NCBI GenBank assembly: GCA_046290225.1 | Contig: JBKAGE010000045.1 | Coordinates: 1-64,000, forward strand | DNA: 64,000 bases | Source: Bradymonadia bacterium | Lineage (GTDB): Bacteria > Myxococcota_A > Bradymonadia > UBA7976 > UBA1532 | Direction of reading: 5' to 3' | Shown: piece by piece, positions 1-64,000 of the stretch | Numbering within the stretch: the stretch's first letter is position 1 | Layout of the letters: the number at the start of each line of letters is the position of its first letter | Position numbers and translations under genes: made by a program | The notes under the pieces: model-generated | What the model was told of the DNA's origin: nothing | Databases searched by the model: none | Seen by the model: only the letters and a program-made list of their open reading frames with translations

Positions 1-1
1 C

Positions 2-478
2 TTGTCACAGCACGGCCACCGGGCTACGACGGCGACCGCTCAAACGAGACCCCTTTTCCAGGGCTCGTTTTTGTCTAACTTTGGGGATACAAGGCACTAT
101 GAGGTCGCTCACCACATTTGGGAGCAGCCCTACTTGAGGATGCCTGAGGGATGGACGCCGGCTGGATGTCTGGGCCTCGACGCCTTCATGGTCTGGGCCC
201 ACGAGACGTTCCCCGACACCGACGGCGCCAAGTGCGCCAAGCACCTTCGTCGTGAAACAGAAGAACTGGTCCAGGCAATCGAAGAGGGTACAGGCAACGC
301 CAAAGAGGAGGCGGTCGACTGCCTTTGCCTGTCCCTGCATACCGCTCAGCGGCTCTGTGGCCCAGACCTGCCCCGCCTCATCGCTGACAAGCTGCACACC
401 AACCGGCACCGGAAATGGGCAGAGCCTGATGCGGAAGGTGTGAGGGAGCACGTTCGAGATGAGGTGGAGAAGCCATGA
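2..478 (+). CDS. dATP/dGTP pyrophosphohydrolase (DUF550/MazG-like); start uncertain at window edge
   Basis: WAHETFP..KHLRRETEEL..EEAVDCL..KLHTNRHRKW..VREHVR matches the DUF550 pattern. Confidence 0.75.
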   Translation: MSQHGHRATTATAQTRPLFQGSFLSNFGDTRHYEVAHHIWEQPYLRMPEGWTPAGCLGLDAFMVWAHETFPDTDGAKCAKHLRRETEELVQAIEEGTGNAKEEAVDCLCLSLHTAQRLCGPDLPRLIADKLHTNRHRKWAEPDAEGVREHVRDEVEKP

Positions 479-828
479 GCTGGACCGCCACACACCTCGA
501 TACAGACACACCGCCCAAGCACCTCCCGGAAGCTGAAGGGCACGAAGGCCTGTGGCGGCTCGAATGGAGTGATGACGAGGGCAGACAGTGCATGACGATC
601 TTCCTCTGGCTCAAGGATGACCTGTGGCGCGCCAAGGCAGACCATAAACGTTCTGGCCTTGGGGATCCCCCGGTCAGCCCAGTGTCGCACACGCCCATCG
701 TCGCATGCGGTTGCGCCCTGATGGTTCTGAGTGCACGCCTCAAGGACAAGACTGCCCTCGTCGACGAGATCGACATGGCCCGCGAAGACCTGCGGAACGC
801 CCCCCTCCCCCGGAGGCCCTCAGCATGA
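475..828 (+). CDS. hypothetical phage protein
   Basis: ATGA overlap with both neighbours. Confidence 0.6.
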   Translation: MSWTATHLDTDTPPKHLPEAEGHEGLWRLEWSDDEGRQCMTIFLWLKDDLWRAKADHKRSGLGDPPVSPVSHTPIVACGCALMVLSARLKDKTALVDEIDMAREDLRNAPLPRRPSA

Positions 829-1052
829 GACTCAGCACCAGGTGCAAAGGCAAAGACAGCCTGGGCCGAAAGCTCATCAGCGCTGCAGCCTGCAAGGGCT
901 CTCGATCTGCCCATGCCGAGGTCGTGGACACAGACTTGGGCCAACGGTGGCTGCTCATCGTCGACGACAACCACCACGATGGCCTGTCTGAAACTCAGCA
1001 GGAAGCGATCGACTACATCAACGATCTCATGCGACAGACTGCGCTCACCTGA
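825..1052 (+). CDS. hypothetical phage protein (MRLSTRCKG...)
   Basis: ATGA overlap with upstream gene; stop overlaps the methylase start. Confidence 0.55.
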   Translation: MRLSTRCKGKDSLGRKLISAAACKGSRSAHAEVVDTDLGQRWLLIVDDNHHDGLSETQQEAIDYINDLMRQTALT

Positions 1053-1906
1053 TGCACACCTTCGCCGATCTGTGTTGCGGCTCCGCAGCAGTGGCGCGAC
1101 GCCTCCTCTCCCCATCACAACGCCCGCTGGTGCCCTACATGGGCAGCAAGCTCGGGTATGCCGAGTCCATCCTGGCTCTGCTCGATGTCCTCGGCCAGAG
1201 GCCAGAGCGCATCATCCTGGCGGACAGTGGGCCCTGGGGCCGCTTCTGGCATGCGGTGCACCACCAACACCTCGGCGAAGCCATCATTGATGAGCTGCGC
1301 TCAATGCGCGGCGCCGGCGCATCGCTGATGACATCCATCCATCAGGCGCCAGTACCTCAGTCACCTGCACGGCGATGGGCGTGTTTTTTGGCCCTACAGG
1401 CCGGCAGCGCCTTCGGGAAACCAGTGGGCATCGAAGGCGCCAGCTGGGTGGTGCATGGATACGCCCACCTGAGCGAAAGCGCTCGAGCCAAAGGCTTCAA
1501 GGAGCGGCTCAACCCACGCACCCTCGCAGATCGACTCGCACGTGCCCTCGCCGGGTGGCCTCCAACCGAGGTCTTCGTCGAGCCCGTTGAGTCGATGCCT
1601 TTGGGCTGGGCCGACGCAGACACGGTCGTCTACATCGATCCCCCGTACTCGAGCACCGAGGGCTACTCCACATCAGACCTGTCGAGCGCCGCGTTGAGAT
1701 CGGTGGCCAACACCCTGTTTCAAATTGGTGCATCGGTGGCAGTGAGCGAGCAGAGGCCCCTCCCCTGGCCTGGGTGGTACACCAGCGAGGTCACACGCTG
1801 TGGAATCTGGCAGCCAACCTCATTCCGTACAGCGCCCGTTGAGTGGCTGACGACCTCAGCGCCGCCGTCACTTGCAGGTGAGCAGCTGCCCCTCGCCCTC
1901 CCCTGA
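1052..1906 (+). CDS. DNA adenine methyltransferase (Dam/D12-like)
   Basis: FADLCCGSAAV (SAM-binding), PYMGSK and YIDPPY catalytic motif. Confidence 0.8.
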   Translation: MHTFADLCCGSAAVARRLLSPSQRPLVPYMGSKLGYAESILALLDVLGQRPERIILADSGPWGRFWHAVHHQHLGEAIIDELRSMRGAGASLMTSIHQAPVPQSPARRWACFLALQAGSAFGKPVGIEGASWVVHGYAHLSESARAKGFKERLNPRTLADRLARALAGWPPTEVFVEPVESMPLGWADADTVVYIDPPYSSTEGYSTSDLSSAALRSVANTLFQIGASVAVSEQRPLPWPGWYTSEVTRCGIWQPTSFRTAPVEWLTTSAPPSLAGEQLPLALP

Positions 1907-1911
1907 AGCTG

Positions 1912-1943
1912 TTTCGCCGAGGGCCTCAGCGCCGACCCATGCT
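1912..1943 (+). promoter_or_regulatory. shared late-promoter-like motif, copy 1
   Basis: TTTCGCC-N19-CATGCT, then AGGAG RBS and TTG start at 1975. Confidence 0.6.
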
Positions 1944-1974
1944 GCTCCTACCGGCCCACCCAGGAGCAGCAGCC

Positions 1975-2241
1975 TTGATCGACGCCCTACCCCACCCCGC
2001 ACCAGCGCTCGTGCGCACCGTCCGTACGGATCTACAAGATGCACATCTGATGAACGCCCTCATCGAAGCTCTCTATGATCTCGAAGAGGGTGTGTCCCAG
2101 AGCCAGGTGCTGCGACAGATCAACAGGGCCTTCCTGCAGTTGGGTGTCGTTGACTACCAGTTCGGCTCAGAGCGTTGGCGCGTCTTCCAAAGGCAGAACG
2201 GCAAGACCGTACAGATCATCGAGGGAGGGGGCGAGCCTTGA
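1975..2241 (+). CDS. hypothetical protein
   Basis: ORF 1939..2241; RBS favours TTG start at 1975. Confidence 0.55.
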   Translation: MIDALPHPAPALVRTVRTDLQDAHLMNALIEALYDLEEGVSQSQVLRQINRAFLQLGVVDYQFGSERWRVFQRQNGKTVQIIEGGGEP

Positions 2242-2858
2242 ATCCGCTGCTCCTCATCCTCTTCGCGCTCGCCTTCGTCCTCGTCGGGGCCCAGTTCGAG
2301 CGACGCATCTGGACATCGCACGGCCAGCAGCCAGGGCCGAAGGCACCCCTGCACCGCGGCAAGCGCCGGTGGGTGATCGTGCAGGACGAAGCTCAGCCGC
2401 CGCCTGCCCCTGGGCGCTGCTATGTGGCCCTGACCCTCTTCTCGGCCCTATGGCAATGGGGGCGCACCGATCTGATGGCATTGCTCTGGCGCAGGTTCAC
2501 CTTTGGGCTGGGCAAGTACGGCACTCTGGTGCAGACCCACAACGGCCGCGACGCCCTCGTCGACGCGCGGGATGAACTCGGGGATCTGCTCCAGTACGGT
2601 ACCCAGGCGATCCTCGAGGCCCACATCAACGGTGAGAGCGAGGGCAATGTGCCCCACGACGAGCAGTTCGACGACATCGACGTGCTTCTGGTGGAGGTCG
2701 AGGACGCCGTCAACGTGCTTCGTGCGATGCGCCGCACCCTCAGCGAAGAAGGCCTCAATGCTCTGCAGGTGCTGCCGCGCGACCTCACCGAACTGCTCGA
2801 TGTGCAGCAGGGCGCTCAGCCGTCGATGGAGGGGACCCCTGCGAACGGATCAGCGTGA
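2238..2858 (+). CDS. membrane-anchored phage protein with MazG-like NTP pyrophosphatase-type domain
   Basis: N-terminal hydrophobic helix; GLGKYGT..NGRDALVDARDELGDLLQY motif. Confidence 0.55.
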   Translation: MNPLLLILFALAFVLVGAQFERRIWTSHGQQPGPKAPLHRGKRRWVIVQDEAQPPPAPGRCYVALTLFSALWQWGRTDLMALLWRRFTFGLGKYGTLVQTHNGRDALVDARDELGDLLQYGTQAILEAHINGESEGNVPHDEQFDDIDVLLVEVEDAVNVLRAMRRTLSEEGLNALQVLPRDLTELLDVQQGAQPSMEGTPANGSA

Positions 2859-2905
2859 CGGCTCTGAACTAACGCCGTCGACGGGTTCTTATGTCGGCTC
2901 ATCTG
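2816..2905 (-). pseudogene. displaced 3' end of the tyrosine recombinase gene
   Basis: 2822-2905 matches 4056-4139 at 70/84 nt; translates QMSRHKNPSTALVQSRHADPFAGVPSIDG*. Confidence 0.85.
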
Positions 2906-3014
2906 ATTAACATTCTCTCGTCGTAGAAAACGGAGATTCCCCGAATTACCCCAGGGGTTTCCTGCTTCAACAAGCTGTACCTTGCTATGACGAAGCGTAG
3001 ATTGAGATTAGCAA

Positions 3015-4010
3015 CTAGACCTCTTCGATCCACTTCGGGTAATTGTGGAGCCATTCGTCTGCGAACTCAATTAGAGGTTCAACAGCGATAGTTAGATTCT
3101 TTAGATAAGACGCTGCCAAGCTCGGTGACTCCTTCGCATGCTCCACTGCTGAGTTGACTTCAAGCGAGACACCTGCCAGTTCATCAGGTACGCGGCCTGC
3201 CGCATAGCTAAGCTCATACATGTTATTGAAGTAAATGTTGAACTCATTGGTTTTTTCGGCAACTCCTGATTCACATGCTTTAATTTCTGAGCTGATTTCA
3301 TCCAGGGTTTTAATTGGATCACTCGTATTGGACCTTAGAAGGTCTTTTACGCGATCAAACCTCCTAATTTCTGAATGGAAGTCGAGTTTTCCGGCCAGTG
3401 CACTTCTTTTGGTGACAACTCTCTTCTTCACCGAAAGAAGCATCTTTCTCGTGAGATCTCTGACCAGCTCAGCGTAAGCAATTACATCTTCAAAGATGGA
3501 TATAGACTCTGATTCATAGCCACCTTCAGATTCACTATAGCATAGTCCGTCAAAGCTGAATTTTGATATCTTTACTCTTGAGACAAACCCCCACCTTTTG
3601 TTTCCTTTTCCTCCCTGCTTCACAGGATGGCCGAAATATCTGTTCCGGGCAATCCTAAGTCTTTTATAAGACTCATTGGATTCGAACTGCTTCATCTCTT
3701 CGTCACATAAAACAGACTTGCCCATGTAGGAAAAGGCATCCTGTTGGACAAAAATAACCTGCATTAGGCCATATATAGATAAATACGACTCACCGTTCCA
3801 ATTTGAGTTTGCATCAAACTCTACCTCGTTTACGTAGTAACCAATTGCTAGTGAGGTGTCTTCAACGACGTCTGCGGAGGCAATATAGTCAACCCATTGA
3901 TTTCTACTTGAGAAAGGTATTGGGTTGATTGAATTGTTATCAACAACAGCATCACGAAGTTCGGATAAGAGAGTTTCAATCTGTGAGAACAGTTCAGTAT
4001 ATTTCTTCAT
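3015..4010 (-). CDS. AT-rich cargo gene, putative HEPN-domain protein
   Basis: 331-aa ORF, visibly AT-richer than flanks; RNRYFGH (R-x5-H) motif. Confidence 0.55.
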   Translation of the reverse strand: MKKYTELFSQIETLLSELRDAVVDNNSINPIPFSSRNQWVDYIASADVVEDTSLAIGYYVNEVEFDANSNWNGESYLSIYGLMQVIFVQQDAFSYMGKSVLCDEEMKQFESNESYKRLRIARNRYFGHPVKQGGKGNKRWGFVSRVKISKFSFDGLCYSESEGGYESESISIFEDVIAYAELVRDLTRKMLLSVKKRVVTKRSALAGKLDFHSEIRRFDRVKDLLRSNTSDPIKTLDEISSEIKACESGVAEKTNEFNIYFNNMYELSYAAGRVPDELAGVSLEVNSAVEHAKESPSLAASYLKNLTIAVEPLIEFADEWLHNYPKWIEEV

Positions 4011-4052
4011 TAAAGCCCCGCGTGGATTTCATTCTTGATTGGCATTCAATTT

Positions 4053-5093
4053 CTAGTCGATGGAGGGGATCCCTGCAAATGGATCAGCGTGACGGCGGTA
4101 AATCAGCGCCGTAGAGGGATTCTTGTGGCGGCTCATCTGGATGATCTCCTCGAGCGATGCTCCATCCTCGAAGGCCTGCGTGATCCGCCCAGCCCGCATT
4201 GAGTGCGTCGTCCGAGGGCCCTGGCTCTCATCGAGCTGCGCGTCAGCGTAGTAGCGCTTGAGCAGCTCGTGCACCGCCTGGCGCGTCATCCCCCTCGGGA
4301 TGTGCCCGGGGCGGGGGGATCGCAGAGTGCCGTGGCGAGTCACACCGCGGACGATGGGCCCCGTGGTGATCTGCTGCTCGGCGAGGAAGTCCTCCCAGGC
4401 TTCGAGATGCGCCACAGCACACAGCGTCTGGTTCTTTGCCCGGGGGATGGCCACCTGCTGCCCCCTCCCCTCCTGGTCCCCCTTCGACACTCGGATCCTC
4501 AACACCACACCCCGTGGGTGCCAGACCCGATCCTCGAGCTGGAGCGCGATGAGATCGCTGGTGCGCAGGGCCCCGGCCCACATCAGGCTGAGGAGGCATC
4601 GATCACGAAGGGGCTTGGCGTCGATCGCCGACTTGGGCGCAGGCACACAGGCGAGCAGCGCGGCGAGGTCTTCGAGGACGTTTGCAGCGGCCCGTCGAGT
4701 GGCGCCCTGCCCGCGGCGCCCCGCCTCCCGGCGTATGCCCTTGAGCACCTGGGCCAGCTCGGCGCTCTCCGGTCGGGGCAGGCCCTCGCGAGCGTGGCGC
4801 TCTCGGATGGCGGCGAGGCGGTGCGTCAGCGTCGAGGGCTTGAGGCCCAGGTCGTCGGCGAGCTCGGTGAGGTACAGCAGCACGTGGTGGGGATCTGCAG
4901 GCAGCGACCTCACGTCATGGTCGACGGCCCAGTTCAACCACTGCTCCCAGGCGTAGTGGTAGCTCCCACGGGTGTTGGGGGCGGCGGCCCGGGCTCTGTA
5001 GGCTCGGGCGCGTTGCTCGGCCTGGGCCAGACCAGTGGTGGGAGTGTCCTTGCTCACGTGGGCGAGACTCCAACGTGAGCGAGATCTCGTCAA
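4053..5093 (-). CDS. Cre-like tyrosine recombinase
   Basis: SAM-like N-domain; RDRCLL..ALRTSDL, SKGDQEG, HSMRAG, RH..Y catalytic set. Confidence 0.9.
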   Translation of the reverse strand: MTRSRSRWSLAHVSKDTPTTGLAQAEQRARAYRARAAAPNTRGSYHYAWEQWLNWAVDHDVRSLPADPHHVLLYLTELADDLGLKPSTLTHRLAAIRERHAREGLPRPESAELAQVLKGIRREAGRRGQGATRRAAANVLEDLAALLACVPAPKSAIDAKPLRDRCLLSLMWAGALRTSDLIALQLEDRVWHPRGVVLRIRVSKGDQEGRGQQVAIPRAKNQTLCAVAHLEAWEDFLAEQQITTGPIVRGVTRHGTLRSPRPGHIPRGMTRQAVHELLKRYYADAQLDESQGPRTTHSMRAGRITQAFEDGASLEEIIQMSRHKNPSTALIYRRHADPFAGIPSID

Positions 5094-5113
5094 GGCACAC
5101 GTCGGCTCTGGCT

Positions 5114-5135
5114 TGACACAACAGACATTGTGTCA
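5114..5135. promoter_or_regulatory. perfect inverted repeat upstream of recombinase (operator or recombination core)
   Basis: TGACACAA-cagaca-TTGTGTCA. Confidence 0.45.
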
Positions 5136-5179
5136 CCTTGACCTCGGCAGGTATGCAGGGACGGATTTGCGCTCGATTG

Positions 5180-6205
5180 TTATGCAGGGATCCATACCGG
5201 AGTCATCAGCCACCTCCCGATGCTTAAGACGCCCGACGACAAGCCGACCCAGAGCAAGACGCTGGCGATGCGATGCATCTGGTAGAGGGGGTAGTACCCC
5301 TCCCAGAGGCGCTCTCCCTTCCATGCCGGGGTAACGTGTGACCGTTCTTCCTCGTCACGCATCGGGGCTAAGCGCCATGTCAAGAAGCCCCGTATTAGGT
5401 TGTAGAGAAGGACAAGAATCGCTGGCACCCATGTGGCCCAGTCCTTGTCGAAGCCGAGGAGCACATACCAGACTTGCTCTTCTCTACACTCGGCCTGAAG
5501 GCACTTGGTCTGACGCTCCTTTGGGAATACGGCCTTGGCTTTGAGCGTGGCTGGGCTATCCGATTGGAGCATCTGTTCTGAGAATTCCTGCCCCTTGTTG
5601 ACGCCCACCAACATTGCGGTGCGCAGTCCCAGCGGAATGATGAAAGCCAGAAGCAACAGCAAGTGAAACATCATCATCGGGCCGGTGTAATTGCGGCGTA
5701 TGATACTCCAGGGGTCTCTGGAATGTGGGTCAATTTTGGCGCTGCGGATGCAGGTACTGTCGAAAATGAAGCCACTGGCGCCACGTAGATCGGCGTCATT
5801 TAGATGAGCCTCTGCGAGATGCGCCCCATCCAGATGAGCATATTTGAGATGTGCCCCTTCCAGATGAGCCCCCTCAAGGCATGCCCCCTCTAGATGAGCC
5901 CACAAGAGGTTCGCTCCCTTCAGATGAGCCCACAAGAGGTCCGCTCCGTCCAGATGAGCCCCCTCTAGATTAGCCCCATCCAGATGAGCATATTTGAGAT
6001 GTGCCCCTTCCAGATGAGCCTCTTTGAGATGTGCCCCCTCCAGATGAGCCCCCTCTAGATGAGCCCCCTCCAGATGAGCTCCTGAGAGAACAGCTGCTAC
6101 AAGCAGAAACCTTCCCTCTTTATCCACCTCCACCGCCCGCCCCAAAATTTCCTCAAGCCGCTTCTTCGTCTCTTCCTTCGAGAGCTTCACCACTTCGTCT
6201 GCCAC
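5180..6205 (-). CDS. pentapeptide-repeat membrane protein
   Basis: about 20 (A-H/N-L-x-x) repeats followed by three hydrophobic helices. Confidence 0.85.
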   Translation of the reverse strand: MADEVVKLSKEETKKRLEEILGRAVEVDKEGRFLLVAAVLSGAHLEGAHLEGAHLEGAHLKEAHLEGAHLKYAHLDGANLEGAHLDGADLLWAHLKGANLLWAHLEGACLEGAHLEGAHLKYAHLDGAHLAEAHLNDADLRGASGFIFDSTCIRSAKIDPHSRDPWSIIRRNYTGPMMMFHLLLLLAFIIPLGLRTAMLVGVNKGQEFSEQMLQSDSPATLKAKAVFPKERQTKCLQAECREEQVWYVLLGFDKDWATWVPAILVLLYNLIRGFLTWRLAPMRDEEERSHVTPAWKGERLWEGYYPLYQMHRIASVLLWVGLSSGVLSIGRWLMTPVWIPA

Positions 6206-6269
6206 AGCCGCCTCCTTTCAGCGGCAGCCTCCATCATGACGTGCGCGGGTTCAAGGGGAGGCCTACTGC

Positions 6270-6535
6270 ATGAACCTGGTCCTCGAGAACGGCGCAGAGC
6301 CCTCTCTGGCACAGGCCGCTCGGGCCCTTTCTCACAGGGGCAGACATCAGTCATGCCAGCGGCATCCCGACATTTCGGGCTCAGAACCGGATGCGGTATG
6401 ACACAAGAGCGTGCTTAAGATGCGCACCCTCGACTTCTTCCATCGGCATCTGGTGAAGTAGTAGTACCTCAAGCGCCTCGACGGTGCGCACTATGCGAAT
6501 CCCAACCCCGCGCACCATGCCCTCGCCGAGTTGGG
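6270..6535 (+). pseudogene. degenerate Sir2/CobB NAD-dependent deacylase fragment
   Basis: across frameshifts and stops: LTGADISHASGIPTFR / GSEPDAV* / MRTLDFFHRH..** / ANPNPAHHALAEL. Confidence 0.75.
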
Positions 6536-7133
6536 GTGGGTGAGCAGCTCCTGGTACTTCGCCTCTTCCCGCAGCTCGTCGCTAGGTAGTTTGGTGCACC
6601 GCATCCGCGAGAGCGACCGCCGCATCTCAGCGAAGAAGCCGCTAAAGCCGCGCCGACCAGTGCGAGCCGCTACCGCGCTCTGCAGCACGTACCCTGAGGG
6701 AGTGCATCGCGAATGGCATGGACTTGTTCCTACTGACGCTGGACATCCAGGAGCTCCCGCTGCAAATGGAGGTTGAGTCTGTCGCCGTGGCTCCTTCACG
6801 GAGCGGTACTTGCGGAGCAGCATTGTGTACGCTGGACTGGCGCGAGCAGCGGGCGTTGTGGGCAGAGCTGAGCGCTTGATACAACCCGAAACAGACATGA
6901 TCCGCGAACGCTGCTGTGGCATGATATTAAGCGCATTTCTGTTCCACCCGAGAACGAGATACGAGCGGGTGTTTCGCCCGAGCCGCGAGTACTGAGATGG
7001 CCAAGGCCGAACAAGCTAAAGCGTTGACTCGTTGCCACTCAGAAGGCGTCGAGATGCGCTTCTACGCGATGATCATGGAGTTCGGATCTAGACGTGTCCA
7101 CGCGTGGCGTGGGCTATCGCATCAGGAGGTCTG

Positions 7134-8030
7134 ATGGACCGAGTCGCCCGCGCATTCTACGAGCTGAAGTTCCGCGATGCGTTTCATCGAAAGACTGGCA
7201 ATGCGTTCCAGGACTTCTTCGCAGACGTCATGGAGAAGGCTCATCCTGGCGACTTCAGGCGGGTCCGTCCGTGGGGGAATGTCGGCGACAAGAAGAACGA
7301 CGGCTACCTCAAGTCGACACGAACGCTCTTTCAGGTGTACGCGCCTAACGAGATGAGTGCAGCGACCGCGATCGCTAAGATCGACGAAGACTTCAATGGC
7401 GCCATCCCCCATTGGAAGGAGCATTTCGACAGCTGGATCTTCGTCCACAACTCCGTGAACGGCCTTGGCCCAGATGTCACCAAGAAGCTTTTGGAGTTAG
7501 ACGCCGCCCACGAAGTTTCAGTCGGTCACTGGGGCGAAGAGGAACTCCGGCAGAAGGCATTCGAACTCAGCGATGCTAACTTGGCTTCCCTGTTGGGGCC
7601 GGCCCCAACAATCCGTGATATGCTTGACCTCGGGTTGGAGGCGCTTGCGCCAGTGCTCGACCAAGTCTCTGCGATGCCGGCTCCAGAGAACCCTGATCTG
7701 CGGCCGCCGCCAGCGGACAAGATCTCCAGGAACATGCTGTCACAGCACGTGGAAACTCTCTTGAAGGCGGGGATGACCCGTGCAGATTTGGTCTGTAAGT
7801 ACTTCAGCGTTCAGCCAGCGAGCCAAGACGACATCGCGCAAAGCTTCCGTCGCCACTACGAGGAGCTCCGCGACGGAGGCATGAGCCCCGATAATATTTT
7901 CAGCGAGCTTCAGCAGTACGCAGGTGGTGGGGCTGTTCCGAGTCCGGCAAGACAGAGCGCGGTACTGGCCGTGCTCGCCTTCTTTTTTGAGGAGTGCGAC
8001 ATCTACGAGCGAGATGGAGGCGCGTCATGA
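7134..8030 (+). CDS. lmuA: ABC-3C/Lamassu effector (LmuA-like; nuclease-like N-domain plus CTD)
   Basis: AGGAGG RBS; GNAFQDFF..GDKKNDG..FQVYAP; C-terminal FFFEECDIYE; operon context. Confidence 0.75.
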   Translation: MDRVARAFYELKFRDAFHRKTGNAFQDFFADVMEKAHPGDFRRVRPWGNVGDKKNDGYLKSTRTLFQVYAPNEMSAATAIAKIDEDFNGAIPHWKEHFDSWIFVHNSVNGLGPDVTKKLLELDAAHEVSVGHWGEEELRQKAFELSDANLASLLGPAPTIRDMLDLGLEALAPVLDQVSAMPAPENPDLRPPPADKISRNMLSQHVETLLKAGMTRADLVCKYFSVQPASQDDIAQSFRRHYEELRDGGMSPDNIFSELQQYAGGGAVPSPARQSAVLAVLAFFFEECDIYERDGGAS

Positions 8031-8281
8031 TACTGCCGACCAAGGGCGTGGAGCCGCGCAAAGCTATGTTGTCCGTCGGTGCCGTCGTGTTGCGCCACCT
8101 GGATGAGCCCAAGACTGTGTCGCGTCTATGGAACGATGTTCGCTCCGGCACGGAGAACCCGCCTGGATTCACGTTCGACTGGTTCGTCCTGGCCCTCGAC
8201 CTTCTCTTCACAATGGGGGCCATTGACCAGTCGGGCGGTCAGATCAGGCGACGGAACGCTGAAGCTGGGGATCGATCATGA
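8027..8281 (+). CDS. lmuC: ABC-3C middle component (LmuC-like)
   Basis: MILPTK..FDWFVLALDLLF motif; ATGA overlaps on both sides. Confidence 0.75.
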   Translation: MILPTKGVEPRKAMLSVGAVVLRHLDEPKTVSRLWNDVRSGTENPPGFTFDWFVLALDLLFTMGAIDQSGGQIRRRNAEAGDRS

Positions 8282-10029
8282 TTCGCCGTATCTACAGCAG
8301 CGATCTTGCGAGCTTCAAGGAGCTGGAGTTCGGAAGAGGTCTCAATATTCTACTTGCAGAGAAGAGCGACGGCGCCACTGACAAGCAGACCCGCAACCGG
8401 GCTGGAAAGTCGAGTATGGTGGAACTCGTCCACTTCTTACTTGGCTCAAACGCCGACAAGAAGTCGCTCTTCCGGAACGACGAGCTTGTCAACTTCACCT
8501 TCGGCATGGAGTTCGATCTCGACGGCAAGTCCACTCGGGTTGAGCGGACTGGAGCCAAGCCAAGTCCACTCGAAGTCGCAGCCTCATTCGAGGCATGGCC
8601 AAGTCAGCCCCGTGAGAAGGACGGCGCGCATTTGATCTCGAACACCAACTGGAAGTTGGTGCTCGGCGAGTTGATGTTTGGCATAGGCTCCAACAATGAG
8701 ACGTGGAGTCCTTCATTTAGGTCACTCCTCTCGTACTTTGTCAGGCGTGAGCGCTCGGGGGGCTTTCACCAGCCGATGCAGCATTTCCGACAGCAGATGC
8801 TGGCGGATCAACAAGTGAACATCTCCTACCTTCTGGGCCTTGATTGGACTGTGCCCCAGCAGTGGCAGCTTGTGAGAGAGCGTGAGAGCGCAGTGAAGAC
8901 CCTGAAGAAGGGGCTCAAGGACGGAGTCTTCGGTGACGTCATCGACAAGGCGTCTGTACTCAGGACAAAGCTTGTTGTTGCCCAGGACCGCGTCCGTCGC
9001 CTGAAAGACCAAGTCGCGTCCTTTAAAGTCGTTGCGGAGTATCATGAGCTTGAGCAGGAGGCCTCGGACCTGACGCGGAAACTCGGCGAGTTGTCCGATG
9101 ACAATACCCTCGACCGGCGCTACATCACGGAGCTTAAGCAGACAACTGTCGAAGAAGTGCCGCCACCACCAGCTGATCTCGAGAAGCTTTACCAGCAGGT
9201 AGGAATCGTACTTCCGGACTTGGTGCAACGACGGTTCGACGAAGTGAGGGCGTTCCACGAATCAGTAACAAGTAACCGGAAATCGTACCTCCGCAACGAG
9301 CTTGAAGAGGCACGGGCGCGTCTCGCCGACCGTGAACAGCAGATGGAGCGTCTCGATCGGCGTCGCGCCGAAGTGATGGGGATCCTCCAGTCGGCTGGCG
9401 CCCTTGAGCACTTTGCAGCCCTGCAAGGCGAAGTCGCTAGGGCAGAAGCCGAAGTCGAGGCCTTACGCCATCGGTACGAGACGGCCGAGGCGGCCGAGGC
9501 TGGCACGCTGAAGCTCCGTCTGGAGCGCGACCAGCTTCAAGAACGACTCCGGCAAGACTACAGCGAGCAAGAGGAACGAGTTGCAGAAGCCATTCTGACC
9601 TTCCAAACAATCTCGTCTGCTCTATACGAGGAGTCGCAGGCAGGCAGCTTCACGATCACGCCAACCGATAACGGTCCAGTGTTCGAGATCGAGATCCAAG
9701 GCTCAAAGAGCAGGGGCGTCTCGAACATGCAGATCTTCTGCTTTGACATGATGCTAACCCTGCTCAGTCTGAAGCGCGGACGGAGCCCTGGGTTTCTCGT
9801 ACACGACAGCCACCTGTTCGACGGAGTCGACGAGCGTCAGGTTGGGAAAGCTCTCGCGCTTGGCGCGGCCCTCGCTGAAAGGCACGGTTTCCAGTACATC
9901 GTGTCGCTCAACACCGACGACATCCCTCAAGAGGTGCCGCCAGGTTTCAGCGTCGAGGATTACGCGTTGGATATTCGGCTCCTGGACTCGACGGAAGAAG
10001 GTGGGCTCTTCGGGTTCCGGTTCGAGTAG
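8278..10029 (+). CDS. lmuB: ABC-3C/Lamassu SMC-like ATPase (DUF2326)
   Basis: Walker A NRAGKSS, long coiled coil, FLVHDSHLFDGVDERQ, ends GGLFGFRF. Confidence 0.85.
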   Translation: MIRRIYSSDLASFKELEFGRGLNILLAEKSDGATDKQTRNRAGKSSMVELVHFLLGSNADKKSLFRNDELVNFTFGMEFDLDGKSTRVERTGAKPSPLEVAASFEAWPSQPREKDGAHLISNTNWKLVLGELMFGIGSNNETWSPSFRSLLSYFVRRERSGGFHQPMQHFRQQMLADQQVNISYLLGLDWTVPQQWQLVRERESAVKTLKKGLKDGVFGDVIDKASVLRTKLVVAQDRVRRLKDQVASFKVVAEYHELEQEASDLTRKLGELSDDNTLDRRYITELKQTTVEEVPPPPADLEKLYQQVGIVLPDLVQRRFDEVRAFHESVTSNRKSYLRNELEEARARLADREQQMERLDRRRAEVMGILQSAGALEHFAALQGEVARAEAEVEALRHRYETAEAAEAGTLKLRLERDQLQERLRQDYSEQEERVAEAILTFQTISSALYEESQAGSFTITPTDNGPVFEIEIQGSKSRGVSNMQIFCFDMMLTLLSLKRGRSPGFLVHDSHLFDGVDERQVGKALALGAALAERHGFQYIVSLNTDDIPQEVPPGFSVEDYALDIRLLDSTEEGGLFGFRFE

Positions 10030-10380
10030 TACTTGATCGCGCTGCGCATCACCGCGGCCAGCCACCATCCGCAGAGCTGTTGATCAAGAAAGAGATACCC
10101 GAGGTGTGGGGCCTGGCCGAGGTGCGCCCTCAAGGTGAAGGCACGATGGTGAAGGTAGTCGTACGGTGCTTCGCCTGAAAGGGCAGAGGCGGGGCCGCCG
10201 CCGGTACGAGATCTCTGCCGCCGAGCTCCAGTTGCTCCTCGGCGCTGTGGGCAAGATTAGCTCGGGCTACCCCGAGGGGCTCTATGAAGCGTTGCTGCTC
10301 GAGCCCCCCTCCCCTTCTGAAAACCATGACACAGGTCATAGTTTTTGAGGCCATTGAGCTGGATATGACGCCCTCATCAG

Positions 10381-10680
10381 CCTTAGCGGACTCTCGCTTA
10401 AGTTCGCTAAGTTTAGCTAACTCTCGCAAACATCAGCTAACATTAGCGAGACTAAGAATGCCTGTGCTACACCTCGCGAGACCTCGCTACCATTCGCTAA
10501 CTTCAGCGAACCTAAGCGACATCGAGCGAAGTGTAGAGCAGACGAACGAGTACACGTGCATATGCGCTAACATTAGCTAAGACAAGCTAAGACAAGCTAA
10601 AATTGATGAGGGTGAGCGATCATCAGCGAGAGCCCGCTAAAGTTAGCGAATGGTAGCGAGGTCTCGCGAGATGTAGCGGG
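10381..10680. repeat. 10-bp-phased degenerate array (about 30 units), putative centromere parS
   Basis: most consecutive 10-mers carry a T(A/C)GC(T/G)A-like core in the same register; directly downstream of the par operon. Confidence 0.8.
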
Positions 10681-10692
10681 GAGGGGGCGACT

Positions 10693-11124
10693 TCAGGAGT
10701 CGCTGATGTGGCCGAGCACCTTGAACCGCTCGACCAACGCCGTCTCTACGAGCTTGGAGATGGGGATGCCGGTGGCGTCGCTGACTTCCTGGGCGAGCTC
10801 GTAAAGGCCGGTCTTCATCGAGATGCCATAGGCCTTCGACCGGCCCTGCTTGTGGCGGGGCTTGTCCTCTGAAGCATCAGCCTGACGCCCGCGGGAAGCT
10901 GCAGCCTTCTTTTTCGGCTTGCTCGACGCCTTGGGCTTTGGTGCCTTCGCGGCTGGCGTCTTCGCCTTGGTTGCCACCGGCTTCTCATCGCTGGTGCTGT
11001 CATGCGCCGCAGCACCAGCGGAAGGGCTTCCTTCGACAGGCTTCTCGCCGTGCAGCGCCGCAATCTTTTCGAGCGAGCCGCTGAGCATCTTCGACTGATC
11101 GAGATCTCGTTTTTTAGCTGGCAT
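10693..11124 (-). CDS. type Ib centromere-binding protein (ParG-like, C-terminal ribbon-helix-helix)
   Basis: low-complexity K/A/P-rich N-part, then KAYGISMKTGLYELAQEVSDATGIPISKLVETAL; overlaps parA stop. Confidence 0.7.
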   Translation of the reverse strand: MPAKKRDLDQSKMLSGSLEKIAALHGEKPVEGSPSAGAAAHDSTSDEKPVATKAKTPAAKAPKPKASSKPKKKAAASRGRQADASEDKPRHKQGRSKAYGISMKTGLYELAQEVSDATGIPISKLVETALVERFKVLGHISDS

Positions 11125-11893
11125 TGAGCTTCCCCAGTACCTCGGCGGTCAGGGCCAAGTAGTCTTTGGCCCCGTTGGAGTCAGGATCTGACTCAATCAC
11201 CGGAACCCCACGGGTGAAGGCCTCCGAGAGCCGAACATTCTGTCGAATCATCGTCTCGAAGATGGGCAAGCCCTCAGCGCCCTTGAGGCTGCTCAACACC
11301 GCCTGAGTCAGCTTGAGTCGAGGGTCGACCCGGCAGGGGAGAACACCAAGCAGGCGCAGCTCCTGAGCAACGATGATGTCTCGAAGCACCTGGGCCGTCC
11401 GCTCGAGCTTGGCGATGCCTCGCACCGAGGCGCCCTCGGGGTAGATGGCGATGATGTACTGGTCGCAGGCCACAAGCGCATTGAACATCAACACCGAGAG
11501 GTGCGGCGGCGCATCGATGATCACGAAGTCGTACTCATCCGTCTTGCTGAGCGCCTTGCGCAGGAAGAACTCGCGCCCGGGCTTGCCCTGCAGCTGGATG
11601 TCAGTGTCGTCTTCCGGTGCCGGCACCAGGTCGAGGCCTTCGATGGAAGTGCTCTCCACCACCTCGGCGATGCTCTTCCCCTCGAGCATCACGTCATGCA
11701 CGCCCATGAGCTCGTCTGGATCATGGCCCAGATGAGCCGTTGCATGGCCCTGAGGATCCATGTCCACCAGCAGCACCTTCTTCCCGTGCGTTTTCGCCAG
11801 GACCGCGGCCAGGTTCACCGAGGTGGTGGTCTTGCCCACGCCACCCTTCTGATTCACCACCGCCAGGGTGATCGTTTTTCCCACGTCTTCCAC
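11114..11893 (-). CDS. parA: ParA/Soj partition ATPase
   Basis: NQKGGVGKTT, DMDPQGHAT, IIDAPP. Confidence 0.95.
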   Translation of the reverse strand: MEDVGKTITLAVVNQKGGVGKTTTSVNLAAVLAKTHGKKVLLVDMDPQGHATAHLGHDPDELMGVHDVMLEGKSIAEVVESTSIEGLDLVPAPEDDTDIQLQGKPGREFFLRKALSKTDEYDFVIIDAPPHLSVLMFNALVACDQYIIAIYPEGASVRGIAKLERTAQVLRDIIVAQELRLLGVLPCRVDPRLKLTQAVLSSLKGAEGLPIFETMIRQNVRLSEAFTRGVPVIESDPDSNGAKDYLALTAEVLGKLNAS

Positions 11894-11900
11894 CTTTCAA

Positions 11901-11951
11901 AACTGCGCTAAGGTTAGCTCGCAGTAGCGAGACTTAGCTAACCTTAGCTCG
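11901..11951. repeat. 10-bp-phased array (5 units) at parA promoter
   Basis: GCGCTA/TAGCTC/TAGCGA/TAGCTA/TAGCTC cores spaced exactly 10 bp. Confidence 0.7.
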
Positions 11952-12017
11952 GCAGAGGGTGCAACTTCCTGATGACGATTTGATCAATGATCTCGAACAA
12001 TCACCCGGACCACACGG

Positions 12018-12093
12018 TAGCTAGTACTCGCTAACATTAGCGAATGATAGCGAACCCAAGCGAACGTTAGGTCAAGATCGCGAGGCTTCGCTA
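12018..12093. repeat. 10-bp-phased array (8 units) upstream of parA
   Basis: TAGCTA,TCGCTA,TAGCGA,TAGCGA,AAGCGA,TAGGTC,TCGCGA,TCGCTA at 10-bp spacing. Confidence 0.75.
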
Positions 12094-12178
12094 CATGCAC
12101 GAAATTGCGATCTTTTTTCTTGTCTGATGCGGGGAGATCGACGATGGATCGGTGATGATGTGGCCTCGACCAGGGCCC

Positions 12179-12308
12179 AAACAGAAAACCCCCGAATCTC
12201 CGCTCTGGCCTGGTAACCGATGGAGAATCGAGGGTTCAAACCGAGGCAGTGAAAAACACAAACCCTGGTCAAGGCTGAAACTGGGAGCAAAGGCTTCCAG
12301 GGGGGCCG
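12179..12308 (-). ncRNA. putative counter-transcript/attenuator RNA in the rep-par intergenic region
   Basis: TTGTCC(12343-12338)-17-GAGAAT promoter; 15-bp stem with G-U pair (12187-12236) followed by UUCUGUUU. Confidence 0.5.
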
Positions 12309-12413
12309 ACTTGTATTCTCGGCAAGTCAGCCTCTCCGGACAAGCATTTTCCTCTCAGCCAGCTGTGGTTTTACACGGTGCCCGGGGCCAGAGCCCTTGG
12401 GTCAGTAGGGGAG

Positions 12414-13685
12414 ATGCGGCTTGTGAGCGGGCGCGGTCAAAAGCGCGGTGGAGGGTACGATATCGACGCCGGATCGCGTCGAGACACCTCCAGTGCGCCT
12501 TTGACGACGGTGTTGGTGCCTGCTAAGCATCAAGCCATCTGGTCTCGCGCCTGTGGGATCCTGCGCGGCGCCATCCGTGCAGATCGAATCAACCCCATCC
12601 TCGCCAACGTCGCCCCTGTGGAGCTCGGGCCCAGAGTTGTCCTGCTCGCCGGCGCAGACGGCTTCTGGATCGACACAGCTCGGGACCAGTACGCAGCCTA
12701 CTTCGCCGAGGCCTTCTCCACGGTCCTGGAAAGGGAAGTACTCGTCGAGTTCGAGGTGCGCGATGGAGATCTCGTCGAAGGCGCCCAGCAGAGCGCGATC
12801 GAGCAGCCTCAGTTGTGGGCCCAGACACCAGCCCCCATCACCGATGCGCGACAGCAGCGTCGGCTCGCCTACACCCTGAGTCCCTTCGCCCAGGTGGCAC
12901 CGCTGCCCATGTCGAGCGGAGAGGCGCACTGGTCGACGAGCCAGGGGCACACCCGCCTCGATGCGACTTCGACGAAGGGCCTGCCCCACGGGGGCCTCGG
13001 GCGCCGCCTCCTTGTCCACCTGGTCACCGCGGTGATCCGCTCTGGTCTGGTCTCGCCCGGCGCCGGCGGTCTACCCAAGGATCCTGAGCCCATCGAGATC
13101 TCCCCATCACTCGCGGCGCTGATCAGAGCCGTGGGGGGGAAGTCCGACAGCGGCGGCGCGAAGGGCGCCCGGGCCGCCATCACCGAGCAGCTCGCCGCGA
13201 TGCTCGCCACGACGTGGCAGATCCGAGAAGGGGAGTCGGAGATCTCACTGCGGCTCTTCGACGAGGAGGTCCTCACCCTCGAGGCACGCAAGCCCGTCCT
13301 CCTCACCCCGACGAAGCAGCTGCTCGAGCTCGCACGCAACCGGATGGTCTGCCTGGACCAGGCCACCGTCCACGAGATGGGTCGCGACTGCACGGCCTTG
13401 GACCTCTACTGCTGGGCCACGTGGAGGAACCACCCACACCAGGACCGGAAGGCCGTCTTCATCTCACTTGAGTCGATGGCCCAGCAGCTGGGACGCACGT
13501 GGAAGAGATCCAGCGCATGGGCCAAGAGGCTCGCTGAGGGCCTCGCCCGGGTGCAGCAGATCTATCGCCACCTCGACGCCCGCATGCAGAAGGTGAGGGG
13601 CTACCTCCGCCCGGCCCTGCGTCTTGCAATCTCCTCACCCCATATCAGCCCAGGCTCACCGCCAGATCGGCCACCTCGAGCCTGA
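12414..13685 (+). CDS. repA: replication initiator: DnaA domain I-like N-terminus fused to RepA_C domain (start uncertain)
   Basis: IWSRACGILR..FWIDTARDQY..VLVEFEV (DnaA_N-like); GLPHGGLGRRLLVHL..ALDLYCWATWR (RepA_C-like); divergent from parA. Confidence 0.75.
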   Translation: MRLVSGRGQKRGGGYDIDAGSRRDTSSAPLTTVLVPAKHQAIWSRACGILRGAIRADRINPILANVAPVELGPRVVLLAGADGFWIDTARDQYAAYFAEAFSTVLEREVLVEFEVRDGDLVEGAQQSAIEQPQLWAQTPAPITDARQQRRLAYTLSPFAQVAPLPMSSGEAHWSTSQGHTRLDATSTKGLPHGGLGRRLLVHLVTAVIRSGLVSPGAGGLPKDPEPIEISPSLAALIRAVGGKSDSGGAKGARAAITEQLAAMLATTWQIREGESEISLRLFDEEVLTLEARKPVLLTPTKQLLELARNRMVCLDQATVHEMGRDCTALDLYCWATWRNHPHQDRKAVFISLESMAQQLGRTWKRSSAWAKRLAEGLARVQQIYRHLDARMQKVRGYLRPALRLAISSPHISPGSPPDRPPRA

Positions 13686-14025
13686 GGCGATCACCTCAAA
13701 GTCATCACCACCGACCTGGCCCCCGACGAAGGGAAGCGCCGACCCGTCCGTGCAGCTGAGCTGATTGGAGTACTCCACGCACCACACACCTCGAGGTGGA
13801 GCGCGGCGAGCCTTGAGAGCGCCGATCTGTGGCCGAGCAACAGGCCCTCTTCTCGCTCTTGTTCTGCACTCTGACCCACGAGCCGCAGGAGCCAATGCAT
13901 CAGCATGCAGAAGCTGAAGCCTCATCTTGAAGGAAGAGAGACAGCGAGGTGCAGAAGCGCACTCGGCCAGGGGCAGGAGCACCCAGCACAAAACAGGTAG
14001 GGAACAGATAGAGACAGATGAGGCC

Positions 14026-14382
14026 CTACAGGGCCGGGGAAGGCGCCAATCCAAGGTGGGACAAGACAGAGTCGACGAGGTCTGGGAGGCCCGTCTTCTT
14101 TGTGAGGACGGGGAATTGCTTGGGCTCCAGGCCTTTGCTTCCTGTGAGGAGGATCGAAGGCACGCCACGGCGTTTGAGGATCTGGGCGATCTGTCCACCC
14201 GTCACAACGCCGAGCTTGAGATCCAGGACAGCAAAGTCGATGTCTTCGCAGTCGTCGATCATCTCAATGGCCCTGCTGCCGGATCGTGCTGTGATGTAGG
14301 TCGCATCTGGCCACTTGGCCTTGAGCGCTCTCACCGCTGCCTTCAGGTCGATCTCGTCATCGTCTACCACAAGGATCTTCAT
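14026..14382 (-). CDS. stand-alone response-regulator receiver domain
   Basis: MKILVVDDD, AVLDLKL (phospho-Asp), LLTG, LTKK. Confidence 0.85.
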   Translation of the reverse strand: MKILVVDDDEIDLKAAVRALKAKWPDATYITARSGSRAIEMIDDCEDIDFAVLDLKLGVVTGGQIAQILKRRGVPSILLTGSKGLEPKQFPVLTKKTGLPDLVDSVLSHLGLAPSPAL

Positions 14383-14729
14383 GTTTGGCCTCGTTCGATC
14401 CATCGCTCGAACATGCCTTCGATCCGCGTGAGCTGCTCTTTGATACCAGCGATCTCTGTGTCCAACTGGCGCTCCAGCGAGCGATGACGCTCATCGATCT
14501 TGGCATTTTGAACGCCGACATCGTGGAGTGATCGGGTGACGCTCTCCTGGTTGTATTTGAAGTCGGAGCGCAGCTCCTTGACCTTCTCTTTGAGCGTATC
14601 AACCTCAGATTTGAGCTCGCCTTGTTTGACTCCCGCGTCCTGAATGGCCTTTCGCTGATGGAGAATGAATGCAACGAGGGGCACGGCAGTGCCCACGGCT
14701 GCAATTGAGATTTGAACAAGCCCGTCCAC
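14379..14729 (-). CDS. TM plus coiled-coil protein (holin/lysis-associated candidate)
   Basis: one N-terminal TM helix followed by heptad-rich region. Confidence 0.5.
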   Translation of the reverse strand: MDGLVQISIAAVGTAVPLVAFILHQRKAIQDAGVKQGELKSEVDTLKEKVKELRSDFKYNQESVTRSLHDVGVQNAKIDERHRSLERQLDTEIAGIKEQLTRIEGMFERWIERGQT

Positions 14730-14744
14730 AGTTGATGCCCTGTC

Positions 14745-15194
14745 TCAAAAGACCAGAGCGCCAGCAACGAATGCGGCGCCCAGCCAAAGAAAGTCGGTCC
14801 ATGATCTACTCGTCGCCCGGCTCAACGCCTGACGACTGTTCTTGAGGTCGAGTGCACACTGCCTGGCCTGCTGCCCACGGGCCTGCTCGCACATCTTCTT
14901 CGCGTCGTGTGCCTTCAGGCGCAGCCTTCGCTCGCTGTCTGCCTGGGCCCGGAACTCAGCCACCGCCTTGTTGGCCTCGAGGAACTCAGCCTCGGGCATC
15001 AGGACACCGGCGATGGGCCCGGGGCAGCCCTGGGGCAGCGATGCCGCCCGGGCGTATGACTCGGCGGGCAGACAGGGCACACAGAAGGTCTCACCGTCGG
15101 CGGTCCACAGTCCCTGCTCTGCGGGGCACCGCGTGGGTACCTCGCCCGGCACCAGCAGGGCCGAGACCATCACTGCCGTCATCCACGTCATCAT
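14745..15194 (-). CDS. exported Cys-rich coiled-coil protein with C-terminal TM (spanin-like candidate)
   Basis: signal-like N-terminus, several Cys, C-terminal hydrophobic tail. Confidence 0.45.
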   Translation of the reverse strand: MMTWMTAVMVSALLVPGEVPTRCPAEQGLWTADGETFCVPCLPAESYARAASLPQGCPGPIAGVLMPEAEFLEANKAVAEFRAQADSERRLRLKAHDAKKMCEQARGQQARQCALDLKNSRQALSRATSRSWTDFLWLGAAFVAGALVF

Positions 15195-15562
15195 GAGGGT
15201 GGCTCCCAGTTCGGCTCTCGGATCCCAGGCATCCTCTGAGCTGCAGCTGCTTGCCCGACCTCGTCTCGAGCAGCTTGAGCGTCTGCCTGAATCTGGGCGT
15301 CCTCTTCCCTGATGGTGGTGCTGTGATGCGCCACAGCAGCATCAGCTGACTCTGCTGCCTGCTCCGCGCGATCGATGGCCTGGTCAACGGCGGCGATGTC
15401 CTCGGACTTCTTCCTGTAGGGCGGAGGCCCAACCTCACCGCCGAGGAGGAAGCTGCCCAGGGCCAAGACAGGCGCCCACAGCCATGCCGGCGCAGAGACG
15501 CACCACAGCAAGACAACGAGCAGGAACCAAATCCACACAGGGATGCGAGTAAGCCAGATCAT
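15191..15562 (-). CDS. membrane protein with periplasmic coiled coil (i-spanin-like candidate)
   Basis: two N-terminal hydrophobic segments then Ala/Gln-rich helix; coupled to neighbours. Confidence 0.5.
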   Translation of the reverse strand: MIWLTRIPVWIWFLLVVLLWCVSAPAWLWAPVLALGSFLLGGEVGPPPYRKKSEDIAAVDQAIDRAEQAAESADAAVAHHSTTIREEDAQIQADAQAARDEVGQAAAAQRMPGIREPNWEPPS

Positions 15563-15876
15563 CGCCACCTCACCCCCGAGGGCGTCACCCCTCGCTCGAT
15601 CCAGGATGAGAAGAGCTGCCCCAAGCTCTTCGGGGATCCCTGGTACAGGCCGCGGTGTGTCTGGCTGGCGCTCTTGCGCTTTGGGTGAGGCCCCACGCAC
15701 TCCACGAGGATCCGACCCTGATGGTCGATACACAGCTTCAGGTGCCGGTCGTCACTCTCCCAGGTGAAGTACTGCCCGGCGTCATCCTCTCCCTGCTCTA
15801 CAGGGACAGGCATCTGCTCTTCGACAGCCCGACTGGTCAGGGACAAGGGATCGTCGCGTTCGAGAATGAGTGTCAT
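15559..15876 (-). CDS. hypothetical protein
   Basis: GAGG RBS, start MTLILERDD; stop overlaps next start. Confidence 0.55.
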   Translation of the reverse strand: MTLILERDDPLSLTSRAVEEQMPVPVEQGEDDAGQYFTWESDDRHLKLCIDHQGRILVECVGPHPKRKSASQTHRGLYQGSPKSLGQLFSSWIERGVTPSGVRWR

Positions 15877-16066
15877 CGGGCCACCTCGGTGAGAAAGAAG
15901 AGAAGGGGGCCGAGCCAGAGCAGGAGCAAGCGCATGACCCGACCCCCAGGATGAGGTGCCTACGTTTTCCTCCGAGCTCATCCACCGGAGGTTGAAAGGT
16001 TCCCCAGGTAGGGGCAGTGGGCACGCACACAGGCTGGCGTGTAGGTCCCACTGGTCGGTATGACGC

Positions 16067-16573
16067 TTACGAAGGGGCGGGTCTGATGGCCAGCTTGGGC
16101 AGGTACTGGTGGAGCAGGAGCGCACCAGGACCCGTGAAGACACCCGCGATGAGCGCATCAAGCCACGTCGTTTCGGACGAAAGCCCCATGGCAATCGCTG
16201 CCACGATGCCGATGATCAGCGTGAGTAATCGGATCCTTTGACCCGTGAGCCAGCCCACGAGGGGGCCCCACCTCCGGAGCGCGCCGATCACGACGAAGAG
16301 CACGGCTGCAAGCGCTCCGGAGATGGTGACCACTGAAGGATCTGCCACGGCGAGCTTCACCGCGGCCAAAGCGTCACTGCCACTCTTGAGGATCTGCCCC
16401 GCCTCAGGGACGGGGGCGGCCTCGTCCCAGGGGGCGGGCGTGGCGGTGCTCTCTTCGGCGGTGACCACGGCGGCACCGGGGACGACGTCTGGTAGAGGAG
16501 GGCTCTGCGCGAGTGCCTGGGCCCCGAAACACAGAGGCAGGCAGCAGAGCAGAAACAGTTTGAGCGTTCGCAT
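16067..16573 (-). CDS. multi-TM membrane protein (holin candidate)
   Basis: AGGAG RBS; signal peptide plus three TM helices; directly after capsid gene. Confidence 0.55.
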   Translation of the reverse strand: MRTLKLFLLCCLPLCFGAQALAQSPPLPDVVPGAAVVTAEESTATPAPWDEAAPVPEAGQILKSGSDALAAVKLAVADPSVVTISGALAAVLFVVIGALRRWGPLVGWLTGQRIRLLTLIIGIVAAIAMGLSSETTWLDALIAGVFTGPGALLLHQYLPKLAIRPAPS

Positions 16574-16673
16574 GTGATTGCTCCTGAGTCTGAGATGAAG
16601 AGAAGAGGGTGAGATCGAAAGGGGAGCCACCCATCGGCCCAGGTGGCTCAGTCACAGCACCGAAGCGAGTCGC

Positions 16674-17879
16674 TTACGGGGTGTTGTTGGTGATGTTCAC
16701 CGTGGCGATGCGCCCGGGGCGGTAGGCCTTCAGGGCGTGGGCGGTGACGACACCGGCTTCGCGCAGGCCAGTGCGGGGGTTCGTGAAGTCGGGGCCCACA
16801 GACTGCACGGGGAGGAAGTTGCCGAAGACGAGCGTCGGCATGTTGTCGTGCTTGGCCTGCTGGATGAGCGTGAACTCAGGCAGCTCGGTGAACTCGAAGA
16901 TCTGAATGCCTCGGTTGCGAGCGGTGGCCCGCAGGTTCGAGAACTCGTTGATCGTCGCAGTACGCACGTCGCCCGCGTTGGCCTGGTCAGCGACCTCGAA
17001 CTGGTAGTGGTTCGAGAGCTCGAGCACCTCCATGGCCAGCGGATCACAAATGACCTGGTTGGTGGGTGCCTTGCCGTACCGGTGAGCCCGGATCTTGCGC
17101 GCGTTCATGGCGATTCGCTCGCCGAGGACACGACGCCACTCCACGATGTTGGCACCCTCGTAGTAGCTGCCGGATGCGGGGTAGACGTCATAGGCCGTCT
17201 GGTGCTGCGAGTTGGCCACCAGGGCAGCCAGGATGCGCGACTCGATGCCCTGCCGGATGGCTCGATCCATACCCGCGCTCAGGATTTCGTCGAGATTCCG
17301 CCCATAGCTGGACCGCATGCGGAACCGGCTCTGCAGCGTGGACTCCGCACTCAGGAAGTAGTAGGCGGCCGTCATGGTGTCTTCGGTGATGCCGAAGCCG
17401 ATACGGTTCGACTGACCGATGCCTTCAGGCGTGGGCGCTGCGGAGTAGTTGGGATCCCGCCCCACAGCCAGCGGGGAGTCGGCGCCGTAATCGTTGTTGT
17501 CCTCGCGGGTGTACTCCTCAGTGAAGATGTTGCCCTGCTCTTGCAGCATCTGCACACCGGTCACCAGATCGAAGGCGCCGAGGCCCTCGAAGATGTCCGA
17601 GATGAGACCAAGAACCTGAGGCCCGTGCAGGTGGATGTCCGTGGTGCCGACGGCCTCTTGGGCTGCCTGAGGCGTCGAGAGGTACGCGTGCTGGACCGCC
17701 ACGGCGGCGAGGAGCGCGCGCTTTCGAGCCAAGGGCAAATGGTCGAGGCTGCGCCCGAACGACTCCAGAGCGGCCTCGATCTGCTTCTCGTGGTCGCCAG
17801 GCAGTGCACGGTTGAGCCCGAGCACCCCCTTGGGCGCAGCTGCGGCGAGTTCTGCGGGGAGATTGAATTTGGGAAGCAT
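16674..17879 (-). CDS. major capsid protein, T4 gp23-like
   Basis: LGAFDLVTGVQML and LSAESTLQ..GRNLDEILSAGMDRAIRQGIESRIL resemble gp23 blocks; follows the prohead protease. Confidence 0.8.
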   Translation of the reverse strand: MLPKFNLPAELAAAAPKGVLGLNRALPGDHEKQIEAALESFGRSLDHLPLARKRALLAAVAVQHAYLSTPQAAQEAVGTTDIHLHGPQVLGLISDIFEGLGAFDLVTGVQMLQEQGNIFTEEYTREDNNDYGADSPLAVGRDPNYSAAPTPEGIGQSNRIGFGITEDTMTAAYYFLSAESTLQSRFRMRSSYGRNLDEILSAGMDRAIRQGIESRILAALVANSQHQTAYDVYPASGSYYEGANIVEWRRVLGERIAMNARKIRAHRYGKAPTNQVICDPLAMEVLELSNHYQFEVADQANAGDVRTATINEFSNLRATARNRGIQIFEFTELPEFTLIQQAKHDNMPTLVFGNFLPVQSVGPDFTNPRTGLREAGVVTAHALKAYRPGRIATVNITNNTP

Positions 17880-17978
17880 GGTTTCACCTCATGCGATGGG
17901 TGTGGGCTCAGGCTCCGCGCTCAAGCGGAGAGCTTTGAATTCAGACGTTGTGCTCTGCTGGCTTCCGGGAGAGGCCGG

Positions 17979-19478
17979 TTACTTGCCGTACTTGTAGGGG
18001 TTGGCGCTCTCTTGGCCGGACTCGGGGGTCTTCCCACCGACGTCAGCGCTCTCCTTGCCGTCTTCGGGGGCGCCTTCGTTGAGGGTGTTTTGACCCTCCA
18101 CTGCCTCCTTGGCCGGGCTGAGCGCCTTGGCGTCCTCGACGAGCTTGAAGTCGGCGGTGGCCTGTGACTGCGCAGCCTCGACGGACGTCAGAGCGCCGCT
18201 CTCCACGGCGCTCTGCACGCGACCGGCGATCATGCGCATGACCCGATCCTCACCGGCCCAAGCCTCGAGGGCCCGCCGGGTGCCCTGCTCGAGCTTGAGC
18301 TGAGCCAGCTGAGCGTTCGCCTCCTCGGCGGCCTTCTGAGCAGCCGCGGCGCTTTCGCGTGCAGTCTCCGCCTCCTGCTCGGCCTTGGCCAGGCGGGTGC
18401 GGTCGACGTCGGCCTGCAGACGCACAGCTTCGAGGGCCTTCTCGGCACTCTCCGCAGGCTCATCGGAAGTGATGGCCTCCATGGCCTTCTCGGTCAGCGC
18501 GCGCTGCGTGGGGTTGAGCCCCTTGAAGCGCACGAGAGCGTCTCGGTCTGCCTCGTCGAGCAGGGTCATGGGATCAGGCTTGGGGGCCGACTCCTGAGCC
18601 TTCTGCACGACGGCGTTGAACAGCTCGGGGTGCTTCGTCTTGAACTCTTCTTCGGTCATCTGTGCCTCCTGGGCCGGTACAGCCCCTGGGGTGTCGTCGC
18701 CCCCCGAGGGGGCCGTGTCTTTGGAAGGAGAAGGTGTGGTGATGGTCAGCTCGGGCGCCGACTCGGTGACGCGCTCGAGGACACGCTCGAAGGCCGACTC
18801 GAGGGCCTCCTCTGCGTCAGCAGGCATCACGAAGGTGTCGGCGCCGGGGAAGCGCACGACGTCGAACCCTTTCAGCACGGCGATGCGCGACAGCTTCACC
18901 ACCTTGCCTGCGTGGTCCTGGTTGGCGGCCCAGTAGGGCGACTCCTCGTCGATCTTGTGGGGCACGCACCAGACCATCGAGTCTTGGCTCATGCCCAGCG
19001 GGAGCCCTGCCTTCCAGCACACAAACACATCGGTGCCCGTCGAGGTCTTGAGCAGGCCGATGCGGCCCTTGGCGACCACGGAGCCGTCGTCGAGTTCCTC
19101 GGTCTCGACGCTGAGCAGGCGCAGCGCCACGTTCCGAAACTTGTCCAGGTTCCTGTGCTTGTATACGTGGCCGTCGAGGCCCGGGATCATCGACTTGGAC
19201 GCCATCTCGTTGAGCTTGGCGCAATGCTCGATGTAATCGCTGGTCAGGTAGAGCTTGCCGTTCTTCGTCACCCGACCGGCGCGGCCGAGCTCAGCAGGCA
19301 GCACCGCGTGATACAGGTCGGGGTCGAGCCCGGCCTTGGCAACGTCGTCGCCGAGCAGCACGCCGTCGCCGCTGGGGCTCGGCAGCGTCACCGCCTCGAG
19401 TGAGTGCTCCTCTTGGCGCTCCTCGGAGTCGAAGGCGAAGTGATCTCGGGGGCCAGTGCTGGGAAGTGCGTCAAGCAT
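17979..19478 (-). CDS. prohead protease (gp21/S77-like) fused to scaffold
   Basis: TKNGKLY, LDGH, LGMS, GFDVVRFPG; Ala/Glu coiled-coil C-half; internal RBS plus ATG at 18659. Confidence 0.75.
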   Translation of the reverse strand: MLDALPSTGPRDHFAFDSEERQEEHSLEAVTLPSPSGDGVLLGDDVAKAGLDPDLYHAVLPAELGRAGRVTKNGKLYLTSDYIEHCAKLNEMASKSMIPGLDGHVYKHRNLDKFRNVALRLLSVETEELDDGSVVAKGRIGLLKTSTGTDVFVCWKAGLPLGMSQDSMVWCVPHKIDEESPYWAANQDHAGKVVKLSRIAVLKGFDVVRFPGADTFVMPADAEEALESAFERVLERVTESAPELTITTPSPSKDTAPSGGDDTPGAVPAQEAQMTEEEFKTKHPELFNAVVQKAQESAPKPDPMTLLDEADRDALVRFKGLNPTQRALTEKAMEAITSDEPAESAEKALEAVRLQADVDRTRLAKAEQEAETARESAAAAQKAAEEANAQLAQLKLEQGTRRALEAWAGEDRVMRMIAGRVQSAVESGALTSVEAAQSQATADFKLVEDAKALSPAKEAVEGQNTLNEGAPEDGKESADVGGKTPESGQESANPYKYGK

Positions 19479-19533
19479 GGACCCAGGGTGTGGGCCATTC
19501 CGGCGCATGCCAAAACCGGGGGGAAAATGAGGG

Positions 19534-19559
19534 TTTTCGGTACGCGGAGCGCCTACCGC
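19534..19559 (-). promoter_or_regulatory. 26-bp upstream element of the head operon
   Basis: GCGGTAGGCGCTCCGCGTACCGAAAA, identical to 24813-24838 in gene orientation. Confidence 0.7.
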
Positions 19560-19798
19560 CTCTGTCTCAGCTGCACCCCCGATGACCCGCGCAGTTGCAC
19601 GATGGGGGCGTCCTCCCAGCCCTCTTGGCCCTGACGCAGCATTCGGCGGAGCACATTCTGGGCATGGGTCACGATGGCCTTTGGGTCTCGATCGCGCCTG
19701 CCATCCCAGATGGCGCGGATCAGACTCTTGAGCCTTCGCTGCTGTTTCTTGGACAGGGGGAGGCCATCAAGAGTCGACGGCGTGGGTGGGGCAGGCAT
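19553..19798 (-). CDS. small basic hypothetical protein
   Basis: starts 3 nt after upstream stop. Confidence 0.45.
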   Translation of the reverse strand: MPAPPTPSTLDGLPLSKKQQRRLKSLIRAIWDGRRDRDPKAIVTHAQNVLRRMLRQGQEGWEDAPIVQLRGSSGVQLRQRR

Positions 19799-19801
19799 GG
19801 A

Positions 19802-20377
19802 TCAAAGGAGCTGGGCAGCTTGCAGGCGCTCACGCACCTGGAACATCTTGCCGCTGCGGGTGAGGCGCAGATCTACAGCCGCGGGGCAGTCTGGGCCCAG
19901 GCTCTCGATGGCTCGCTCGACGTTGGCTCGCTCGTTCAGATCAGCGCGCAGAACAGCCCGGTAGAGTCTGCGGCGCAGACTGCTCTCAGTCGCGGCCTCC
20001 ATCGTGGGCGCCGGCGTGCCCGAAGACACAGGCACCCACATTTTCTTGAACTCCACCTCGGTGACATCACCCAGCGTGATGACGCCGCTGGCGTCGACGG
20101 TGAAGTCGATGCGCTCGTGCGTGTTCCGCTGGATCTTGGTCGTCGTGCCACCTTCACGCTTCTCGGTGGTGTAGGTGACGTGGACGATGAAGTGATCGCC
20201 GTAGATCTCGTTGAGGAACCAGTCATACCGGTGGACGCCGAGGCCGTCGTATCGGGGGTTGAGGGTCGTATACGCCTTGCGTCGGAACTGGTTGACACTC
20301 TCATCGTCGACGAGGCCCAGGGCAGCCTCGACGGCACGCTCCATCTTGGGTGCGGGCTTGTCTTCGTGCTTGAACAT
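19802..20377 (-). CDS. hypothetical late protein
   Basis: GGAGG RBS; preceded by shared promoter motif. Confidence 0.65.
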   Translation of the reverse strand: MFKHEDKPAPKMERAVEAALGLVDDESVNQFRRKAYTTLNPRYDGLGVHRYDWFLNEIYGDHFIVHVTYTTEKREGGTTTKIQRNTHERIDFTVDASGVITLGDVTEVEFKKMWVPVSSGTPAPTMEAATESSLRRRLYRAVLRADLNERANVERAIESLGPDCPAAVDLRLTRSGKMFQVRERLQAAQLL

Positions 20378-20416
20378 GGTCTCTGCCCTCCATTGGGGGT
20401 GGTCATGGGTGAGGGC

Positions 20417-20448
20417 AGGTTGGGTGATGGTCGCCGGCGGTGGCGAAA
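20417..20448 (-). promoter_or_regulatory. shared late-promoter-like motif, copy 2
   Basis: TTTCGCC-N19-CAACCT. Confidence 0.6.
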
Positions 20449-20461
20449 GAGGGGGAAAGAC

Positions 20462-23400
20462 TCAGAGCACCTCTCGAAGCACGAGGCCTCGAACGGTGAC
20501 GAGGGGGGTTGGTACCAGATCGGTACCGTTGGCGAGCAGCCGCTCCTGCAGCGTATGGGCAGCTTGTGAGATCTCACCGGCGTTGGCCACCTCGACGAGA
20601 GCCACCGTGTTTGGATCTGCGGGCACAGGGCCGGCGGCGAGGGGCCCCGCCTGGCCGTCGACACCCACCATGCCGTTGCCATCCCAGATGAGCGCGAGCG
20701 TGTGACCGTCAATCTCGAGGCCCTGCAGCAGGTCGAGGTGTCCTTGCCAACTGCTCAGGGCCGGCTGCACCTCGGGAGATCTCATCACAGACGTCGCCGG
20801 CGGTGCGCTGAGCATGATGCCTCGATCGAAGGCCCAAGACCGGCGCTGAGGGCGCCTCACCCGTCTGCTCATGGCACCCGACTGGCGCGTGGTCTTCGCG
20901 ACGCCGCTCTCGGCGCCTGTGCGCCAGCCTGTCTCCACATCGGGGCTGAGCAGGAAGCTCTGTCCGAGCAGGATACGCCCCAGGCGTAGATCCCCGTCGG
21001 TGCGCTGGGTGCAGCCGGCGAAGGTCAGGCGGCAGTACCGGTACCGGCTCGTCTCGTCAGGGAAGGCGTGGGCCAGATCTACCGCAAAGCGATCCGAGAT
21101 GATGGCCCAACTGTCGGCGGCGCCCAGCCAAGTCGCTGACTGCTCAAGGTAAAGGGTGTCATCCGTGTTGCTCTCGATGCGCACCACGTTGCCGTTCTCG
21201 TCGGCGAGGTAGAAGCGTGGGCCATGGGCACCCGAGGCAAACTGGTCTCGCCGCCATGGGCCTCCGCTCGGCCCTCTGAGCGTCACTCGATTCCCGTTGA
21301 TGGTGATGGTCCAGTTCGCATGTGGGCCGAAGGACCACAGGGCCGCAGAGCGATGGGCGGTCGAGATGCCGGGGCCAATGGAGAAGGGCGTGCCGACGAT
21401 GTAGCTCACCGCTGGGGTGCCCCAGTCATTGGTGTCCGACATCTCGATGCGCATGACGGGCCAGTTGCGTCCCACCACTGCAAAGGCTGTGGGGCGAAGA
21501 CCTCGGCCCTCGCCGGCGTCGAGGATGATTTCAACGTCGTTGGCGTCGGTGTCAGATCTCCACTGCTGCATGGTGGGCTCGCGCAGGATCTGGTCGGCGC
21601 CGTAGGTGTACTCGGTCTTGAAGTTGAAGGCGCCCCGCGTGAGCGCCTCTCCACGCCATCGAGCCTCGGCGCCCCGAAGGAACCACTGCGCAGGCTCCTG
21701 CCCGAGCTGGGCTGAGCGCATGCGGTTGGTGATGCCGGCGTCCTGGCGAACCAACGCCTCGCCGGTGGTGGCCAGGACCTGGTCCGAGTCCTGGTCTACC
21801 CAGTCCACGCCCCGCTGGATGGGCATCTTGAAGTCAGCAGTCGCGCTGGGCCGGTGCAGGTGCACGCTCTTCCAGACGCTCTCGGCCCCGCTGGTATCAA
21901 TCTGGCCCCACCAAACCACGTCACCCTCGAAGAATGGAATCTGGATGATGGCCCCTGAGTAGATCTCTGCGAAGGGCGCGTCGAAGTCAGGATCGAGTGT
22001 CAGATCATGCGCCCGAGCCAAGGCCGAGACCTCGCCATCCCTCATGGCGATGATCACCTCGAGGAACTGCCCCGATGGCAGATCGACGCTGCCGAGCGTC
22101 TGGCTCGTGACCAACTCGACAAGGTACAGGGTCGTCGTGGCCCCGTTGACCTCGCAGCGCAGGCTGACGATCTGCTCCTTGTCGTCAGCCTGGTGGGCCA
22201 GGGCGAACCGCAGGCCGATCTCATCTTGGCTCTCATCGCCTCCGCTCACGGGCTTGAAGACAACCCTCAGCTGGCCCTGGAGGGAGTCATCAGAGTTCTG
22301 CAGAGCGGTTGTCTGGTAGGAGACGGCCCGGCCCTGGGAATCCAGCCGCAACCCACCCTCGCCAGAGCTGCTCGATCCCACATCCTCGAGGGTGACGGTG
22401 TAGGATCCTGAAGCCCCCGTCACCTCTACCCAGGCCATGTCATCTGGCAGCGCTTCGCACGTCCAGCACATCTCATAGACCGTGCCCCGGGTGTAGGGTC
22501 GGCCGCCTGCCTGTGGCAGTGAGGCGAGTCGTTCGTGTAGGGGCTGCCAGTGATCCATGCGCAGCGCGACGAGCGAGCTGCTCTCAAGCACCAGATCACT
22601 TCTCTCCATCACGTGCTGGGCTACGAGGAGCACTTGCCCCCGGTACTCGACTGCGTCCAGGCCGAGATAACCCTCGTAGTAGATGGTGTTGGCTGCTGCG
22701 TTGTAGGCCGGCGCCGCTTGGCCACCGGTGTGCCGGGTGTTGAAGACGTAGGGCCCCATCGGCGTGAAGGCGTTCTGGTAGCTCCCAAGCTCGGGGTGCA
22801 CGTCGCGCGTGACGGCAGCACGACCCACGAGCTCGTCGATGATCGTAGTCGCGCCCCCGCCTGCTGGTGAAGCGCTGTGTGCTGAGCCGTACAGGTGCAG
22901 GTATCCATCGGGGCGCACCACAGGGGCGAGATTCAGGATGCCCCAGCCAGCCGTGCTCGAGCCGAGCAGCTCGCCGCTCTCGACGAAGGTCTGCCATGTG
23001 ATGCCGTCGGCGCTCATCAGCGGGATGCGGGCCGTCTCATGGCTGTTGTTTCGACGGATGGTCACCGTGCCGAAGACGAGCCCGTTGCGCAGCAGAGTGC
23101 ACGACACTGTGCCTCCGGGGACTGCTGCGGTGCCCGCACTGAGGAACCCACCTTCGGCAGAGCCTGCGCTGACAAAGACCTGAGGCTCGATGGTCCGAAT
23201 GAGGTGGGCTGTCCAGCTGTATCCCCGATCAGCAGAGACCAGACTCCACACAGCCTGCTCGGTGAGCACCAGGGCGACGATGTGCCCCGAGGGCAGCAGC
23301 TCCATCGCCACAGAGCACAACGGGCTGGTGTCGGACCAGACACCGCTCTGCAGATATACGTCGGGCGAGTTGCCCTCGCAGAAGATCCGTCGGCGCTCGG

Positions 23401-24103
23401 TCCACGTCGCCCCGTCATCCTCGGAGACGTAGACGAAGAGCCGTCGATCTGTGGGGCTGATGTTCAGGTCCTGGTTGAGCAGCACGCACACGATCTCTTC
23501 AGTGTCCGGAAACTGCACCCCGTCGAGGGCGATGCGCTCCGCCAGGTCAAAGGTCAGCGCCGATGGCCCCGGCCCCACCATCTGAGCGAGCGGGCTCCAC
23601 TTCTGATCACTGGCCCCGAGGCGAGAGATCATCGGCAGCCCACCCACCGAGCCTTGCTGGCGCACCGGAGGGTTGACCGCCGACATGCACCACAGCAGCA
23701 CATCACCACTGGCCAGGGGCAACAGCTTTGGGTGGTTGTGGTGCCCCTGAGGCGCTGTCGCCTCGTTGTGGTCGATGAGATCAGGCCATCGTCCGACGAC
23801 GTGGGGAGACTGGCGCAGCTGCAGATCTGCGCTTGCGTCATCACCCTCGCGCACCCAGCCCCAACGGCCGCGCTCCACCGGCCCTGACTTTGTGACGACG
23901 AGGGTGCCGGCGACGTCGCCCTCGATCTCACCACCCAGCCCTGGGCGTAGATCACCTCGAGGTAGATCATCACCTGTGCTTGGTTGGCTCACGTGACGCC
24001 CCGTCTGGGCCACCTCGTGAGTGTTGACGCGGCGAGCCGCAATCACAGTGGCCTCGGCCAGGGCCGGGTCCGGCAACACCAAATAACGTTCGATCTGTTT
24101 CAT
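20462..24103 (-). CDS. large virion/tail protein with Asp-box (BNR) beta-propeller
   Basis: SEDDGATW, SADRGYSW, SADGITW Asp-boxes; more than 1200 aa; late-motif promoter. Confidence 0.65.
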   Translation of the reverse strand: MKQIERYLVLPDPALAEATVIAARRVNTHEVAQTGRHVSQPSTGDDLPRGDLRPGLGGEIEGDVAGTLVVTKSGPVERGRWGWVREGDDASADLQLRQSPHVVGRWPDLIDHNEATAPQGHHNHPKLLPLASGDVLLWCMSAVNPPVRQQGSVGGLPMISRLGASDQKWSPLAQMVGPGPSALTFDLAERIALDGVQFPDTEEIVCVLLNQDLNISPTDRRLFVYVSEDDGATWTERRRIFCEGNSPDVYLQSGVWSDTSPLCSVAMELLPSGHIVALVLTEQAVWSLVSADRGYSWTAHLIRTIEPQVFVSAGSAEGGFLSAGTAAVPGGTVSCTLLRNGLVFGTVTIRRNNSHETARIPLMSADGITWQTFVESGELLGSSTAGWGILNLAPVVRPDGYLHLYGSAHSASPAGGGATTIIDELVGRAAVTRDVHPELGSYQNAFTPMGPYVFNTRHTGGQAAPAYNAAANTIYYEGYLGLDAVEYRGQVLLVAQHVMERSDLVLESSSLVALRMDHWQPLHERLASLPQAGGRPYTRGTVYEMCWTCEALPDDMAWVEVTGASGSYTVTLEDVGSSSSGEGGLRLDSQGRAVSYQTTALQNSDDSLQGQLRVVFKPVSGGDESQDEIGLRFALAHQADDKEQIVSLRCEVNGATTTLYLVELVTSQTLGSVDLPSGQFLEVIIAMRDGEVSALARAHDLTLDPDFDAPFAEIYSGAIIQIPFFEGDVVWWGQIDTSGAESVWKSVHLHRPSATADFKMPIQRGVDWVDQDSDQVLATTGEALVRQDAGITNRMRSAQLGQEPAQWFLRGAEARWRGEALTRGAFNFKTEYTYGADQILREPTMQQWRSDTDANDVEIILDAGEGRGLRPTAFAVVGRNWPVMRIEMSDTNDWGTPAVSYIVGTPFSIGPGISTAHRSAALWSFGPHANWTITINGNRVTLRGPSGGPWRRDQFASGAHGPRFYLADENGNVVRIESNTDDTLYLEQSATWLGAADSWAIISDRFAVDLAHAFPDETSRYRYCRLTFAGCTQRTDGDLRLGRILLGQSFLLSPDVETGWRTGAESGVAKTTRQSGAMSRRVRRPQRRSWAFDRGIMLSAPPATSVMRSPEVQPALSSWQGHLDLLQGLEIDGHTLALIWDGNGMVGVDGQAGPLAAGPVPADPNTVALVEVANAGEISQAAHTLQERLLANGTDLVPTPLVTVRGLVLREVL

Positions 24104-24110
24104 GCCGGTG

Positions 24111-24142
24111 ATGCTGAGGTGCATCGACCGCCGGCGGCGAAT
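24111..24142 (-). promoter_or_regulatory. shared late-promoter-like motif, copy 3 (leaderless start at 24103)
   Basis: ATTCGCC-N19-CAGCAT, 7 nt before ATG. Confidence 0.55.
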
Positions 24143-24216
24143 CTGGAGAGCGGGGATTCGCCGACAGACGACGTCTCGACGTAGGTCTGCAGGGGTCACA
24201 GCACTCGGAGGAGCCC

Positions 24217-24807
24217 ATGACCATCCCTGCCGGTCGCAAGACCTCCAACATTCGCCGCTCGATTCAGGTGCGCATCGGGGATGAAGTCTCCACCGACACC
24301 ACCGGGGCCCGCGGGCAGACCACCAGCGTTACCGCTCAGATCCACCATGGAGACCCCTGGGCCGATCCGGAGGCTGTGGGTGATCCCTCACAGGTGCCAG
24401 CAGACCAGTGGCTCACCACCACGTGGGTCGAAGACGGTGCCGGGCGCCGCGGCTCGTCTCTCCTGCAGATCGACGTCTACTCCCTGATCAAAGGCCGTGG
24501 GGATCTCGATGGGGATCCGCACGGCATGATCGCTGACGACCTGGCTGATGCCGTCGAGGCGCTCTTCGTAGGCCGTGAAGACGATGGGCTCGGGGCCGAG
24601 AGAGCACTCATCCCTGTGAGCGACTACATCGTGCCCACCTCGCCCGTGGCAACCACGGAGACGGCCCTGTGCATCACCTCCTCTGGCTCGAGGGGCACAC
24701 CGCAAGATCGAAGGCGTGTGAGAGCAGGGGCGCACTGGCGCATCACCCTGCGCTTCAGGTTCCGGCTGATTCGGGACCTCTACGACAACGACGCCGCCCT
24801 CACCTGA
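24217..24807 (+). CDS. putative tail terminator/completion protein
   Basis: LLQIDVYS..ADDLADAVEALF..WRITLRFRF pattern; precedes tail tube. Confidence 0.55.
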   Translation: MTIPAGRKTSNIRRSIQVRIGDEVSTDTTGARGQTTSVTAQIHHGDPWADPEAVGDPSQVPADQWLTTTWVEDGAGRRGSSLLQIDVYSLIKGRGDLDGDPHGMIADDLADAVEALFVGREDDGLGAERALIPVSDYIVPTSPVATTETALCITSSGSRGTPQDRRRVRAGAHWRITLRFRFRLIRDLYDNDAALT

Positions 24808-24812
24808 ATGCC

Positions 24813-24838
24813 GCGGTAGGCGCTCCGCGTACCGAAAA
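24813..24838 (+). promoter_or_regulatory. 26-bp upstream element of the tail tube gene
   Basis: identical to reverse complement of 19534-19559. Confidence 0.7.
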
Positions 24839-24924
24839 GGGCCGTTTTGGCTCCTGTTTTGCCGTGGCGCTTGAACTGAGGGCACATCTGAGGCGCACAC
24901 CATCCCTCTCACAGGAGGAAAGAC

Positions 24925-25479
24925 ATGTCCCTCACTCGTACCGGCGGCGTGAAGAATGCCGCCCACGGCTTTGTTGGCTCCTGGGAGATCCTGGACGCCT
25001 TCGTCGACCCCATGGGCGACAACACCAAGATCGAATTCGGCTCGGTCAAAGAAGGTGCCCTCTCGGTCGGTCGTGAGCTGTTCAACTGGCAGACCAACGA
25101 GACTCCGCGGCGCACCGCTGCAACGGTCACCACCTCCATCAACATGGCCTTCACCGGTCAGAACGAGGAGCTCACCGCCGGCATCCTGCACATGCAGATC
25201 GGCGACGGTCGCATCGATGACGTCAGCACCACCGCCTACGTGGGTGACATCGCCAACGACCCCTACTTCTCCCTTCGGGGCGAGCGTCATCGTGGCGTCG
25301 ACCAGAGCGGCACCATGACGTTCTTCATGTACAAAGCGCAGGCGGGCGCTGATTTCGAGTTGGGCTCCGGTGATGAGCTTGTCACCACCCCGCTCACCAT
25401 CAACGCACTGACTGACAATGCGAACGAGTTCAACTCCGGTGGTGGCACCCGCCTCGGTTGGATCAACATCACCGGCTGA
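24925..25479 (+). CDS. major tail tube protein
   Basis: AGGAGG RBS; 184 aa, T/G-rich beta pattern; position among tail genes. Confidence 0.7.
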   Translation: MSLTRTGGVKNAAHGFVGSWEILDAFVDPMGDNTKIEFGSVKEGALSVGRELFNWQTNETPRRTAATVTTSINMAFTGQNEELTAGILHMQIGDGRIDDVSTTAYVGDIANDPYFSLRGERHRGVDQSGTMTFFMYKAQAGADFELGSGDELVTTPLTINALTDNANEFNSGGGTRLGWINITG

Positions 25480-25485
25480 GCCGGG

Positions 25486-25517
25486 TTTCGCCCACGAGCG
25501 TCCACCCCCTCCATGCT
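25486..25517 (+). promoter_or_regulatory. shared late-promoter-like motif, copy 4
   Basis: TTTCGCC-N19-CATGCT. Confidence 0.6.
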
Positions 25518-25539
25518 TGAGCCAACCCAGGAGGCTCGC

Positions 25540-26016
25540 ATGGCAACACCCCACCGAATCTTTGGCCCCTCTGTCCAGGCTGCCGTGAGTCGGCTACGCC
25601 GCTCGTCGATCATGGCCCTCTCGGAGTTGGGCTCCCCCGAGAGCTGCGATGATGTCCCTGTCACCGTCGACATCATCCGACGCGAGCTGACGCAGACTGG
25701 CTCCTCGGCCCTGGGCATCGTCGACGCACACACCCACGTCTCGGGCCTCAACAACATCCCCGCTCTCATCCGCATGAGTGGCACCTGGCGAGATCAGACC
25801 GGGGGAGGCAAGCGGCAGCTCCTCGAGGCCGAGCGCATCGTCGTCTTGCTCGACATCCCCGTCGCCGGCAACGCTGGCCGTGGGGAGCTGCTCCCAACCG
25901 ATCGCCTGAAGTGGAGTGAGCCCCCCTACGGTGAGCGCACCTTCGAGGTGGTCGAGATCACCATCCGAGAGGCGGACCAAGCCGTGGTGGCCCTGGTGCG
26001 GGAGGTCAAGAGCTGA
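25540..26016 (+). CDS. putative head-closure/head-tail joining protein
   Basis: AGGAGG RBS; PTDRLKW..TFEVVEI pattern; precedes gp10-like gene. Confidence 0.5.
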   Translation: MATPHRIFGPSVQAAVSRLRRSSIMALSELGSPESCDDVPVTVDIIRRELTQTGSSALGIVDAHTHVSGLNNIPALIRMSGTWRDQTGGGKRQLLEAERIVVLLDIPVAGNAGRGELLPTDRLKWSEPPYGERTFEVVEITIREADQAVVALVREVKS

Positions 26017-26019
26017 GCC

Positions 26020-26607
26020 ATGGGCATCGACAAGAAGTTCCAGAACCAGCTCGGTCGCATCGCCGGTGGCCTCGACACCCTCGCCGCGCAGGCAGCGCAG
26101 GCCTTCATTCAGGGCGCCGCGTCCATCGGTGAGGCCGCTGTGGGCCGCCTCGGTGAGCTCACGCCACGCTCTGATGATCCAGGGCCCGATGGACACCTCG
26201 CAGATCACTGGGCCCTCGTGCCCACGACACCACGCCCCGGCGAAGACGTGGCCTTCGAGATCACCAACACGCACCCCAAGGCCTTCGAGCCCATCGAATA
26301 CGAAGGTGGCACCACCACTCTGATCGAAATCCTGGAGTTCGGGACCAGGCCTCACGAGATACGGCCCAAGAACGGGGCCTACCTGGTCTTCAACGTCGGC
26401 GGCGCCCTCGTCAGAGCCAAGGTCGTGCAGCACCCCGGCACCCGGCCATACGCCATGCTCGAGATCACCCGTCACGAGGTGGCCGTGGACTTGCTCAAAT
26501 TGAACACTGCGGTGCGTCGAGTACTCGCCCATGCTCTGAGCGGTCGACTGGGTAGGCTTCGGGTGAGGTTCAAGCCCAACAAGAAGAGGCGGGCTCGAAG
26601 ATCCTGA
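26020..26607 (+). CDS. HK97 gp10-like tail completion protein
   Basis: TPRSD..GHLADHW..LEFGTRPHEIRPKN..VQHPGTRP. Confidence 0.75.
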   Translation: MGIDKKFQNQLGRIAGGLDTLAAQAAQAFIQGAASIGEAAVGRLGELTPRSDDPGPDGHLADHWALVPTTPRPGEDVAFEITNTHPKAFEPIEYEGGTTTLIEILEFGTRPHEIRPKNGAYLVFNVGGALVRAKVVQHPGTRPYAMLEITRHEVAVDLLKLNTAVRRVLAHALSGRLGRLRVRFKPNKKRRARRS

Positions 26608-26615
26608 GTTGACCC

Positions 26616-27350
26616 TCAGGGACCTTGCCAGCTGAACAGGTGGGGGCTTTTCCTCACTGCGGCGAGCCAGTCCACGCCATTGCACTCCACCCCCACAGCG
26701 CGTAGGTGCTCCAGCTTCCAGCTCCTGGGCTTCGATGCGTCACACCACCAGCTATCCCAGGCCGAAAACGGCACAGCGAAGACGGTGTGGCGCGCCACCG
26801 GCCACTCGATGCTGATGACGAGCAGACACACCGAGCCAAAGGGCATCTCCTCGTAGAAGCGGGTTCGCTGCTTTTCGCTAATGTTCGCTAACCTGAACGA
26901 AGGCTCGCTAAGACTGCCGTCGGCCTTCTTGGCACTGGGGCTGACGCTCTTTGCCTCAAGGCGCACGGCGCGCCCAGGGGCGATGACGCCCTCGAAGTCG
27001 GATAGCCCTGCCTGGGTGCACCGCATGCCTTCGTTGGTCTGCACGAAGGTCCCTTCGCGCTTTCGGATCAAAGCTACCCGCTGCGACTGATAGGCCTCGT
27101 GCTGGCTGCTCAGCGCTTCCTCGAGGGCCTTGCCCCGGCGCTCACCACGAGTGGAACCACCGCGGCGTGGGGTATTTTCTGGGCCAGTGGCGGCAGGGCG
27201 CCGACCACCCGGTGGCCGAGGGGCCCTGCGTCTGCCCTGCGGTGCGGGGGCACCCAGATCTGCCAGCTCTTGATGAGAGGGCCGGCGGTGTTTTCCACCT
27301 CCATGCTGCTCGAGCAGGCCTGCGAGATCTTCAGGTTTGATGCTCTTCAT
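26616..27350 (-). CDS. recU: RecU-like Holliday junction resolvase
   Basis: RGKALEEAL..Y..VALIRK..DFEG..LEAKS..ISEKQ. Confidence 0.75.
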   Translation of the reverse strand: MKSIKPEDLAGLLEQHGGGKHRRPSHQELADLGAPAPQGRRRAPRPPGGRRPAATGPENTPRRGGSTRGERRGKALEEALSSQHEAYQSQRVALIRKREGTFVQTNEGMRCTQAGLSDFEGVIAPGRAVRLEAKSVSPSAKKADGSLSEPSFRLANISEKQRTRFYEEMPFGSVCLLVISIEWPVARHTVFAVPFSAWDSWWCDASKPRSWKLEHLRAVGVECNGVDWLAAVRKSPHLFSWQGP

Positions 27351-27853
27351 CAGCTCATCGCCTTGTTGCCTGCTCGCGAGAGGATGGCCCAGCTCCTGTC
27401 GGACCGAGCCGCGCTGTCGATGTGGTAAATCTTGCTCACGCCCTGGCGTCGTAGCACCGCGGCCATGCCCGCTGAGATGCGCACCTGTCGCCCCGTCGAG
27501 GCGTCCTTGACCGTCGATGGCCCCTGGCCCGCAGGGGGGATAGTTGAGCCCCCTCCACCGCCGTTGCCGCCCCCGCCGCCATCTCCGCCGCCTCCCCGTG
27601 GGAAGATCATAGACATGGGCACTGTGAAGGTGCTCATCCAGCCCTGCACATCGCGGAAGAACTGGCCTGGGGTGCGGCTGTGAGCGTAGGCCACGGGGTG
27701 GATGCCGTAGCGCTGGGCCATCAGATGGAACAGCGCCTCAGGCTCGAGCCCACTCAGTGGGTCACCGGCTCCATCTTCTCCTGTGGCTTCGTCGAGACCT
27801 CCGTCGCCATCGCCGCCCGGACCCGGTCCACCAGGCCCTTGAGTAGTTTTCCC
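27350..27853 (-). CDS. tail assembly chaperone -1 frameshift extension (gpT-like)
   Basis: G GGA AAA at 27853-27847; the -1 frame stays open into ORF 27350..27721. Confidence 0.7.
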   Translation of the reverse strand, partial: GKTTQGPGGPGPGGDGDGGLDEATGEDGAGDPLSGLEPEALFHLMAQRYGIHPVAYAHSRTPGQFFRDVQGWMSTFTVPMSMIFPRGGGGDGGGGGNGGGGGSTIPPAGQGPSTVKDASTGRQVRISAGMAAVLRRQGVSKIYHIDSAARSDRSWAILSRAGNKAMS

Positions 27854-28353
27854 AGGGCGTCTGCGTTCGTGAGCTTGATGGCCTCGGTGACGATGTACTG
27901 TGCCTGAGGCACCGTGAGCTCGTCGCGCACGAAGGTGTGCAGCTCCTGGCTGATGATGTGCACGCCATCGATCTGCTCGGTGGTGGGGGGTCCGATGACC
28001 TCGGCCCGCTGGAGGATCGACACGTTCTCTTGGGTGTCGAGCAGGGCCGCGACGCCGTCGGCGATGATGTTCATGGCCCCGGGGCCCACCTCGCTCAGCA
28101 AGGCCTGCAGCGCCCCGACCAACTCGCCCGAGAGGGCCTCGCCGAAGCTCTTGACGTCGGAGCTCTTCATGAAGAACGACGCCACCCGCTTCGCCACCGG
28201 GGTCAGGTCCAGCTGAGCCAGAATCTTCTGCAGGCTGCCCACCTTCGCCAGGGTGGGCGTGCGCATGAACAGCACATGCCCACCCACCACCACCTGCACC
28301 TTCGCGGGCATCAGGCTCTTCAGGACGTCAGGGAGTTCGGTTCCGTTGATCAT
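27754..28353 (-). CDS. tail assembly chaperone (gpG-like)
   Basis: AGGAG RBS; slippery heptamer near the 3' end; late motif upstream. Confidence 0.7.
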   Translation of the reverse strand: MINGTELPDVLKSLMPAKVQVVVGGHVLFMRTPTLAKVGSLQKILAQLDLTPVAKRVASFFMKSSDVKSFGEALSGELVGALQALLSEVGPGAMNIIADGVAALLDTQENVSILQRAEVIGPPTTEQIDGVHIISQELHTFVRDELTVPQAQYIVTEAIKLTNADALGKLLKGLVDRVRAAMATEVSTKPQEKMEPVTH

Positions 28354-28384
28354 CGTGCTTGCTCCTCTTGTATGGGTGAGGGCG

Positions 28385-28416
28385 AGCGTAGGCAGGTGCG
28401 ACCGGTGGCGGCGAAA
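28385..28416 (-). promoter_or_regulatory. shared late-promoter-like motif, copy 5
   Basis: TTTCGCC-N19-TACGCT. Confidence 0.6.
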
Positions 28417-28563
28417 GAGGGATCTGCAGGTTGGCCAGATCTGGCCGGGTGCGTCGCGACTCATCACGCGAATGGGGGAGCACCTCGCACGATGATGGAG
28501 GTGTCAGGCAGACAGCAGGTTTACGGGGCCTGTCTGGCACGTGCAGCAACACGCACAACTCTG

Positions 28564-28615
28564 GGCCAGATGGAGACGGCGACCCCCTGACCGCCATCCC
28601 ATCTGGCCTTTTTTT
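28564..28615 (+). terminator. intrinsic terminator-like hairpin
   Basis: GGCCAGATGG...CCATCTGGCC plus T7. Confidence 0.6.
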
Positions 28616-28636
28616 GTGGGCACAGGGCGATGCAAC

Positions 28637-28966
28637 TCAAAGGGGCACACCCAGCGCCTCTGCCACGGCCTCTGCGGCCCAGAAGGCTCGCCCCCAGTCT
28701 GGCCCCAGGTTTGCCAGAAACCCTGCCTCAAAGGCCGTCACCGGGCCCCATCCAGCGTTGAAACCCCAGTGCGGCTCAGGGTCGAGGGTAAGCACCACGT
28801 CGATGGGGCTGTCCAGCTTCGACCACAGCTGGCGTATCTCCCAGAGGTCGGACCAGAGCACCTGCTCTCCTGGGCCAGGGTCAAGGGCGGTGAGCAGCAG
28901 GCGCAGGGCCTGGGCGAGTTCGGGGTCGGTGGGTGTGCTGTTGGGGATCGGGCTCTCGGTCTTCAA
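28637..28966 (-). CDS. hypothetical protein
   Basis: 109-aa ORF with GGAG upstream. Confidence 0.5.
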   Translation of the reverse strand: MKTESPIPNSTPTDPELAQALRLLLTALDPGPGEQVLWSDLWEIRQLWSKLDSPIDVVLTLDPEPHWGFNAGWGPVTAFEAGFLANLGPDWGRAFWAAEAVAEALGVPL

Positions 28967-29034
28967 GACGGCTTCTCCAGCTTTGGTTCTACTGGATGGG
29001 TACGCCTGGGCACCTCGAAAGCATTCCGGGAATT

Positions 29035-29451
29035 TTAGTCGGCGAGCCAGGGCTGGGGATCTTCAGTCGGGAGTGCACGCTCTTCGTCGGTGAGCGGCTC
29101 ATCCATCCACGGGTCTGGATCATCTGCATGGGCCTGGAGGGTGCAGATGATGAGCAGCCACCTCACGTAGGGCGCCGATCGATCGAATGGGATGGGCTCC
29201 TCGATGCCCGCGGTCTTGTCTGTGGCGTGGTCCATGTGGAACCACTCGATGAGGCCAGTTGGCGTGACATCGAGCAGGAAGCTGTGGCCCGAACACGTCC
29301 ATGAGAGCGACACACACCCGTCTTCGCCAGGCAGCGCCGATGGCAAGCGTATCCCTACCTCCTGCAGCGCCTGCACGATGTCGCGCACGGCCTCCCACTG
29401 GGCGAAGCCATGCTCCTGCAACTCGTTGATGAAGGTGTTCCATTGCTCCAT
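29035..29451 (-). CDS. hypothetical protein
   Basis: GGAG RBS before MEQWNT; acidic globular composition. Confidence 0.6.
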   Translation of the reverse strand: MEQWNTFINELQEHGFAQWEAVRDIVQALQEVGIRLPSALPGEDGCVSLSWTCSGHSFLLDVTPTGLIEWFHMDHATDKTAGIEEPIPFDRSAPYVRWLLIICTLQAHADDPDPWMDEPLTDEERALPTEDPQPWLAD

Positions 29452-29627
29452 GCTGACGACTCCACTTGCGGTACAGCCAAGACCTACCAAGACCATTTCG
29501 CATCAGCCGAAACTTGACGGGTGACTCATTTAATGAGGCGAGTGTCAAAAAAATGACGAACTCTCTTGAACGGCGCACGTGAACCAAATGACAATGGTTT
29601 TCACCCGGGGGGGATTTGGAGGACACG

Positions 29628-29978
29628 ATGCATAGAAGAATGACTCTGCTTGTTGCTTCCGCCTTCACGCTCAGCTTGCTGGCTTTGCCTGCCTTCGGTT
29701 TGGAAGGTGAGGCGCAGGTTGTGGCCGTTGAAGCAGGTTCTGGTGGCTCGAGCGGCTCTGGTGGCTCGAGCGGCTCTGGTGGCTCGAGCGGCTCTGGTGG
29801 CTCGAGCGGCTCTGGTGGTTCGGTGGGCCCGCGGACTCCACGGCAGCCTCGGCAGCCACGTCAACCTCGCCAGCCTCGAAAGCCCCGAGAGCCTCGGAAA
29901 CCCAAGGTGAAGCCTGTTCCTCAGCCCTCCCCACTCACTGTCCCTGCACCGAAGGATTGGCCGCCTCCCAGAGAGTAG
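29628..29978 (+). CDS. secreted low-complexity protein
   Basis: GGAGG RBS, signal peptide, (GSGGSS)4 and (PRx)n repeats. Confidence 0.65.
   Translation: MHRRMTLLVASAFTLSLLALPAFGLEGEAQVVAVEAGSGGSSGSGGSSGSGGSSGSGGSSGSGGSVGPRTPRQPRQPRQPRQPRKPREPRKPKVKPVPQPSPLTVPAPKDWPPPRE
29739..29818 (+). repeat. 18-bp perfect tandem repeat x4 (plus partial)
   Basis: TCTGGTGGCTCGAGCGGC. Confidence 0.95.
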
Positions 29979-29981
29979 GCT

Positions 29982-30215
29982 CTATGGCGGCCAGACCGTG
30001 CCATCTGACATCCTCGTGCCCCTGAGGAGCTCGTGCTCCTCCTCGGAGACGTGCTCCAGCCACTTCGGGGGCTCTCTTGCCGGCGCAGAGCCCGCGTTGC
30101 TCTGCTCATCACGAGGAACTGGTGGGCGCAGTGTCTTGGGGCGTGTGGACACAAATGTCTCCTGGCTGCGCTTGCTGGGCCGAGTGGGCGGCCTTGTCTT
30201 GGGTCGTGTGCTCAT
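29982..30215 (-). CDS. small hypothetical protein coupled to tape measure
   Basis: ATGA overlap with tape measure stop; STRPKT duplicated. Confidence 0.45.
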   Translation of the reverse strand: MSTRPKTRPPTRPSKRSQETFVSTRPKTLRPPVPRDEQSNAGSAPAREPPKWLEHVSEEEHELLRGTRMSDGTVWPP

Positions 30216-33200
30216 TTGTTCTTCTTCGCGAGCACCTGTCCGAACGGCACCTGCCCCTCATCGTCGAGCCCTTGGCGTAGCCCATTCACCGGCTGCTTGA
30301 GGCTCACCGACACAGCCCCCACCATCTGCCGGAGAAGCGCTGCAGCGGCACCGTCCCGGGCGTTGAGCACGACCTCGGCGACCATGGGCCCACCCTGCGG
30401 CGACACCCCCTGGTTCAGCAGGGCCACGCCATTGGGCCCGCCCGCCGCCGGCACGCCCCGATCACGGTTGAGCACAGCCTCTCCGGCCTGCAACACCGCG
30501 GGCACGTCATCGCGCTGCAGCGGCTGCACACCCGCCACCGCCTGCCGCACGATGCTGCCCAGGCTCAGCCCCGACACCATGCCACCGCCGTTGAAGGCCG
30601 GGGCCCCCAACGCCTGCATCATCGCCGCCGCCTGCACGTTGCGCCCTCGAGCGGGAATCATGCCCCCCGTGTGGAACCCGAGGAACTTACGGACGCCTCG
30701 CACCGCGCCCCCGACGATGCCGCCATCCTTGCCGCCCAAGCTGGTCAGGCTCTTGATCCGGGCGATGATCTCGTTGAACAGATTCTTGAGGCCTTCGGTG
30801 AAGAACTTGGCGATCCCCTGGAAGATCCCCACGAGGGCTCGGCCCAGGCCCTTCACGATGCCCGAGATCACCCGCGGTACCAGGGCGATGAGGGCACCCA
30901 CCAGCCTCGGGAGCTGTGCGATCAGCGAGCCCACGATCTCAGGCGCCTTCGCGATGAGGGCCCCGACGATCTCACCGGCGCCGGCGATCAACTCCTCGAT
31001 GATGAGGGGCAAGTTATCCAGGAACGTCGAGATCACCGCGGGGATCGCATCGGCGAAGGCATCGATGATCTCGGGGATCCCCTGCGCCAGCGCCTTGAAG
31101 AGCCCCGGCAGCGCTTCGACGATGGTCTCCAAGAAGGCCTGCACCATCGAGGGCAGGGCTCGGAGCTGACCGACGATGCCGTTGATCACCGCCTCGACAA
31201 CGAGGGGGATGGCCTTGCCCAGCGCACGGATGATCCGAGGTAGGGCCCGGGCCGCGGCGTTGACCAGGCCAGAGACCAGGGCCGGAAGGCGACGGGCGAT
31301 CCTCGGGATCAGCTGCGCCAGAGCATCACCCACGTTCGCGACGATCTCTGGCAGCGCCCGTACGATGGCGTCGAGGGCCCGCCCCGCGAACTCTGGCAGC
31401 GCCTGCGCCAGGGCACGTGCCGTCTCAACGACGCGCTCCAGCTCACGCCCAAAGCGCTCGCCCGCCCTGGCTCCACGCTGGCCCTGTGCAAGCCGGCTCT
31501 CCTCGAGGGCGATGCGTCGCTCCTCCCGTGCTGTGCTCAGCTGTCGATCCAGATCGCTGACTTGGCCATCGTTGCCAACGTTTGCCGCGGCCTGGCGCCG
31601 GCGCTGCAGCCGATCGATGCGGCGCTCGAGGGTATCGACGGCGCGATCTTCATCAGTGGGCGCTGTGAGCTCGCGCAGCCCGGCCCCCAGTGCTGTGCGA
31701 ATGCCCTGGAGCGGTGATGCTGCGGCGCGGAGGATGGGACCCACGAGGCCCTGTACGAATCCCAGCACCGCCGACGACGCTGCCTGCAGCCCCGAGATGG
31801 CGCCCTCGAGCAGGAACATCCCGGCCTTCTTTAGCTCCTCCCCGTATTTGCCCACGAGCGCGGTGACGCCGGCAGACAGCCGGCCGAACGTCGATGAAAA
31901 AAAGCCACCCGTGAACTCGTCGATGAACTGCGCCGCAGCTGAGATGCCACTGCCGATCCCGCTGACCCCTGCCGAGATGCCGTTCTTGATCCCGCCCGCC
32001 ACCTCGGAGACAGCTTTCGCGAATGTCCCCAGCGCTTCGTCCCCCCCGAGGCTCACAGCCTCGAAGAAATCGACAGTTGCACCCGACACTCCTGAGCCCA
32101 GACTGGAGAAAAATCCCGCGGTGAGGTCATCGGCAATGCTGAGCGCCTCTTGCACCTCTTGCCCCAGCCCCCCAGATGCATCAGCAGCAGCACCTCCCGA
32201 GAACGCCTCTTGGAAGCTCTGCCCGATCCTCTTCGCCGCTTCGATACTCAGCGTTGCAAGCTGGGCTTGCTCTTCGAGGCGGCGGTTGTTGACCTCGCGC
32301 AGCCGCCCATCACGTTCCACCTCGATTGCCTCGATGTCAGCGTCGAGTTTCTGCCGGATGGCCGCCTGCAGCTCTGCACTGCCCTTGGCCTCGGTGATCT
32401 CAGCCTGGGCCGTTTCCCGTGCCAACTGAATCTGAACTGCAGCCGTCTTCTCAATCAGTCCTTGCTCTGTATCGCTCAGCCCTATCGCTTCTTCCAGGCG
32501 TGCACCCTTCAACGCTGCGAGCTGGGCCTCGGTCTGGCCCTGGCGCTGGAGTGCCGCGATCTCACCCGCGCTCAGCTCCAGCGACTCCCGGCGTAGATCC
32601 AGTGCGTCTTGGGCGTTCTCCAAGGCCTGGAGAGCCGCTTCGCCCCTCAGGCGCGCTACTTCGTTGGCACGACCAGTCCCCTCATCTTTGTCTTTGCCTT
32701 TATCTGCTCCCGAGCCACCTTGGGTGCTGTCGGGAAGAGGCGGGCCCTGCTCGGTGATGGTCTGTGCTTGGAGGACCTGAACGCGCTTTCGTCCCACGGT
32801 CAGTTCATCAACGGCCTTGTTGAGCTGCTCCTGGGCCTTCTCCAGCTCTGCCTGTACACGTGCATTGGCTTGGCGGCGCTGCTCGATTTCACCGATTTGA
32901 GCCCGGATATTTGGTGTGCGCTTCTCCTCTTCATCAAGCAGCCTGTCCAGCTGAGCTTGTGTCGCAGCCTGCCCGCCATCTCCAAGCCTGGGATCAAACC
33001 TCTGCTCTCTGAGCCGTACGATCTCATCGATACGGCTGCCGCTCGGGACCGCCTGTACCTGAGACTTGAGGGCGTTCACGCGGTCTCGTGCTTCCTGGAT
33101 GGCACGCTCAAAGGCAGGCAAGCTCTGCTCGGCTCGGTTCAAACTGTCAGCAATGTTGGCGAGGCCATCGAAAGAGCCTGCAGCCTCTGAGAGTGGCTGC

Positions 33201-35197
33201 GACTCCTCCTTTCGGAAAGCTGCATCCGTGGGGGCCACTCGAAGCCCTCTGCGGACCTCATCCTCGAACTGGCGTTGCTCCTCTGCATTGGCGAAGCCAA
33301 GGTCTTTGGCCACTTTCTCAGCTGCAGCACTTGCTGCCTTCGTCGATCGTTCGATGGCCGCCCGGCCAGATGCTCCTTCGATTATCTTGTCGACGATCAA
33401 GGCCCCCAGCGATACGGCCAAGCCGAGAATTGAAGGACTCTTGAGCAGGCCGACAAGCACCCCCTTCAGACCGCCCTTCACTCGCTGCAGCTTGCCCCTG
33501 AAGCCATCTGCCCACGCAGTGCCTGCATTGGAGCCTCCTCGAGCAGCAGCCCGGGTATTCTCAAAGGTCTCCTTGACGATTTTTCCGAACTTCGTGAAGG
33601 CGACCGCAGCTGCGAGGATCCTCTTCGCAGCGAACATCGTGCCGAAGAAAAGCAAGATCTGAGGCCCGGCACTGGCAATCAGTCGAGCCACTCCCGTGAG
33701 AATTCTCAGCACAGTCTCGAAGAAGTCGCCGATCTCCTCCTTGTTGTTGTTGAGCGCTTCGCCAAAGTCCTCGATGAAACTGCGCAGAGGGCCGAAGCCT
33801 TTTTGGCCCACGGATACCAGGGCCGATTGCACTTGGCTCTTCAGTATTTTCAGTAGGCGGCCAAAGTTACCCTCCATCTTTTGCAGAGCACGGTCTGTGG
33901 CCCCGGTGGATTGGGCGACACCTTGGATCGCCTTTTCGTAGGTGGCGCCTCCATTCTTGGAGAGAATCAAAGCACCCACGAGCGCGCGGACGTTGGGGAA
34001 CAACTCAGCGATTCGATCTGCGCTCTGCCCAGTTGCACCGGCAATCTCTTGCAGCACACCAACGAGCCCCTTCGAGCGAAACGCCGACTCTCCAATCTCG
34101 ATCCCCATCCGCTCGAATTCCTCGCGCACCCCTTGGCTGGGGCGGGCAAGGGCGAGGATTGTGCTGCGCAGTTGGGTCACCGCCTCGTTGGTGCTGAGGC
34201 CCGTCTTGGTCATCGCGGCGAGGGAGCCGAGCAACTCGTCGAGAGAGATACCGAAGCTCTGGGCCACAGGCACAACCCGCGACAACGAGCCAGCCAGCTC
34301 AGGCAAAGTCGTAATGCCTTGCTTGACCGTGGCGAAGAGCTTGTCGGAGACGTCGGCGGCCGTGAGGCCCTCGTCAGAGTAAGTGTTCAGTATCGACGCA
34401 AAGAGACGCACGGTCTCCTCGGTCTCACCCAGCCCGGCTTCCGCAGCTCGCACGGCCTGGGTGAGCACGTCCATCGCTCCCCCGGCGCCTTCGGTGGCGG
34501 GGATACCAGCAGAGATGGTCTGGTAAAGGCCGCGCGTGACGTCCAGCAGTTCTTTCGATGTCGTTTCCGAGAGTTTGAGCAACTGGCCTCGGTAGCGCTC
34601 GATGGGCACGGTGCCCTCGTCAAGGAGGGTGTTCACCTGCGCGAGGCCCTCATCGAATGACGCAGCGAAGGTGACCGCTTTCTTCCCAGCGGCTCCAGCT
34701 GTGGAAGCTGCCACCAGCAGACCCAGGGCCCCAGTGACGGATTTGATCTTCGAGACCAGGCCATCAGCTACGCGCTCAATGCGGCCCCCGAGTCGATCAA
34801 AGGCGCCAGCGACCCCCCTCGAGGCCTTGTTGGCTTCTTTTGGGAGGTCCTGGAAGCCTTGCCCGGCCTTCTTCCCAGCCTTCGCGGTCTTGTCCGAGGC
34901 GCGTTGAGCCGCCGTCGCAGTCTTGCCCATCGCTGCAGCCGTTGCCGTGGCGGATTTTTGGGCCTCCGTTGCGGCAATCTTGTGGGCCGTTCCCTGAGCC
35001 TTCAGCGCGGCCACTGTCTTCTTTGAGCTTTGGCGTGTCACCGCCTCGATCTTCAGGAGATCGCTCGCGATCTTGCGCTGGGCTTTCTCTGCGTTCTCCG
35101 CGAGCTCACGTACGGCCTTCGAGGCGCGCAGCACGCCTTGGACGAATTTCTGGGTCGATGCAGCAAGCCGCAGCGTGGGGATACTCTGGGTGGTCAT
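30212..35197 (-). CDS. tail tape measure protein (TP901-type core)
   Basis: FDEGLAQVNTL..GLYQTISAG..LFATVKQGITT core, long helical repeats, C-terminal FHTGG..DDVPAVLQAGEAVL. Confidence 0.92.
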   Translation of the reverse strand: MTTQSIPTLRLAASTQKFVQGVLRASKAVRELAENAEKAQRKIASDLLKIEAVTRQSSKKTVAALKAQGTAHKIAATEAQKSATATAAAMGKTATAAQRASDKTAKAGKKAGQGFQDLPKEANKASRGVAGAFDRLGGRIERVADGLVSKIKSVTGALGLLVAASTAGAAGKKAVTFAASFDEGLAQVNTLLDEGTVPIERYRGQLLKLSETTSKELLDVTRGLYQTISAGIPATEGAGGAMDVLTQAVRAAEAGLGETEETVRLFASILNTYSDEGLTAADVSDKLFATVKQGITTLPELAGSLSRVVPVAQSFGISLDELLGSLAAMTKTGLSTNEAVTQLRSTILALARPSQGVREEFERMGIEIGESAFRSKGLVGVLQEIAGATGQSADRIAELFPNVRALVGALILSKNGGATYEKAIQGVAQSTGATDRALQKMEGNFGRLLKILKSQVQSALVSVGQKGFGPLRSFIEDFGEALNNNKEEIGDFFETVLRILTGVARLIASAGPQILLFFGTMFAAKRILAAAVAFTKFGKIVKETFENTRAAARGGSNAGTAWADGFRGKLQRVKGGLKGVLVGLLKSPSILGLAVSLGALIVDKIIEGASGRAAIERSTKAASAAAEKVAKDLGFANAEEQRQFEDEVRRGLRVAPTDAAFRKEESQPLSEAAGSFDGLANIADSLNRAEQSLPAFERAIQEARDRVNALKSQVQAVPSGSRIDEIVRLREQRFDPRLGDGGQAATQAQLDRLLDEEEKRTPNIRAQIGEIEQRRQANARVQAELEKAQEQLNKAVDELTVGRKRVQVLQAQTITEQGPPLPDSTQGGSGADKGKDKDEGTGRANEVARLRGEAALQALENAQDALDLRRESLELSAGEIAALQRQGQTEAQLAALKGARLEEAIGLSDTEQGLIEKTAAVQIQLARETAQAEITEAKGSAELQAAIRQKLDADIEAIEVERDGRLREVNNRRLEEQAQLATLSIEAAKRIGQSFQEAFSGGAAADASGGLGQEVQEALSIADDLTAGFFSSLGSGVSGATVDFFEAVSLGGDEALGTFAKAVSEVAGGIKNGISAGVSGIGSGISAAAQFIDEFTGGFFSSTFGRLSAGVTALVGKYGEELKKAGMFLLEGAISGLQAASSAVLGFVQGLVGPILRAAASPLQGIRTALGAGLRELTAPTDEDRAVDTLERRIDRLQRRRQAAANVGNDGQVSDLDRQLSTAREERRIALEESRLAQGQRGARAGERFGRELERVVETARALAQALPEFAGRALDAIVRALPEIVANVGDALAQLIPRIARRLPALVSGLVNAAARALPRIIRALGKAIPLVVEAVINGIVGQLRALPSMVQAFLETIVEALPGLFKALAQGIPEIIDAFADAIPAVISTFLDNLPLIIEELIAGAGEIVGALIAKAPEIVGSLIAQLPRLVGALIALVPRVISGIVKGLGRALVGIFQGIAKFFTEGLKNLFNEIIARIKSLTSLGGKDGGIVGGAVRGVRKFLGFHTGGMIPARGRNVQAAAMMQALGAPAFNGGGMVSGLSLGSIVRQAVAGVQPLQRDDVPAVLQAGEAVLNRDRGVPAAGGPNGVALLNQGVSPQGGPMVAEVVLNARDGAAAALLRQMVGAVSVSLKQPVNGLRQGLDDEGQVPFGQVLAKKNK

Positions 35198-35222
35198 AGA
35201 CGCCTCCAAGGAGAGAGGCGTC

Positions 35223-35254
35223 AGGATGGGTTACGGGCTTCCTGAAGGGCTAAA
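35223..35254 (-). promoter_or_regulatory. shared late-promoter-like motif, copy 6
   Basis: TTTAGCC-N19-CATCCT. Confidence 0.6.
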
Positions 35255-35280
35255 CAGGACAACGTCCGTGATGGATGGAT

Positions 35281-36474
35281 TCAGTCACTGAGAATCGAAA
35301 ACAGCACGACGACCGCAAAGCTGCTGGTTTCTTCGCTCACCAGTGATGGGAGGTTGAGATCCTCAAAGCCTTGAATCAAGCGTAACCCGATCCCAAATCC
35401 AGCTCGACCGAGATCCAATCCCCCACCTAAAACAGCGCTGAAGTCTCGTTCTGAGATGTCCTCGGAGGTGATGGATGCAGATGTGCGGAACTTTTGCGCC
35501 AACAGCCATGCCATTTCAGCTCCAGCACAAACATAAAACGAATCTTTCGTAATGTACCCATCCCGTTTCGTACCAAAATCGTACCTGATGAGTCCTTGAG
35601 TGATGATGTAGTTGAATTCGGCTGTAGAGTCCTCAAACTCTGCCAGAGAGTGCTTACCTCCTCGTGGCGTATACCCAGCTTCAAGATGAAGCCCCAGACC
35701 GAAGTCAGTTTTGAAAATCCCTCCGACAGTACCGAAGAATCGAGTGAAACCCTCCTCTTGTTGAGAGGAGTTGAAGTCTCTCTCACTGCTAAGGCCAGAC
35801 GAGTGTATTTCCGAATAAGAAACCCCCAAATTTAGCACTATTTGAATGCCAAATGAACCAGATTTTAGCCCAAGTCTAGACTCTCTCAGCCTGTCTTTGT
35901 CATTAGAGAGAATTTGTTGTTCTTCATCTGAGAGAGCGTTTGATGTTGGAGGTGGCTTTGGTGATTGGTTGCCATTGCCCTCCAAGTCATTCTGAGGGTG
36001 GCGCAAGGGCTTGAGTAGCCTTGAGACCGCTTCCTTGATGGGGTCTTCAAGCTCAAGGAGTCGAGTAGCGGTAGCGATCTCCTGGCCTTGCAGAGCTGAG
36101 GATTCTGTATCGTAGAGCCGAACCGAGAACTTCAGGCTTCCATCAAATCTAATGACCTCGCCTGTCAAAACATAAGAAGCTCCGATGTTGCGACCCGTCT
36201 CTACCTCACATCCGCCTTCGCAGCTTGCTAGGTCAACACCAGGAGGTAGCATCTCGAGGATATTCTCCCGGGTCATCACCAAATATGTCGACTGGTCGAG
36301 GTTGAGCGCCTCGCCTCGGACTAAATTGGCCAGATAGTCGACCTCTGCCTGATTCAGGCCTGCAGCATTCGCGAACTCCAAGACTGCAATTCGCTTCTTT
36401 GAAGCTGCAGCAGATGATGTCGTGAATATCTGCGCCCACATCAGAGGGATGCATAGAAGCAGGAATCTAGCCAT
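35281..36474 (-). CDS. AT-rich exported protein: CsgG/TolB-N-like domain plus outer-membrane beta-barrel
   Basis: signal peptide; IAVLEF..CEGGCEVETGRNIGA..GEVIRF..VRLYDT; amphipathic beta-strand C-half. Confidence 0.65.
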   Translation of the reverse strand: MARFLLLCIPLMWAQIFTTSSAAASKKRIAVLEFANAAGLNQAEVDYLANLVRGEALNLDQSTYLVMTRENILEMLPPGVDLASCEGGCEVETGRNIGASYVLTGEVIRFDGSLKFSVRLYDTESSALQGQEIATATRLLELEDPIKEAVSRLLKPLRHPQNDLEGNGNQSPKPPPTSNALSDEEQQILSNDKDRLRESRLGLKSGSFGIQIVLNLGVSYSEIHSSGLSSERDFNSSQQEEGFTRFFGTVGGIFKTDFGLGLHLEAGYTPRGGKHSLAEFEDSTAEFNYIITQGLIRYDFGTKRDGYITKDSFYVCAGAEMAWLLAQKFRTSASITSEDISERDFSAVLGGGLDLGRAGFGIGLRLIQGFEDLNLPSLVSEETSSFAVVVLFSILSD

Positions 36475-36580
36475 GAAAGTGCCCTCTCGATTAAGCCGGA
36501 GGCAGGCTATGACCGCTGCATATAACTAGTCAACGGCGCTCACACTCGCCGCAGCAAATCCGCTCGAATGCGCGACAGCA

Positions 36581-36823
36581 TCAGCTCTCCACTGAGCGTG
36601 GTTCTGGCAGGGGCTCGTCCCACTTGAAGAGCCGCCAGGGCTCCACCCCCAGGGCCGAGCAGTAGGCTTCGATCTGGTGAAGACTCCAAGTACGGGCGCC
36701 GCGCTCAAGAGCACTGAAGGTGCGGTTGTTCAAGCCGTGCTCGCGCTCAAGGTCAGTGAGGCTTTTCCCAGTGGCCTTGCGCCAAGCTCGCGCCCGCTCT
36801 CCGAATGCTCTGTTCAACTGCAC
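36581..36823 (-). CDS. Xre/Cro-C1 HTH regulator
   Basis: FGERARAWRKATGKSLTDL..FSALERG..ALGVEPWRLF. Confidence 0.85.
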   Translation of the reverse strand: MQLNRAFGERARAWRKATGKSLTDLEREHGLNNRTFSALERGARTWSLHQIEAYCSALGVEPWRLFKWDEPLPEPRSVES

Positions 36824-36825
36824 TT

Positions 36826-36896
36826 TTTCTTCGCTCCGAAGATATTTGCTTGCGAGGCCCGCTCGCTTCCTCTACATTATCTTCAGAGCGAAGAAA
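36826..36896. promoter_or_regulatory. two inverted 19-bp operators flanking a sigma70 promoter
   Basis: 36826-36844 and 36878-36896 are inverted copies (1 mismatch), each TCTTC-N5-GAAGA; TTGCGA-17-TACATT between them. Confidence 0.75.
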
Positions 36897-36970
36897 CAGC
36901 AATCGAATACACCATCCCCCTGCCGGCCAATCCAGCCAAAGACTCACCGACAGGAGGGGAGGAGCGACAG

Positions 36971-37171
36971 ATGTTAGAGCGCAGCGATGTAGATCGCAAT
37001 GGAGCGATCCACCCATCCCCTCGCGACGAAGCCATCCACCGGGCCCTCAATGTCGTTTTAGCCCAGTGCGGTGATCCGCTGCATTTCCTGGCCCAAGCCT
37101 GCGAGTTCTGCGCAGAGCTGAGCGATCGCACGCTTACCAAGCTGCCGGTCGAACTACAGGGCCGAGGCTGA
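36971..37171 (+). CDS. small hypothetical protein upstream of tnpB
   Basis: GGAGGAG RBS; 66 aa. Confidence 0.55.
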   Translation: MLERSDVDRNGAIHPSPRDEAIHRALNVVLAQCGDPLHFLAQACEFCAELSDRTLTKLPVELQGRG

Positions 37172-37184
37172 GAAGGGGGCGGCG

Positions 37185-38411
37185 GTGCTGATCCAGCAAG
37201 CATATAAGTTCGAGCTTCGGCCCAATGGGGCCCAGCGCCGCCTGATGCACGTCTTCGCGGGCCAGTGCCGCTACGTCTACAACAGGGCGCTGGCGATGCA
37301 GCGCGACCGCTACAAGGCCGAAGAAAAGAAGCTCGGGTACGCAGGCCTGTGCAAGGCACTGACGCAGTGGCGCAACGACCACGAGACGTCGTGGCTCAAG
37401 ATGGGCTCTGTGAGCACTCAGCAACAAGCCTTGTGTGACCTTGAGCGGGCGTACATCAACTTCTTCGCGGGGCGTGCCTCGTTCCCCAGCTTCAAGCGCA
37501 AGGGGGAGTATGAGAGCTTCCGCTTTCCCAATGCCAAGCAGTTCTACATCTGCCAGGGGCACAGCCGCATCAAGCTGCCCAAGCTGGGATGGGTGCGCTA
37601 CCGCAACAGCCGTCGCATCGAAGGCACCCCAAAGAACGCCACGGTGAGCCTTCGGGCGGGCAAGTGGTACGTCTCTATCCAGACAGAGCGAGAGGTGCCT
37701 GAGCCGGTACACCCTTCGCGCACGATGGTGGGCATCGACATGGGGGTGGCCCGACTTGCCACCTTGTCAGATAGCACGGTGTACGAACCGCTCAACAGCT
37801 TCAAGAAGCACCAGAGAGCCCTGGCCAATGCCCAGCGGGCAATGTCCCGCAAGGTGAAGTTCAGCCAGAACTGGCGCAAGGCAAAGGCCCGCATCCAGCG
37901 CATCCAGGCCCGAATCGCGAACGCTCGCAGGGACTACCTACACAAAGCCTCGAACGACATCAGCAAGAACCACGCGGTGGTCGTCCTCGAAGACCTCAAG
38001 GTGTCCAACATGAGCAAGAGCGCCAAGGGCACAGCGGAAGCGCCGGGCAAGAACGTGAAGGCCAAGTCGGGGCTCAACAAGGCCATCCTCGACCAGGGGT
38101 GGGGTGAGTTCCGACGCCAGCTCGAATACAAGCAGAAGTGGCGGGGTGGTGAGGTGATAGCGGTGAATCCACGCAACACCTCCCGCACCTGCCTACAGTG
38201 CGGCCATGTGTCAGCGGATAACCGCAAGACACAGGCCCGCTTCAAGTGCATCTCTTGCGGCTTTGAGGGCCATGCGGACCTCGTTGCTGCGGAGAACATC
38301 AGAAGGGCAGGGCATGCCCGGATTGCCTGTGGAGGAGAGCCTGTAGAGGCCCCAGTGAAGCAGGAACCCATCGAGACGACCTGCAACGCTGTCCAGCTGG
38401 GCTTGTTGTAG
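37185..38411 (+). CDS. tnpB: RNA-guided endonuclease TnpB (IS200/IS605 family)
   Basis: AYKFELRPN; RuvC VGIDMG, VLEDL, HADL; Zn finger CLQCG..CISCG. Confidence 0.95.
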   Translation: MLIQQAYKFELRPNGAQRRLMHVFAGQCRYVYNRALAMQRDRYKAEEKKLGYAGLCKALTQWRNDHETSWLKMGSVSTQQQALCDLERAYINFFAGRASFPSFKRKGEYESFRFPNAKQFYICQGHSRIKLPKLGWVRYRNSRRIEGTPKNATVSLRAGKWYVSIQTEREVPEPVHPSRTMVGIDMGVARLATLSDSTVYEPLNSFKKHQRALANAQRAMSRKVKFSQNWRKAKARIQRIQARIANARRDYLHKASNDISKNHAVVVLEDLKVSNMSKSAKGTAEAPGKNVKAKSGLNKAILDQGWGEFRRQLEYKQKWRGGEVIAVNPRNTSRTCLQCGHVSADNRKTQARFKCISCGFEGHADLVAAENIRRAGHARIACGGEPVEAPVKQEPIETTCNAVQLGLL

Positions 38412-38417
38412 GCGTGG

Positions 38418-38451
38418 TAGGGAATCCTCGTTACGACGGGGAGGATATCAA
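38418..38451 (+). mobile_element. IS200/IS605-type right end (omegaRNA 3' scaffold); guide would start at 38452
   Basis: GGAATCCTC...GGGGAGGATATCAA hairpin ending in TCAA. Confidence 0.7.
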
Positions 38452-39083
38452 TGTTCCTTGAGGAGGTTTTCTGGGCGGGTAACGATATAGCCAAGTGGAA
38501 AGAGCCCAGGTAGCTGCTCCGCAGAAACCACCTCGAACCCTGCACCCGAAATGAGCTGCTCAAGCGATGTGAGATCGAACCGTGTGTGAGCAACGAATGG
38601 CGATACCATACTGAGTGCTCGGGACAGCCCACGTCTGAAGGCGTCGATATTGTGCAGGAATGTAGGTGCGATGAGCACTCCTTCCGGCTTCAATACGCGG
38701 TGGAACTCGGAGAGCGCCTGCACCGGATCGTCCATCACATGAAGCGCATTGGCGCAGAATACGCCATCAAAGCTCCCATCCGGTGCGTCGATATCGTATG
38801 CACTCATGACTGTGCATTCGACATTCTGAAGGCTCAGTTCGTCCATCCGTACTTGCAGTCGGGTGACCATTTCGGGTGAAATGTCAGTTGCCAGAAGGTG
38901 CTCGGCTTGTCCTGCCAGGTTGGGGGTGAATTGCCCCGTTCCTGCCGCGATCTCCAGCAGTCGTCCGCCAGAAGGCAGGTCGTGGCTCAGTCGTTCTCGT
39001 ACCTTGTCGTAGCTTGAGTCGAACAAACGCACAACGGTGTCATAGCGGCCAGCGAGACGGTCCCATACACGTGCTTCACTCAT
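38448..39083 (-). CDS. class I SAM-dependent methyltransferase (UbiE-like)
   Basis: LLEIAAGTG, DISPEM, RVLKPEG. Confidence 0.9.
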   Translation of the reverse strand: MSEARVWDRLAGRYDTVVRLFDSSYDKVRERLSHDLPSGGRLLEIAAGTGQFTPNLAGQAEHLLATDISPEMVTRLQVRMDELSLQNVECTVMSAYDIDAPDGSFDGVFCANALHVMDDPVQALSEFHRVLKPEGVLIAPTFLHNIDAFRRGLSRALSMVSPFVAHTRFDLTSLEQLISGAGFEVVSAEQLPGLFPLGYIVTRPENLLKEH

Positions 39084-42000
39084 ACCTTAACCTCTTCAAA
39101 CTCCGCACCTGGGAGTTCATCTTCGTTGTCTTCATCGATTGCCATGCCGCCGAGCCAGCTGTACACAGCTGGCAACACGAAGAGTGTTAGGAGGGTAGCG
39201 GTTATCAACCCCCCAATTACGACAGTGGCAAGTGGTCGTTGAACCTCGGCTCCGGCTGTCGTTGAGATGGCCATGGGAAGGAAGCCGATGCCATCCGTCA
39301 GTGCGGTCATCAGCACTGCACGAAGCCGAAGGCGAGCCCCTTTCTCAGTCGCGTCCATCAGCGAGAGTCCTTCACGCTGAAGGTCCCGGATGTAAGAGAC
39401 CATGACGACACCATTGAGTACCGCGATGCCTGATAGGGCGATGAACCCCACTGCTGCAGAGATGGAGAATGGCATCTCACGAAGCCAGAGGGCCAGGACA
39501 CCACCAACTGCAGCCATGGGGATGTTCATATAGATAATGAGCGCTGGGCGAGCTGAGGCGAACGTCGTGTAGAGGAGCAGGAAGATCAGGAGAAGCGCGG
39601 CTGGTACAGCCACCGCGAGTCGAGCGCTCGCAGCTTGGAGGTTCTCGAACTGGCCTCCCCATGTAACGAAGTAGCCAGGTGGTAGACTCCCCTCGATGAG
39701 GATACGCTTCTGAGCTTCAGTAACAAAGCCGGCGAGATCGCGCCCACGTACATTGACCTGAATGGTCATACGTCGCTGAGCGCTCTCTCGGCTGACGACT
39801 GCTGGTCCTTCCTCCAAGAGAACCTGTGCGACCTGTCCGAGGGGTACACGCTTACCCCCTGGCACGGAGATGAGCAGTTCCCGCAGGGATTCAGGGTTGG
39901 CCCTGGATGCTTCCCGTAGTCGAACTTGGAGAGCGAAGCGTTGCTGTCCTTCGAAGACAATACCCACTTGCCGGCCCCCCACCGCAGCTACAGCATCGAG
40001 GATCTCAGATGCGTTGATGCCGTAGCGAGCAGCCACTCGGCGGTTGACGACGATTCGGAGTGATGGCAGCCCGGCTACCTGGTCAGCGTTGACGTCCGCA
40101 GCTCCCGCGATCGAGCGCAACAACCGCATCACCCGCGCCCCGGTTCGCTCTAGCTCCTCAAAATCAGGCCCATAGAGGTTGATGGCGACATCTGAGCGCA
40201 CTCCACTGATGAGCTCGTTGGTCCTAAGCTCGATTGGCTGAGAGAAAGAGTAGTTCTGGCCAGGCACCTGTTGCTCAAGCGTTGCGGCAATAGCCTCGAC
40301 GAGCTTGGTCTTCGAATCCGCATGTGTCCACTGCTCAACTGGATGGAGCATGATGTAGATGTCAGAGAGCTCAACCCCCATTGGGTCTGTCGCGATTTCA
40401 GCTCTCCCGGTACGAGAGATGATTGTTTCTACCTCGTCAGGGAATGCTTCGATGAGCGTCTGCTCCACCCGGCTGGTGGCTGCTACTGATTCCTCAAGTG
40501 ACACCGATGGAGGCCGAATCGCCTGCATCGCGATAGCCCCTTCGTCGAGTGTGGGGATGAATACCGCCCCCATCGTCGAGGCAAGCCACACACCACCAGC
40601 GATCACCATGATGGCGATGGCGATGACCAACAGGCGGAAACGTAAAGCAATCCTCAATGCTGGCTCATAGAGTCGCCTCGTGAGCCGAACAATAATGGGC
40701 TCTTTTTCGGATAGCCCACCATGGTAGAGCCAGGTGGCAGCTGCTGGCACCAGCGTGATGGCCAACACAAGGGCCGCCGCCAACGCCGACAGCACCACAA
40801 TTGCCATCGGGCGGAACATCTTCCCTTCGATCCCCTGCAGCGAGAGGATTGGGATGTAGACGATCATGATAATCGCTGTCCCAAACAGAACTGGCCGCAG
40901 CACCTGCGTCGTGGCTCGACGCACCTCACCCTTGACGGCACGCCCTGTTGCTCTGCCTTCGGACAGCCGTCGTGAGACGTTCTCGATAACGACGATTGCG
41001 CCGTCAATGATCAACCCGAAGTCGAGTGCCCCCATGCTCATCAGGTTCCCTGACACGCCGAAGAATCTCATTGAAATGAGTGTAAACAACAGGGATAGCG
41101 GGATGACTGCAGCTATGAGCAAACCACCACGCAGGTTCCCGAGCATCAGCAGGAACACGACAACGACGAGGACTCCACCCTCAATGAGGTTGACGATGAC
41201 AGTGTGGATGGTGCGATCAACCAGTACGGAACGATCGTAATAGGTAGCTATAGTCACCCCGGGCGGCAGCCCTGGGGCAAGCTCATCAAGGCGCTTGCGG
41301 ACCGCCCGTGAGACATCGCCAGAGTTGGCACCCATCAACATCATCACCGAGGCTGTGACAACCTCTCCTCGGCCATCTCGGGTCACCGCACCTTGCCTGA
41401 CCATGGGGGCAAATGTAACGTTGGCCACATCGCGGATGAAGATGGGTGTGTTGTTGCGGGTTGCGATCCGAACATCGCGAACATCATCGAGACTGGTGAT
41501 GAGTCCTTCTCCGCGAACAATACGCTGCTCACCGCTGCGGACGATGTAGCCACCACCCTCGTTGGCGTTGTTTGCTTCAAGTGCGTTGAAGACCTCGCTC
41601 AGGCTGAGCCCTAGCGCGTTCAGCCTCCCCGGATCTACCTGGGCCTCGTAGGTCTTCAGTTCTCCACCAAACGGGTTGACCTCAACCACACCAGGGATGG
41701 GACGGAGCTGGAATGCGACATACCAGTCGAGGATTGTGCGCAGCTCCATGAGTGAGTAGCACTCGTCGGTGTCTGGGCCTTCAGTAGGGCACATGGGATC
41801 GCCACGGACCTCAAACTGGTATATCTCCCCAAGTCCGGTCGAGATTGGCCCCATCTCCGGTGAGCCATACCCCTCTGGGATAGATTCGCGAGCCTCGGAG
41901 AGTCGCTCGGCAACCATCTGGCGCGCAAAGTAGATATTGGTTCCTTCCTCGAAAACCACCGTCACAGCTGACAAGCCAAAGCGTGACAAGCTGCGAACTT

Positions 42001-42238
42001 CCTCGACGTGAGGCAGGCCGCTCATCACTGTCTCGACCGGCACGGTGACGTACTGCTCAACCTCAATGGGACCGAGTGCGGGAGCGTTGGTGAGGACCTG
42101 TACCTGGACATTGGTTACGTCAGGAACGGCATCAATTGGGAGATGTTGTGCGGTGCGTACGCCGAGGGCTCCAATGAGCAGGACGACGAAGATGACGAGG
42201 AACCGATGCCGAACACAGAATGCGATGAATCTATTCAT
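39080..42238 (-). CDS. czcA: CusA/CzcA heavy-metal RND efflux transporter
   Basis: LPIDAVPDVTNVQVQV, GALDFGLIIDG, RLRAVLMTA, AEVQRPLATVVIGG. Confidence 0.97.
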   Translation of the reverse strand: MNRFIAFCVRHRFLVIFVVLLIGALGVRTAQHLPIDAVPDVTNVQVQVLTNAPALGPIEVEQYVTVPVETVMSGLPHVEEVRSLSRFGLSAVTVVFEEGTNIYFARQMVAERLSEARESIPEGYGSPEMGPISTGLGEIYQFEVRGDPMCPTEGPDTDECYSLMELRTILDWYVAFQLRPIPGVVEVNPFGGELKTYEAQVDPGRLNALGLSLSEVFNALEANNANEGGGYIVRSGEQRIVRGEGLITSLDDVRDVRIATRNNTPIFIRDVANVTFAPMVRQGAVTRDGRGEVVTASVMMLMGANSGDVSRAVRKRLDELAPGLPPGVTIATYYDRSVLVDRTIHTVIVNLIEGGVLVVVVFLLMLGNLRGGLLIAAVIPLSLLFTLISMRFFGVSGNLMSMGALDFGLIIDGAIVVIENVSRRLSEGRATGRAVKGEVRRATTQVLRPVLFGTAIIMIVYIPILSLQGIEGKMFRPMAIVVLSALAAALVLAITLVPAAATWLYHGGLSEKEPIIVRLTRRLYEPALRIALRFRLLVIAIAIMVIAGGVWLASTMGAVFIPTLDEGAIAMQAIRPPSVSLEESVAATSRVEQTLIEAFPDEVETIISRTGRAEIATDPMGVELSDIYIMLHPVEQWTHADSKTKLVEAIAATLEQQVPGQNYSFSQPIELRTNELISGVRSDVAINLYGPDFEELERTGARVMRLLRSIAGAADVNADQVAGLPSLRIVVNRRVAARYGINASEILDAVAAVGGRQVGIVFEGQQRFALQVRLREASRANPESLRELLISVPGGKRVPLGQVAQVLLEEGPAVVSRESAQRRMTIQVNVRGRDLAGFVTEAQKRILIEGSLPPGYFVTWGGQFENLQAASARLAVAVPAALLLIFLLLYTTFASARPALIIYMNIPMAAVGGVLALWLREMPFSISAAVGFIALSGIAVLNGVVMVSYIRDLQREGLSLMDATEKGARLRLRAVLMTALTDGIGFLPMAISTTAGAEVQRPLATVVIGGLITATLLTLFVLPAVYSWLGGMAIDEDNEDELPGAEFEEVKV

Positions 42239-42247
42239 CTCGTATTC

Positions 42248-43501
42248 TCAGTGTGCGTGACCGTGGCCAAGCTCGCCACGCATCAACTCAGACTTAAGAA
42301 TGAAAGCCCCTTCCACGACGACCTGTGCCCCAGGCTCAAGCCCCGTGAGCACCTCGGCCAGCCGCGCGCTCTTTTTGCCGAGCGTCACTGGGTGGACAAC
42401 AAATTCACCTTCTTCATCGCCAGGAGTGAACACAACAGTCTGCTCTTTGAGTATCTGAATCGATGAGAGTGGGAGGACGACGGATGTGGGGGCTGGCTTG
42501 GTCGACGCGAGTCGAAGAGACCCGAAGAGGCCAGGGCGAAGTCGGCCGTCGGGGTTGTCGAGTTCTACGCGGACAGGCAGGGTACGAGTTGATTCGTCGA
42601 GTGTTGTGCCTACAAAATCGACAGTGCCCGTCCAATGACGGCTTGGATAGGCGTTCAGTGTAAGGGTTGCGCTCATTCCAAGAGCGGCTTGTGCGATCTG
42701 TTGCTCATAGACTCGGCCAATGACCCACACCCTCGAGAGGTCAGCTACGATAAAAAGTGTGTCTTGAGGCGAGACGTTCTCACCGCGAGTCGCGTGTCGC
42801 TCGACTACAACTCCAGTGATTGGGCTCTCCAGTGTCATGTCAGGCCCGCTGCCACCACGAAGCCCGAAGACCCGGAGGTGAGAGCGAGCTGCATCGCGCT
42901 CTGCATCGGCTTGCTTGTAGGCCAGCTCCGCTTCAAGCAAGCTGCGCTTGGAGCTGATGCCCTCCTTGCGCAAACGCCTCTGCCTGTCTCTGTTCTGCTC
43001 TGCGACGTTGCGCAATGAGTTCGTGCGGCTGAGCTCCGCACGAGCCTGCCCGAGCTCAACACTCCTCAGTTTCGCGAGCTGGGTTTTAGTCTCCACCTGG
43101 TCGCCCAACGTGACGTCTACGCTCAACAACTGCCCTTCAACGAGGGGGCTGATGTGAGCGACCCGGTCGGGGTTGAGTTGAACTTCTGCAGGAACCTCAA
43201 TGGCATCAGTGAGTACGCCGGATTCTGCGATCCCTAGACGAATCCCACTCGTACTCTGGGCTTGAGGAGAGATCCGCACCAATAGCTCTTCGGAACCTTC
43301 CTCGCCGTGGCTACGGTCTTCGTGCCCTTCCACTTCATCCATGTGTGGTTGCTGATCATGATTGTGCTCGTCGTTTGCATGGAGCTCGTGGCTAGCTTGA
43401 TCTTCATGAGATTCGTTCACATGATCATGACCGTTGGTGTCTTGACAGCCTGATCCCATTGGTAGAGCACAAATCAGAATGAGCTGCATGGCGCGTTTCA
43501 T
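42248..43501 (-). CDS. czcB: CzcB-like RND periplasmic adaptor with His-rich N-terminus
   Basis: His-rich region, IVADLSRVWV, LRPGLFG, ends GHGHAH. Confidence 0.92.
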   Translation of the reverse strand: MKRAMQLILICALPMGSGCQDTNGHDHVNESHEDQASHELHANDEHNHDQQPHMDEVEGHEDRSHGEEGSEELLVRISPQAQSTSGIRLGIAESGVLTDAIEVPAEVQLNPDRVAHISPLVEGQLLSVDVTLGDQVETKTQLAKLRSVELGQARAELSRTNSLRNVAEQNRDRQRRLRKEGISSKRSLLEAELAYKQADAERDAARSHLRVFGLRGGSGPDMTLESPITGVVVERHATRGENVSPQDTLFIVADLSRVWVIGRVYEQQIAQAALGMSATLTLNAYPSRHWTGTVDFVGTTLDESTRTLPVRVELDNPDGRLRPGLFGSLRLASTKPAPTSVVLPLSSIQILKEQTVVFTPGDEEGEFVVHPVTLGKKSARLAEVLTGLEPGAQVVVEGAFILKSELMRGELGHGHAH

Positions 43502-44877
43502 GGGGCGCTCTCCTTGTCGGGCCACAGCTCTGTGCCGACCAGGCCTTCGAGGGTTGCAGCGGTTTCGTGGTAGGTGATGCGTGCGTCGATGTATTGCCCA
43601 GTTGCGGTCAATAGCCGCTCGCGCGTCTGTGAGACTTGGTGAACGTCAACTTCACCAAGCTCGTAGGCTCGTTGGAGCAATGAGAGATTCGCCTCGAGCT
43701 GTGGGACGACATCTGTCTCGTATAGAGCGACACGCTCTACAGCTGCGTTAAGTGCGATTGCGGCCTGAAGGAGCTCACCCCGAAGCTTAGCTGCCGTTGC
43801 TTTGCGCTCTCTGCCCGCAACTACCAGCTTGGCCTCGGCGAGCGCGCGGCCATCCTGGTTGGTCCGCCAGACTGGAATCGGGAAGGTCAGATTAAAAAGC
43901 CAGATGTCGGCCTCTCCCTCTGGGCCGGGGGCGGCCTCTCGGCTATAAGAGAAGCCAACAGTAGGCTCAGGCCACGCTTCTCGATCTTCCAGCGAGAGCC
44001 GACTCTGACCCGCAACCACGGCAAGCTCACGGGTGCGAAGTGAGGGGTGGTTCTCAGCCATCAATACTAAAAGTGCATCTGTGTCTGCCGCAGGCCGCAC
44101 ACCTGGCAGTGTGCCTTGGACCTCAGGTAGCGTTGTCTCTGGCCAGCCGATGACTGCGGCTAGCCGGGCGGTCAGCGACTCCCCTGTTTGCTGAGCCTCA
44201 ATGACCGCCTCACGAGTTTGCGCCAGATCAGCGTCAGCCACCAGCAAGATGAGGGGTGACGACTCTCCTGCCTTCACCTGTTGAGCCGCGATATTGCGCA
44301 TGGATTGCGCGAAAGCCACGAAACGCTCCGCCTGAGCAAGCCGCTCGCGTACCAGCAGGATATCGACGAAGAGTCGGTGCACCTCCACATGTACGCTCCA
44401 TCGGATCTCATTGACGGCTGCTTCGCTGAGACGTTGTTGATCCTCCGCAGCATCGAGCCTCAGCCCCGGCTCACCGGCAATCTCAAGTTGCTGCTGAACA
44501 GCCACCTCAAACTCGAAGCCAGTCGCGTTCTCGACCGTGCGCCTACCAACGCCGAAGCTAAACTGCGGATTCGCAGGGAGCACGATGTTGGCGCCAATTA
44601 CCCCCGCCTTGGCTAACCCGACCCGTGCCCATGCTGTTTGAATCACCGGAGAGTGTGAATCAGCGTATATCAACGCCTGCTCAAGTGTCAGTGCGGATAT
44701 TTTCGACGGTTCTATAGGCTTCCCAGCTGGAACATATGGCAGGACTGTCTCCGCTGGTGCGTAGACGCCTGGCTTTGGCAGAGGCCTTGTCATTCGGGTT
44801 GGTGCACACGCTGTCACCAAGCTACTACTGGTGATAGTAATTGAAGGTAGCAACCAGCCAAGGAGAGTACGCCACAT
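43498..44877 (-). CDS. czcC: CzcC/TolC outer-membrane channel
   Basis: TolC repeats (NPQF, AGE..L, AYELGE). Confidence 0.9.
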   Translation of the reverse strand: MWRTLLGWLLPSITITSSSLVTACAPTRMTRPLPKPGVYAPAETVLPYVPAGKPIEPSKISALTLEQALIYADSHSPVIQTAWARVGLAKAGVIGANIVLPANPQFSFGVGRRTVENATGFEFEVAVQQQLEIAGEPGLRLDAAEDQQRLSEAAVNEIRWSVHVEVHRLFVDILLVRERLAQAERFVAFAQSMRNIAAQQVKAGESSPLILLVADADLAQTREAVIEAQQTGESLTARLAAVIGWPETTLPEVQGTLPGVRPAADTDALLVLMAENHPSLRTRELAVVAGQSRLSLEDREAWPEPTVGFSYSREAAPGPEGEADIWLFNLTFPIPVWRTNQDGRALAEAKLVVAGRERKATAAKLRGELLQAAIALNAAVERVALYETDVVPQLEANLSLLQRAYELGEVDVHQVSQTRERLLTATGQYIDARITYHETAATLEGLVGTELWPDKESAP

Positions 44878-44889
44878 ACGAACCTCGAC

Positions 44890-45897
44890 TTAGAGCAGGG
44901 AGTGGAGCAGGCGCTCCACCTCAAAATGGAAATATTCGAGCAACCCCAGGTTGTCGATATGAGGCGTGGTGAGGGAGGCAAAAACGCCAACAGCCAGGAC
45001 TATGTGGCCAATGGTGCGTACAGGAGCTGGAGGCCCATTCATAAGCAGCTCGAGCCGTAGCTTGAGCGCAGCTCCATTGTGACCACAGAGCGCCACACCA
45101 TGCGATAGAAGGCCTTCACAGCGGAACTTGGCGGCTCGAACAATCCCCTCAGCCAAAGCGAGAGGCTCTCCGCCTCGGTGGACTGCTTCACTATCGCAGA
45201 CAGCTTCGCGCGCTGCACGCCATCGCTCGAAGTCAGGAGAGAGGAGAGCACTGGTAGGATTGACGGCAAGGCAGAGACGAGCGAGGAAGCCTCTGAGCGT
45301 ATCCAGTCCAGCAATATGAGCGTGCTCATGCAGGAGCACCGCGTGTAGGACTTCTGGGTCTGAGTCTCGAATGAAGCAAGCGTCGACCACCACAATGGGA
45401 CGCAACAAGCCCAACGTGTAGATCGGCTCAGTCGACTTGCGCACCACTACAATACGTAGAGAGTGGAGATGGGCATCTTGTTCAGCGGTGTCCATGATCC
45501 GTCTGACGAGGTCGTGTTCACACCCCAGCCGTTGGAGCTTAGCTCGGGGCCACTCCCGCCAGAGTCGAACAGCAATCATGCCTGTCATTCCAACCACCAG
45601 AAACCCAAGCAACAGCAGCGTGTCGACGCAGATCGTTGCTTCCATGTGATTGATGAAACAGGAGTCTGAGTTATGTGCTGGCTCGCTCTGATGGAGCACT
45701 GACGAAGTCAGCCACAGTACAGGAAACAAGGTTGGTGCAACGAGCCAGGCGAAGGTTGCTTCCGAACCAAAGCTTGCCCAGTTCGCAGCTCGCCGGCGGT
45801 TAAGTGAGAGCGCAACTCGGCTCCCCAACGTCAGCAGTGGGATCAAGACGAGGAATGTCGCAGCGACCGCAGTGAGCGGAAAAAAGAGATCATTCAT
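44890..45897 (-). CDS. M56 (BlaR1-like) membrane metallopeptidase
   Basis: [22 protein letters not shown]. Confidence 0.9.
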
Positions 45898-46334
45898 GAT
45901 CCCCCTCTTCTTCGCTTGCGAATCAGGACTTCCAGACGGTCCAATTCCGCATCATCAGCCTCCGCAACCCGTTCGACCAAGAATGCAACTGCAGCCTCCT
46001 GGCCCACAGGAGGAAGGCTCCCGAGCACCTCTCGGGTCATCGCCTGGATGAACTCGGACCGGCCCATTGTGGATTGATAGAGGTAACGCCGGCCTTCCTT
46101 GCGCCTGGTCAGAAGCTCCTTGTCATAGAGCCGGCTGACTGTGGTCATCACCGTCGTGTACGCAATCTCTCGTTGGCCCTCGAGTATTTCGTGGACATCG
46201 GTGACCGCGAACTCGTCCCACCCCTTCTCCCAGACAGCCTCCATAATCTCGGCTTCGAGATCATACAGCGATGTGCGCAGCCCATCCTGCTCAGGCCGAA
46301 TTCGAATGCCTTTCACAACTGCCTCCACGCACAA
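45894..46334 (-). CDS. BlaI/MecI/CopY repressor (start uncertain)
   Basis: [26 protein letters not shown]. Confidence 0.92.
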
Positions 46335-46363
46335 TTGCGTCGGTTAGGGAACTTGACCTCACA

Positions 46364-46392
46364 AAACTACTACTTGCGGTAGTAGATATCAA
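46364..46392 (-). promoter_or_regulatory. promoter with BlaI-type operator
   Basis: TTGATA-17-TAGTTT overlapping palindrome CTACTAC-N5-GTAGTAG. Confidence 0.75.
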
Positions 46393-46623
46393 GGAGGAGC
46401 CTTTCAGGTAATCAAGGACCTTTTGATCTTACCTTGTTGACGACAGACCAAGTGAGCACCTCCTCGACGGCTTCTCTACCCAGGGGGTGGCTTCAGCTCT
46501 CAGGTCTTGCCCCCCGATCCTCCTGCTATCACCTAAGTATCCCTCCACAGGAAGTAGGACTACGCATACGTGAGCATGCGGGCAGGCTGGTAGAACAGCC
46601 AGACGCACCTGCCCGGGATTCAT

Positions 46624-47073
46624 ATGCGCCAACTTCTTCTGCTCCTCTGTCTGCCCTCTGCAGCCCTGGCGTCCCCAGAGCCACCTGATGGCCATGCAAG
46701 CTGGGACGAGGGACATGAACGCAGAGGAGCAAGCAGCATGGACGCAGAAGCAGAGCAGCAGCCCTACGGCTGGGAGAAGAGTTGGGTCGACACGCAACAG
46801 GGCGACGGAGCGTGGACCCAAGGGGAGTGCTATCTCTACATGCGATGGGCAAGCAGCAATGCCTACTGGACAGCCAGGTGGTTTGGTGGTGAGAGCACCC
46901 GTCGCTTCAGAGGTGGGCGTTTCGAGGACGTTGCGCCAGCGGCGTTCAGAGCGGCCAGAGAGCTTCTGGTGGAGACAGGCCGGCTGCCTGAGATCTCCCC
47001 CGGGGAGGAGGCCTCCCACGGGCATGCAGGTACCCAAGGTGCGCGCAGCATCGACACCGGGGCCGTCGAGTGA
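46624..47073 (+). CDS. secreted hypothetical protein
   Basis: signal peptide; GTGA overlap with next gene. Confidence 0.55.
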   Translation: MRQLLLLLCLPSAALASPEPPDGHASWDEGHERRGASSMDAEAEQQPYGWEKSWVDTQQGDGAWTQGECYLYMRWASSNAYWTARWFGGESTRRFRGGRFEDVAPAAFRAARELLVETGRLPEISPGEEASHGHAGTQGARSIDTGAVE

Positions 47074-47594
47074 CGGACCAGAGCCCGAGGTGGCTCAACC
47101 TGAGGGGCCGCGACATCACCCCTCAGGATCTACTCACCGGGTGTGGTGTGATGCATCCGCCGGTGCCCATCTTCGAACTCGCCCGGTGGCTCGACGTGCG
47201 TGTCGACTTCAGCGCGAACCACGCGGATGGGCACATGGTGCTCTCCAGCTCAGCCCTCATCGTGCTCAATAGCCGCAAGCCCGCGGTGCGTCAGCGCTTC
47301 ACCCTTGCCCACCTCGTCGCGCACATGCTGCTGCACACCGACGTCGTGGAGCTCGTCGAGGACTTTAACACGCGAGACATGGGCCCTGTGGCCCAGCGCC
47401 GGCAACCGCATCTGTGGGAGAGGGAGCGCGAGGCCGATGACTTCGCCGCCGAGCTGCTCGTGCCCAGCAAGATGCTTGACCTGGACCTGCTCGAGGAGAA
47501 GTGGCGAGACCCCGACCTGCTGGCGCAGCGGTATCAGGTCTCGCCCACCACGATGCAGGTGCGGTTGAAGGAGTTGCTCAAGCCTGGGCCCTGA
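47070..47594 (+). CDS. ImmA/IrrE-family metallopeptidase-like protein lacking the catalytic Glu
   Basis: RQRFTLAHLVAH (HExxH to HLxxH), EREADDFAAELLVP. Confidence 0.8.
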   Translation: MTDQSPRWLNLRGRDITPQDLLTGCGVMHPPVPIFELARWLDVRVDFSANHADGHMVLSSSALIVLNSRKPAVRQRFTLAHLVAHMLLHTDVVELVEDFNTRDMGPVAQRRQPHLWEREREADDFAAELLVPSKMLDLDLLEEKWRDPDLLAQRYQVSPTTMQVRLKELLKPGP

Positions 47595-47603
47595 TCTGCC
47601 CCG

Positions 47604-47987
47604 TCAGGCGGCGTGGAACTCTTCGGCGATGCCCAGCAGGATTTCGGTGGGGATCCCAAGGCCCACGTGGAGCTTGCGGATCATGTCGAGCGAGAGGCTG
47701 CGCTTACCGGAGAGCACCTCCGACACACGGCCACTGTGCCCGATGTAGGGCTCCAGGTCCTTACGGCTGAGCCCCTGCTGCTCCATGCGAAACTTGATGG
47801 CCTCGATGGGCGAGGGCGGTGGCAGAGCATGGTGCCGGCGCTCGTATTCGTCGATGAGCACCGAGAGCACTTCCATGGCGTCGCGGGCGTCCTGGTCAGA
47901 CGCCAGCCGAGGCCACAGATCGTCGACGAGAGCCACAGCACGGGCGTGATCTGCATCATCACGGATGGGGCGGATTTCGATGCTCAT
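47604..47987 (-). CDS. higA: HigA-like antitoxin (no cognate toxin adjacent)
   Basis: IRPIR..LIDEYE..PIEAIKFRMEQQGL..KRSLSLDMIRKLH. Confidence 0.9.
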   Translation of the reverse strand: MSIEIRPIRDDADHARAVALVDDLWPRLASDQDARDAMEVLSVLIDEYERRHHALPPPSPIEAIKFRMEQQGLSRKDLEPYIGHSGRVSEVLSGKRSLSLDMIRKLHVGLGIPTEILLGIAEEFHAA

Positions 47988-48020
47988 GCTGTGCTCCTCT
48001 GAGGATGCACCATTGATGGC

Positions 48021-50042
48021 TCATGTCTTGAGCCCCTTCAAGTACTCCGCCCACCTCGAGGCGATGACGCCCCAGTCCAACCCGCGGGCGCGCTCCACTG
48101 CCTCACCTGCCAGCCGGCGACGCATCGCAGCATCAGCGATGGCCTGAGCGACTGCCTCTTCGAGATCATCATGGGGCACGACAAGGGCATCTTGGTCGTG
48201 GGTGGCGTACTCGTCGACGCCGCGGCACTGAGTGCTCACGAGGGTGGCGCCAGAGGCCATCGCTTCGAGGCCAGTGAGCCCGAAACCCTGGTACTCGCTG
48301 GGCTCGACAACGATGTCCACCTGGGCCATCAGCTCGGCGAGGTCCCTTCGGCCCAGGCGACCGTGGCGACCGCAGGCGCCGACACAGCTGGGCACGTTCG
48401 CTTCGTGGCCCGTCCACCCGAACAGCTCGAGGGAGATGCGATCTCCAAAGCGGCGGTGCAGGCCTTCGTACACCTGGCGCAAGCGAGCCATGCCCCGACG
48501 CACCGCGGTCTTGGGCCGCCACATGGCGAGTACTCGCACTCGGCGGTTGTCGCGGGGCCCTCGGGGATGGAACAGGGCCGTGTCTACGCCGGCGGGAATG
48601 ACGGAGTACTTCTCCCGCTGCAGCCCGAGGTCCTCGGCGGCGGTGTCGAGGATCCAACGCGAGACGCCGATGCCGCGGCCGATGTCGATGAACCCGCGGA
48701 TCATCTCTTCGGTCATGCCCCGGCGACCGTTGCCCTCGAACCAGTCTTCTCGATCCTGGAGCACCGTGGTCAGCTGGAGGTCGGGGTTGCTGTCCACGAT
48801 CTCTCGGGCCACCTTCCCAGCACCCCAGTGGCTGGCCACGACGATGCCCTCGCTCCAGCCCAGGTGCCGGCGCCAGTCGGTCTTGAGCTGCGAGGGATGG
48901 CGCACCATGACCGGCGGCACCTGCGGGCGGAACTGGTGCGGTGTGAGGCTGTGCCCCACGACCTGAGCCCAGACGCCGTGCTTGTGGAGTCGATCTGCCA
49001 GCTCGAGCAAGAGAAGTACTCCACCCCAGGGGCCGACGTTGGAGGTGTAGAGTGCCACCGGCAGGCCTTGTGGCCGATGGTATGCCACTGCAGCACGGGC
49101 TGCGCTCGTCTCGATACCCCAACACGATGATGCGCCGCCGTCGGTGTCCACGAGCTCGCTGATGGGCCCAGGTCGATCATGGGCCCGCCACACGAAGGCG
49201 CTCTGACACACCACGGTGGTGCTTCGGATGCACGGGCGCTTGCCCTCGGCCATCTGTGCCACCAAGGGGCCGCACAGCAGCAGCACCCCGGGGTGTCTGG
49301 GGCAACCAGGGATCGGGGGCAGGGCAGATCCCCTGAGGGCAGCATCGATCTCCGCCGGCGGCAGGCCACCTCGGATCCGGGGATGAGGGCTTGTGGCATC
49401 GCCGGGGGCGGGCAGGTCCGTCGGGGCGCTCACGTTGCACAGAGGCACGACCGCGCCGGCGCCGTTGGCCTCCCGTGCTGCCAGAAGACGATCACCGAGG
49501 CCTTCGCCGACGACGACACCGTGCTCGATGATCAGTGCAGCCCCGACATTGCCCTCGTCGAGGATCGGACCGAGCAGGTGGTGAAGCCGACCGCCCTCGA
49601 GGAGATCAGCCGCGGTGTCATCGGGGCCCAACTGGATCTCAACGAGGGGCCCATCGGTGTATGCCGAGATCTCCAGCTGCTGCTGCGGCGCATCCATGGG
49701 ACCCCCACCAAAGGGGCTGTCGATGGCCCGACCTGGCCAGGGCTCAGCGCCGTTGTGTCGGTTGCTCATGACGGCCTTTCGTTTCTTGGGCGGCTCGGGG
49801 CGTAGAGGGCGTGCCAGGGCCTGTCGTGGCTCTGGGGCATACCCGAGGCGGGCCGAGACCTCCTTGGGCTCCAGAGCGGCGCCCAGGTGGCTCACGGCGT
49901 CGTTCGGAAGGTGCCTGTAGTGCCAGGCCAGGATGTAGTCACCCGGACGCACCTCGATGGGTGCCTGCCCAGGCAAAGACAGCGTCGTCGGCGCCGGGCC
50001 CCCATACCTGCGCCACAGCTCGAGGTCGAGGATGCTCCTCAT
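48021..50042 (-). CDS. glycosyltransferase with C-terminal GT-B/GT4 domain
   Basis: GVDTALFHP, PSEYQGFGLTGLEAMASG. Confidence 0.85.
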   Translation of the reverse strand: MRSILDLELWRRYGGPAPTTLSLPGQAPIEVRPGDYILAWHYRHLPNDAVSHLGAALEPKEVSARLGYAPEPRQALARPLRPEPPKKRKAVMSNRHNGAEPWPGRAIDSPFGGGPMDAPQQQLEISAYTDGPLVEIQLGPDDTAADLLEGGRLHHLLGPILDEGNVGAALIIEHGVVVGEGLGDRLLAAREANGAGAVVPLCNVSAPTDLPAPGDATSPHPRIRGGLPPAEIDAALRGSALPPIPGCPRHPGVLLLCGPLVAQMAEGKRPCIRSTTVVCQSAFVWRAHDRPGPISELVDTDGGASSCWGIETSAARAAVAYHRPQGLPVALYTSNVGPWGGVLLLLELADRLHKHGVWAQVVGHSLTPHQFRPQVPPVMVRHPSQLKTDWRRHLGWSEGIVVASHWGAGKVAREIVDSNPDLQLTTVLQDREDWFEGNGRRGMTEEMIRGFIDIGRGIGVSRWILDTAAEDLGLQREKYSVIPAGVDTALFHPRGPRDNRRVRVLAMWRPKTAVRRGMARLRQVYEGLHRRFGDRISLELFGWTGHEANVPSCVGACGRHGRLGRRDLAELMAQVDIVVEPSEYQGFGLTGLEAMASGATLVSTQCRGVDEYATHDQDALVVPHDDLEEAVAQAIADAAMRRRLAGEAVERARGLDWGVIASRWAEYLKGLKT

Positions 50043-50266
50043 CAGCCAACCCCCTTGAGCCAGGACCAGAGCGCCCGCCAGTAGTTGCGGACGTAGGGCG
50101 ACACGTAGACCAAGAGCCGCCCAGTGAAGGGCAGATGCTCTGTGAGGACGCAGGGCCACCCATCGAGCCTCGAGCACTGCTCGTTGGAGCACAGGCGGTG
50201 CGGTAAGCCGTAGTACACCACCCGGTGCTGGTGGGCGCCGCAGGACGGGCACTGGTCGGTCGTCAT
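50042..50266 (-). CDS. small Cys-rich protein
   Basis: CPSC..CSNEQC; coupled on both sides. Confidence 0.6.
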   Translation of the reverse strand: MTTDQCPSCGAHQHRVVYYGLPHRLCSNEQCSRLDGWPCVLTEHLPFTGRLLVYVSPYVRNYWRALWSWLKGVG

Positions 50267-50880
50267 CGAAGCTGCTCCAGAAGATCGAGGCTGTTCAGGA
50301 TCAAACTCCGAGTGCCCCTCGCGTCGCCCAAAGCGGTGTGGAGACCACCATGTGGGATCTCAGCGCCGAGGTAGCTCCAGGCATCAGCAGTGCCCACGAA
50401 CTCAGGCGGCATAGCGCCGGTGGAGGCCAGGGCCAGCTGTAGAGCGTGGGTGTCGACCAGCCTGTGGCTGAAGAAGCGCCGGAAGAAGCCAGGCTCGAGG
50501 GCGAGATGCTCGAGCCGCAGCAAGAACCCCCAATCGAAGTGGGCGTTATGCGCCCCGAAGAGCAGCGGTGCCCCGCGGTGATCTGGACGTTGCTCGGCGC
50601 AGCGCTGGGCGATGGGCGTCAAGAAGCGTTCGATCTGCCTGAGGGCCTCGGCGGGCAGGACACCCTCGTCGCGCACAACCTCGAGGTCGATCTTGTTCAC
50701 CTCGAGGGCCTCTTGCTCGACGGAGAGCTCGGGCTCTCTCACGTAGAGGCGAAGCTCTTCGCCATCGGGCCCCACGAGTCCTACCTCAAGGAGCGAGTGG
50801 AGCCAGGGATCTGTGCCCCCGGTCTCCACGTCGACGGCGACAATGCGATCTCGCATCTGCTGCAGCGACGGCGGCCTCAA
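50263..50880 (-). CDS. DnaQ-like DEDDh 3'-5' exonuclease
   Basis: VDVETGG, AHNAHFD, HTALGDA. Confidence 0.92.
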   Translation of the reverse strand: MRPPSLQQMRDRIVAVDVETGGTDPWLHSLLEVGLVGPDGEELRLYVREPELSVEQEALEVNKIDLEVVRDEGVLPAEALRQIERFLTPIAQRCAEQRPDHRGAPLLFGAHNAHFDWGFLLRLEHLALEPGFFRRFFSHRLVDTHALQLALASTGAMPPEFVGTADAWSYLGAEIPHGGLHTALGDARGTRSLILNSLDLLEQLR

Positions 50881-51638
50881 GGGAACTGCCTGCGGGTGGG
50901 AGGTGGCAGCATCTGATGAAAGCGATCAGTGAGCTCGCGGTACATCTCCATGTGATGCTTTGCCGCATCGGTCTTGATGGCGGTCCCGAGCTCGCCGTCT
51001 TTGACTTCAGTGATGGCGCCAGCGCCAGACCCCTTCCGGCGATGCAGGGCAGCCTCGGCGATGGTGAGGAGCCGACTGATGTCCTGACCCTCGCAGTCCT
51101 GTGCTGTGGCATACCGAGTCGTGTTGTAGCTGAAGACCACGCTGTGCACCTGCACCGGCGTCGGCATCAGGTAGACGCTGGCTTCGCTGCTGTCCCGATC
51201 GTTGTAAGTCACCCCTTCGCCGAGGAGGCGCGACAGCGCCTTGCGCTCCCGGGCCAGGATGGCCACCGCCGAGGGCTCGATGGAGGTGCGGGTTCCGATC
51301 TCATTGATGGGTCGACCCAGGCTCTGGCCGAGCAGTCCCAGGACGTGACCCCACCCCTGCCAGGACGACACCCCAGGGCTCTGGTCCAAGGGCCACCAGA
51401 CGTGACGCAGGCCCACGGCACCCTCGGGAAGGGGCTGGTACACTTGCTGCCCGGGTACAGTCTGAAAGGTACCAACACCTGTGCGAGGGCGGTGGTTGTT
51501 CAGGATCTCGAGCCCCTCGATGATGGCCCCGTCGACCATCACGTCCGGCACGCTGACTGTGTCCTTGGGATACCCGACCGCCGTTCGCAGGTACTCGCGC
51601 AAGGCGTGCGGGGTCCCAATGCGCTCTCTGAGCGTCAT
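50877..51638 (-). CDS. putative neck/head-tail adaptor protein
   Basis: LREYLRTAVGYP..V..AIIEGLE; YLMPTP; resembles T4 gp13-type neck N-terminus. Confidence 0.55.
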   Translation of the reverse strand: MTLRERIGTPHALREYLRTAVGYPKDTVSVPDVMVDGAIIEGLEILNNHRPRTGVGTFQTVPGQQVYQPLPEGAVGLRHVWWPLDQSPGVSSWQGWGHVLGLLGQSLGRPINEIGTRTSIEPSAVAILARERKALSRLLGEGVTYNDRDSSEASVYLMPTPVQVHSVVFSYNTTRYATAQDCEGQDISRLLTIAEAALHRRKGSGAGAITEVKDGELGTAIKTDAAKHHMEMYRELTDRFHQMLPPPTRRQFP

Positions 51639-51681
51639 CGTCTGGCTCCTTGATGTGAGAGGAAGGTGGGGTGGGCGTCTG

Positions 51682-52341
51682 TCAGCTGACGGCTGAGCCC
51701 TTGCGGCTGCTCATGCCCAGGGAGGCCATGCGCTCTTCGTTGCGCTGGTCCCTGATGAGCACTGAGAAGTGCAGAACTGGCGGGCGGCTGTCGAACTCCT
51801 CTACGAACCGCTTGATGGCGTCGTTGCTCTGCCGGCTCATGATGAAGTGCTGAGCCTGGAACACCGAGTGGTGGATCTGCTCCCCCTCCCGAGTCACATA
51901 CCCATCGTAGTCGGTGCCTTTGGTGTAGTAGCAGGTTTCGATTCGCTGCCCTTTGTGATCAAAGTAGGCCTTCGACGGGACGTCCTTGGGCTTTGCCGGT
52001 GGGATGACGTCGAGCGTTGGCAACACCGCGCGACCGTCTGGCCACTGTTTCGTGTATGCCTTGATGAGGTTGCGGGCCTGCTTCACCGTCAGCTCGGGCG
52101 TCACGCCGAAGGGTCCGACCTCCACCTGCCGGAAGGCTTGCTGCTTCGCCCCAATGGGCATGTTGATGGTGATGGTGCCAAGCCCCAGATGTACCAAACG
52201 CACCTTCGCTGTGGCCTGAAGCCCGTCGAGGGCCTTGAGACCACCAAGAGGCCTTGCCAGTCCGCCCTGGCCCTCCTCCATGACTCCTGACTGATCTGCG
52301 CCGCTCTGGCTGGCAGCTTCTGTTCCTCGCTTGCTGGGCAT
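51682..52341 (-). CDS. hypothetical late protein
   Basis: AGGAG RBS; late motif upstream. Confidence 0.6.
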   Translation of the reverse strand: MPSKRGTEAASQSGADQSGVMEEGQGGLARPLGGLKALDGLQATAKVRLVHLGLGTITINMPIGAKQQAFRQVEVGPFGVTPELTVKQARNLIKAYTKQWPDGRAVLPTLDVIPPAKPKDVPSKAYFDHKGQRIETCYYTKGTDYDGYVTREGEQIHHSVFQAQHFIMSRQSNDAIKRFVEEFDSRPPVLHFSVLIRDQRNEERMASLGMSSRKGSAVS

Positions 52342-52379
52342 CTTTGCTCCTGTTTCCTTGCTGTGCTTGCCTGCGAGAA

Positions 52380-52411
52380 ACAGTGCAATCAGCGCAGCAA
52401 AGATGGCGAAA
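52380..52411 (-). promoter_or_regulatory. shared late-promoter-like motif, copy 7
   Basis: TTTCGCC-N19-CACTGT. Confidence 0.6.
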
Positions 52412-52504
52412 CGCGTTCGAGGCTCAGCGCTGGCTCGAGGGTCAACACGAGGGCAACACAAAAAACGTGTTGACTGAACATAGGGTCAGTTGTAGGGTTT
52501 CCCT

Positions 52505-52626
52505 CGGTGGGCCGGTTGGTCTTGGGGCCCTGCCCCGCCCCCCACACCCAAGGGCGGCCGACTCCACCAATCTTCTTGAACCCCCCCGAGCAACCTTGAC
52601 TCCCTGCTCGGGGGGGTTTTGTTTTT
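52505..52626 (+). ncRNA. candidate small RNA (long hairpin with C-rich loop plus terminator)
   Basis: TTGACT(52470)-17-TAGGGT promoter; stem 52506-52568 with G-U pairs; 14-bp terminator stem 52579-52618 plus T-tract; no credible ORF. Confidence 0.55.
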
Positions 52627-52630
52627 GGGC

Positions 52631-55552
52631 TCAGCCCACCTTTCCCCCAAGCACAGTCCATCCCTTGAACCGTCCCAGGAGACCAAGCCCGGGCACATTC
52701 GCTTGGTAGGTGCCGGTGTTGCGCAGATGGCAGCGACGTTGGCCCGGGATCTGGGTTTGGGCCACGATGGCCACATACCCGCGGGGTCGGAGCACCCTGC
52801 GCACCTCTTGGAGCAGGGGAGCGAGCTCGGCGTCGGTCATCTCTTCGACGCCGCCGGCGAGCAGCAGATCACTGGCATCGTCCGCGGGGAGATTTGCGAT
52901 CGTCGACGAATCGACGATGCGCGCCTCGATGTCCTTGCTGCCCAGCATCTCTACAGCAACCTGAGCCCACGCCCCGAGAGCCAACACCGGGCCGTGTCGA
53001 CGGCGCAGGCGTACGAACTCGATGCTCTCGATGCACTTGGCCAGGGCCTGCGCTTGAGCATCCTCGAGAGCGCCCACCTGGGGCATCGCGCCGACTACAG
53101 CTGAGCACTTTGGCAGCGGTAGAGGATCACCCCAGGGCCCGGCGGACATGATGACTGCCGTCTGTGCCTCGTCGCCGGCTTGCACGGCTTGGTCGTAGAT
53201 GCTCCCGGCTGGATCTTTGATGATCTGGAACTCACCTTCCTCCCGGGCCAGAGCCACCATGGGCACACCCTGATCCCGCGCGGCCAGCGCAACGAAGAGA
53301 TCTGCCATGTTGGGTTGGGTAAACATCTCCAGTCTCAGGGCCAGCGTCGAGGTGTGGTAGGCCATCACACCAGTCCCGAGCACATGGACCGGCGTATCGG
53401 CATCAGACGCTTCGGTCATGTGGCGGACCGTTCGATCCTGATAGTACGAGCCCACGTCCCCATGCAGAACGGCCCCGTGAAACCCAAGCACGGCCTGGCG
53501 CTGGTAGTTCTCGATGCGCGCCGCGAGCACTGAGGCGTACAGCTGCGGATACTCGATGTCGTCGTCGACAAGCAGGTGGTATGCCCCCTGGCCCTGCCGG
53601 AACTTCCACAGCAGGCGCTCGCTGCGATCGGCGTAGTAGGCCTCGGAGAGGAGATCCTCGACCCAGAGCATCTTGCCGGCGTCGCCGAGGGTGTTGTCCT
53701 CGAGGCGCACCGTGATCCAGGGCCTGTCGAGCCACTCAGGTGCTTCGTCCCAGCCGTTGAGGCAGATGTTCAAATGGTCGACTTGACCCTCGAGCCGGCG
53801 GACCACCTCTCGCAATGACTCTGCCCGCCGTGGGATCGCAGCCATCGACGCGATGACGGGGCAGGCAAGGTGGTGGGCCAACTGCCAGCAGCGGTCATCG
53901 CCGTCGACGTGGTTGATGGTGATCAGATCAACCTTGGCCCGAGCCTCAGGGTTCATCATGGATTCACCATACAGGTGCACCACCAGGCTGCCCTTCACCC
54001 GATACTGATGCAGGCCTGCGCCATCGAGGGCCCGAGAGAGCATCATGCCCACCCCACACGAGAGTGATGGGTCTTGGTCCCATCGATCCGCCGGCGGCTC
54101 GGGGCATGTCCACTCCATGGCCTCATGAAAGACTCGATCCGCGGCGAAGGCGCCATCGACCCAACTGATCTCATCAACCGGACCTCGACCCACAGGCGTG
54201 TGCCCCGTCCAGCAGGTGGTGTCAGGGCTATTGCGTGCCGAGTCGATGTGGAGCACCAGCGTGGCTCGATCTTCCTCGGGCGCAGATGCCCAGGCCTCGT
54301 CGAGGCGCTCGAAGAACCTGTCACACAGGCGCATATCGTCATCGAAGTACACCCACAGGCGCGGTGACTCGAGGCGCTGAGCGGCCATCTGCAGGCCACG
54401 CCATCGGCAGTACCCTCGCTTGCCATGGTTCGTGTCGGCCCTGACGTAGAGCCACCCCTTCTCGGCAAGGAAGCGCCGCACCACCAGCATGTCAGCGGTG
54501 CTGGCATCGTCGTATACCTGCACCCCGATCTGGGTCGAGGTCGCCTCGCTCTCCCGGGCCAGGTCGAGCAGTAGATCGAGCAGCTGCCCAGGGCGGTTGA
54601 AGGTCGAGATCACCACCTGCACGCCCCCGGTGGGGCACTGGGGCACTGCCAGAGCCGGCAGGTCAACCCCTGAGACGATGCCGAGCTGCTCGAGCCACCA
54701 GTCCGCCTCGGCTTTGATCTCGGCGGCCTTCTGCTCCCTGCGGGCCTGCTTCTCGTTCTGGCCCTTTGTGCGCCCCTTGTCCTTGCGGTGGGGCTGGTGG
54801 AGGATCCGAACACTCGCCAGCAGCCGGATGTCGAGGACACCCTCTCGCTGCAGCCCCTTGAGGCGGTCGATGATCTCCTCTTTGTTGCCACCCCAGCCGG
54901 TGAAGTACTCGTCGAAGCCCCCGAGAGCCTTGAGGATGGCCCGGGGGATGATGGGCATGCCCTCGGGCAGGTCCGACACCCTCACGCTCGCCGGCGGCCC
55001 AGGCTGGTATCGATCCAGGAACCCAGAGTGCACGGGCTCGAACTCATCGAACTTGCCCACGAGATCGGCCCAGGTCTGCTTCCCCTTGACCCATGAGCTC
55101 GACGCGCGGATCCACTTCGAGGGTGTGCCGGTGATGCCACCCATGCACGGCGTCAATACCGCGGGCAGGCCCCGATGCGTCGCCGCGGTCAACTCGGCCA
55201 GGGCGTGAGTGATCGCGTGGGGCGGGAGGATGAAATCGCCATCCATGATCCAGCACCACAGCGCCGTCGACGCTCGCCACGCTGCGTTGCGCGCGTGGTT
55301 GCGGTGGGGCAGCTTGGCCCCCTCGGGCCGGGGGCTGTCCACCACCATGACGTCATGACGGCACGTGGGGGCCAGCTCGGCCACCAGCGCCTGCACAACA
55401 CCATCGGGATCTGGTCCATCGACGGCGACGATGACGTCGAAGAGATCTGGTGCGCAGTCTTGGGCGCTCAGAGACAGCAACTGGCGCCGAAGCAGCTCGA
55501 CTCGATCAGACGCCGAAGACGTTGGGATACAGACGGACAGATAGGCAGACAT
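52631..55552 (-). CDS. multi-domain glycosyltransferase (three GT-A modules plus C-terminal methyltransferase-like domain)
   Basis: LSVCIPT..DGDF..GGFDEYFTGWGG; VVISTFNR..DDAS..FDDD; IPRR..DAGK..VDDDIEYP..GTG; EVRRVLRPRG. Confidence 0.85.
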   Translation of the reverse strand: MSAYLSVCIPTSSASDRVELLRRQLLSLSAQDCAPDLFDVIVAVDGPDPDGVVQALVAELAPTCRHDVMVVDSPRPEGAKLPHRNHARNAAWRASTALWCWIMDGDFILPPHAITHALAELTAATHRGLPAVLTPCMGGITGTPSKWIRASSSWVKGKQTWADLVGKFDEFEPVHSGFLDRYQPGPPASVRVSDLPEGMPIIPRAILKALGGFDEYFTGWGGNKEEIIDRLKGLQREGVLDIRLLASVRILHQPHRKDKGRTKGQNEKQARREQKAAEIKAEADWWLEQLGIVSGVDLPALAVPQCPTGGVQVVISTFNRPGQLLDLLLDLARESEATSTQIGVQVYDDASTADMLVVRRFLAEKGWLYVRADTNHGKRGYCRWRGLQMAAQRLESPRLWVYFDDDMRLCDRFFERLDEAWASAPEEDRATLVLHIDSARNSPDTTCWTGHTPVGRGPVDEISWVDGAFAADRVFHEAMEWTCPEPPADRWDQDPSLSCGVGMMLSRALDGAGLHQYRVKGSLVVHLYGESMMNPEARAKVDLITINHVDGDDRCWQLAHHLACPVIASMAAIPRRAESLREVVRRLEGQVDHLNICLNGWDEAPEWLDRPWITVRLEDNTLGDAGKMLWVEDLLSEAYYADRSERLLWKFRQGQGAYHLLVDDDIEYPQLYASVLAARIENYQRQAVLGFHGAVLHGDVGSYYQDRTVRHMTEASDADTPVHVLGTGVMAYHTSTLALRLEMFTQPNMADLFVALAARDQGVPMVALAREEGEFQIIKDPAGSIYDQAVQAGDEAQTAVIMSAGPWGDPLPLPKCSAVVGAMPQVGALEDAQAQALAKCIESIEFVRLRRRHGPVLALGAWAQVAVEMLGSKDIEARIVDSSTIANLPADDASDLLLAGGVEEMTDAELAPLLQEVRRVLRPRGYVAIVAQTQIPGQRRCHLRNTGTYQANVPGLGLLGRFKGWTVLGGKVG

Positions 55553-55579
55553 CGTTTGCTCCTATACGGGTGTCCGTGG

Positions 55580-55611
55580 AGCCTCTCAGCGCCTCCCGAG
55601 ATGCGACGAAA
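55580..55611 (-). promoter_or_regulatory. shared late-promoter-like motif, copy 8
   Basis: TTTCGTC-N19-GAGGCT. Confidence 0.6.
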
Positions 55612-55751
55612 CCGGAAGAGGGAGGAGGAGCAAGCGCGCCGCTGTGGATCGCGAGAGAGCGTTCGACGACGACAGTGATCCAGGCGGTGCCAGCACCTGG
55701 ATCACTGCGAAGCAAGTACAGGCAAGGACGGCGACGACGACTGTGAGCGGA

Positions 55752-56189
55752 TCAGCCTGCCTTCTGGGCCGGGGCGGCGCCTACCAGATCCAAGGCCTCG
55801 GGGTGGGCGTCGAGTACTCGGAGCAGGTTCGACAGTGCCTGACTCGGCACGATGGAACCCGACTCATACTTATTGAAGGCTTTGACCCCGCCGCCGAGAC
55901 GGATCCCAGCCTGTCGCTGGCTCAACCCGAGGCGCTCACGGATCGTCCGAACCTGGGCCGGCGAGAGCACCCCCTTGGCCTCGGCGCGCAGTTCCTGGTG
56001 TGCCTCGAAGCTCATGCGCGCCTCTGCACCAGTGAACAGGGCCTCGCCACATGCATTGCACCACCAGCCGGGCTGCATGATCTCACGAGAGAGGGTCACA
56101 CCCCCATCGGTGTACTCAACGACGTCGGGGCGCGTCTCATGGACCATGCCAGGGGCGCCACAGGACGGACACGTGGGTTGCTTGCTCAT
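55752..56189 (-). CDS. mqsA: MqsA antitoxin
   Basis: CPSC..CNACGE Zn finger; LGGGVKAFNKYESG HTH. Confidence 0.92.
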   Translation of the reverse strand: MSKQPTCPSCGAPGMVHETRPDVVEYTDGGVTLSREIMQPGWWCNACGEALFTGAEARMSFEAHQELRAEAKGVLSPAQVRTIRERLGLSQRQAGIRLGGGVKAFNKYESGSIVPSQALSNLLRVLDAHPEALDLVGAAPAQKAG

Positions 56190-56212
56190 GTCGATTCTCC
56201 TGGCCTGCGGCC

Positions 56213-56530
56213 TTACTTCTCTTTGAACGAGATCAGCCGGTAGCTGAACTCGATGATCTGATCCTCGCCGAACTTCACATACAGCATGCGACCCTCAACC
56301 CTGATGCAGGGCACATGGTAGACGTCCTGCCACTTCCTGTGATCGCCGTGGACCGTCATGCTCTTGTAGCAATGGCGAGGCTTGATGGTCTCGATCAGGG
56401 TCAAGATCTCGGCTTCATAGTACCCGAGATCCCTGGCGGTCTTCGTGGCCGTTCGGGTGATGCTCAACCCACCCTCGCTCATCTGCTTCTTGATGGCGTC
56501 GAGAGAGTAGTGTGCGCTTCGCTTTTCCAT
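56213..56530 (-). CDS. mqsR: MqsR mRNA interferase toxin
   Basis: MEKRSAHYSL, YKSMT..DHRKWQDVY, ISFKEK. Confidence 0.93.
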   Translation of the reverse strand: MEKRSAHYSLDAIKKQMSEGGLSITRTATKTARDLGYYEAEILTLIETIKPRHCYKSMTVHGDHRKWQDVYHVPCIRVEGRMLYVKFGEDQIIEFSYRLISFKEK

Positions 56531-56548
56531 AATCCCTCGCCCAAACCG

Positions 56549-56567
56549 TGTCATCATTGTGGTGACA
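56549..56567. promoter_or_regulatory. palindromic operator in mqsRA promoter
   Basis: TGTCA-N9-TGACA overlapping the -10 of TTGACT-17-CACAAT. Confidence 0.6.
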
Positions 56568-56610
56568 TTGGAGTAAAGAGTCAATGGGGGGCGATTGCCC
56601 CCCGTGCGTT

Positions 56611-56934
56611 TCAGTAGACCCGGCAACGACCAGAGATGAGTGCGCGGTCCTCTTCGAGGCCGAAGATGGTGTCGAAGACGACATGCAGGGTGCCGACATG
56701 CTCACCGCATTCGAAGCACACCGCGTTGGGATCTTGCGCATCCCGATCAGTGATCGTCTTGGGGCCCTGGCCCTGGATGCGGGGCGTCTCCGATCCACAG
56801 CAAGGGCACCTCTCCGGCTGCAGGTGGTTCACCGGGCGGTCTGAGCGACGCCCGAGGTAGACGAACTTGGCGCCCTCGTTGGGCAGGGTGCAGTGGAAGG
56901 TGTGACCGTCAGTGGTGATGAGGGTGATGTTCAT
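56611..56934 (-). CDS. small Zn-finger protein (leader cassette A)
   Basis: CPCC..CFEC; ends TIFGLEEDRALISGRCRVY; repeated leader. Confidence 0.75.
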   Translation of the reverse strand: MNITLITTDGHTFHCTLPNEGAKFVYLGRRSDRPVNHLQPERCPCCGSETPRIQGQGPKTITDRDAQDPNAVCFECGEHVGTLHVVFDTIFGLEEDRALISGRCRVY

Positions 56935-56976
56935 GGTGTGTCTCCGAAGGGAGTGTCCGAGGTCCGCTCGGTCGGG
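56931..56976 (-). repeat. 46-nt structured leader, copy A
   Basis: CCCGACCGAGCGGACCTCGGACACTCCCTTCGGAGACACACCATGA. Confidence 0.9.
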
Positions 56977-57124
56977 TTGTTGACCATCGCCAACTGATAA
57001 AGACTCTATCACCGACCTCCCTCTGTGGCAACCCTAAACAAAAACAAGTTTGTGTTGTTTTGGTGTTGACTCGAAGGAGGGGCTTCGGTATAACCATAAT
57101 CACTGAGCGACACAGAGTTGCTCA

Positions 57125-57170
57125 CCCGGCCGAGCGGACCTCGGACACTCCCTTCGGAGACACACCATGA
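57125..57170 (+). repeat. 46-nt structured leader, copy B
   Basis: 1 mismatch to copy A. Confidence 0.9.
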
Positions 57171-57400
57171 ACGCCATCAACACCAACTCCACCCTCAAGC
57201 CCACCACCAACGGCGCCATCTTCTCGGTGGCCCACTTCCACGCTCGCAACCGTGAGGGTGGCACCTACCGTGCCGCCTTCGCAGCCACCCTTCGGGCCAT
57301 CACCACCATCCTGAAGACCTTCGAGGCTCGCTTCGACTGCGAGCCCGAGGACTGCGAGTGGAGCGAACTCTGCTACTTCCTCAACACCGCCCTCGACTGA
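57167..57400 (+). CDS. small hypothetical protein (leader cassette B)
   Basis: TTGACT-17-TATAAC promoter, leader, GC hairpin terminator after stop. Confidence 0.75.
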   Translation: MNAINTNSTLKPTTNGAIFSVAHFHARNREGGTYRAAFAATLRAITTILKTFEARFDCEPEDCEWSELCYFLNTALD

Positions 57401-57529
57401 GGGCAACGGGGGGCGCAAGCCCCCCTGTTTCGGCCTGCTACCACGCGATGTGAGACCGGTGACCCCTTCGTCAAGAGGGTCACCATCCGACCGGGAGGAC
57501 CCCGGAAGTCCCCATGTGGAGATGCACCC

Positions 57530-58075
57530 ATGATCATTACCCCCTTCATGACGGCCTCTGAGGTCCAAGCATCGGCCGAGAGCCAGGCAACCTATGCCCA
57601 GGTCCAGGCTGAGCCACTGAGGGCGCTGTATGCGTCCCTGTGGGCCGATCCCCATCGAACCGCTGGCGTCTATGCGAGGGCGTGCGGGCTTGGCGAGATC
57701 GATGCGCTACGTCGGCTGAACCAGCTTCAACGCCTCGGGCTTGTGGAGTCGAGCCCCGTCGAGTGGATCGGAGATCGCGTCATCAGCTGGAGCCCTTGTG
57801 GCTTCCGCCCTGGCGCCGTGGGCTTCAGTCTCAGTGATCAGACCATCCGCTGGACCGGGATGCATGGCAGCCGCACCATCTCATGGGCCGAGCACGACAA
57901 GCTCATCGATGTCTTTGGCGCCACGTCCTGGCATGTAGAGGCCTGGACCCCGCTCCACTGGGCACGGCTGATGGCCCACCCCATGGGCTCCACCTGGGCC
58001 CTGCGCTCCCTCCTGTGGACAGGGCTGTGTCACGACGTGGCGCTGCTTCCCGTCGCCGAGCGGGGAGTCTCATGA
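57530..58075 (+). CDS. hypothetical protein with possible winged-HTH
   Basis: TAGVYARACGLGEIDALRRLNQLQRLGLVE. Confidence 0.55.
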   Translation: MIITPFMTASEVQASAESQATYAQVQAEPLRALYASLWADPHRTAGVYARACGLGEIDALRRLNQLQRLGLVESSPVEWIGDRVISWSPCGFRPGAVGFSLSDQTIRWTGMHGSRTISWAEHDKLIDVFGATSWHVEAWTPLHWARLMAHPMGSTWALRSLLWTGLCHDVALLPVAERGVS

Positions 58076-58290
58076 GCCACGTGTGTCAGCCCTGGAATGT
58101 GGCCTGGTTGACCTACGGTGGACCGGTCTTCGCCGTGTTGAGCGGTGGGGAAATTATCAGCGGAGAGGCGACGGACCGCCGTCTGGGACCAGGTGTTCCG
58201 CTGATCCGGGTAAGCCAGCCGGAGTCAGGTCGTGAGGTGTGGCTGCACCCTCGATATGTCTGGCCACGCTGGAAGCCGCCAGAGTCCTGA
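58072..58290 (+). CDS. small hypothetical protein
   Basis: ATGA overlap with upstream gene. Confidence 0.5.
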   Translation: MSHVCQPWNVAWLTYGGPVFAVLSGGEIISGEATDRRLGPGVPLIRVSQPESGREVWLHPRYVWPRWKPPES

Positions 58291-58396
58291 TGAATGCCCG
58301 AGGGGCACCAAAGGCCATACCCCGGGGCGGATGCCCCCTTTCCTTGAGCTGGGCGATATGATGTTTGACCCTCATGGGCCACGAGATGGAGATCTG

Positions 58397-59224
58397 ATGA
58401 GCGAAACTTACACCACCGTTGCCGGCGAGAAGATCACCTACGACGCTCCGGAAGCTCCGATCATGAGCTTCCTGCTTGAGGTCATGCACACGGCTGCAGA
58501 TCCGAAGGTAAGCACCATGGCCCTGTACGATCTCGTGCACGGGGTACGTAACCCGATCCTCCGCCAGGGGGTCGTGCCTGGGCGAGGCATCGTGACTGAT
58601 GAGGCCTACGACGATCCCGTCTACCGCATCATGCTCGATCAGATCGCCCTCAAGCGCATCGCACGGGGCGACGCCGACACCTCCACCGAGGGCGCCAAGA
58701 TCTTCAACCTCTCCGTCTCTGAGGCGGCCGAGATCATCGGCATCTCGCCGCAGGGCGTGCGCAACTCGCTGAGCCGTGGATCTTGGCCGTACGTCCGCAA
58801 GGACGGCCGCATGATGATGGCCATCGAAGATGCCGAGCGGTGGCGCGACAAGCATCAGAACCGAGGCGCCGGGGGCAGCAAGACCCCAGGCCAGGCCGAG
58901 GCGGCGCCGTCGGGGGCTCTTCAAGTCCGCCTCGGCAACGTCAAGGGGCTGTCGTTCTTCGTGAAGAATGCGGCACCAGACCTGGCGAACAAGCGAGCCG
59001 ATGGACGCCACGTGCATTGCGGCGAGATCCCCGAAGGCTGGCAGCGGATCGCAGTCAAGAGAGCTGAGGGCAAGAAGAGCACCATGTTCGTGCTCGAGCC
59101 CGGGCCGGAAGAGGCAGAGATCGAGTGGAAGGGGTTCTATGTCCGCGGGCGGTTCACCATCACACAGAAGATCAACAACGCCCGCGAGATCAGCGCGGCA
59201 TGGAAGGCGTTCGAGCCTGCTTGA
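58397..59224 (+). CDS. excisionase/MerR-type HTH DNA-binding protein
   Basis: LSVSEAAEIIGISPQGVRN..G..P..KDGR. Confidence 0.75.
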   Translation: MSETYTTVAGEKITYDAPEAPIMSFLLEVMHTAADPKVSTMALYDLVHGVRNPILRQGVVPGRGIVTDEAYDDPVYRIMLDQIALKRIARGDADTSTEGAKIFNLSVSEAAEIIGISPQGVRNSLSRGSWPYVRKDGRMMMAIEDAERWRDKHQNRGAGGSKTPGQAEAAPSGALQVRLGNVKGLSFFVKNAAPDLANKRADGRHVHCGEIPEGWQRIAVKRAEGKKSTMFVLEPGPEEAEIEWKGFYVRGRFTITQKINNAREISAAWKAFEPA

Positions 59225-59268
59225 GGGGGCCGATTTTCTAATTTTCGCAAACCGGCCTCGCCCTTACC

Positions 59269-59721
59269 TCAGGCCCCTTCCAGAGCCTCCCGCACCGCTT
59301 CTCGGATGGCCTCAACCCCACCTTGTTGCTCACGGATGTTCGCCATCCACATCTTGGTGAAGTCGCACTGCTCTTCCACCGCTATAGGGCGGAAGCGCAC
59401 AGGCCGATCGGCGCCATCGAGCTCAAGGGCCTCCTGGAAGTATGGGGGGATGGACCTCGAGAAGCTCACCGGCAGCCATGCATCAGTGGCTTCGATGTAG
59501 ATGAACTCCATGTCAGGATCTGAGCACATGTCGCCGTTTTGCAGGAAGTAGTGAGCCACCGAGAACCGGTGCTCAGTCAGGCGGTTCACATAAACCGCCA
59601 TGTATACGCCGTCACTGTTATCGAATTTGATGCCCTGGCCTTCTTTCAGCCCATCAGTAAGCGCCTTGAGGACGTCCGAGACCTGAGTGATGCCTTCGTC
59701 GCCAAAGAGGAAATTTGTCAT
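59269..59721 (-). CDS. DUF6908-like protein (leader cassette C)
   Basis: SVAHYFLQNGDMCSDPDMEF..WMANIREQ. Confidence 0.7.
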   Translation of the reverse strand: MTNFLFGDEGITQVSDVLKALTDGLKEGQGIKFDNSDGVYMAVYVNRLTEHRFSVAHYFLQNGDMCSDPDMEFIYIEATDAWLPVSFSRSIPPYFQEALELDGADRPVRFRPIAVEEQCDFTKMWMANIREQQGGVEAIREAVREALEGA

Positions 59722-59763
59722 GGTGTGTCTCCAAAGGGAGTGTCCGAGGTCCGCTCGGTCGGG
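59718..59763 (-). repeat. 46-nt structured leader, copy C
   Basis: 1 mismatch to copy A, in the hairpin loop. Confidence 0.9.
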
Positions 59764-59875
59764 TGAGAGGCTCAACGCCCATCAGTGAGTACATTTATAC
59801 TCGCTCTGTCTTGCCTTGTCAACACGGATTCAGCACAACGGTGTGTTGTTTTTGTTGTCTGGTGAGGTGGATCTG

Positions 59876-59907
59876 TTTCGTCAAAGATGTCTGAAGGGTG
59901 TGAGGCT
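59876..59907 (+). promoter_or_regulatory. shared late-promoter-like motif, copy 9
   Basis: TTTCGTC-N19-GAGGCT. Confidence 0.6.
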
Positions 59908-59934
59908 CTCCTGTGACTTGCACAGGAGGTCCGA

Positions 59935-60756
59935 ATGTCTGAACTGCTCGACGACATCAACGATATCCAAACGCTGTTCCTCGAGGGGGCTGGCGAGGAT
60001 TTCCCGCACCAAGATGAGATCCTGGCCCTGCTCTCACGTGTCGCCTTCGAGGTGCGTGATCTGGAGAGAGAGGCGGGCCTCCTTGCCCTCGACGAGGCCG
60101 AGCCCCCCACGCAGGCCGATGACATCGTCAAACAGGCAGGTGAGCAGGCGCTCGCCTGGGCCATTGGCCAGTGGGAGATCGACATCCGAGAGCCTCGGCG
60201 TGGTGATCTCAACGGCGCCGAGCACATCGATGGCTACATCCGCGGAGAGTCGGGTCTGAGCTGGCGCAGTGCAGATCGCAAACGCCTGGGGCAGGCCATC
60301 GCCTACACCCGCAACAATCAGTTCCATTGGTGTGGTGCGTTCGCCGCTGCAGCGTGGGGCAACACGAATTGGCCTGTGGAGCTGGAGTACCGCCAGGACG
60401 ACTTCGCTTCTGTGGATCGACTCTTCTCCTGGGGATGGGATCGGGAGGCGAAGAGGCCCAACCTGCGGCGGATCCCACTCGACGAGATGCGAGCGGGCGA
60501 CATCCTGGTGATGGGCAACCGGAAACGGAAGCGCCGGCCCTCGCGCTGGCCCGGTGCCCACATCGCGATTGTGGACCACATCGAGGGAGACAGCGTGCAC
60601 ACCGTCGAGGGCAATGCCATCGGGGTCTTCCCAGATAGCACTCAGGGCGAGGGCGTGGTGCGGTGCGTTCGCCCGATGCGCTACACCCCCGGGCTCACCG
60701 ACTACTATGCGATGTACGCCTACCGCCCTCTACTCGAAGATCTCGTACTGGGCTGA
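59935..60756 (+). CDS. CHAP-domain peptidoglycan hydrolase (endolysin candidate)
   Basis: WCGAFA, GDILV, HIAIV, TVEGN. Confidence 0.8.
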   Translation: MSELLDDINDIQTLFLEGAGEDFPHQDEILALLSRVAFEVRDLEREAGLLALDEAEPPTQADDIVKQAGEQALAWAIGQWEIDIREPRRGDLNGAEHIDGYIRGESGLSWRSADRKRLGQAIAYTRNNQFHWCGAFAAAAWGNTNWPVELEYRQDDFASVDRLFSWGWDREAKRPNLRRIPLDEMRAGDILVMGNRKRKRRPSRWPGAHIAIVDHIEGDSVHTVEGNAIGVFPDSTQGEGVVRCVRPMRYTPGLTDYYAMYAYRPLLEDLVLG

Positions 60757-60822
60757 TCTGCACCTCAGGCGAGGCCTGTCCGCGCGCCCCTCTGCGCCAC
60801 ATCACCAGCACAGGGCGATGTC

Positions 60823-62481
60823 TTACCGCCGGCGGCGACGCATGGCGCGAGCTGCCTCTCTCTGTGCCCTGCGCTGCTCTCGTTGTAGTTCGCGTGCCGC
60901 ATCGCGCTCCAGCCGGGCCAGATTCTTCTGGTCTCGCCGGCGCTGCTCGATGGGGTTCTGTGTCGGTGGGAGCTCTTTATCTCGAGGCCGATCGATGGGG
61001 GCAGCGCCCTCGGCCATGAGGGTGCCCAGATCCTCGAGGCCCTGGCTCAACGCGTCAACGCGGTCATCGTGGGCCGCGGTGGGAAAGTCGGCGTGCTCTT
61101 CTATGAAGGCCGGCACCCACGCTGCCTCTTCGGGGTGTGGCACGTAGACGTTGCCCGAGGCGACGTAGCCGAGGATCCCATCCGCACGCTGCACCTTGCC
61201 CCTGCCGGCCACCTTCACCGCCGTGAGGCCTGCCACCGGGGCCGGCGAGAGTTGGCACAGGGCGATGCCGTTGCCCGAGAACTCCATCAGGTGCTTGCGA
61301 GCGACCCTGGCGTGCATCGCGGCGAAGAGCTTCACCTCCGCAACCAGGGTTGGGAACTCCATCCGGGCGCGGCGCTCGTCGAGGACGAAGAAGTCGGGGC
61401 CGGTGGCTGCGATGGCGAGGCCCACGGTCCAGTCGGAGGTGTCTGAGTCGGTCTTGTTCGGATCCCACGACGTCAACCCAGCGTGGAACTCTTCGTCGTC
61501 GGGGCGCAGCACACAGATCGGGCCGTTGCTCGGATCCGTGTTCACCTTCGAGGGATCCCGCGTCCAGTACCGCCACCAGGTGCGTTTGAACTTCGCGCCG
61601 GCGTCGGAGACTGGATCCTGCTGCCTCTGGGCCCGAATGACCGCTGGTGACGTGCTCTTCGGCACCACCTGGGCGATGGCCTCTTCGTCGAAGCGCTCGG
61701 GGAAGAGCAGCTCACCCTCTTCGGTGCGCCAGTCCTCGAAGCCGATCGACGTCGAGCAGTGCAGGCGCTTCTCGTACCGCTCCGGCAGTGACAAGATCTC
61801 CCAATCATCTCCCTCGGAGTCTTTGAGGCTGCCCACCAGGTCTTTGGCGTGCAGGCGCTGCATGATGATGACGAAGGCGCTTCGCTTTGGATCTCGCACA
61901 CGGGTGCGGGCCTCAGTGTTGAACCAGCGCACGTGGTTCTGCAGCTCGACCGTGTAGATGCCGCTGGCCCTGAGGGGATCATCGATGACGAAGCGGTCGT
62001 AGTGAGCCCCGGTAACGCCCTTTTCGACGGATCCGGTCGCCATCTCCCCGCTCCGGCTGTTGGTGAAGCGCAGCTTGTTGTCTTCGCCGCGGGGGATCTC
62101 CCAGCCGGGTTCGAGATCTGACATGTACCAGGAGGAAGCCATCAAAGATCGGCGCCGGAGGCTCTCAGCCTTTGTTCGATCCTGCGCGTAGGCTGTGAAC
62201 ATCCACCGCTTCTCGGGGAGATGCAGCCACTCCCAGCATGGCCACGTCTGCTGGGTCAAAGTGGTCTTCGAGTAGCCCGGGGGGATGTTGATGATGAGGC
62301 GCGTGATGTCGCCGCGGGTGATGGCCTCGAGGTGCTCGCAGATGGCATCGTGGTGCCGACCCCATACCAGGGGCGTGCCCGGGTTGAGCAGTGGCCATGC
62401 CATATGGGAGAAGCTGCGCAGGTTGTCTATCGAGTCAGCCAATGCCGAGAGCCAGATCGCCTCATCCTCTGTAAACTTCAT
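60823..62481 (-). CDS. terL: terminase large subunit
   Basis: INIPPGYSKT, VIDDP, IIMQRLH..DL, QQDP, SWD, HDDRVDALSQ. Confidence 0.93.
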   Translation of the reverse strand: MKFTEDEAIWLSALADSIDNLRSFSHMAWPLLNPGTPLVWGRHHDAICEHLEAITRGDITRLIINIPPGYSKTTLTQQTWPCWEWLHLPEKRWMFTAYAQDRTKAESLRRRSLMASSWYMSDLEPGWEIPRGEDNKLRFTNSRSGEMATGSVEKGVTGAHYDRFVIDDPLRASGIYTVELQNHVRWFNTEARTRVRDPKRSAFVIIMQRLHAKDLVGSLKDSEGDDWEILSLPERYEKRLHCSTSIGFEDWRTEEGELLFPERFDEEAIAQVVPKSTSPAVIRAQRQQDPVSDAGAKFKRTWWRYWTRDPSKVNTDPSNGPICVLRPDDEEFHAGLTSWDPNKTDSDTSDWTVGLAIAATGPDFFVLDERRARMEFPTLVAEVKLFAAMHARVARKHLMEFSGNGIALCQLSPAPVAGLTAVKVAGRGKVQRADGILGYVASGNVYVPHPEEAAWVPAFIEEHADFPTAAHDDRVDALSQGLEDLGTLMAEGAAPIDRPRDKELPPTQNPIEQRRRDQKNLARLERDAARELQREQRRAQREAARAMRRRRR

Positions 62482-62942
62482 GCCTGGGCCTTCTCCGCCT
62501 CAAACTTCTCCTTCGCCATCTGACGGGCTGCTCGGAGCTGGTCCTGGTTATGGACTGATACAGCCACGTTGACTGCCATGGGTGGGTTGTTGGTGAGAAC
62601 ACCATCGAGCTGCAGCTTCCTCACCGCGATGGACTCCGCCGCTCGGATCGCCCGCACATCCCCCTGATCGACCTTCTCCATCAGAGCGTTCCACAGGTAC
62701 TCCAGCCGGCCTCTGTTCTTCGCGAGTCGCTCTTTGCGACCCTCAAGCCCATCAGCAACTGCATCTTGGGCCCACTGCTTTCGGATCTTCTCCACGTATC
62801 GCAAGGCCTGCCGGAGGCTGACGCCGTACTGGCTCACCGCCGCCCGGGCGACTGCGCGATCCCGTTGGCCCTGAAGCATCAAGCGCTCACAGAACTCCAG
62901 TCGCTCCTTGACCTCTGCTTTTGTCGCCTTCTTGTTTGACAC
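62478..62942 (-). CDS. terS: terminase small subunit (putative)
   Basis: HTH-like N-terminus, helical; ATGA overlap with terL. Confidence 0.7.
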   Translation of the reverse strand: MSNKKATKAEVKERLEFCERLMLQGQRDRAVARAAVSQYGVSLRQALRYVEKIRKQWAQDAVADGLEGRKERLAKNRGRLEYLWNALMEKVDQGDVRAIRAAESIAVRKLQLDGVLTNNPPMAVNVAVSVHNQDQLRAARQMAKEKFEAEKAQA

Positions 62943-62972
62943 GGCTCGCCTTGCTCCTGCGCGCGTGACAGA

Positions 62973-63293
62973 TCAGTCATTGCCCCAGCTCGGATCCCAC
63001 TTGCCGTCGGACACGTTGACCGCCCTCTCGTCCTTGAGCGTCTCCCGGATGCCGAACGGTTCGAGCCACTCGATGGCCCAGTCAAGCAGCTGGCTCACGA
63101 GGCACGGCTGCACGACCGTTGTTGTGCGCCTGTCTATCCGTCGAGTGCCCTGGCATACAGTGAGATGCGCCGCACCAACAGCATCGACATACATGTTGAA
63201 CGTGATGTTGCCGCACTTGATGCGTGCCCACCCTTGCCCTGATTCGATGTCTGGCATTCTCGGTACTCGCTCTCTGTGTGGATCCGCACTCAT
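62973..63293 (-). CDS. hypothetical protein
   Basis: 106-aa ORF in the same operon direction. Confidence 0.45.
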   Translation of the reverse strand: MSADPHRERVPRMPDIESGQGWARIKCGNITFNMYVDAVGAAHLTVCQGTRRIDRRTTTVVQPCLVSQLLDWAIEWLEPFGIRETLKDERAVNVSDGKWDPSWGND

Positions 63294-63349
63294 ATGGAGC
63301 GGTCATCGCACCACAGCTCGATGCATCGTGACTAAAGGGGTCGAGCGCT

Positions 63350-64000
63350 CTATCTGGCCTCGAGGGAGAGCAGGGCCAGGCTGACGTCGCCGAAGAGGGT
63401 GGGCTGCACGCTGAGCACCAGGAACTTGCGCTCTGTCCACCCGGCGGCAGCATCAGTCACAGCTACGACGTCGAGGGGGCGTGCAAGGAACCACGGTGTG
63501 GGTAGCCCCGAGTAGGCAACGGTATCTCGGATGCCGTTGAGTGTCCGGGCGTGCTGGGTCAGCAGCTGGAAGGCCGTGCCGTCGTCGGGGGCGTCGGGGG
63601 CCTCGAGTCGGCTCACCCCTGAGGGGCCATACCGAGTCAGGGCGCCCTGGCACCCACCGTGGTTCTCGGGCGTGAACTCTCGGATCTTTGTCATGCTCCC
63701 CTCGAAGCCGTCGAAAGCGTAGCTCAATGAGATCTCGGTGAGCACGTCGTCGATGCTCGTCTCTCCGATCTGAGAGCGATCGTGGACGTCTTGGCCGTAG
63801 GTGAGGGTGTGCTGGACTACAGCGTCGGGCCCGGGCAGCGCGGTGCAGTCCCAGCCCATGCGCCCGCCCTGCAGGCCCACACTCACCGGGAACTGACTCT
63901 GGATCCGACTGGCGATGGTGCGCAGTAGGGTGCCGCCGGTCTGGATGCGGTTGAAGACGAAGGCCACCCGGTAGCGGTTGAGCCCCGTCCGGGCATACCA
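63350..64000 (-). CDS. C-terminal part of a putative tail/baseplate-hub protein (runs off window)
   Basis: open frame to the window edge; beta-rich end LDVVAVTD..FLVLSV. Confidence 0.45.
   Translation of the reverse strand, partial: WYARTGLNRYRVAFVFNRIQTGGTLLRTIASRIQSQFPVSVGLQGGRMGWDCTALPGPDAVVQHTLTYGQDVHDRSQIGETSIDDVLTEISLSYAFDGFEGSMTKIREFTPENHGGCQGALTRYGPSGVSRLEAPDAPDDGTAFQLLTQHARTLNGIRDTVAYSGLPTPWFLARPLDVVAVTDAAAGWTERKFLVLSVQPTLFGDVSLALLSLEAR

Follow-up and report, generated by a model that had tools for sequence, protein, structure and literature searches.

How can a phage place the genes for its virion, packaging and lysis under common control when they are scattered over many transcription units on both strands? 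The question arises from a 98 kb phage-plasmid-like contig (C45) of a Myxococcota genome, of which the first 64,000 nucleotides form the window analysed here; C45 numbering continues that of the window. A preliminary description, made from the letters of the window, proposed that a single motif, TTTCGYC-N19-nAnnnT, precedes nine units and marks a late regulon with its own activator or sigma factor. In the literature searched, we found no account of late control in myxobacterial phages.

C45 lacks a terminal repeat and may therefore not be a complete sequence. The assembly gave no 16S match. Family scans covered 85 and 105 of its ORFs (PHROG and Pfam), and many genes have no assignment. Each protein has one close homolog (81–87% identical), without genomic context; metagenome contigs held no relatives of C45, and viral contigs gave only one, G064.

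A motif with fixed spacing

The window holds seven exact copies of the motif versus 0.39 ± 0.62 expected (maximum 3 in 100 shuffles), so the motif is not equally frequent in shuffled DNA. The hexamer stands 19 nt behind seven of the 12 TTTCGYC words. Over the whole contig, spacer 19 gives eight matches and the other spacers from 10 to 29 give 0–2 each; the remaining genome has no spacer peak (45 matches at 19 nt, 27–59 at other spacers). With ATTCGYC included, the boxes number 30, and 10 of them are followed by the hexamer at a distance of 19 nt (P = 1.8e-7 after correction for 6 spacers), although P values on C45 are overstated because the pattern was derived from the same sites; other phages provide the independent test.

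Re-checking the sequence reproduced the coordinates, boxes and hexamers of all nine named sites, each with a correctly facing start codon 7–39 nt downstream. Two further sites beyond the window (72019-72050(-) and 78483-78514(-)) bring the total to 11. Two sites on C45 have a leaderless layout, with ATG 6–7 nt after the hexamer; 78483-78514(-) is leaderless. Apart from a methyltransferase, the genes targeted serve the virion, packaging or lysis.

The first site, TTTCGCC-N19-CATGCT at 1912..1943(+), lies 31 nt before 88-aa and 206-aa genes of no assigned function. TTTCGCC-N19-CAACCT at 20417..20448(-) heads a run comprising a 191-aa gene, a 499-aa gene and the major capsid protein gene (16674-17879); the 499-aa gene was called a protease in the preliminary description and has no family match. 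ATTCGCC-N19-CAGCAT at 24111..24142(-) is followed by ATG 7 nt past the hexamer and by a 1213-aa gene ending at 20462. A weak divergent partner, ATTCGCC-N19-TAGGTC at 24157..24188(+), precedes 24217; the two boxes together form a 9-bp inverted repeat. Of the weaker copies that had been proposed, this one stands in part (the final T is absent), the one before the tail tube is TTTTGCC-N19-CACATC with two mismatches, and no credible copy precedes the protease.

Farther along, TTTCGCC-N19-CATGCT at 25486..25517(+) lies 22 nt before a 158-aa gene, followed by a tail-completion gene (26020-26607), and TTTCGCC-N19-TACGCT at 28385..28416(-) precedes a 199-aa gene with no family match. TTTAGCC-N19-CATCCT at 35223..35254(-) precedes the tape measure gene (30212-35197), a label that was confirmed; those of 'chaperone' and 'Asp-box protein' found no family match. 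TTTCGCC-N19-CACTGT at 52380..52411(-) precedes a 219-aa gene, a 253-aa gene, an exonuclease and a glycosyltransferase; the match of the 253-aa product to the SU10 adaptor is weak. TTTCGTC-N19-GAGGCT occurs twice, at 55580..55611(-), before a 973-aa family-2 glycosyltransferase, and at 59876..59907(+), before a 273-aa protein, likely the lysin, whose CHAP domain falls under the Pfam cut-off. The terminase large subunit gene (60823..62481(-)) ends a mostly minus-strand run whose head, beyond the window, carries ATTCGCC-N19-CACGCT at 72019-72050(-).

The hexamer and the host promoters

Host housekeeping promoters, by a consensus derived de novo, read TTGnC(n)-N17-(T/C)AnnnT. To judge from this sequence comparison, the hexamer nAnnnT is the host −10 element, and the upstream box differs from the host −35: host promoters favour TTG at the −35 position and show no TCGYC peak. 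Motif copies with spacer 19 are somewhat in excess at host promoter positions (11 versus a mean of 3.7; P = 0.0016; about 4000 upstream regions). One-mismatch boxes show no excess there, that of the exact motif is gone once an RBS is required (two in 8.5 Mb versus seven on C45), and the host has no leaderless signal for the motif. The motif is thus not a common host promoter class. The copy at host hisS was rejected as genuine; it lies within a short repeat element and is not conserved among 16 relatives.

The same signal in other phages

Box and hexamer also precede virion genes in several otherwise dissimilar phages, with the spacer fixed in each at 18, 19 or 20 nt. Among relatives recognized through virion proteins (L330, L331/G112 and L339), box, hexamer and spacer length are kept while the spacer letters drift; in L331/G112, seven of 12 boxes have spacer 18. 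The pooled box is GWWTCGHC, which is not palindromic. Because ATG lies 5–8 nt downstream of the hexamer at many sites, on C45 and in other phages, we infer that these are start sites.

AsgB, of which C45 encodes a homolog described below, also led to other phages. WTTCGYC is enriched 29–36 nt upstream of start codons in 29 further phages that carry AsgB (17 versus 3.4; reverse-complement control, 3 versus 7.5), a range chosen after an earlier result on the phages had been seen. The exact C45 pattern with spacer 19 is close to the reversed control in 50 AsgB phages. In a per-phage test of the 29, which left out AATCGCC and TTTCGAC variants, significance is clear for G090 and marginal for G063, G103 and G092 (P 0.025–0.045); the other 25 are not significant. 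The regulon is visible in only about three of the 29. In G090, eight of 22 boxes have spacer 18 (P = 6e-7), and the sites precede tail, head and assembly genes. G063 has five sites with spacer 20–21, whose targets include terminase and capsid genes, with an integrase and a ParB-like gene as exceptions. The spacer in G092 is 18.

Two phages complicate the picture. G111 (76 kb, 97% complete, both ends inside the tape measure gene) has no AsgB match, and carries five AATCGCC-N19-nAnnnT sites at virion-module promoters (5 of 19 boxes; P = 1e-3), several orthologous to those of G090. Its one region-4-like feature is a weak HTH within a 425-aa protein. G064, the sole contig with the C45 virion module, has AsgB and a different repeated motif before its portal, head and neck genes. 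The regulon is absent from Mx8 and Mx9 (50 of 53.5 kb scanned), for which the collection used shows no AsgB match.

Taken with the sites on C45, these findings make it highly probable that the motif represents a new class of phage late promoters. The reading first proposed, a late regulon marked by an upstream box of its own, is the best one, and the other phages support it. Three features of an activator-dependent sigma70 late promoter are found together: a host-type −10, a non-consensus box at fixed distance, and virion, packaging and lysis targets.

The AsgB homolog

The preliminary description named two candidate readers. The HTH gene at 58397..59224(+) makes a poor one: its HTH matches are excisionase-like and below cut-off, and it has no counterpart in other motif-bearing phages. 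The other, a sigma factor outside the window, fared better in part. Sigma70_r2 has 38 matches in the genome and none on C45, so no region-2 sigma factor was found on the contig, which may be incomplete; 8 kb outside the window lies a region-4-only AsgB homolog of 236 aa (72111-72821(+)). It is the only Sigma70_r4 match on C45 (PF04545 above cut-off). By its domain matches, this protein is a member of the AsgB family, with a C-terminal sigma70 region-4 HTH and no region 2; the family profile matches region 4.2 of RpoD, the primary sigma factors, alone.

AsgB of Myxococcus xanthus was reportedly described by Plamann in 1994, when −35-like DNA binding is said to have been proposed. Homology to MXAN_2913 is indirect, through primer matches and without the M. 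xanthus protein sequence itself: the reverse primer published for MXAN_2913 encodes ETGSIKL in the reading frame of the host paralog, and asgB primer 1018 matches 19 of 23 nt there and 22 of 23 in an Anaeromyxobacter gene. The gene is near-universal in related genomes (53 of 60). Phage and host copies have four Cys and an RPCP motif in common; the C45 protein shares 28% identity with the host copy and has some 20 aa inserted and the helix TREMVRQ. No donor is claimed, because most of the AsgB tree lacks resolution and C45 AsgB sits on a long branch.

Predicted folds reach pLDDT 50 for the full phage protein and 85 for the host core, which weakly matches only sigma region 4; the Cys-rich half is barely covered. 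A predicted complex of the phage core with the host beta-flap scored 0.00, the partner fold being uncertain.

What reads the box?

The best explanation, to which we give even odds, is a late promoter whose hexamer would be opened as a −10 by the host housekeeping sigma factor, while a member of the AsgB family, most probably the phage-encoded one, would read the box where a −35 normally stands. The core T-C-G-H-C would occupy the −35 position, with a 17–19 bp spacer in that register and the G and C of TTGACA kept. AsgB may bind the box, activate transcription and damp its own gene, and early expression of the phage gene would time the switch. The asgB homolog has a consensus promoter, TTGAAC-18-TATATT (72038-72067(+)), with the box of the 72019-72050(-) site inside its spacer, and this overlap was counted in favour of an AsgB reader. 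AsgB is also the only protein common to C45, G063, G090 and G092 (BLAST, E 1e-3), a sharing partly built in, the latter three having been found through AsgB. On balance, reading of the box by an AsgB-family protein is a prediction that might equally well hold or fail.

Counted on the other side were the G111 regulon without AsgB, the few AsgB phages with a regulon, and the different motif of G064. So were the constant box as against differing phage helices (TREMVRQ, TRARVKQ, TRERIRM) and the lack of a box footprint upstream of host asgB, where TTTCGYC occurs in 11 of 106 loci and the full motif in one.

At the same promoters, the box could instead be read by some host-encoded protein that is not AsgB: an alternative group 2 sigma, or sigmaA after a small phage protein has remodelled its region 4. 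Phage AsgB would then serve elsewhere, for example by blocking host −35 promoters. We consider this unlikely. The box is nearly identical across motif-bearing phages in which phmmer (E 0.05) found no shared regulator, three RpoD-like sigma factors of the host carry the helix TRERIRQ, and the slight host excess points the same way; against this, the unconserved repeat accounts for one of the 11 sites in the host, and the excess fails the RBS and leaderless filters. Moreover, a lysogenic phage-plasmid must keep lysis genes off and presumably needs a phage-made switch anyway, and genome-specific spacers suit a phage-encoded reader, though the hosts differ too.

A different phage activator, too diverged for detection, might read the box in the manner of Lpa, Mu C or MotA, with AsgB a passenger. 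Its chances are similarly low. G111 lacks AsgB, many C45 genes lack a family, and a relevant gene may be missing from C45, which has no terminal repeat. A Cys-rich 200-aa gene lies upstream of terminase in both G090 and G111; however, neither it nor 58397 has a homolog in other motif-bearing phages, and convergence of unrelated activators on one 7-bp box seems improbable.

Very improbable is that sigmaA needs no help at these sites, treating them as weak promoters in which TCGCCN is a degenerate −35, with timing set via replication or a repressor: the TCGHCN register does give spacers of 17–19 bp, near the sigma70 optimum, before a host −10, but host promoters favour TTG there, selection should drift the box to TTGAC as in other promoters of these phages, and a strictly fixed spacer of 19 or 20 nt is unexpected.

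The AsgB reading admits a bolder, tentative and rather doubtful extension: AsgB proteins may be detachable −35 readers, in which a stand-alone region 4.2 copy takes the −35 while sigmaA melts the −10. Myxococcota phages of unrelated lineages would use this arrangement for late genes, with AsgB supplied by the phage itself or by the host, and WWTCGHC-N18-20-nAnnnT would be the family's first binding site.

Comparison with known systems

A defined promoter, conserved among phages with little else in common, provides a substrate for testing AsgB binding, and for asking if the housekeeping polymerase can be redirected by a protein with region 4 alone. Should AsgB prove not to be the reader, the motif would still define a new class of phage promoters, and might point to the hosts of uncultured Myxococcota phages.

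The phage-plasmid P1, as outlined in PMC10695390, has late promoters at 11 scattered places, all with one common upstream site and under positive control; C45, likewise a phage-plasmid, has 11 scattered sites. The preliminary description called the promoters analogous to yet different from those of P1. The P1 Lpa site is a 9-bp inverted repeat (PMC10695390); the box on C45 is a 7-mer without palindromic symmetry, at a predicted position of roughly −38 to −32. The Lpa family has no PHROG or Pfam match on C45 in the scans above, made with profiles alone and not with the Lpa sequence as query.

In T4 middle promoters, in the account of PMC7403470, a phage MotA box replaces the −35 and host sigma70 keeps the −10, an arrangement like that proposed for C45. 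Unlike T4, C45 has no AsiA or MotA match, its candidate is itself a sigma70 region 4.2 copy, and its targets are late genes. Phage sigma factors as generally described (T4 gp55, phiEco32) also activate many late promoters through one factor, as proposed on C45; in contrast, no region 2 was found on C45, and its −10 is the host's.

In the parts consulted of PMC3986340, bioRxiv 2026.08.28.747804 and PMC4320627, AsgB is described just as 'likely a transcription factor', with neither a binding site nor a phage copy. The C45 protein resembles M. xanthus AsgB (MXAN_2913; PMC3986340) in being short, with a C-terminal PF04545 helix-turn-helix.

Motif copies in the window and beyond

The nine motif copies of the preliminary description, from 1912-1943(+) to 59876-59907(+), are all present in the window as written, each with a start codon 7-39 nt downstream. 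The strict pattern TTTCGYC-N19-nAnnnT occurs 7 times there, against 0.39 in shuffled sequence; the weaker copies reported before 24217, the tail tube, and the protease were borne out only in part. On the whole contig (C45; 98,278 bp, with the window as its bases 1-64000), enrichment is confined to a 19-nt spacer between the upstream box and the downstream hexamer (8 matches vs 0-2 at other spacers). The same spacer scan found no peak in the rest of the genome outside C45. A weight-matrix scan adds two sites past the window, 72019-72050(-) and 78483-78514(-). The resulting 11 sites stand at the head of virion, packaging, and lysis units, and none lies in the rightward early-type block at 85-98 kb. 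The motif is real, phage-specific in this genome, and found in several Myxococcota phages, and very probably represents a late-promoter class.

Relation to host promoters

The housekeeping promoter of the host, derived de novo from 3968 upstream regions, is TTG 20 nt before (T/C)AnnnT, that is, TTGnCn-N17. The motif hexamer matches this −10 element, and the box mismatches the −35. The ATG follows the hexamer by 7 nt at 24111 and by 6 nt at 78483, a leaderless-transcript layout that would put the start site where the −10 predicts. In the register TCGYCN, 18 bp separate the box from the hexamer, and the box retains the G and C of TTGACA that sigma70 residues R584 and E585 contact.

The motif could have been a common host promoter class, as the earlier description recognized; if it is a host class at all, it is a rare one. 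Spacer 19 accounts for 11 promoter-positioned host sites vs an average of 3.7 for the other spacers (P 0.0016), and one of the 11 belongs to a repeat and is not conserved. The spacer-19 excess disappears when an RBS filter is applied to these sites, and no leaderless signal was found among 2209 host boxes. (The host also contains several copies of a REP-like repeat, CCGTCCGCTACAGGC, for example upstream of hisS in L217 and at about 182760 of contig C37.)

A candidate reader

Sigma70_r2 has 38 matches in the genome and none on C45. Sigma70_r4 has a single match on C45, a 236-aa protein at 72111-72821(+) with a chromosomal paralog in the host; that paralog is present in 53/60 related genomes. 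Four cysteines are invariant in the family, and its helix-turn-helix is most similar to region 4.2 of primary sigma factors. The family was identified as AsgB because the reverse primer for MXAN_2913, the Myxococcus xanthus asgB gene, encodes ETGSIKL (PMC3986340, supplement 2), an in-frame match to the host paralog. M. xanthus AsgB is described in that paper as a 163-aa protein with the region-4 domain at its C-terminus. Confirmed homologs occur in 130 viral stretches (79 loci among the matches listed); cultured phage records yielded no full-length one.

TTGAAC-18-TATATT (72038-72067), the sole consensus match in a 300-bp scan, precedes the C45 asgB homolog, and its spacer contains the box belonging to the divergent site at 72019. 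A box inside this predicted promoter would suit an activator that also restrains its own expression. In the favoured model, upon induction, the phage AsgB homolog would be made from its sigmaA-type promoter, bind the box (about −38 to −32), and let sigmaA polymerase open the adjacent −10, turning on the 11 scattered late units. Bound at 72044-72050, it would dampen its own expression as well; phages that lack their own copy would rely on host AsgB.

Activator-dependent late promoters are a known kind; the version here appears to be new, with AsgB as the candidate link. Phage P1 has 11 Lpa promoters (PMC10695390), the same number as C45, and the two sets may work alike, although the C45 box lacks the palindrome of the P1 site. 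In T4, the MotA box takes the place of the −35 (PMC7403470), as the C45 box probably does. The C45 proteins scanned against protein families gave no match to the activators of these systems, Lpa and MotA. The openly accessible literature searched yielded no phage asgB, AsgB site, or promoter of this type.

The motif in other phages

The analysis covered most of the sequence of 29 among the 79 contigs; 28 have a completeness rating of 90% or higher, and G070 was covered incompletely. In these AsgB-carrying contigs, WTTCGYC is enriched (17 vs 3.4) at 29-36 nt before start codons, a range picked post hoc; the reverse complement and S-TTCGYC controls are flat. Few genomes give the signal: G090, in which 8/22 boxes have spacer 18, upstream of tail, chaperone, head, and assembly genes; G092, also at spacer 18; and G063, at spacer 20-21, before terminase and capsid. 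No spacer is prominent in the remaining 45 loci, represented by flanks no longer than 20 kb. In relatives of G090, identified by their virion proteins, the box (with variants TTTCGAC and ATTCGAC), hexamer, and spacer length are conserved, and the letters of the spacer are changed; one of them, G112, has 7/12 boxes at spacer 18. The pooled box, from 34 sites selected by pattern, is G-W-W-T-C-G-H-C. These other phages give independent support for reading the motif as a class of functional promoters instead of a local repeat.

Which protein reads the box?

The sequence of phage G111 is interrupted only within the tape measure gene, and its virion genes are colinear with those of G090. Five AATCGCC-N19-nAnnnT sites precede genes of its virion module. 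No AsgB was found in G111 by a profile scoring 119-190 bits on the other four phages; a 425-aa multi-HTH protein contains a weak region-4-like helix. No regulator shared by the five phages was detected. Among AsgB phages, 25/29 lack a significant regulon, although a single long late operon would likewise give none. Phage G064 has the virion module of C45 yet repeats another motif, and recognition helices vary between phage AsgB copies while the box stays constant. All this counts against the phage AsgB and fits a reader encoded by the host, host AsgB being the most obvious, or a phage activator that escapes detection. The chances that an AsgB-family protein reads the box are about even; the phage copy is a tentative choice, and the host copy an unlikely one.

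The motif of G064, GGAAACAACCCGCA..CGCGGTA, occurs in three copies, before portal, head, and neck genes (L121 7394, L122 7333, L123 5480), and is a putative second, undescribed late motif; a search of G064 for a region-2 sigma found none. In the viral loci L087, L103, L106, L108, L109, L110, and L111, the recognition helices of the phage AsgB copies diverge strongly (SRQLVDL and TPQRVLQ, for example), and these copies are candidate readers of other boxes. G090 and G111 share a Cys-rich 200-aa gene upstream of terminase without a Pfam match (L096:17094-17696; L347 from 14667); Cys-rich N-terminal stretches also lie ahead of AsgB in G092 and G073.

A probable phage-plasmid and its cargo

C45 looks like a phage-plasmid, since genes for ParA with an RHH partner, for a RepA_C protein, and for a tyrosine recombinase occur on it alongside capsid, terminase, tape measure, and DnaB genes. 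It lacks a recognizable terminal repeat and may therefore be incomplete. The host was assigned to Myxococcota through named homologs.

Two large glycosyltransferases are encoded at 48021-50042 and 52631-55552, one immediately following a motif site and the other farther down a run that a motif site heads. A homolog lies among the head genes of G064, which suggests virion glycosylation. A GroES-like gene lies in the packaging run (L001:8053-8604; C45 70053-70604).

A cargo block at 37185-46334, between tape measure and neck genes, contains IS605 TnpB, a methyltransferase, an RND efflux trio (AcrB family, HlyD, and outer-membrane protein), and a BlaR/BlaI-type pair. Elsewhere in the window are ABC-three-component defence-like genes (CTD10, DUF2326; 7104-10029); an HTH_3 gene convergent with an IrrE/ImmA-like metallopeptidase (47070-47987); and an MqsR/MqsA pair (55752-56530). 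Short tandem repeats, gagcccccc(c)tt, beside a replication gene (L002:3240-3330; C45 about 83240-83330) are a possible origin.

Follow-up and report, generated by a model that had tools for sequence, protein, structure and literature searches.

Why should small genes that are unrelated to one another carry the same leader, and what reads it? The question is raised by a cluster in a window of 64,000 nucleotides (the whole stretch of DNA analysed) from a Bradymonadia bacterium, where the initial annotation had described a 46-nt leader ahead of three such genes. A pattern search recovered all three copies (A, B and C; Table 1) exactly where they had been placed, against 0 in 100 shuffles, and they are the only matches to the 46-mer within 14 mismatches in the whole 8.58-Mb genome. 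A diverged fourth copy, D (57487-57533), absent from the earlier list, follows the hairpin 3' of gene B; its second hairpin is degenerate, and no promoter was found for it by sigma70 scan. All four copies lie within 2.9 kb of a single 98-kb, apparently circular phage contig, which is not the distribution of a host repeat of the REP or MITE type with many chromosomal copies. Among A-C, identity amounts to 43-44 of 45 positions in the leader versus 16-22 of 35 upstream and ends at the ATG, and the pairs A/B and B/C form inverted repeats. The two differences between these copies miss the 18 stem positions of the 46, an outcome with a chance probability of about 0.37 by simple arithmetic.

The three sigma70 promoters previously proposed are present with the sequences given for them, and make up three of the four sigma70-like sites returned by a promoter scan of the 98-kb contig. 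Two further features had been overlooked. Upstream of the promoters, and without overlapping them, lies an imperfect 7-4-7 dyad, present twice on the contig when 2 mismatches are allowed (against 0.23 expected) and a candidate DNA operator or UP element; and the hairpins 3' of genes A and B are near-identical. These hairpins had been called terminator-like: they do exist, but lack a U-run and were missed by the terminator scan.

Table 1. Features of the leader cluster (positions within the window).
Feature	Position	Strand	Remark
G/C hairpin after gene A	56586..56603	-	no U-run
Gene A, 107 aa	56611..56934	-	Cys-pair (zinc-ribbon-like) orphan; one 81% relative
Copy A, 20-nt core	56956..56975	-	inside 46-nt leader 56931-56976
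P0 of A, variable 5' hairpin	56979..56994	-	weak; missing from centroid
Promoter PA	57003..57031	-	TTGCCA-17-TAGAGT
Imperfect 7-4-7 dyad	57040..57057	.	common to divergent PA/PB, 8 bp from each -35
Promoter PB	57066..57094	+	TTGACT-17-TATAAC
P0 of B, variable 5' hairpin	57104..57124	+	fold prediction
Copy B, 20-nt core	57126..57145	+	inside 57125-57170; one mismatch in CCGA lead-in
Gene B, 77 aa	57167..57400	+	orphan
G/C hairpin after gene B	57408..57425	+	same stem as after A
P0 of D, variable hairpin	57458..57484	+	fold prediction
Copy D, 20-nt core	57487..57506	+	stem pair 4 is G-C, not A-U; AGGAC loop
Gene D, 181 aa	57530..58075	+	orphan; one 75% relative
72-aa ORF	58072..58290	+	overlaps gene D end; no family found
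Terminator-like hairpin before HTH gene	58324..58337	+	terminator scan
275-aa protein, candidate regulator	58397..59224	+	MerR/Xis-type winged HTH mid-protein; all evidence weak for this copy
Gene C, 150 aa	59269..59721	-	DUF6908
Copy C, 20-nt core	59743..59762	-	inside 59718-59763
P0 of C, variable 5' hairpin	59764..59784	-	fold prediction
Promoter PC	59794..59822	-	TTGACA-17-TATAAA
Same 7-4-7 dyad	59831..59848	.	8 bp upstream of PC -35

The unit that is conserved between phages is smaller than the 46-mer. Patterns requiring the whole 46-mer, taken earlier as the element, found no viral contig (the exact and two-hairpin patterns gave 0 viral matches, 0 genome matches and 0/60 relatives), whereas a 20-nt core, CCGA-CCGRG-MGGNN-CYCGG-A, preceded by a 5' hairpin whose sequence is free, matched 66, of which 44 are distinct; the extra identity of A-C probably reflects recent copying within this phage. 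In 18 of the 44, some of which may be related since four share other genes, a sigma70 promoter lies 21-29 nt before the core and an ATG follows at 14-23 nt, an arrangement seen at 0.23% of 8,556 randomly chosen anchors (p 4e-36, with distance windows set after the results had been seen). The asymmetric motif is in sense with promoter and gene in all 18 of these carriers. Overall, the core stands 14-25 nt from the start codon in loci spanning 40-65% GC, occurs once per record in the nine other records tested, and in one case (L460) precedes a virion structural gene.

Beyond these viral contigs, one further instance (L377) came from the genome of a different class: there a model built solely from copies A-D placed the motif ahead of the gene for a winged-HTH homologue (E 0.002 over 57 kb), at a locus that failed the promoter test; over 113 class genomes the same model gave nothing better than E 0.015 outside its own genome. 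A 26-nt pattern had one exact match among 400 phylum genomes, and its one-mismatch matches there were dropped, at 5 versus 5 in the control. Also set aside were the 8 and 94 matches of two other pattern searches, read as chance or coding, and the sole match of the metagenome scan (26 nt, antisense within a vapC-like coding region), taken as chance. One string resembling copy D, ahead of a gene for a secreted protein (L226, 33 bits), was not counted, as about 40 such matches are expected collection-wide, though it may be real. Among the loci examined, no variant with an altered stem had both promoter and ATG in place. The leader motif is absent from every RNA catalogue searched: a match to a known Rfam family, named beforehand as one finding that would refute the initial reading, did not appear, with nothing at gathering score in the window, nothing at E<=10 for the leaders and nothing at E<=1 for nine carrier loci. 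No known ribozyme core was seen by eye or by Rfam, and a literature search with four motif strings returned only work on human mRNA localisation.

The minimum free energy folds of leaders A-C contain both hairpins of the initial annotation (CCGAG-cggac-CTCGG and CTCC-cttY-GGAG) together with the variable 5' hairpin; the folding energy of the 46-mer is no better than that of shuffles (z -0.27), and the core hairpin is the dominant fold in just 21 of 27 picked copies. A 5' hairpin of differing sequence folds in 17 of the 18 promoter-plus-ATG carriers. The second hairpin, supposed to hide the RBS, does not belong to the conserved element, most carriers having an unpaired A-rich spacer instead. 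At pair 4 of the core stem, copies A-C have A-U, and D and all 18 carriers have G-C, with no mismatch among the carriers; it is the only covarying pair, the other positions being fixed by the search pattern, and the change in copy D alone has a 1-3% chance. The lead-in CCG could pair with the loop CGG in an H-type pseudoknot, but no covariation accompanies this pairing, and the first loop position is A in 4/18.

A candidate for what reads the core comes from the neighbouring genes. A small protein, labelled RHH-like from a reading of its sequence, is encoded in 16 of the 18 carriers; the family turns up in 15 of the 28 carrier records, in every case 210-2609 nt downstream of the motif and on its strand. 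Its profile, trained on 15 of the RHH genes concerned, detects 19 of 66 motif loci as against 0/69 DUF6908 loci and 0/80 terminase loci. The family was not found in the present phage contig (best 7 bits), where a winged-HTH gene lies beside the motif instead, as it does in one distant genome. Homologues of this 275-aa protein pass HTH_17; the motif adjoins only one of four HTH loci in other genomes, and the winged HTH was not found in five of five other carriers. With the RHH-like family not found here and the HTH not found there, two unrelated folds would have to read one motif if these regulators are its readers, a point against that reading.

The genes behind the leaders are mostly orphans. 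Genes A, B and D gave no significant match in Pfam, PHROG, PADLOC or NCBIfam, and atlas searches with A and B returned no named family. Gene C has no PADLOC or NCBIfam match beside DUF6908, on which a literature search found nothing; the best match of the DUF6908 fold, VC0508 (Z 7.4, rmsd 3.8, 107 aligned), indicates no function. Among 21 proteins downstream of the core in carriers, 18 have no PHROG family and three have a match, none of them anti-defence. The relatives of C, D and the HTH protein are all listed with a contig of 4240 nt, a hint of fixed gene order which, together with the single copy in all nine other records, leaves the recombination platform suggested earlier unsupported. 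The companion idea of a modular expression cassette under common control survives in part: the genes sit in modular units of promoter, common structured leader and coding sequence, which are probably early and regulated together, and what finds no support is the whole 46-mer or the RBS-hiding hairpin as the element.

We tentatively suggest, with belief and doubt close to balance, that the core, read as RNA, serves as operator in an early operon that represses itself in the manner of Aca systems. A strong host-type sigma70 promoter would yield a transcript beginning with the free-sequence hairpin, followed by CCGA, the 5-bp hairpin with its MGGNN loop, an A and, 14-25 nt later, the start codon. 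The small genes would be made in a burst on phage entry or induction; a regulator from the same cluster, of RHH-like type in most phages and of winged-HTH type here, may then accumulate, bind the hairpin next to the ribosome site and shut the small genes off, as Aca2 does. What the data show is the sequence, its fixed placement, its conservation between phages, its fold and a regulator-like gene nearby; expression timing, binding, the direction of control and action at the level of RNA rather than DNA are what we infer. A DNA palindrome would give equal symmetry, which counts against the RNA-operator reading. A broader formulation, which we consider possible though doubtful, is that of an undescribed, widespread phage leader RNA whose core would be near-invariant between phages that differ greatly in base composition, with exchanged regulator folds; it would be either read by a universal host machine (RNA polymerase or ribosome), as a portable switch for bursts of early expression, or converged upon by the two folds, and would serve as a tag for host-takeover or anti-defence genes.

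Somewhat unlikely in our estimation is the case in which a conserved host machine alone reads the motif, as a put-like or boxB-like antiterminator working on RNA polymerase or as a 5' stabiliser or translation enhancer, with the regulators confined to DNA sites, the upstream dyad for example. The same 20-mer across 40-65% GC, accompanied by two different regulator genes or none found, would fit this, as would the constant promoter distance, the two hairpins right at the 5' end, the copy before the L460 structural gene and the 3' hairpins of A and B without U-runs; however, the tight link to one small regulator-like family, the fixed ATG distance, which argues for a role at translation start, and copy D without a promoter by scan do not.

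RHH proteins normally bind DNA and the core is palindromic, so that it might instead be a DNA operator (a 5-5-5 palindrome with CCG repeats at about +15 to +40) where an RHH or HTH dimer blocks early elongation, folding being incidental; Aca14 is described as an RHH repressor in PMC13551039. We regard this as improbable, given that both arms change together (A-T versus G-C), that the motif is asymmetric and co-oriented in the 18 carriers, and that a free-sequence hairpin is kept just before the core.

A repeated cassette of the PeSL type, homogenised by recombination and shuffling small genes without any special RNA function, would account for the end of identity at the ATG, and PeSL crossovers are placed between -10 and ATG in the account of PMC2839356. 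Element-specific repeated leaders were also found in 15 of 54 distinct DUF6908 viral loci versus 0/49 terminase loci (p 2.5e-5). As the sole explanation it is weakened to the point of being quite improbable: the core is conserved between phages that otherwise carry one copy per record, the PeSL stem-loop is described as lying upstream of the promoter, and no swapped gene was seen. That the leader is a binding site for host CsrA, through a GGA in the loop and another in the RBS, is very improbable. The host encodes csrA and fliW, and the loop-to-RBS spacing of 20-21 nt is within the bridging range given in PMC7652899; yet the A of A(N)GGAX, presented as irreplaceable in PMC4005645, is missing in the CGGAC loops of A-C (copy D alone fits), the loop lacks GGA in 6 of 18 viral copies and in L377, and canonical ANGGA is present in several host flagellin leaders. 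Site-specific inversion of the stretch holding promoters PA and PB, or of that between B and C, brought to mind by the inverted repeats and a tyrosine recombinase on the contig, is extremely improbable in view of the single copies in other records, the 52 kb between recombinase and leaders and the fixed distances to promoter and start codon.

Nearly all genes behind the core being orphans, the core could tag new host-takeover or anti-defence genes. If this is true, these 20 nt would point to orphan genes under strong expression and tight control in many uncultured phages, much as aca genes have guided anti-CRISPR discovery, and the few ways in which phages are known to time early genes would be joined either by an RNA operator linked to RHH proteins or by a leader that the host reads.

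Several known systems resemble the arrangement. In HK022 put RNA and lambdoid boxB, two hairpins directly follow an early promoter and a 5-bp stem carries a 5-nt loop; both traits recur here. The fixed ATG distance sets the present motif apart, and there is no Rfam sequence match. The PeSL cassettes of T4-like phages, as portrayed in PMC2839356 and PMC4122927, likewise lie in a variable region and set orphan genes behind a repeated AT-rich tract, a sigma70 promoter, an RBS and an ATG, elements all found in this cluster. In PeSL the stem-loop is a terminator placed upstream, each genome has about 50 copies and the sequence is genus-level, whereas the conserved hairpin here is inside the transcript, in four copies, and is shared among phages mostly with one; no terminator stem-loop sits just upstream of the promoters, the hairpins being downstream and PA/PB back to back. 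The start-associated SAS/ESAS repeats of cluster K mycobacteriophages also precede unrelated small genes and have upstream inverted repeats, but SAS, according to the description in PMC3203893, is a 13-bp RBS-like word of one cluster, and what is conserved here is a hairpin placed 14-25 nt ahead of the ATG. The closest parallel we would draw is to acr-aca operons. No known acr gene was identified in this cluster, and its regulator is a three-part winged-HTH protein of 275 aa, the same motif occurring elsewhere with an RHH-like gene. As outlined in PMC13551039, hairpins in 5' UTRs are bound by Aca1 and Aca2, for which control of neighbouring operons and of sites between genes is also predicted; shared with the present cluster are the strong promoter, a dyad near it (here upstream of each -35), hairpins from the transcription start, a conserved start-codon distance, a candidate regulator gene within the cluster (HTH here, RHH-like in most carriers), and more than one operon and intergenic site putatively answering to a single regulator.

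Sequence matching returned the three copies of the 46-nt leader (A, B and C) where the initial annotation had placed them, and with up to 14 mismatches allowed they are the sole matches in the 8.58-Mb genome, so that the leader is not a host repeat. Identity among the copies, 43-44/45 in the leader versus 16-22/35 in the upstream blocks, ends at the ATG as had been claimed, and the sigma70 promoters preceding them (PA, PB and PC) were confirmed as three of the four sigma70-like sites detected on the contig. Upstream of each -35, at a spacing of 8 bp, is a 7-4-7 dyad, of which the divergent PA and PB share one; the hairpins 3' of genes A and B have a common stem. Shuffling does not weaken the fold of the 46-mer (z -0.27), so copies A-C alone are no proof of structure. 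A profile of these copies gave a fourth, weak match (copy D), and when the 9,625 ATGs with GGAG, from 243,538 ATGs in the genome, were scored, no ATG other than those of A-D reached a score within 12 points of that of D. The first hairpin of D has G-C in place of the A-U of A-C, a double change with a 1-3% chance under simple models, while its second hairpin is degraded; a covariation shuffle control on these four rows was not significant (130/500).

Features of the phage contig. Positions are those of the window unless marked.
Feature	Position (strand)	Remarks
Multicopy repeat, two ends	1-112; contig 98165-98278	identical 16 bp beside each
84-nt direct repeat	2822-4139	one copy overlaps recombinase gene end
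ABC-3C-like defence	7104-10029	
43-nt inverted repeat	10466-10677	near parA
RND efflux region	39080-46334	
IrrE-like + HTH	47070-47987	
Two large glycosyltransferase-like genes	48021-55552	
Half of upstream dyad	52441-52460(-)	same -35 context; without good -10, without leader
MqsR/MqsA toxin-antitoxin pair	55752-56580	directly downstream of gene A; own promoter-like site and adjoining palindrome
Gene A	56611-56934(-)	near-orphan
Copy A	56931-56976(-)	
Copy B	57125-57170(+)	
Gene B	57167-57400(+)	near-orphan
Copy D	57477-57532 (profile match)	
Gene D	57530-58075(+)	near-orphan
HTH gene	58397-59224(+)	275 aa; MerR/Xis-type winged HTH, weak matches
Gene C	59269-59721(-)	DUF6908
Copy C	59718-59763(-)	

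The 98,278-bp contig has genes for terminase, ParA and a tyrosine recombinase as well as ABC-3C-like genes. Both of its ends fall in a multicopy repeat that has an identical 16 bp on either flank; this suggests a closed circle, phage or phage-plasmid, interrupted at a single insertion with an unusually long target duplication. Genes A-D had no match in PADLOC or NCBIfam. Of 400 other genomes from the phylum, 3 encode homologues of the HTH protein, at four loci in total. With a model built from A-D alone, the leader was detected at one of these loci, L377 (22.3 bits, E 0.002 in 57 kb over five loci), where it lies ahead of a 104-aa gene and the HTH gene; this copy has a hairpin on its 5' side, and its RBS is covered by a hairpin capped with GAAA. 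Repeats of another kind precede nearby genes at two of the remaining three loci, and the third shows none; candidate operators near HTH homologues are four copies of an AT-rich dyad (L380:1829-8775) and three hairpin repeats that precede consecutive genes (L378:9823-10917).

The 20-nt core common to A-D and L377 matches 66 viral contigs, 44 of them distinct. Eighteen of the 44 combine a sigma70-like -10 whose end is 21-29 nt upstream of the core with an ATG 14-23 nt downstream that opens an ORF of at least 40 codons, distance windows chosen after the data were inspected, compared with 0.23% of 8,556 anchors placed randomly in these loci; none of 10 distinct genome matches of a longer pattern passed, L377 being among the failures. 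Stem pair 4 of the core hairpin is G-C in all 18, the first loop position holds C in 14 and A in 4, loop positions 4-5 are variable, and a hairpin of free sequence lies 5' of the core in 17. Among the other 26 viral matches, several of which look real by eye and are excluded from the count of 18, pair 4 is A-T in 7, G-C in 14 and mismatched or wobble in 5. When the 18 were joined by nine copies picked by eye, the core hairpin reached a pair probability of 0.86 or more in 21 of the 27. In these carriers the stretch from core to ATG is mostly A-rich and often lacks a Shine-Dalgarno; thus, while the 46-mer folds as first described, the RBS-hiding hairpin is local and not part of the conserved unit. 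All nine records searched contain one copy each. The proteins downstream are small and mostly unrelated (three homologous pairs among 18), with a PHROG match in 3 of 21; in the 12-kb record G447 (L460) the gene behind the core encodes a virion structural protein of 71 aa that looks like an inovirus coat protein. At L012:5000-5025, inside a vapC-like gene in chromosomal context, 26 nt match the leader exactly in antisense; this was rejected as chance.

All-against-all comparison revealed one protein family in 15 of 28 carrier records, most covering only 2.5 kb either side of the motif. Its members, mostly of 59-88 aa, lie on the same strand 210-2609 nt downstream, and we take them to be ribbon-helix-helix (RHH) proteins on the basis of their pattern, one short strand and then two segments resembling helices. 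The RHH-like profile, trained on 15 of its members, matches 19/66 motif loci versus 0/69 DUF6908 and 0/80 terminase loci, and the family is present in 16 of the 18 carriers, the whole G444 record included. Because neither the present contig nor L377 matches the profile, and the HTH protein was found in none of five other carriers searched, the motif is common while the adjoining regulator-like gene differs between carriers. Neither the leaders nor the nine carrier loci scanned match Rfam, and the motif was absent from the literature texts searched; it could yet prove known, through a listing in the supplements of large motif surveys or with the RHH-like family as Aca14.

The arrangement of the leader units is a known one. 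PMC13551039 describes acr-aca operons with a strong promoter, a dyad, hairpins from the transcript start, a fixed start-codon distance and a regulator in the cluster, as well as additional sites that precede neighbouring operons or lie between genes. The leader units here have the same anatomy, which favours placing the leader in a self-limiting early operon, a reading to which we give somewhat less than an even chance: a cluster-encoded regulator would bind the leader adjoining the ribosome site, and the operon would thereby limit its own expression. The main difficulty is the exchange of regulators between carriers, which supports instead a host machine reading the leader RNA, an explanation we consider unlikely, if the strongest of the alternatives. 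That the core is a DNA operator is more doubtful still. A binding site for host CsrA is very unlikely: the protein is present in the host, but the A that it requires is missing in A-C and GGA is not kept among viral copies. The host flagellar cluster (G000:C75 228029-243192; C78; C64) contains csrA-fliW, and several of its seven flagellin-like genes have canonical CsrA sites.

The proposal of modular cassettes holds in that repeated leaders precede unrelated small genes; no gene swapping was observed. After removal of loci below 5 kb and near-duplicates (from 69 DUF6908 and 80 terminase loci), such leaders occur near DUF6908 at 15 of 54 distinct viral loci versus none of 49 terminase loci, and, among genome loci, at 7 of 62, including one artefact of coding repeats; the present leader resembles none of them. 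DUF6908 may mark phage early or host-takeover regions. Its genes lie within arrays of 3-11 element-specific repeated leaders at L013, L022, L024, L025, L038, L040, L053 and L099, and several Myxococcales genome bins have two to four each (L082-L095). At L066:1279-5017, the repeated leaders of at least five genes contain hammerhead-like words by eye, without an Rfam call as hammerhead, and adjoin a pistol ribozyme called by Rfam. Relatives of gene C, gene D and the HTH protein are each listed on a contig 4240 nt in length. The repeated leaders at DUF6908 loci are like PeSL (PMC2839356; PMC4122927) in preceding unrelated small genes. Such a habit does not account for conservation of the core in single-copy carriers, but it explains the four copies here and the near-identity of A-C.
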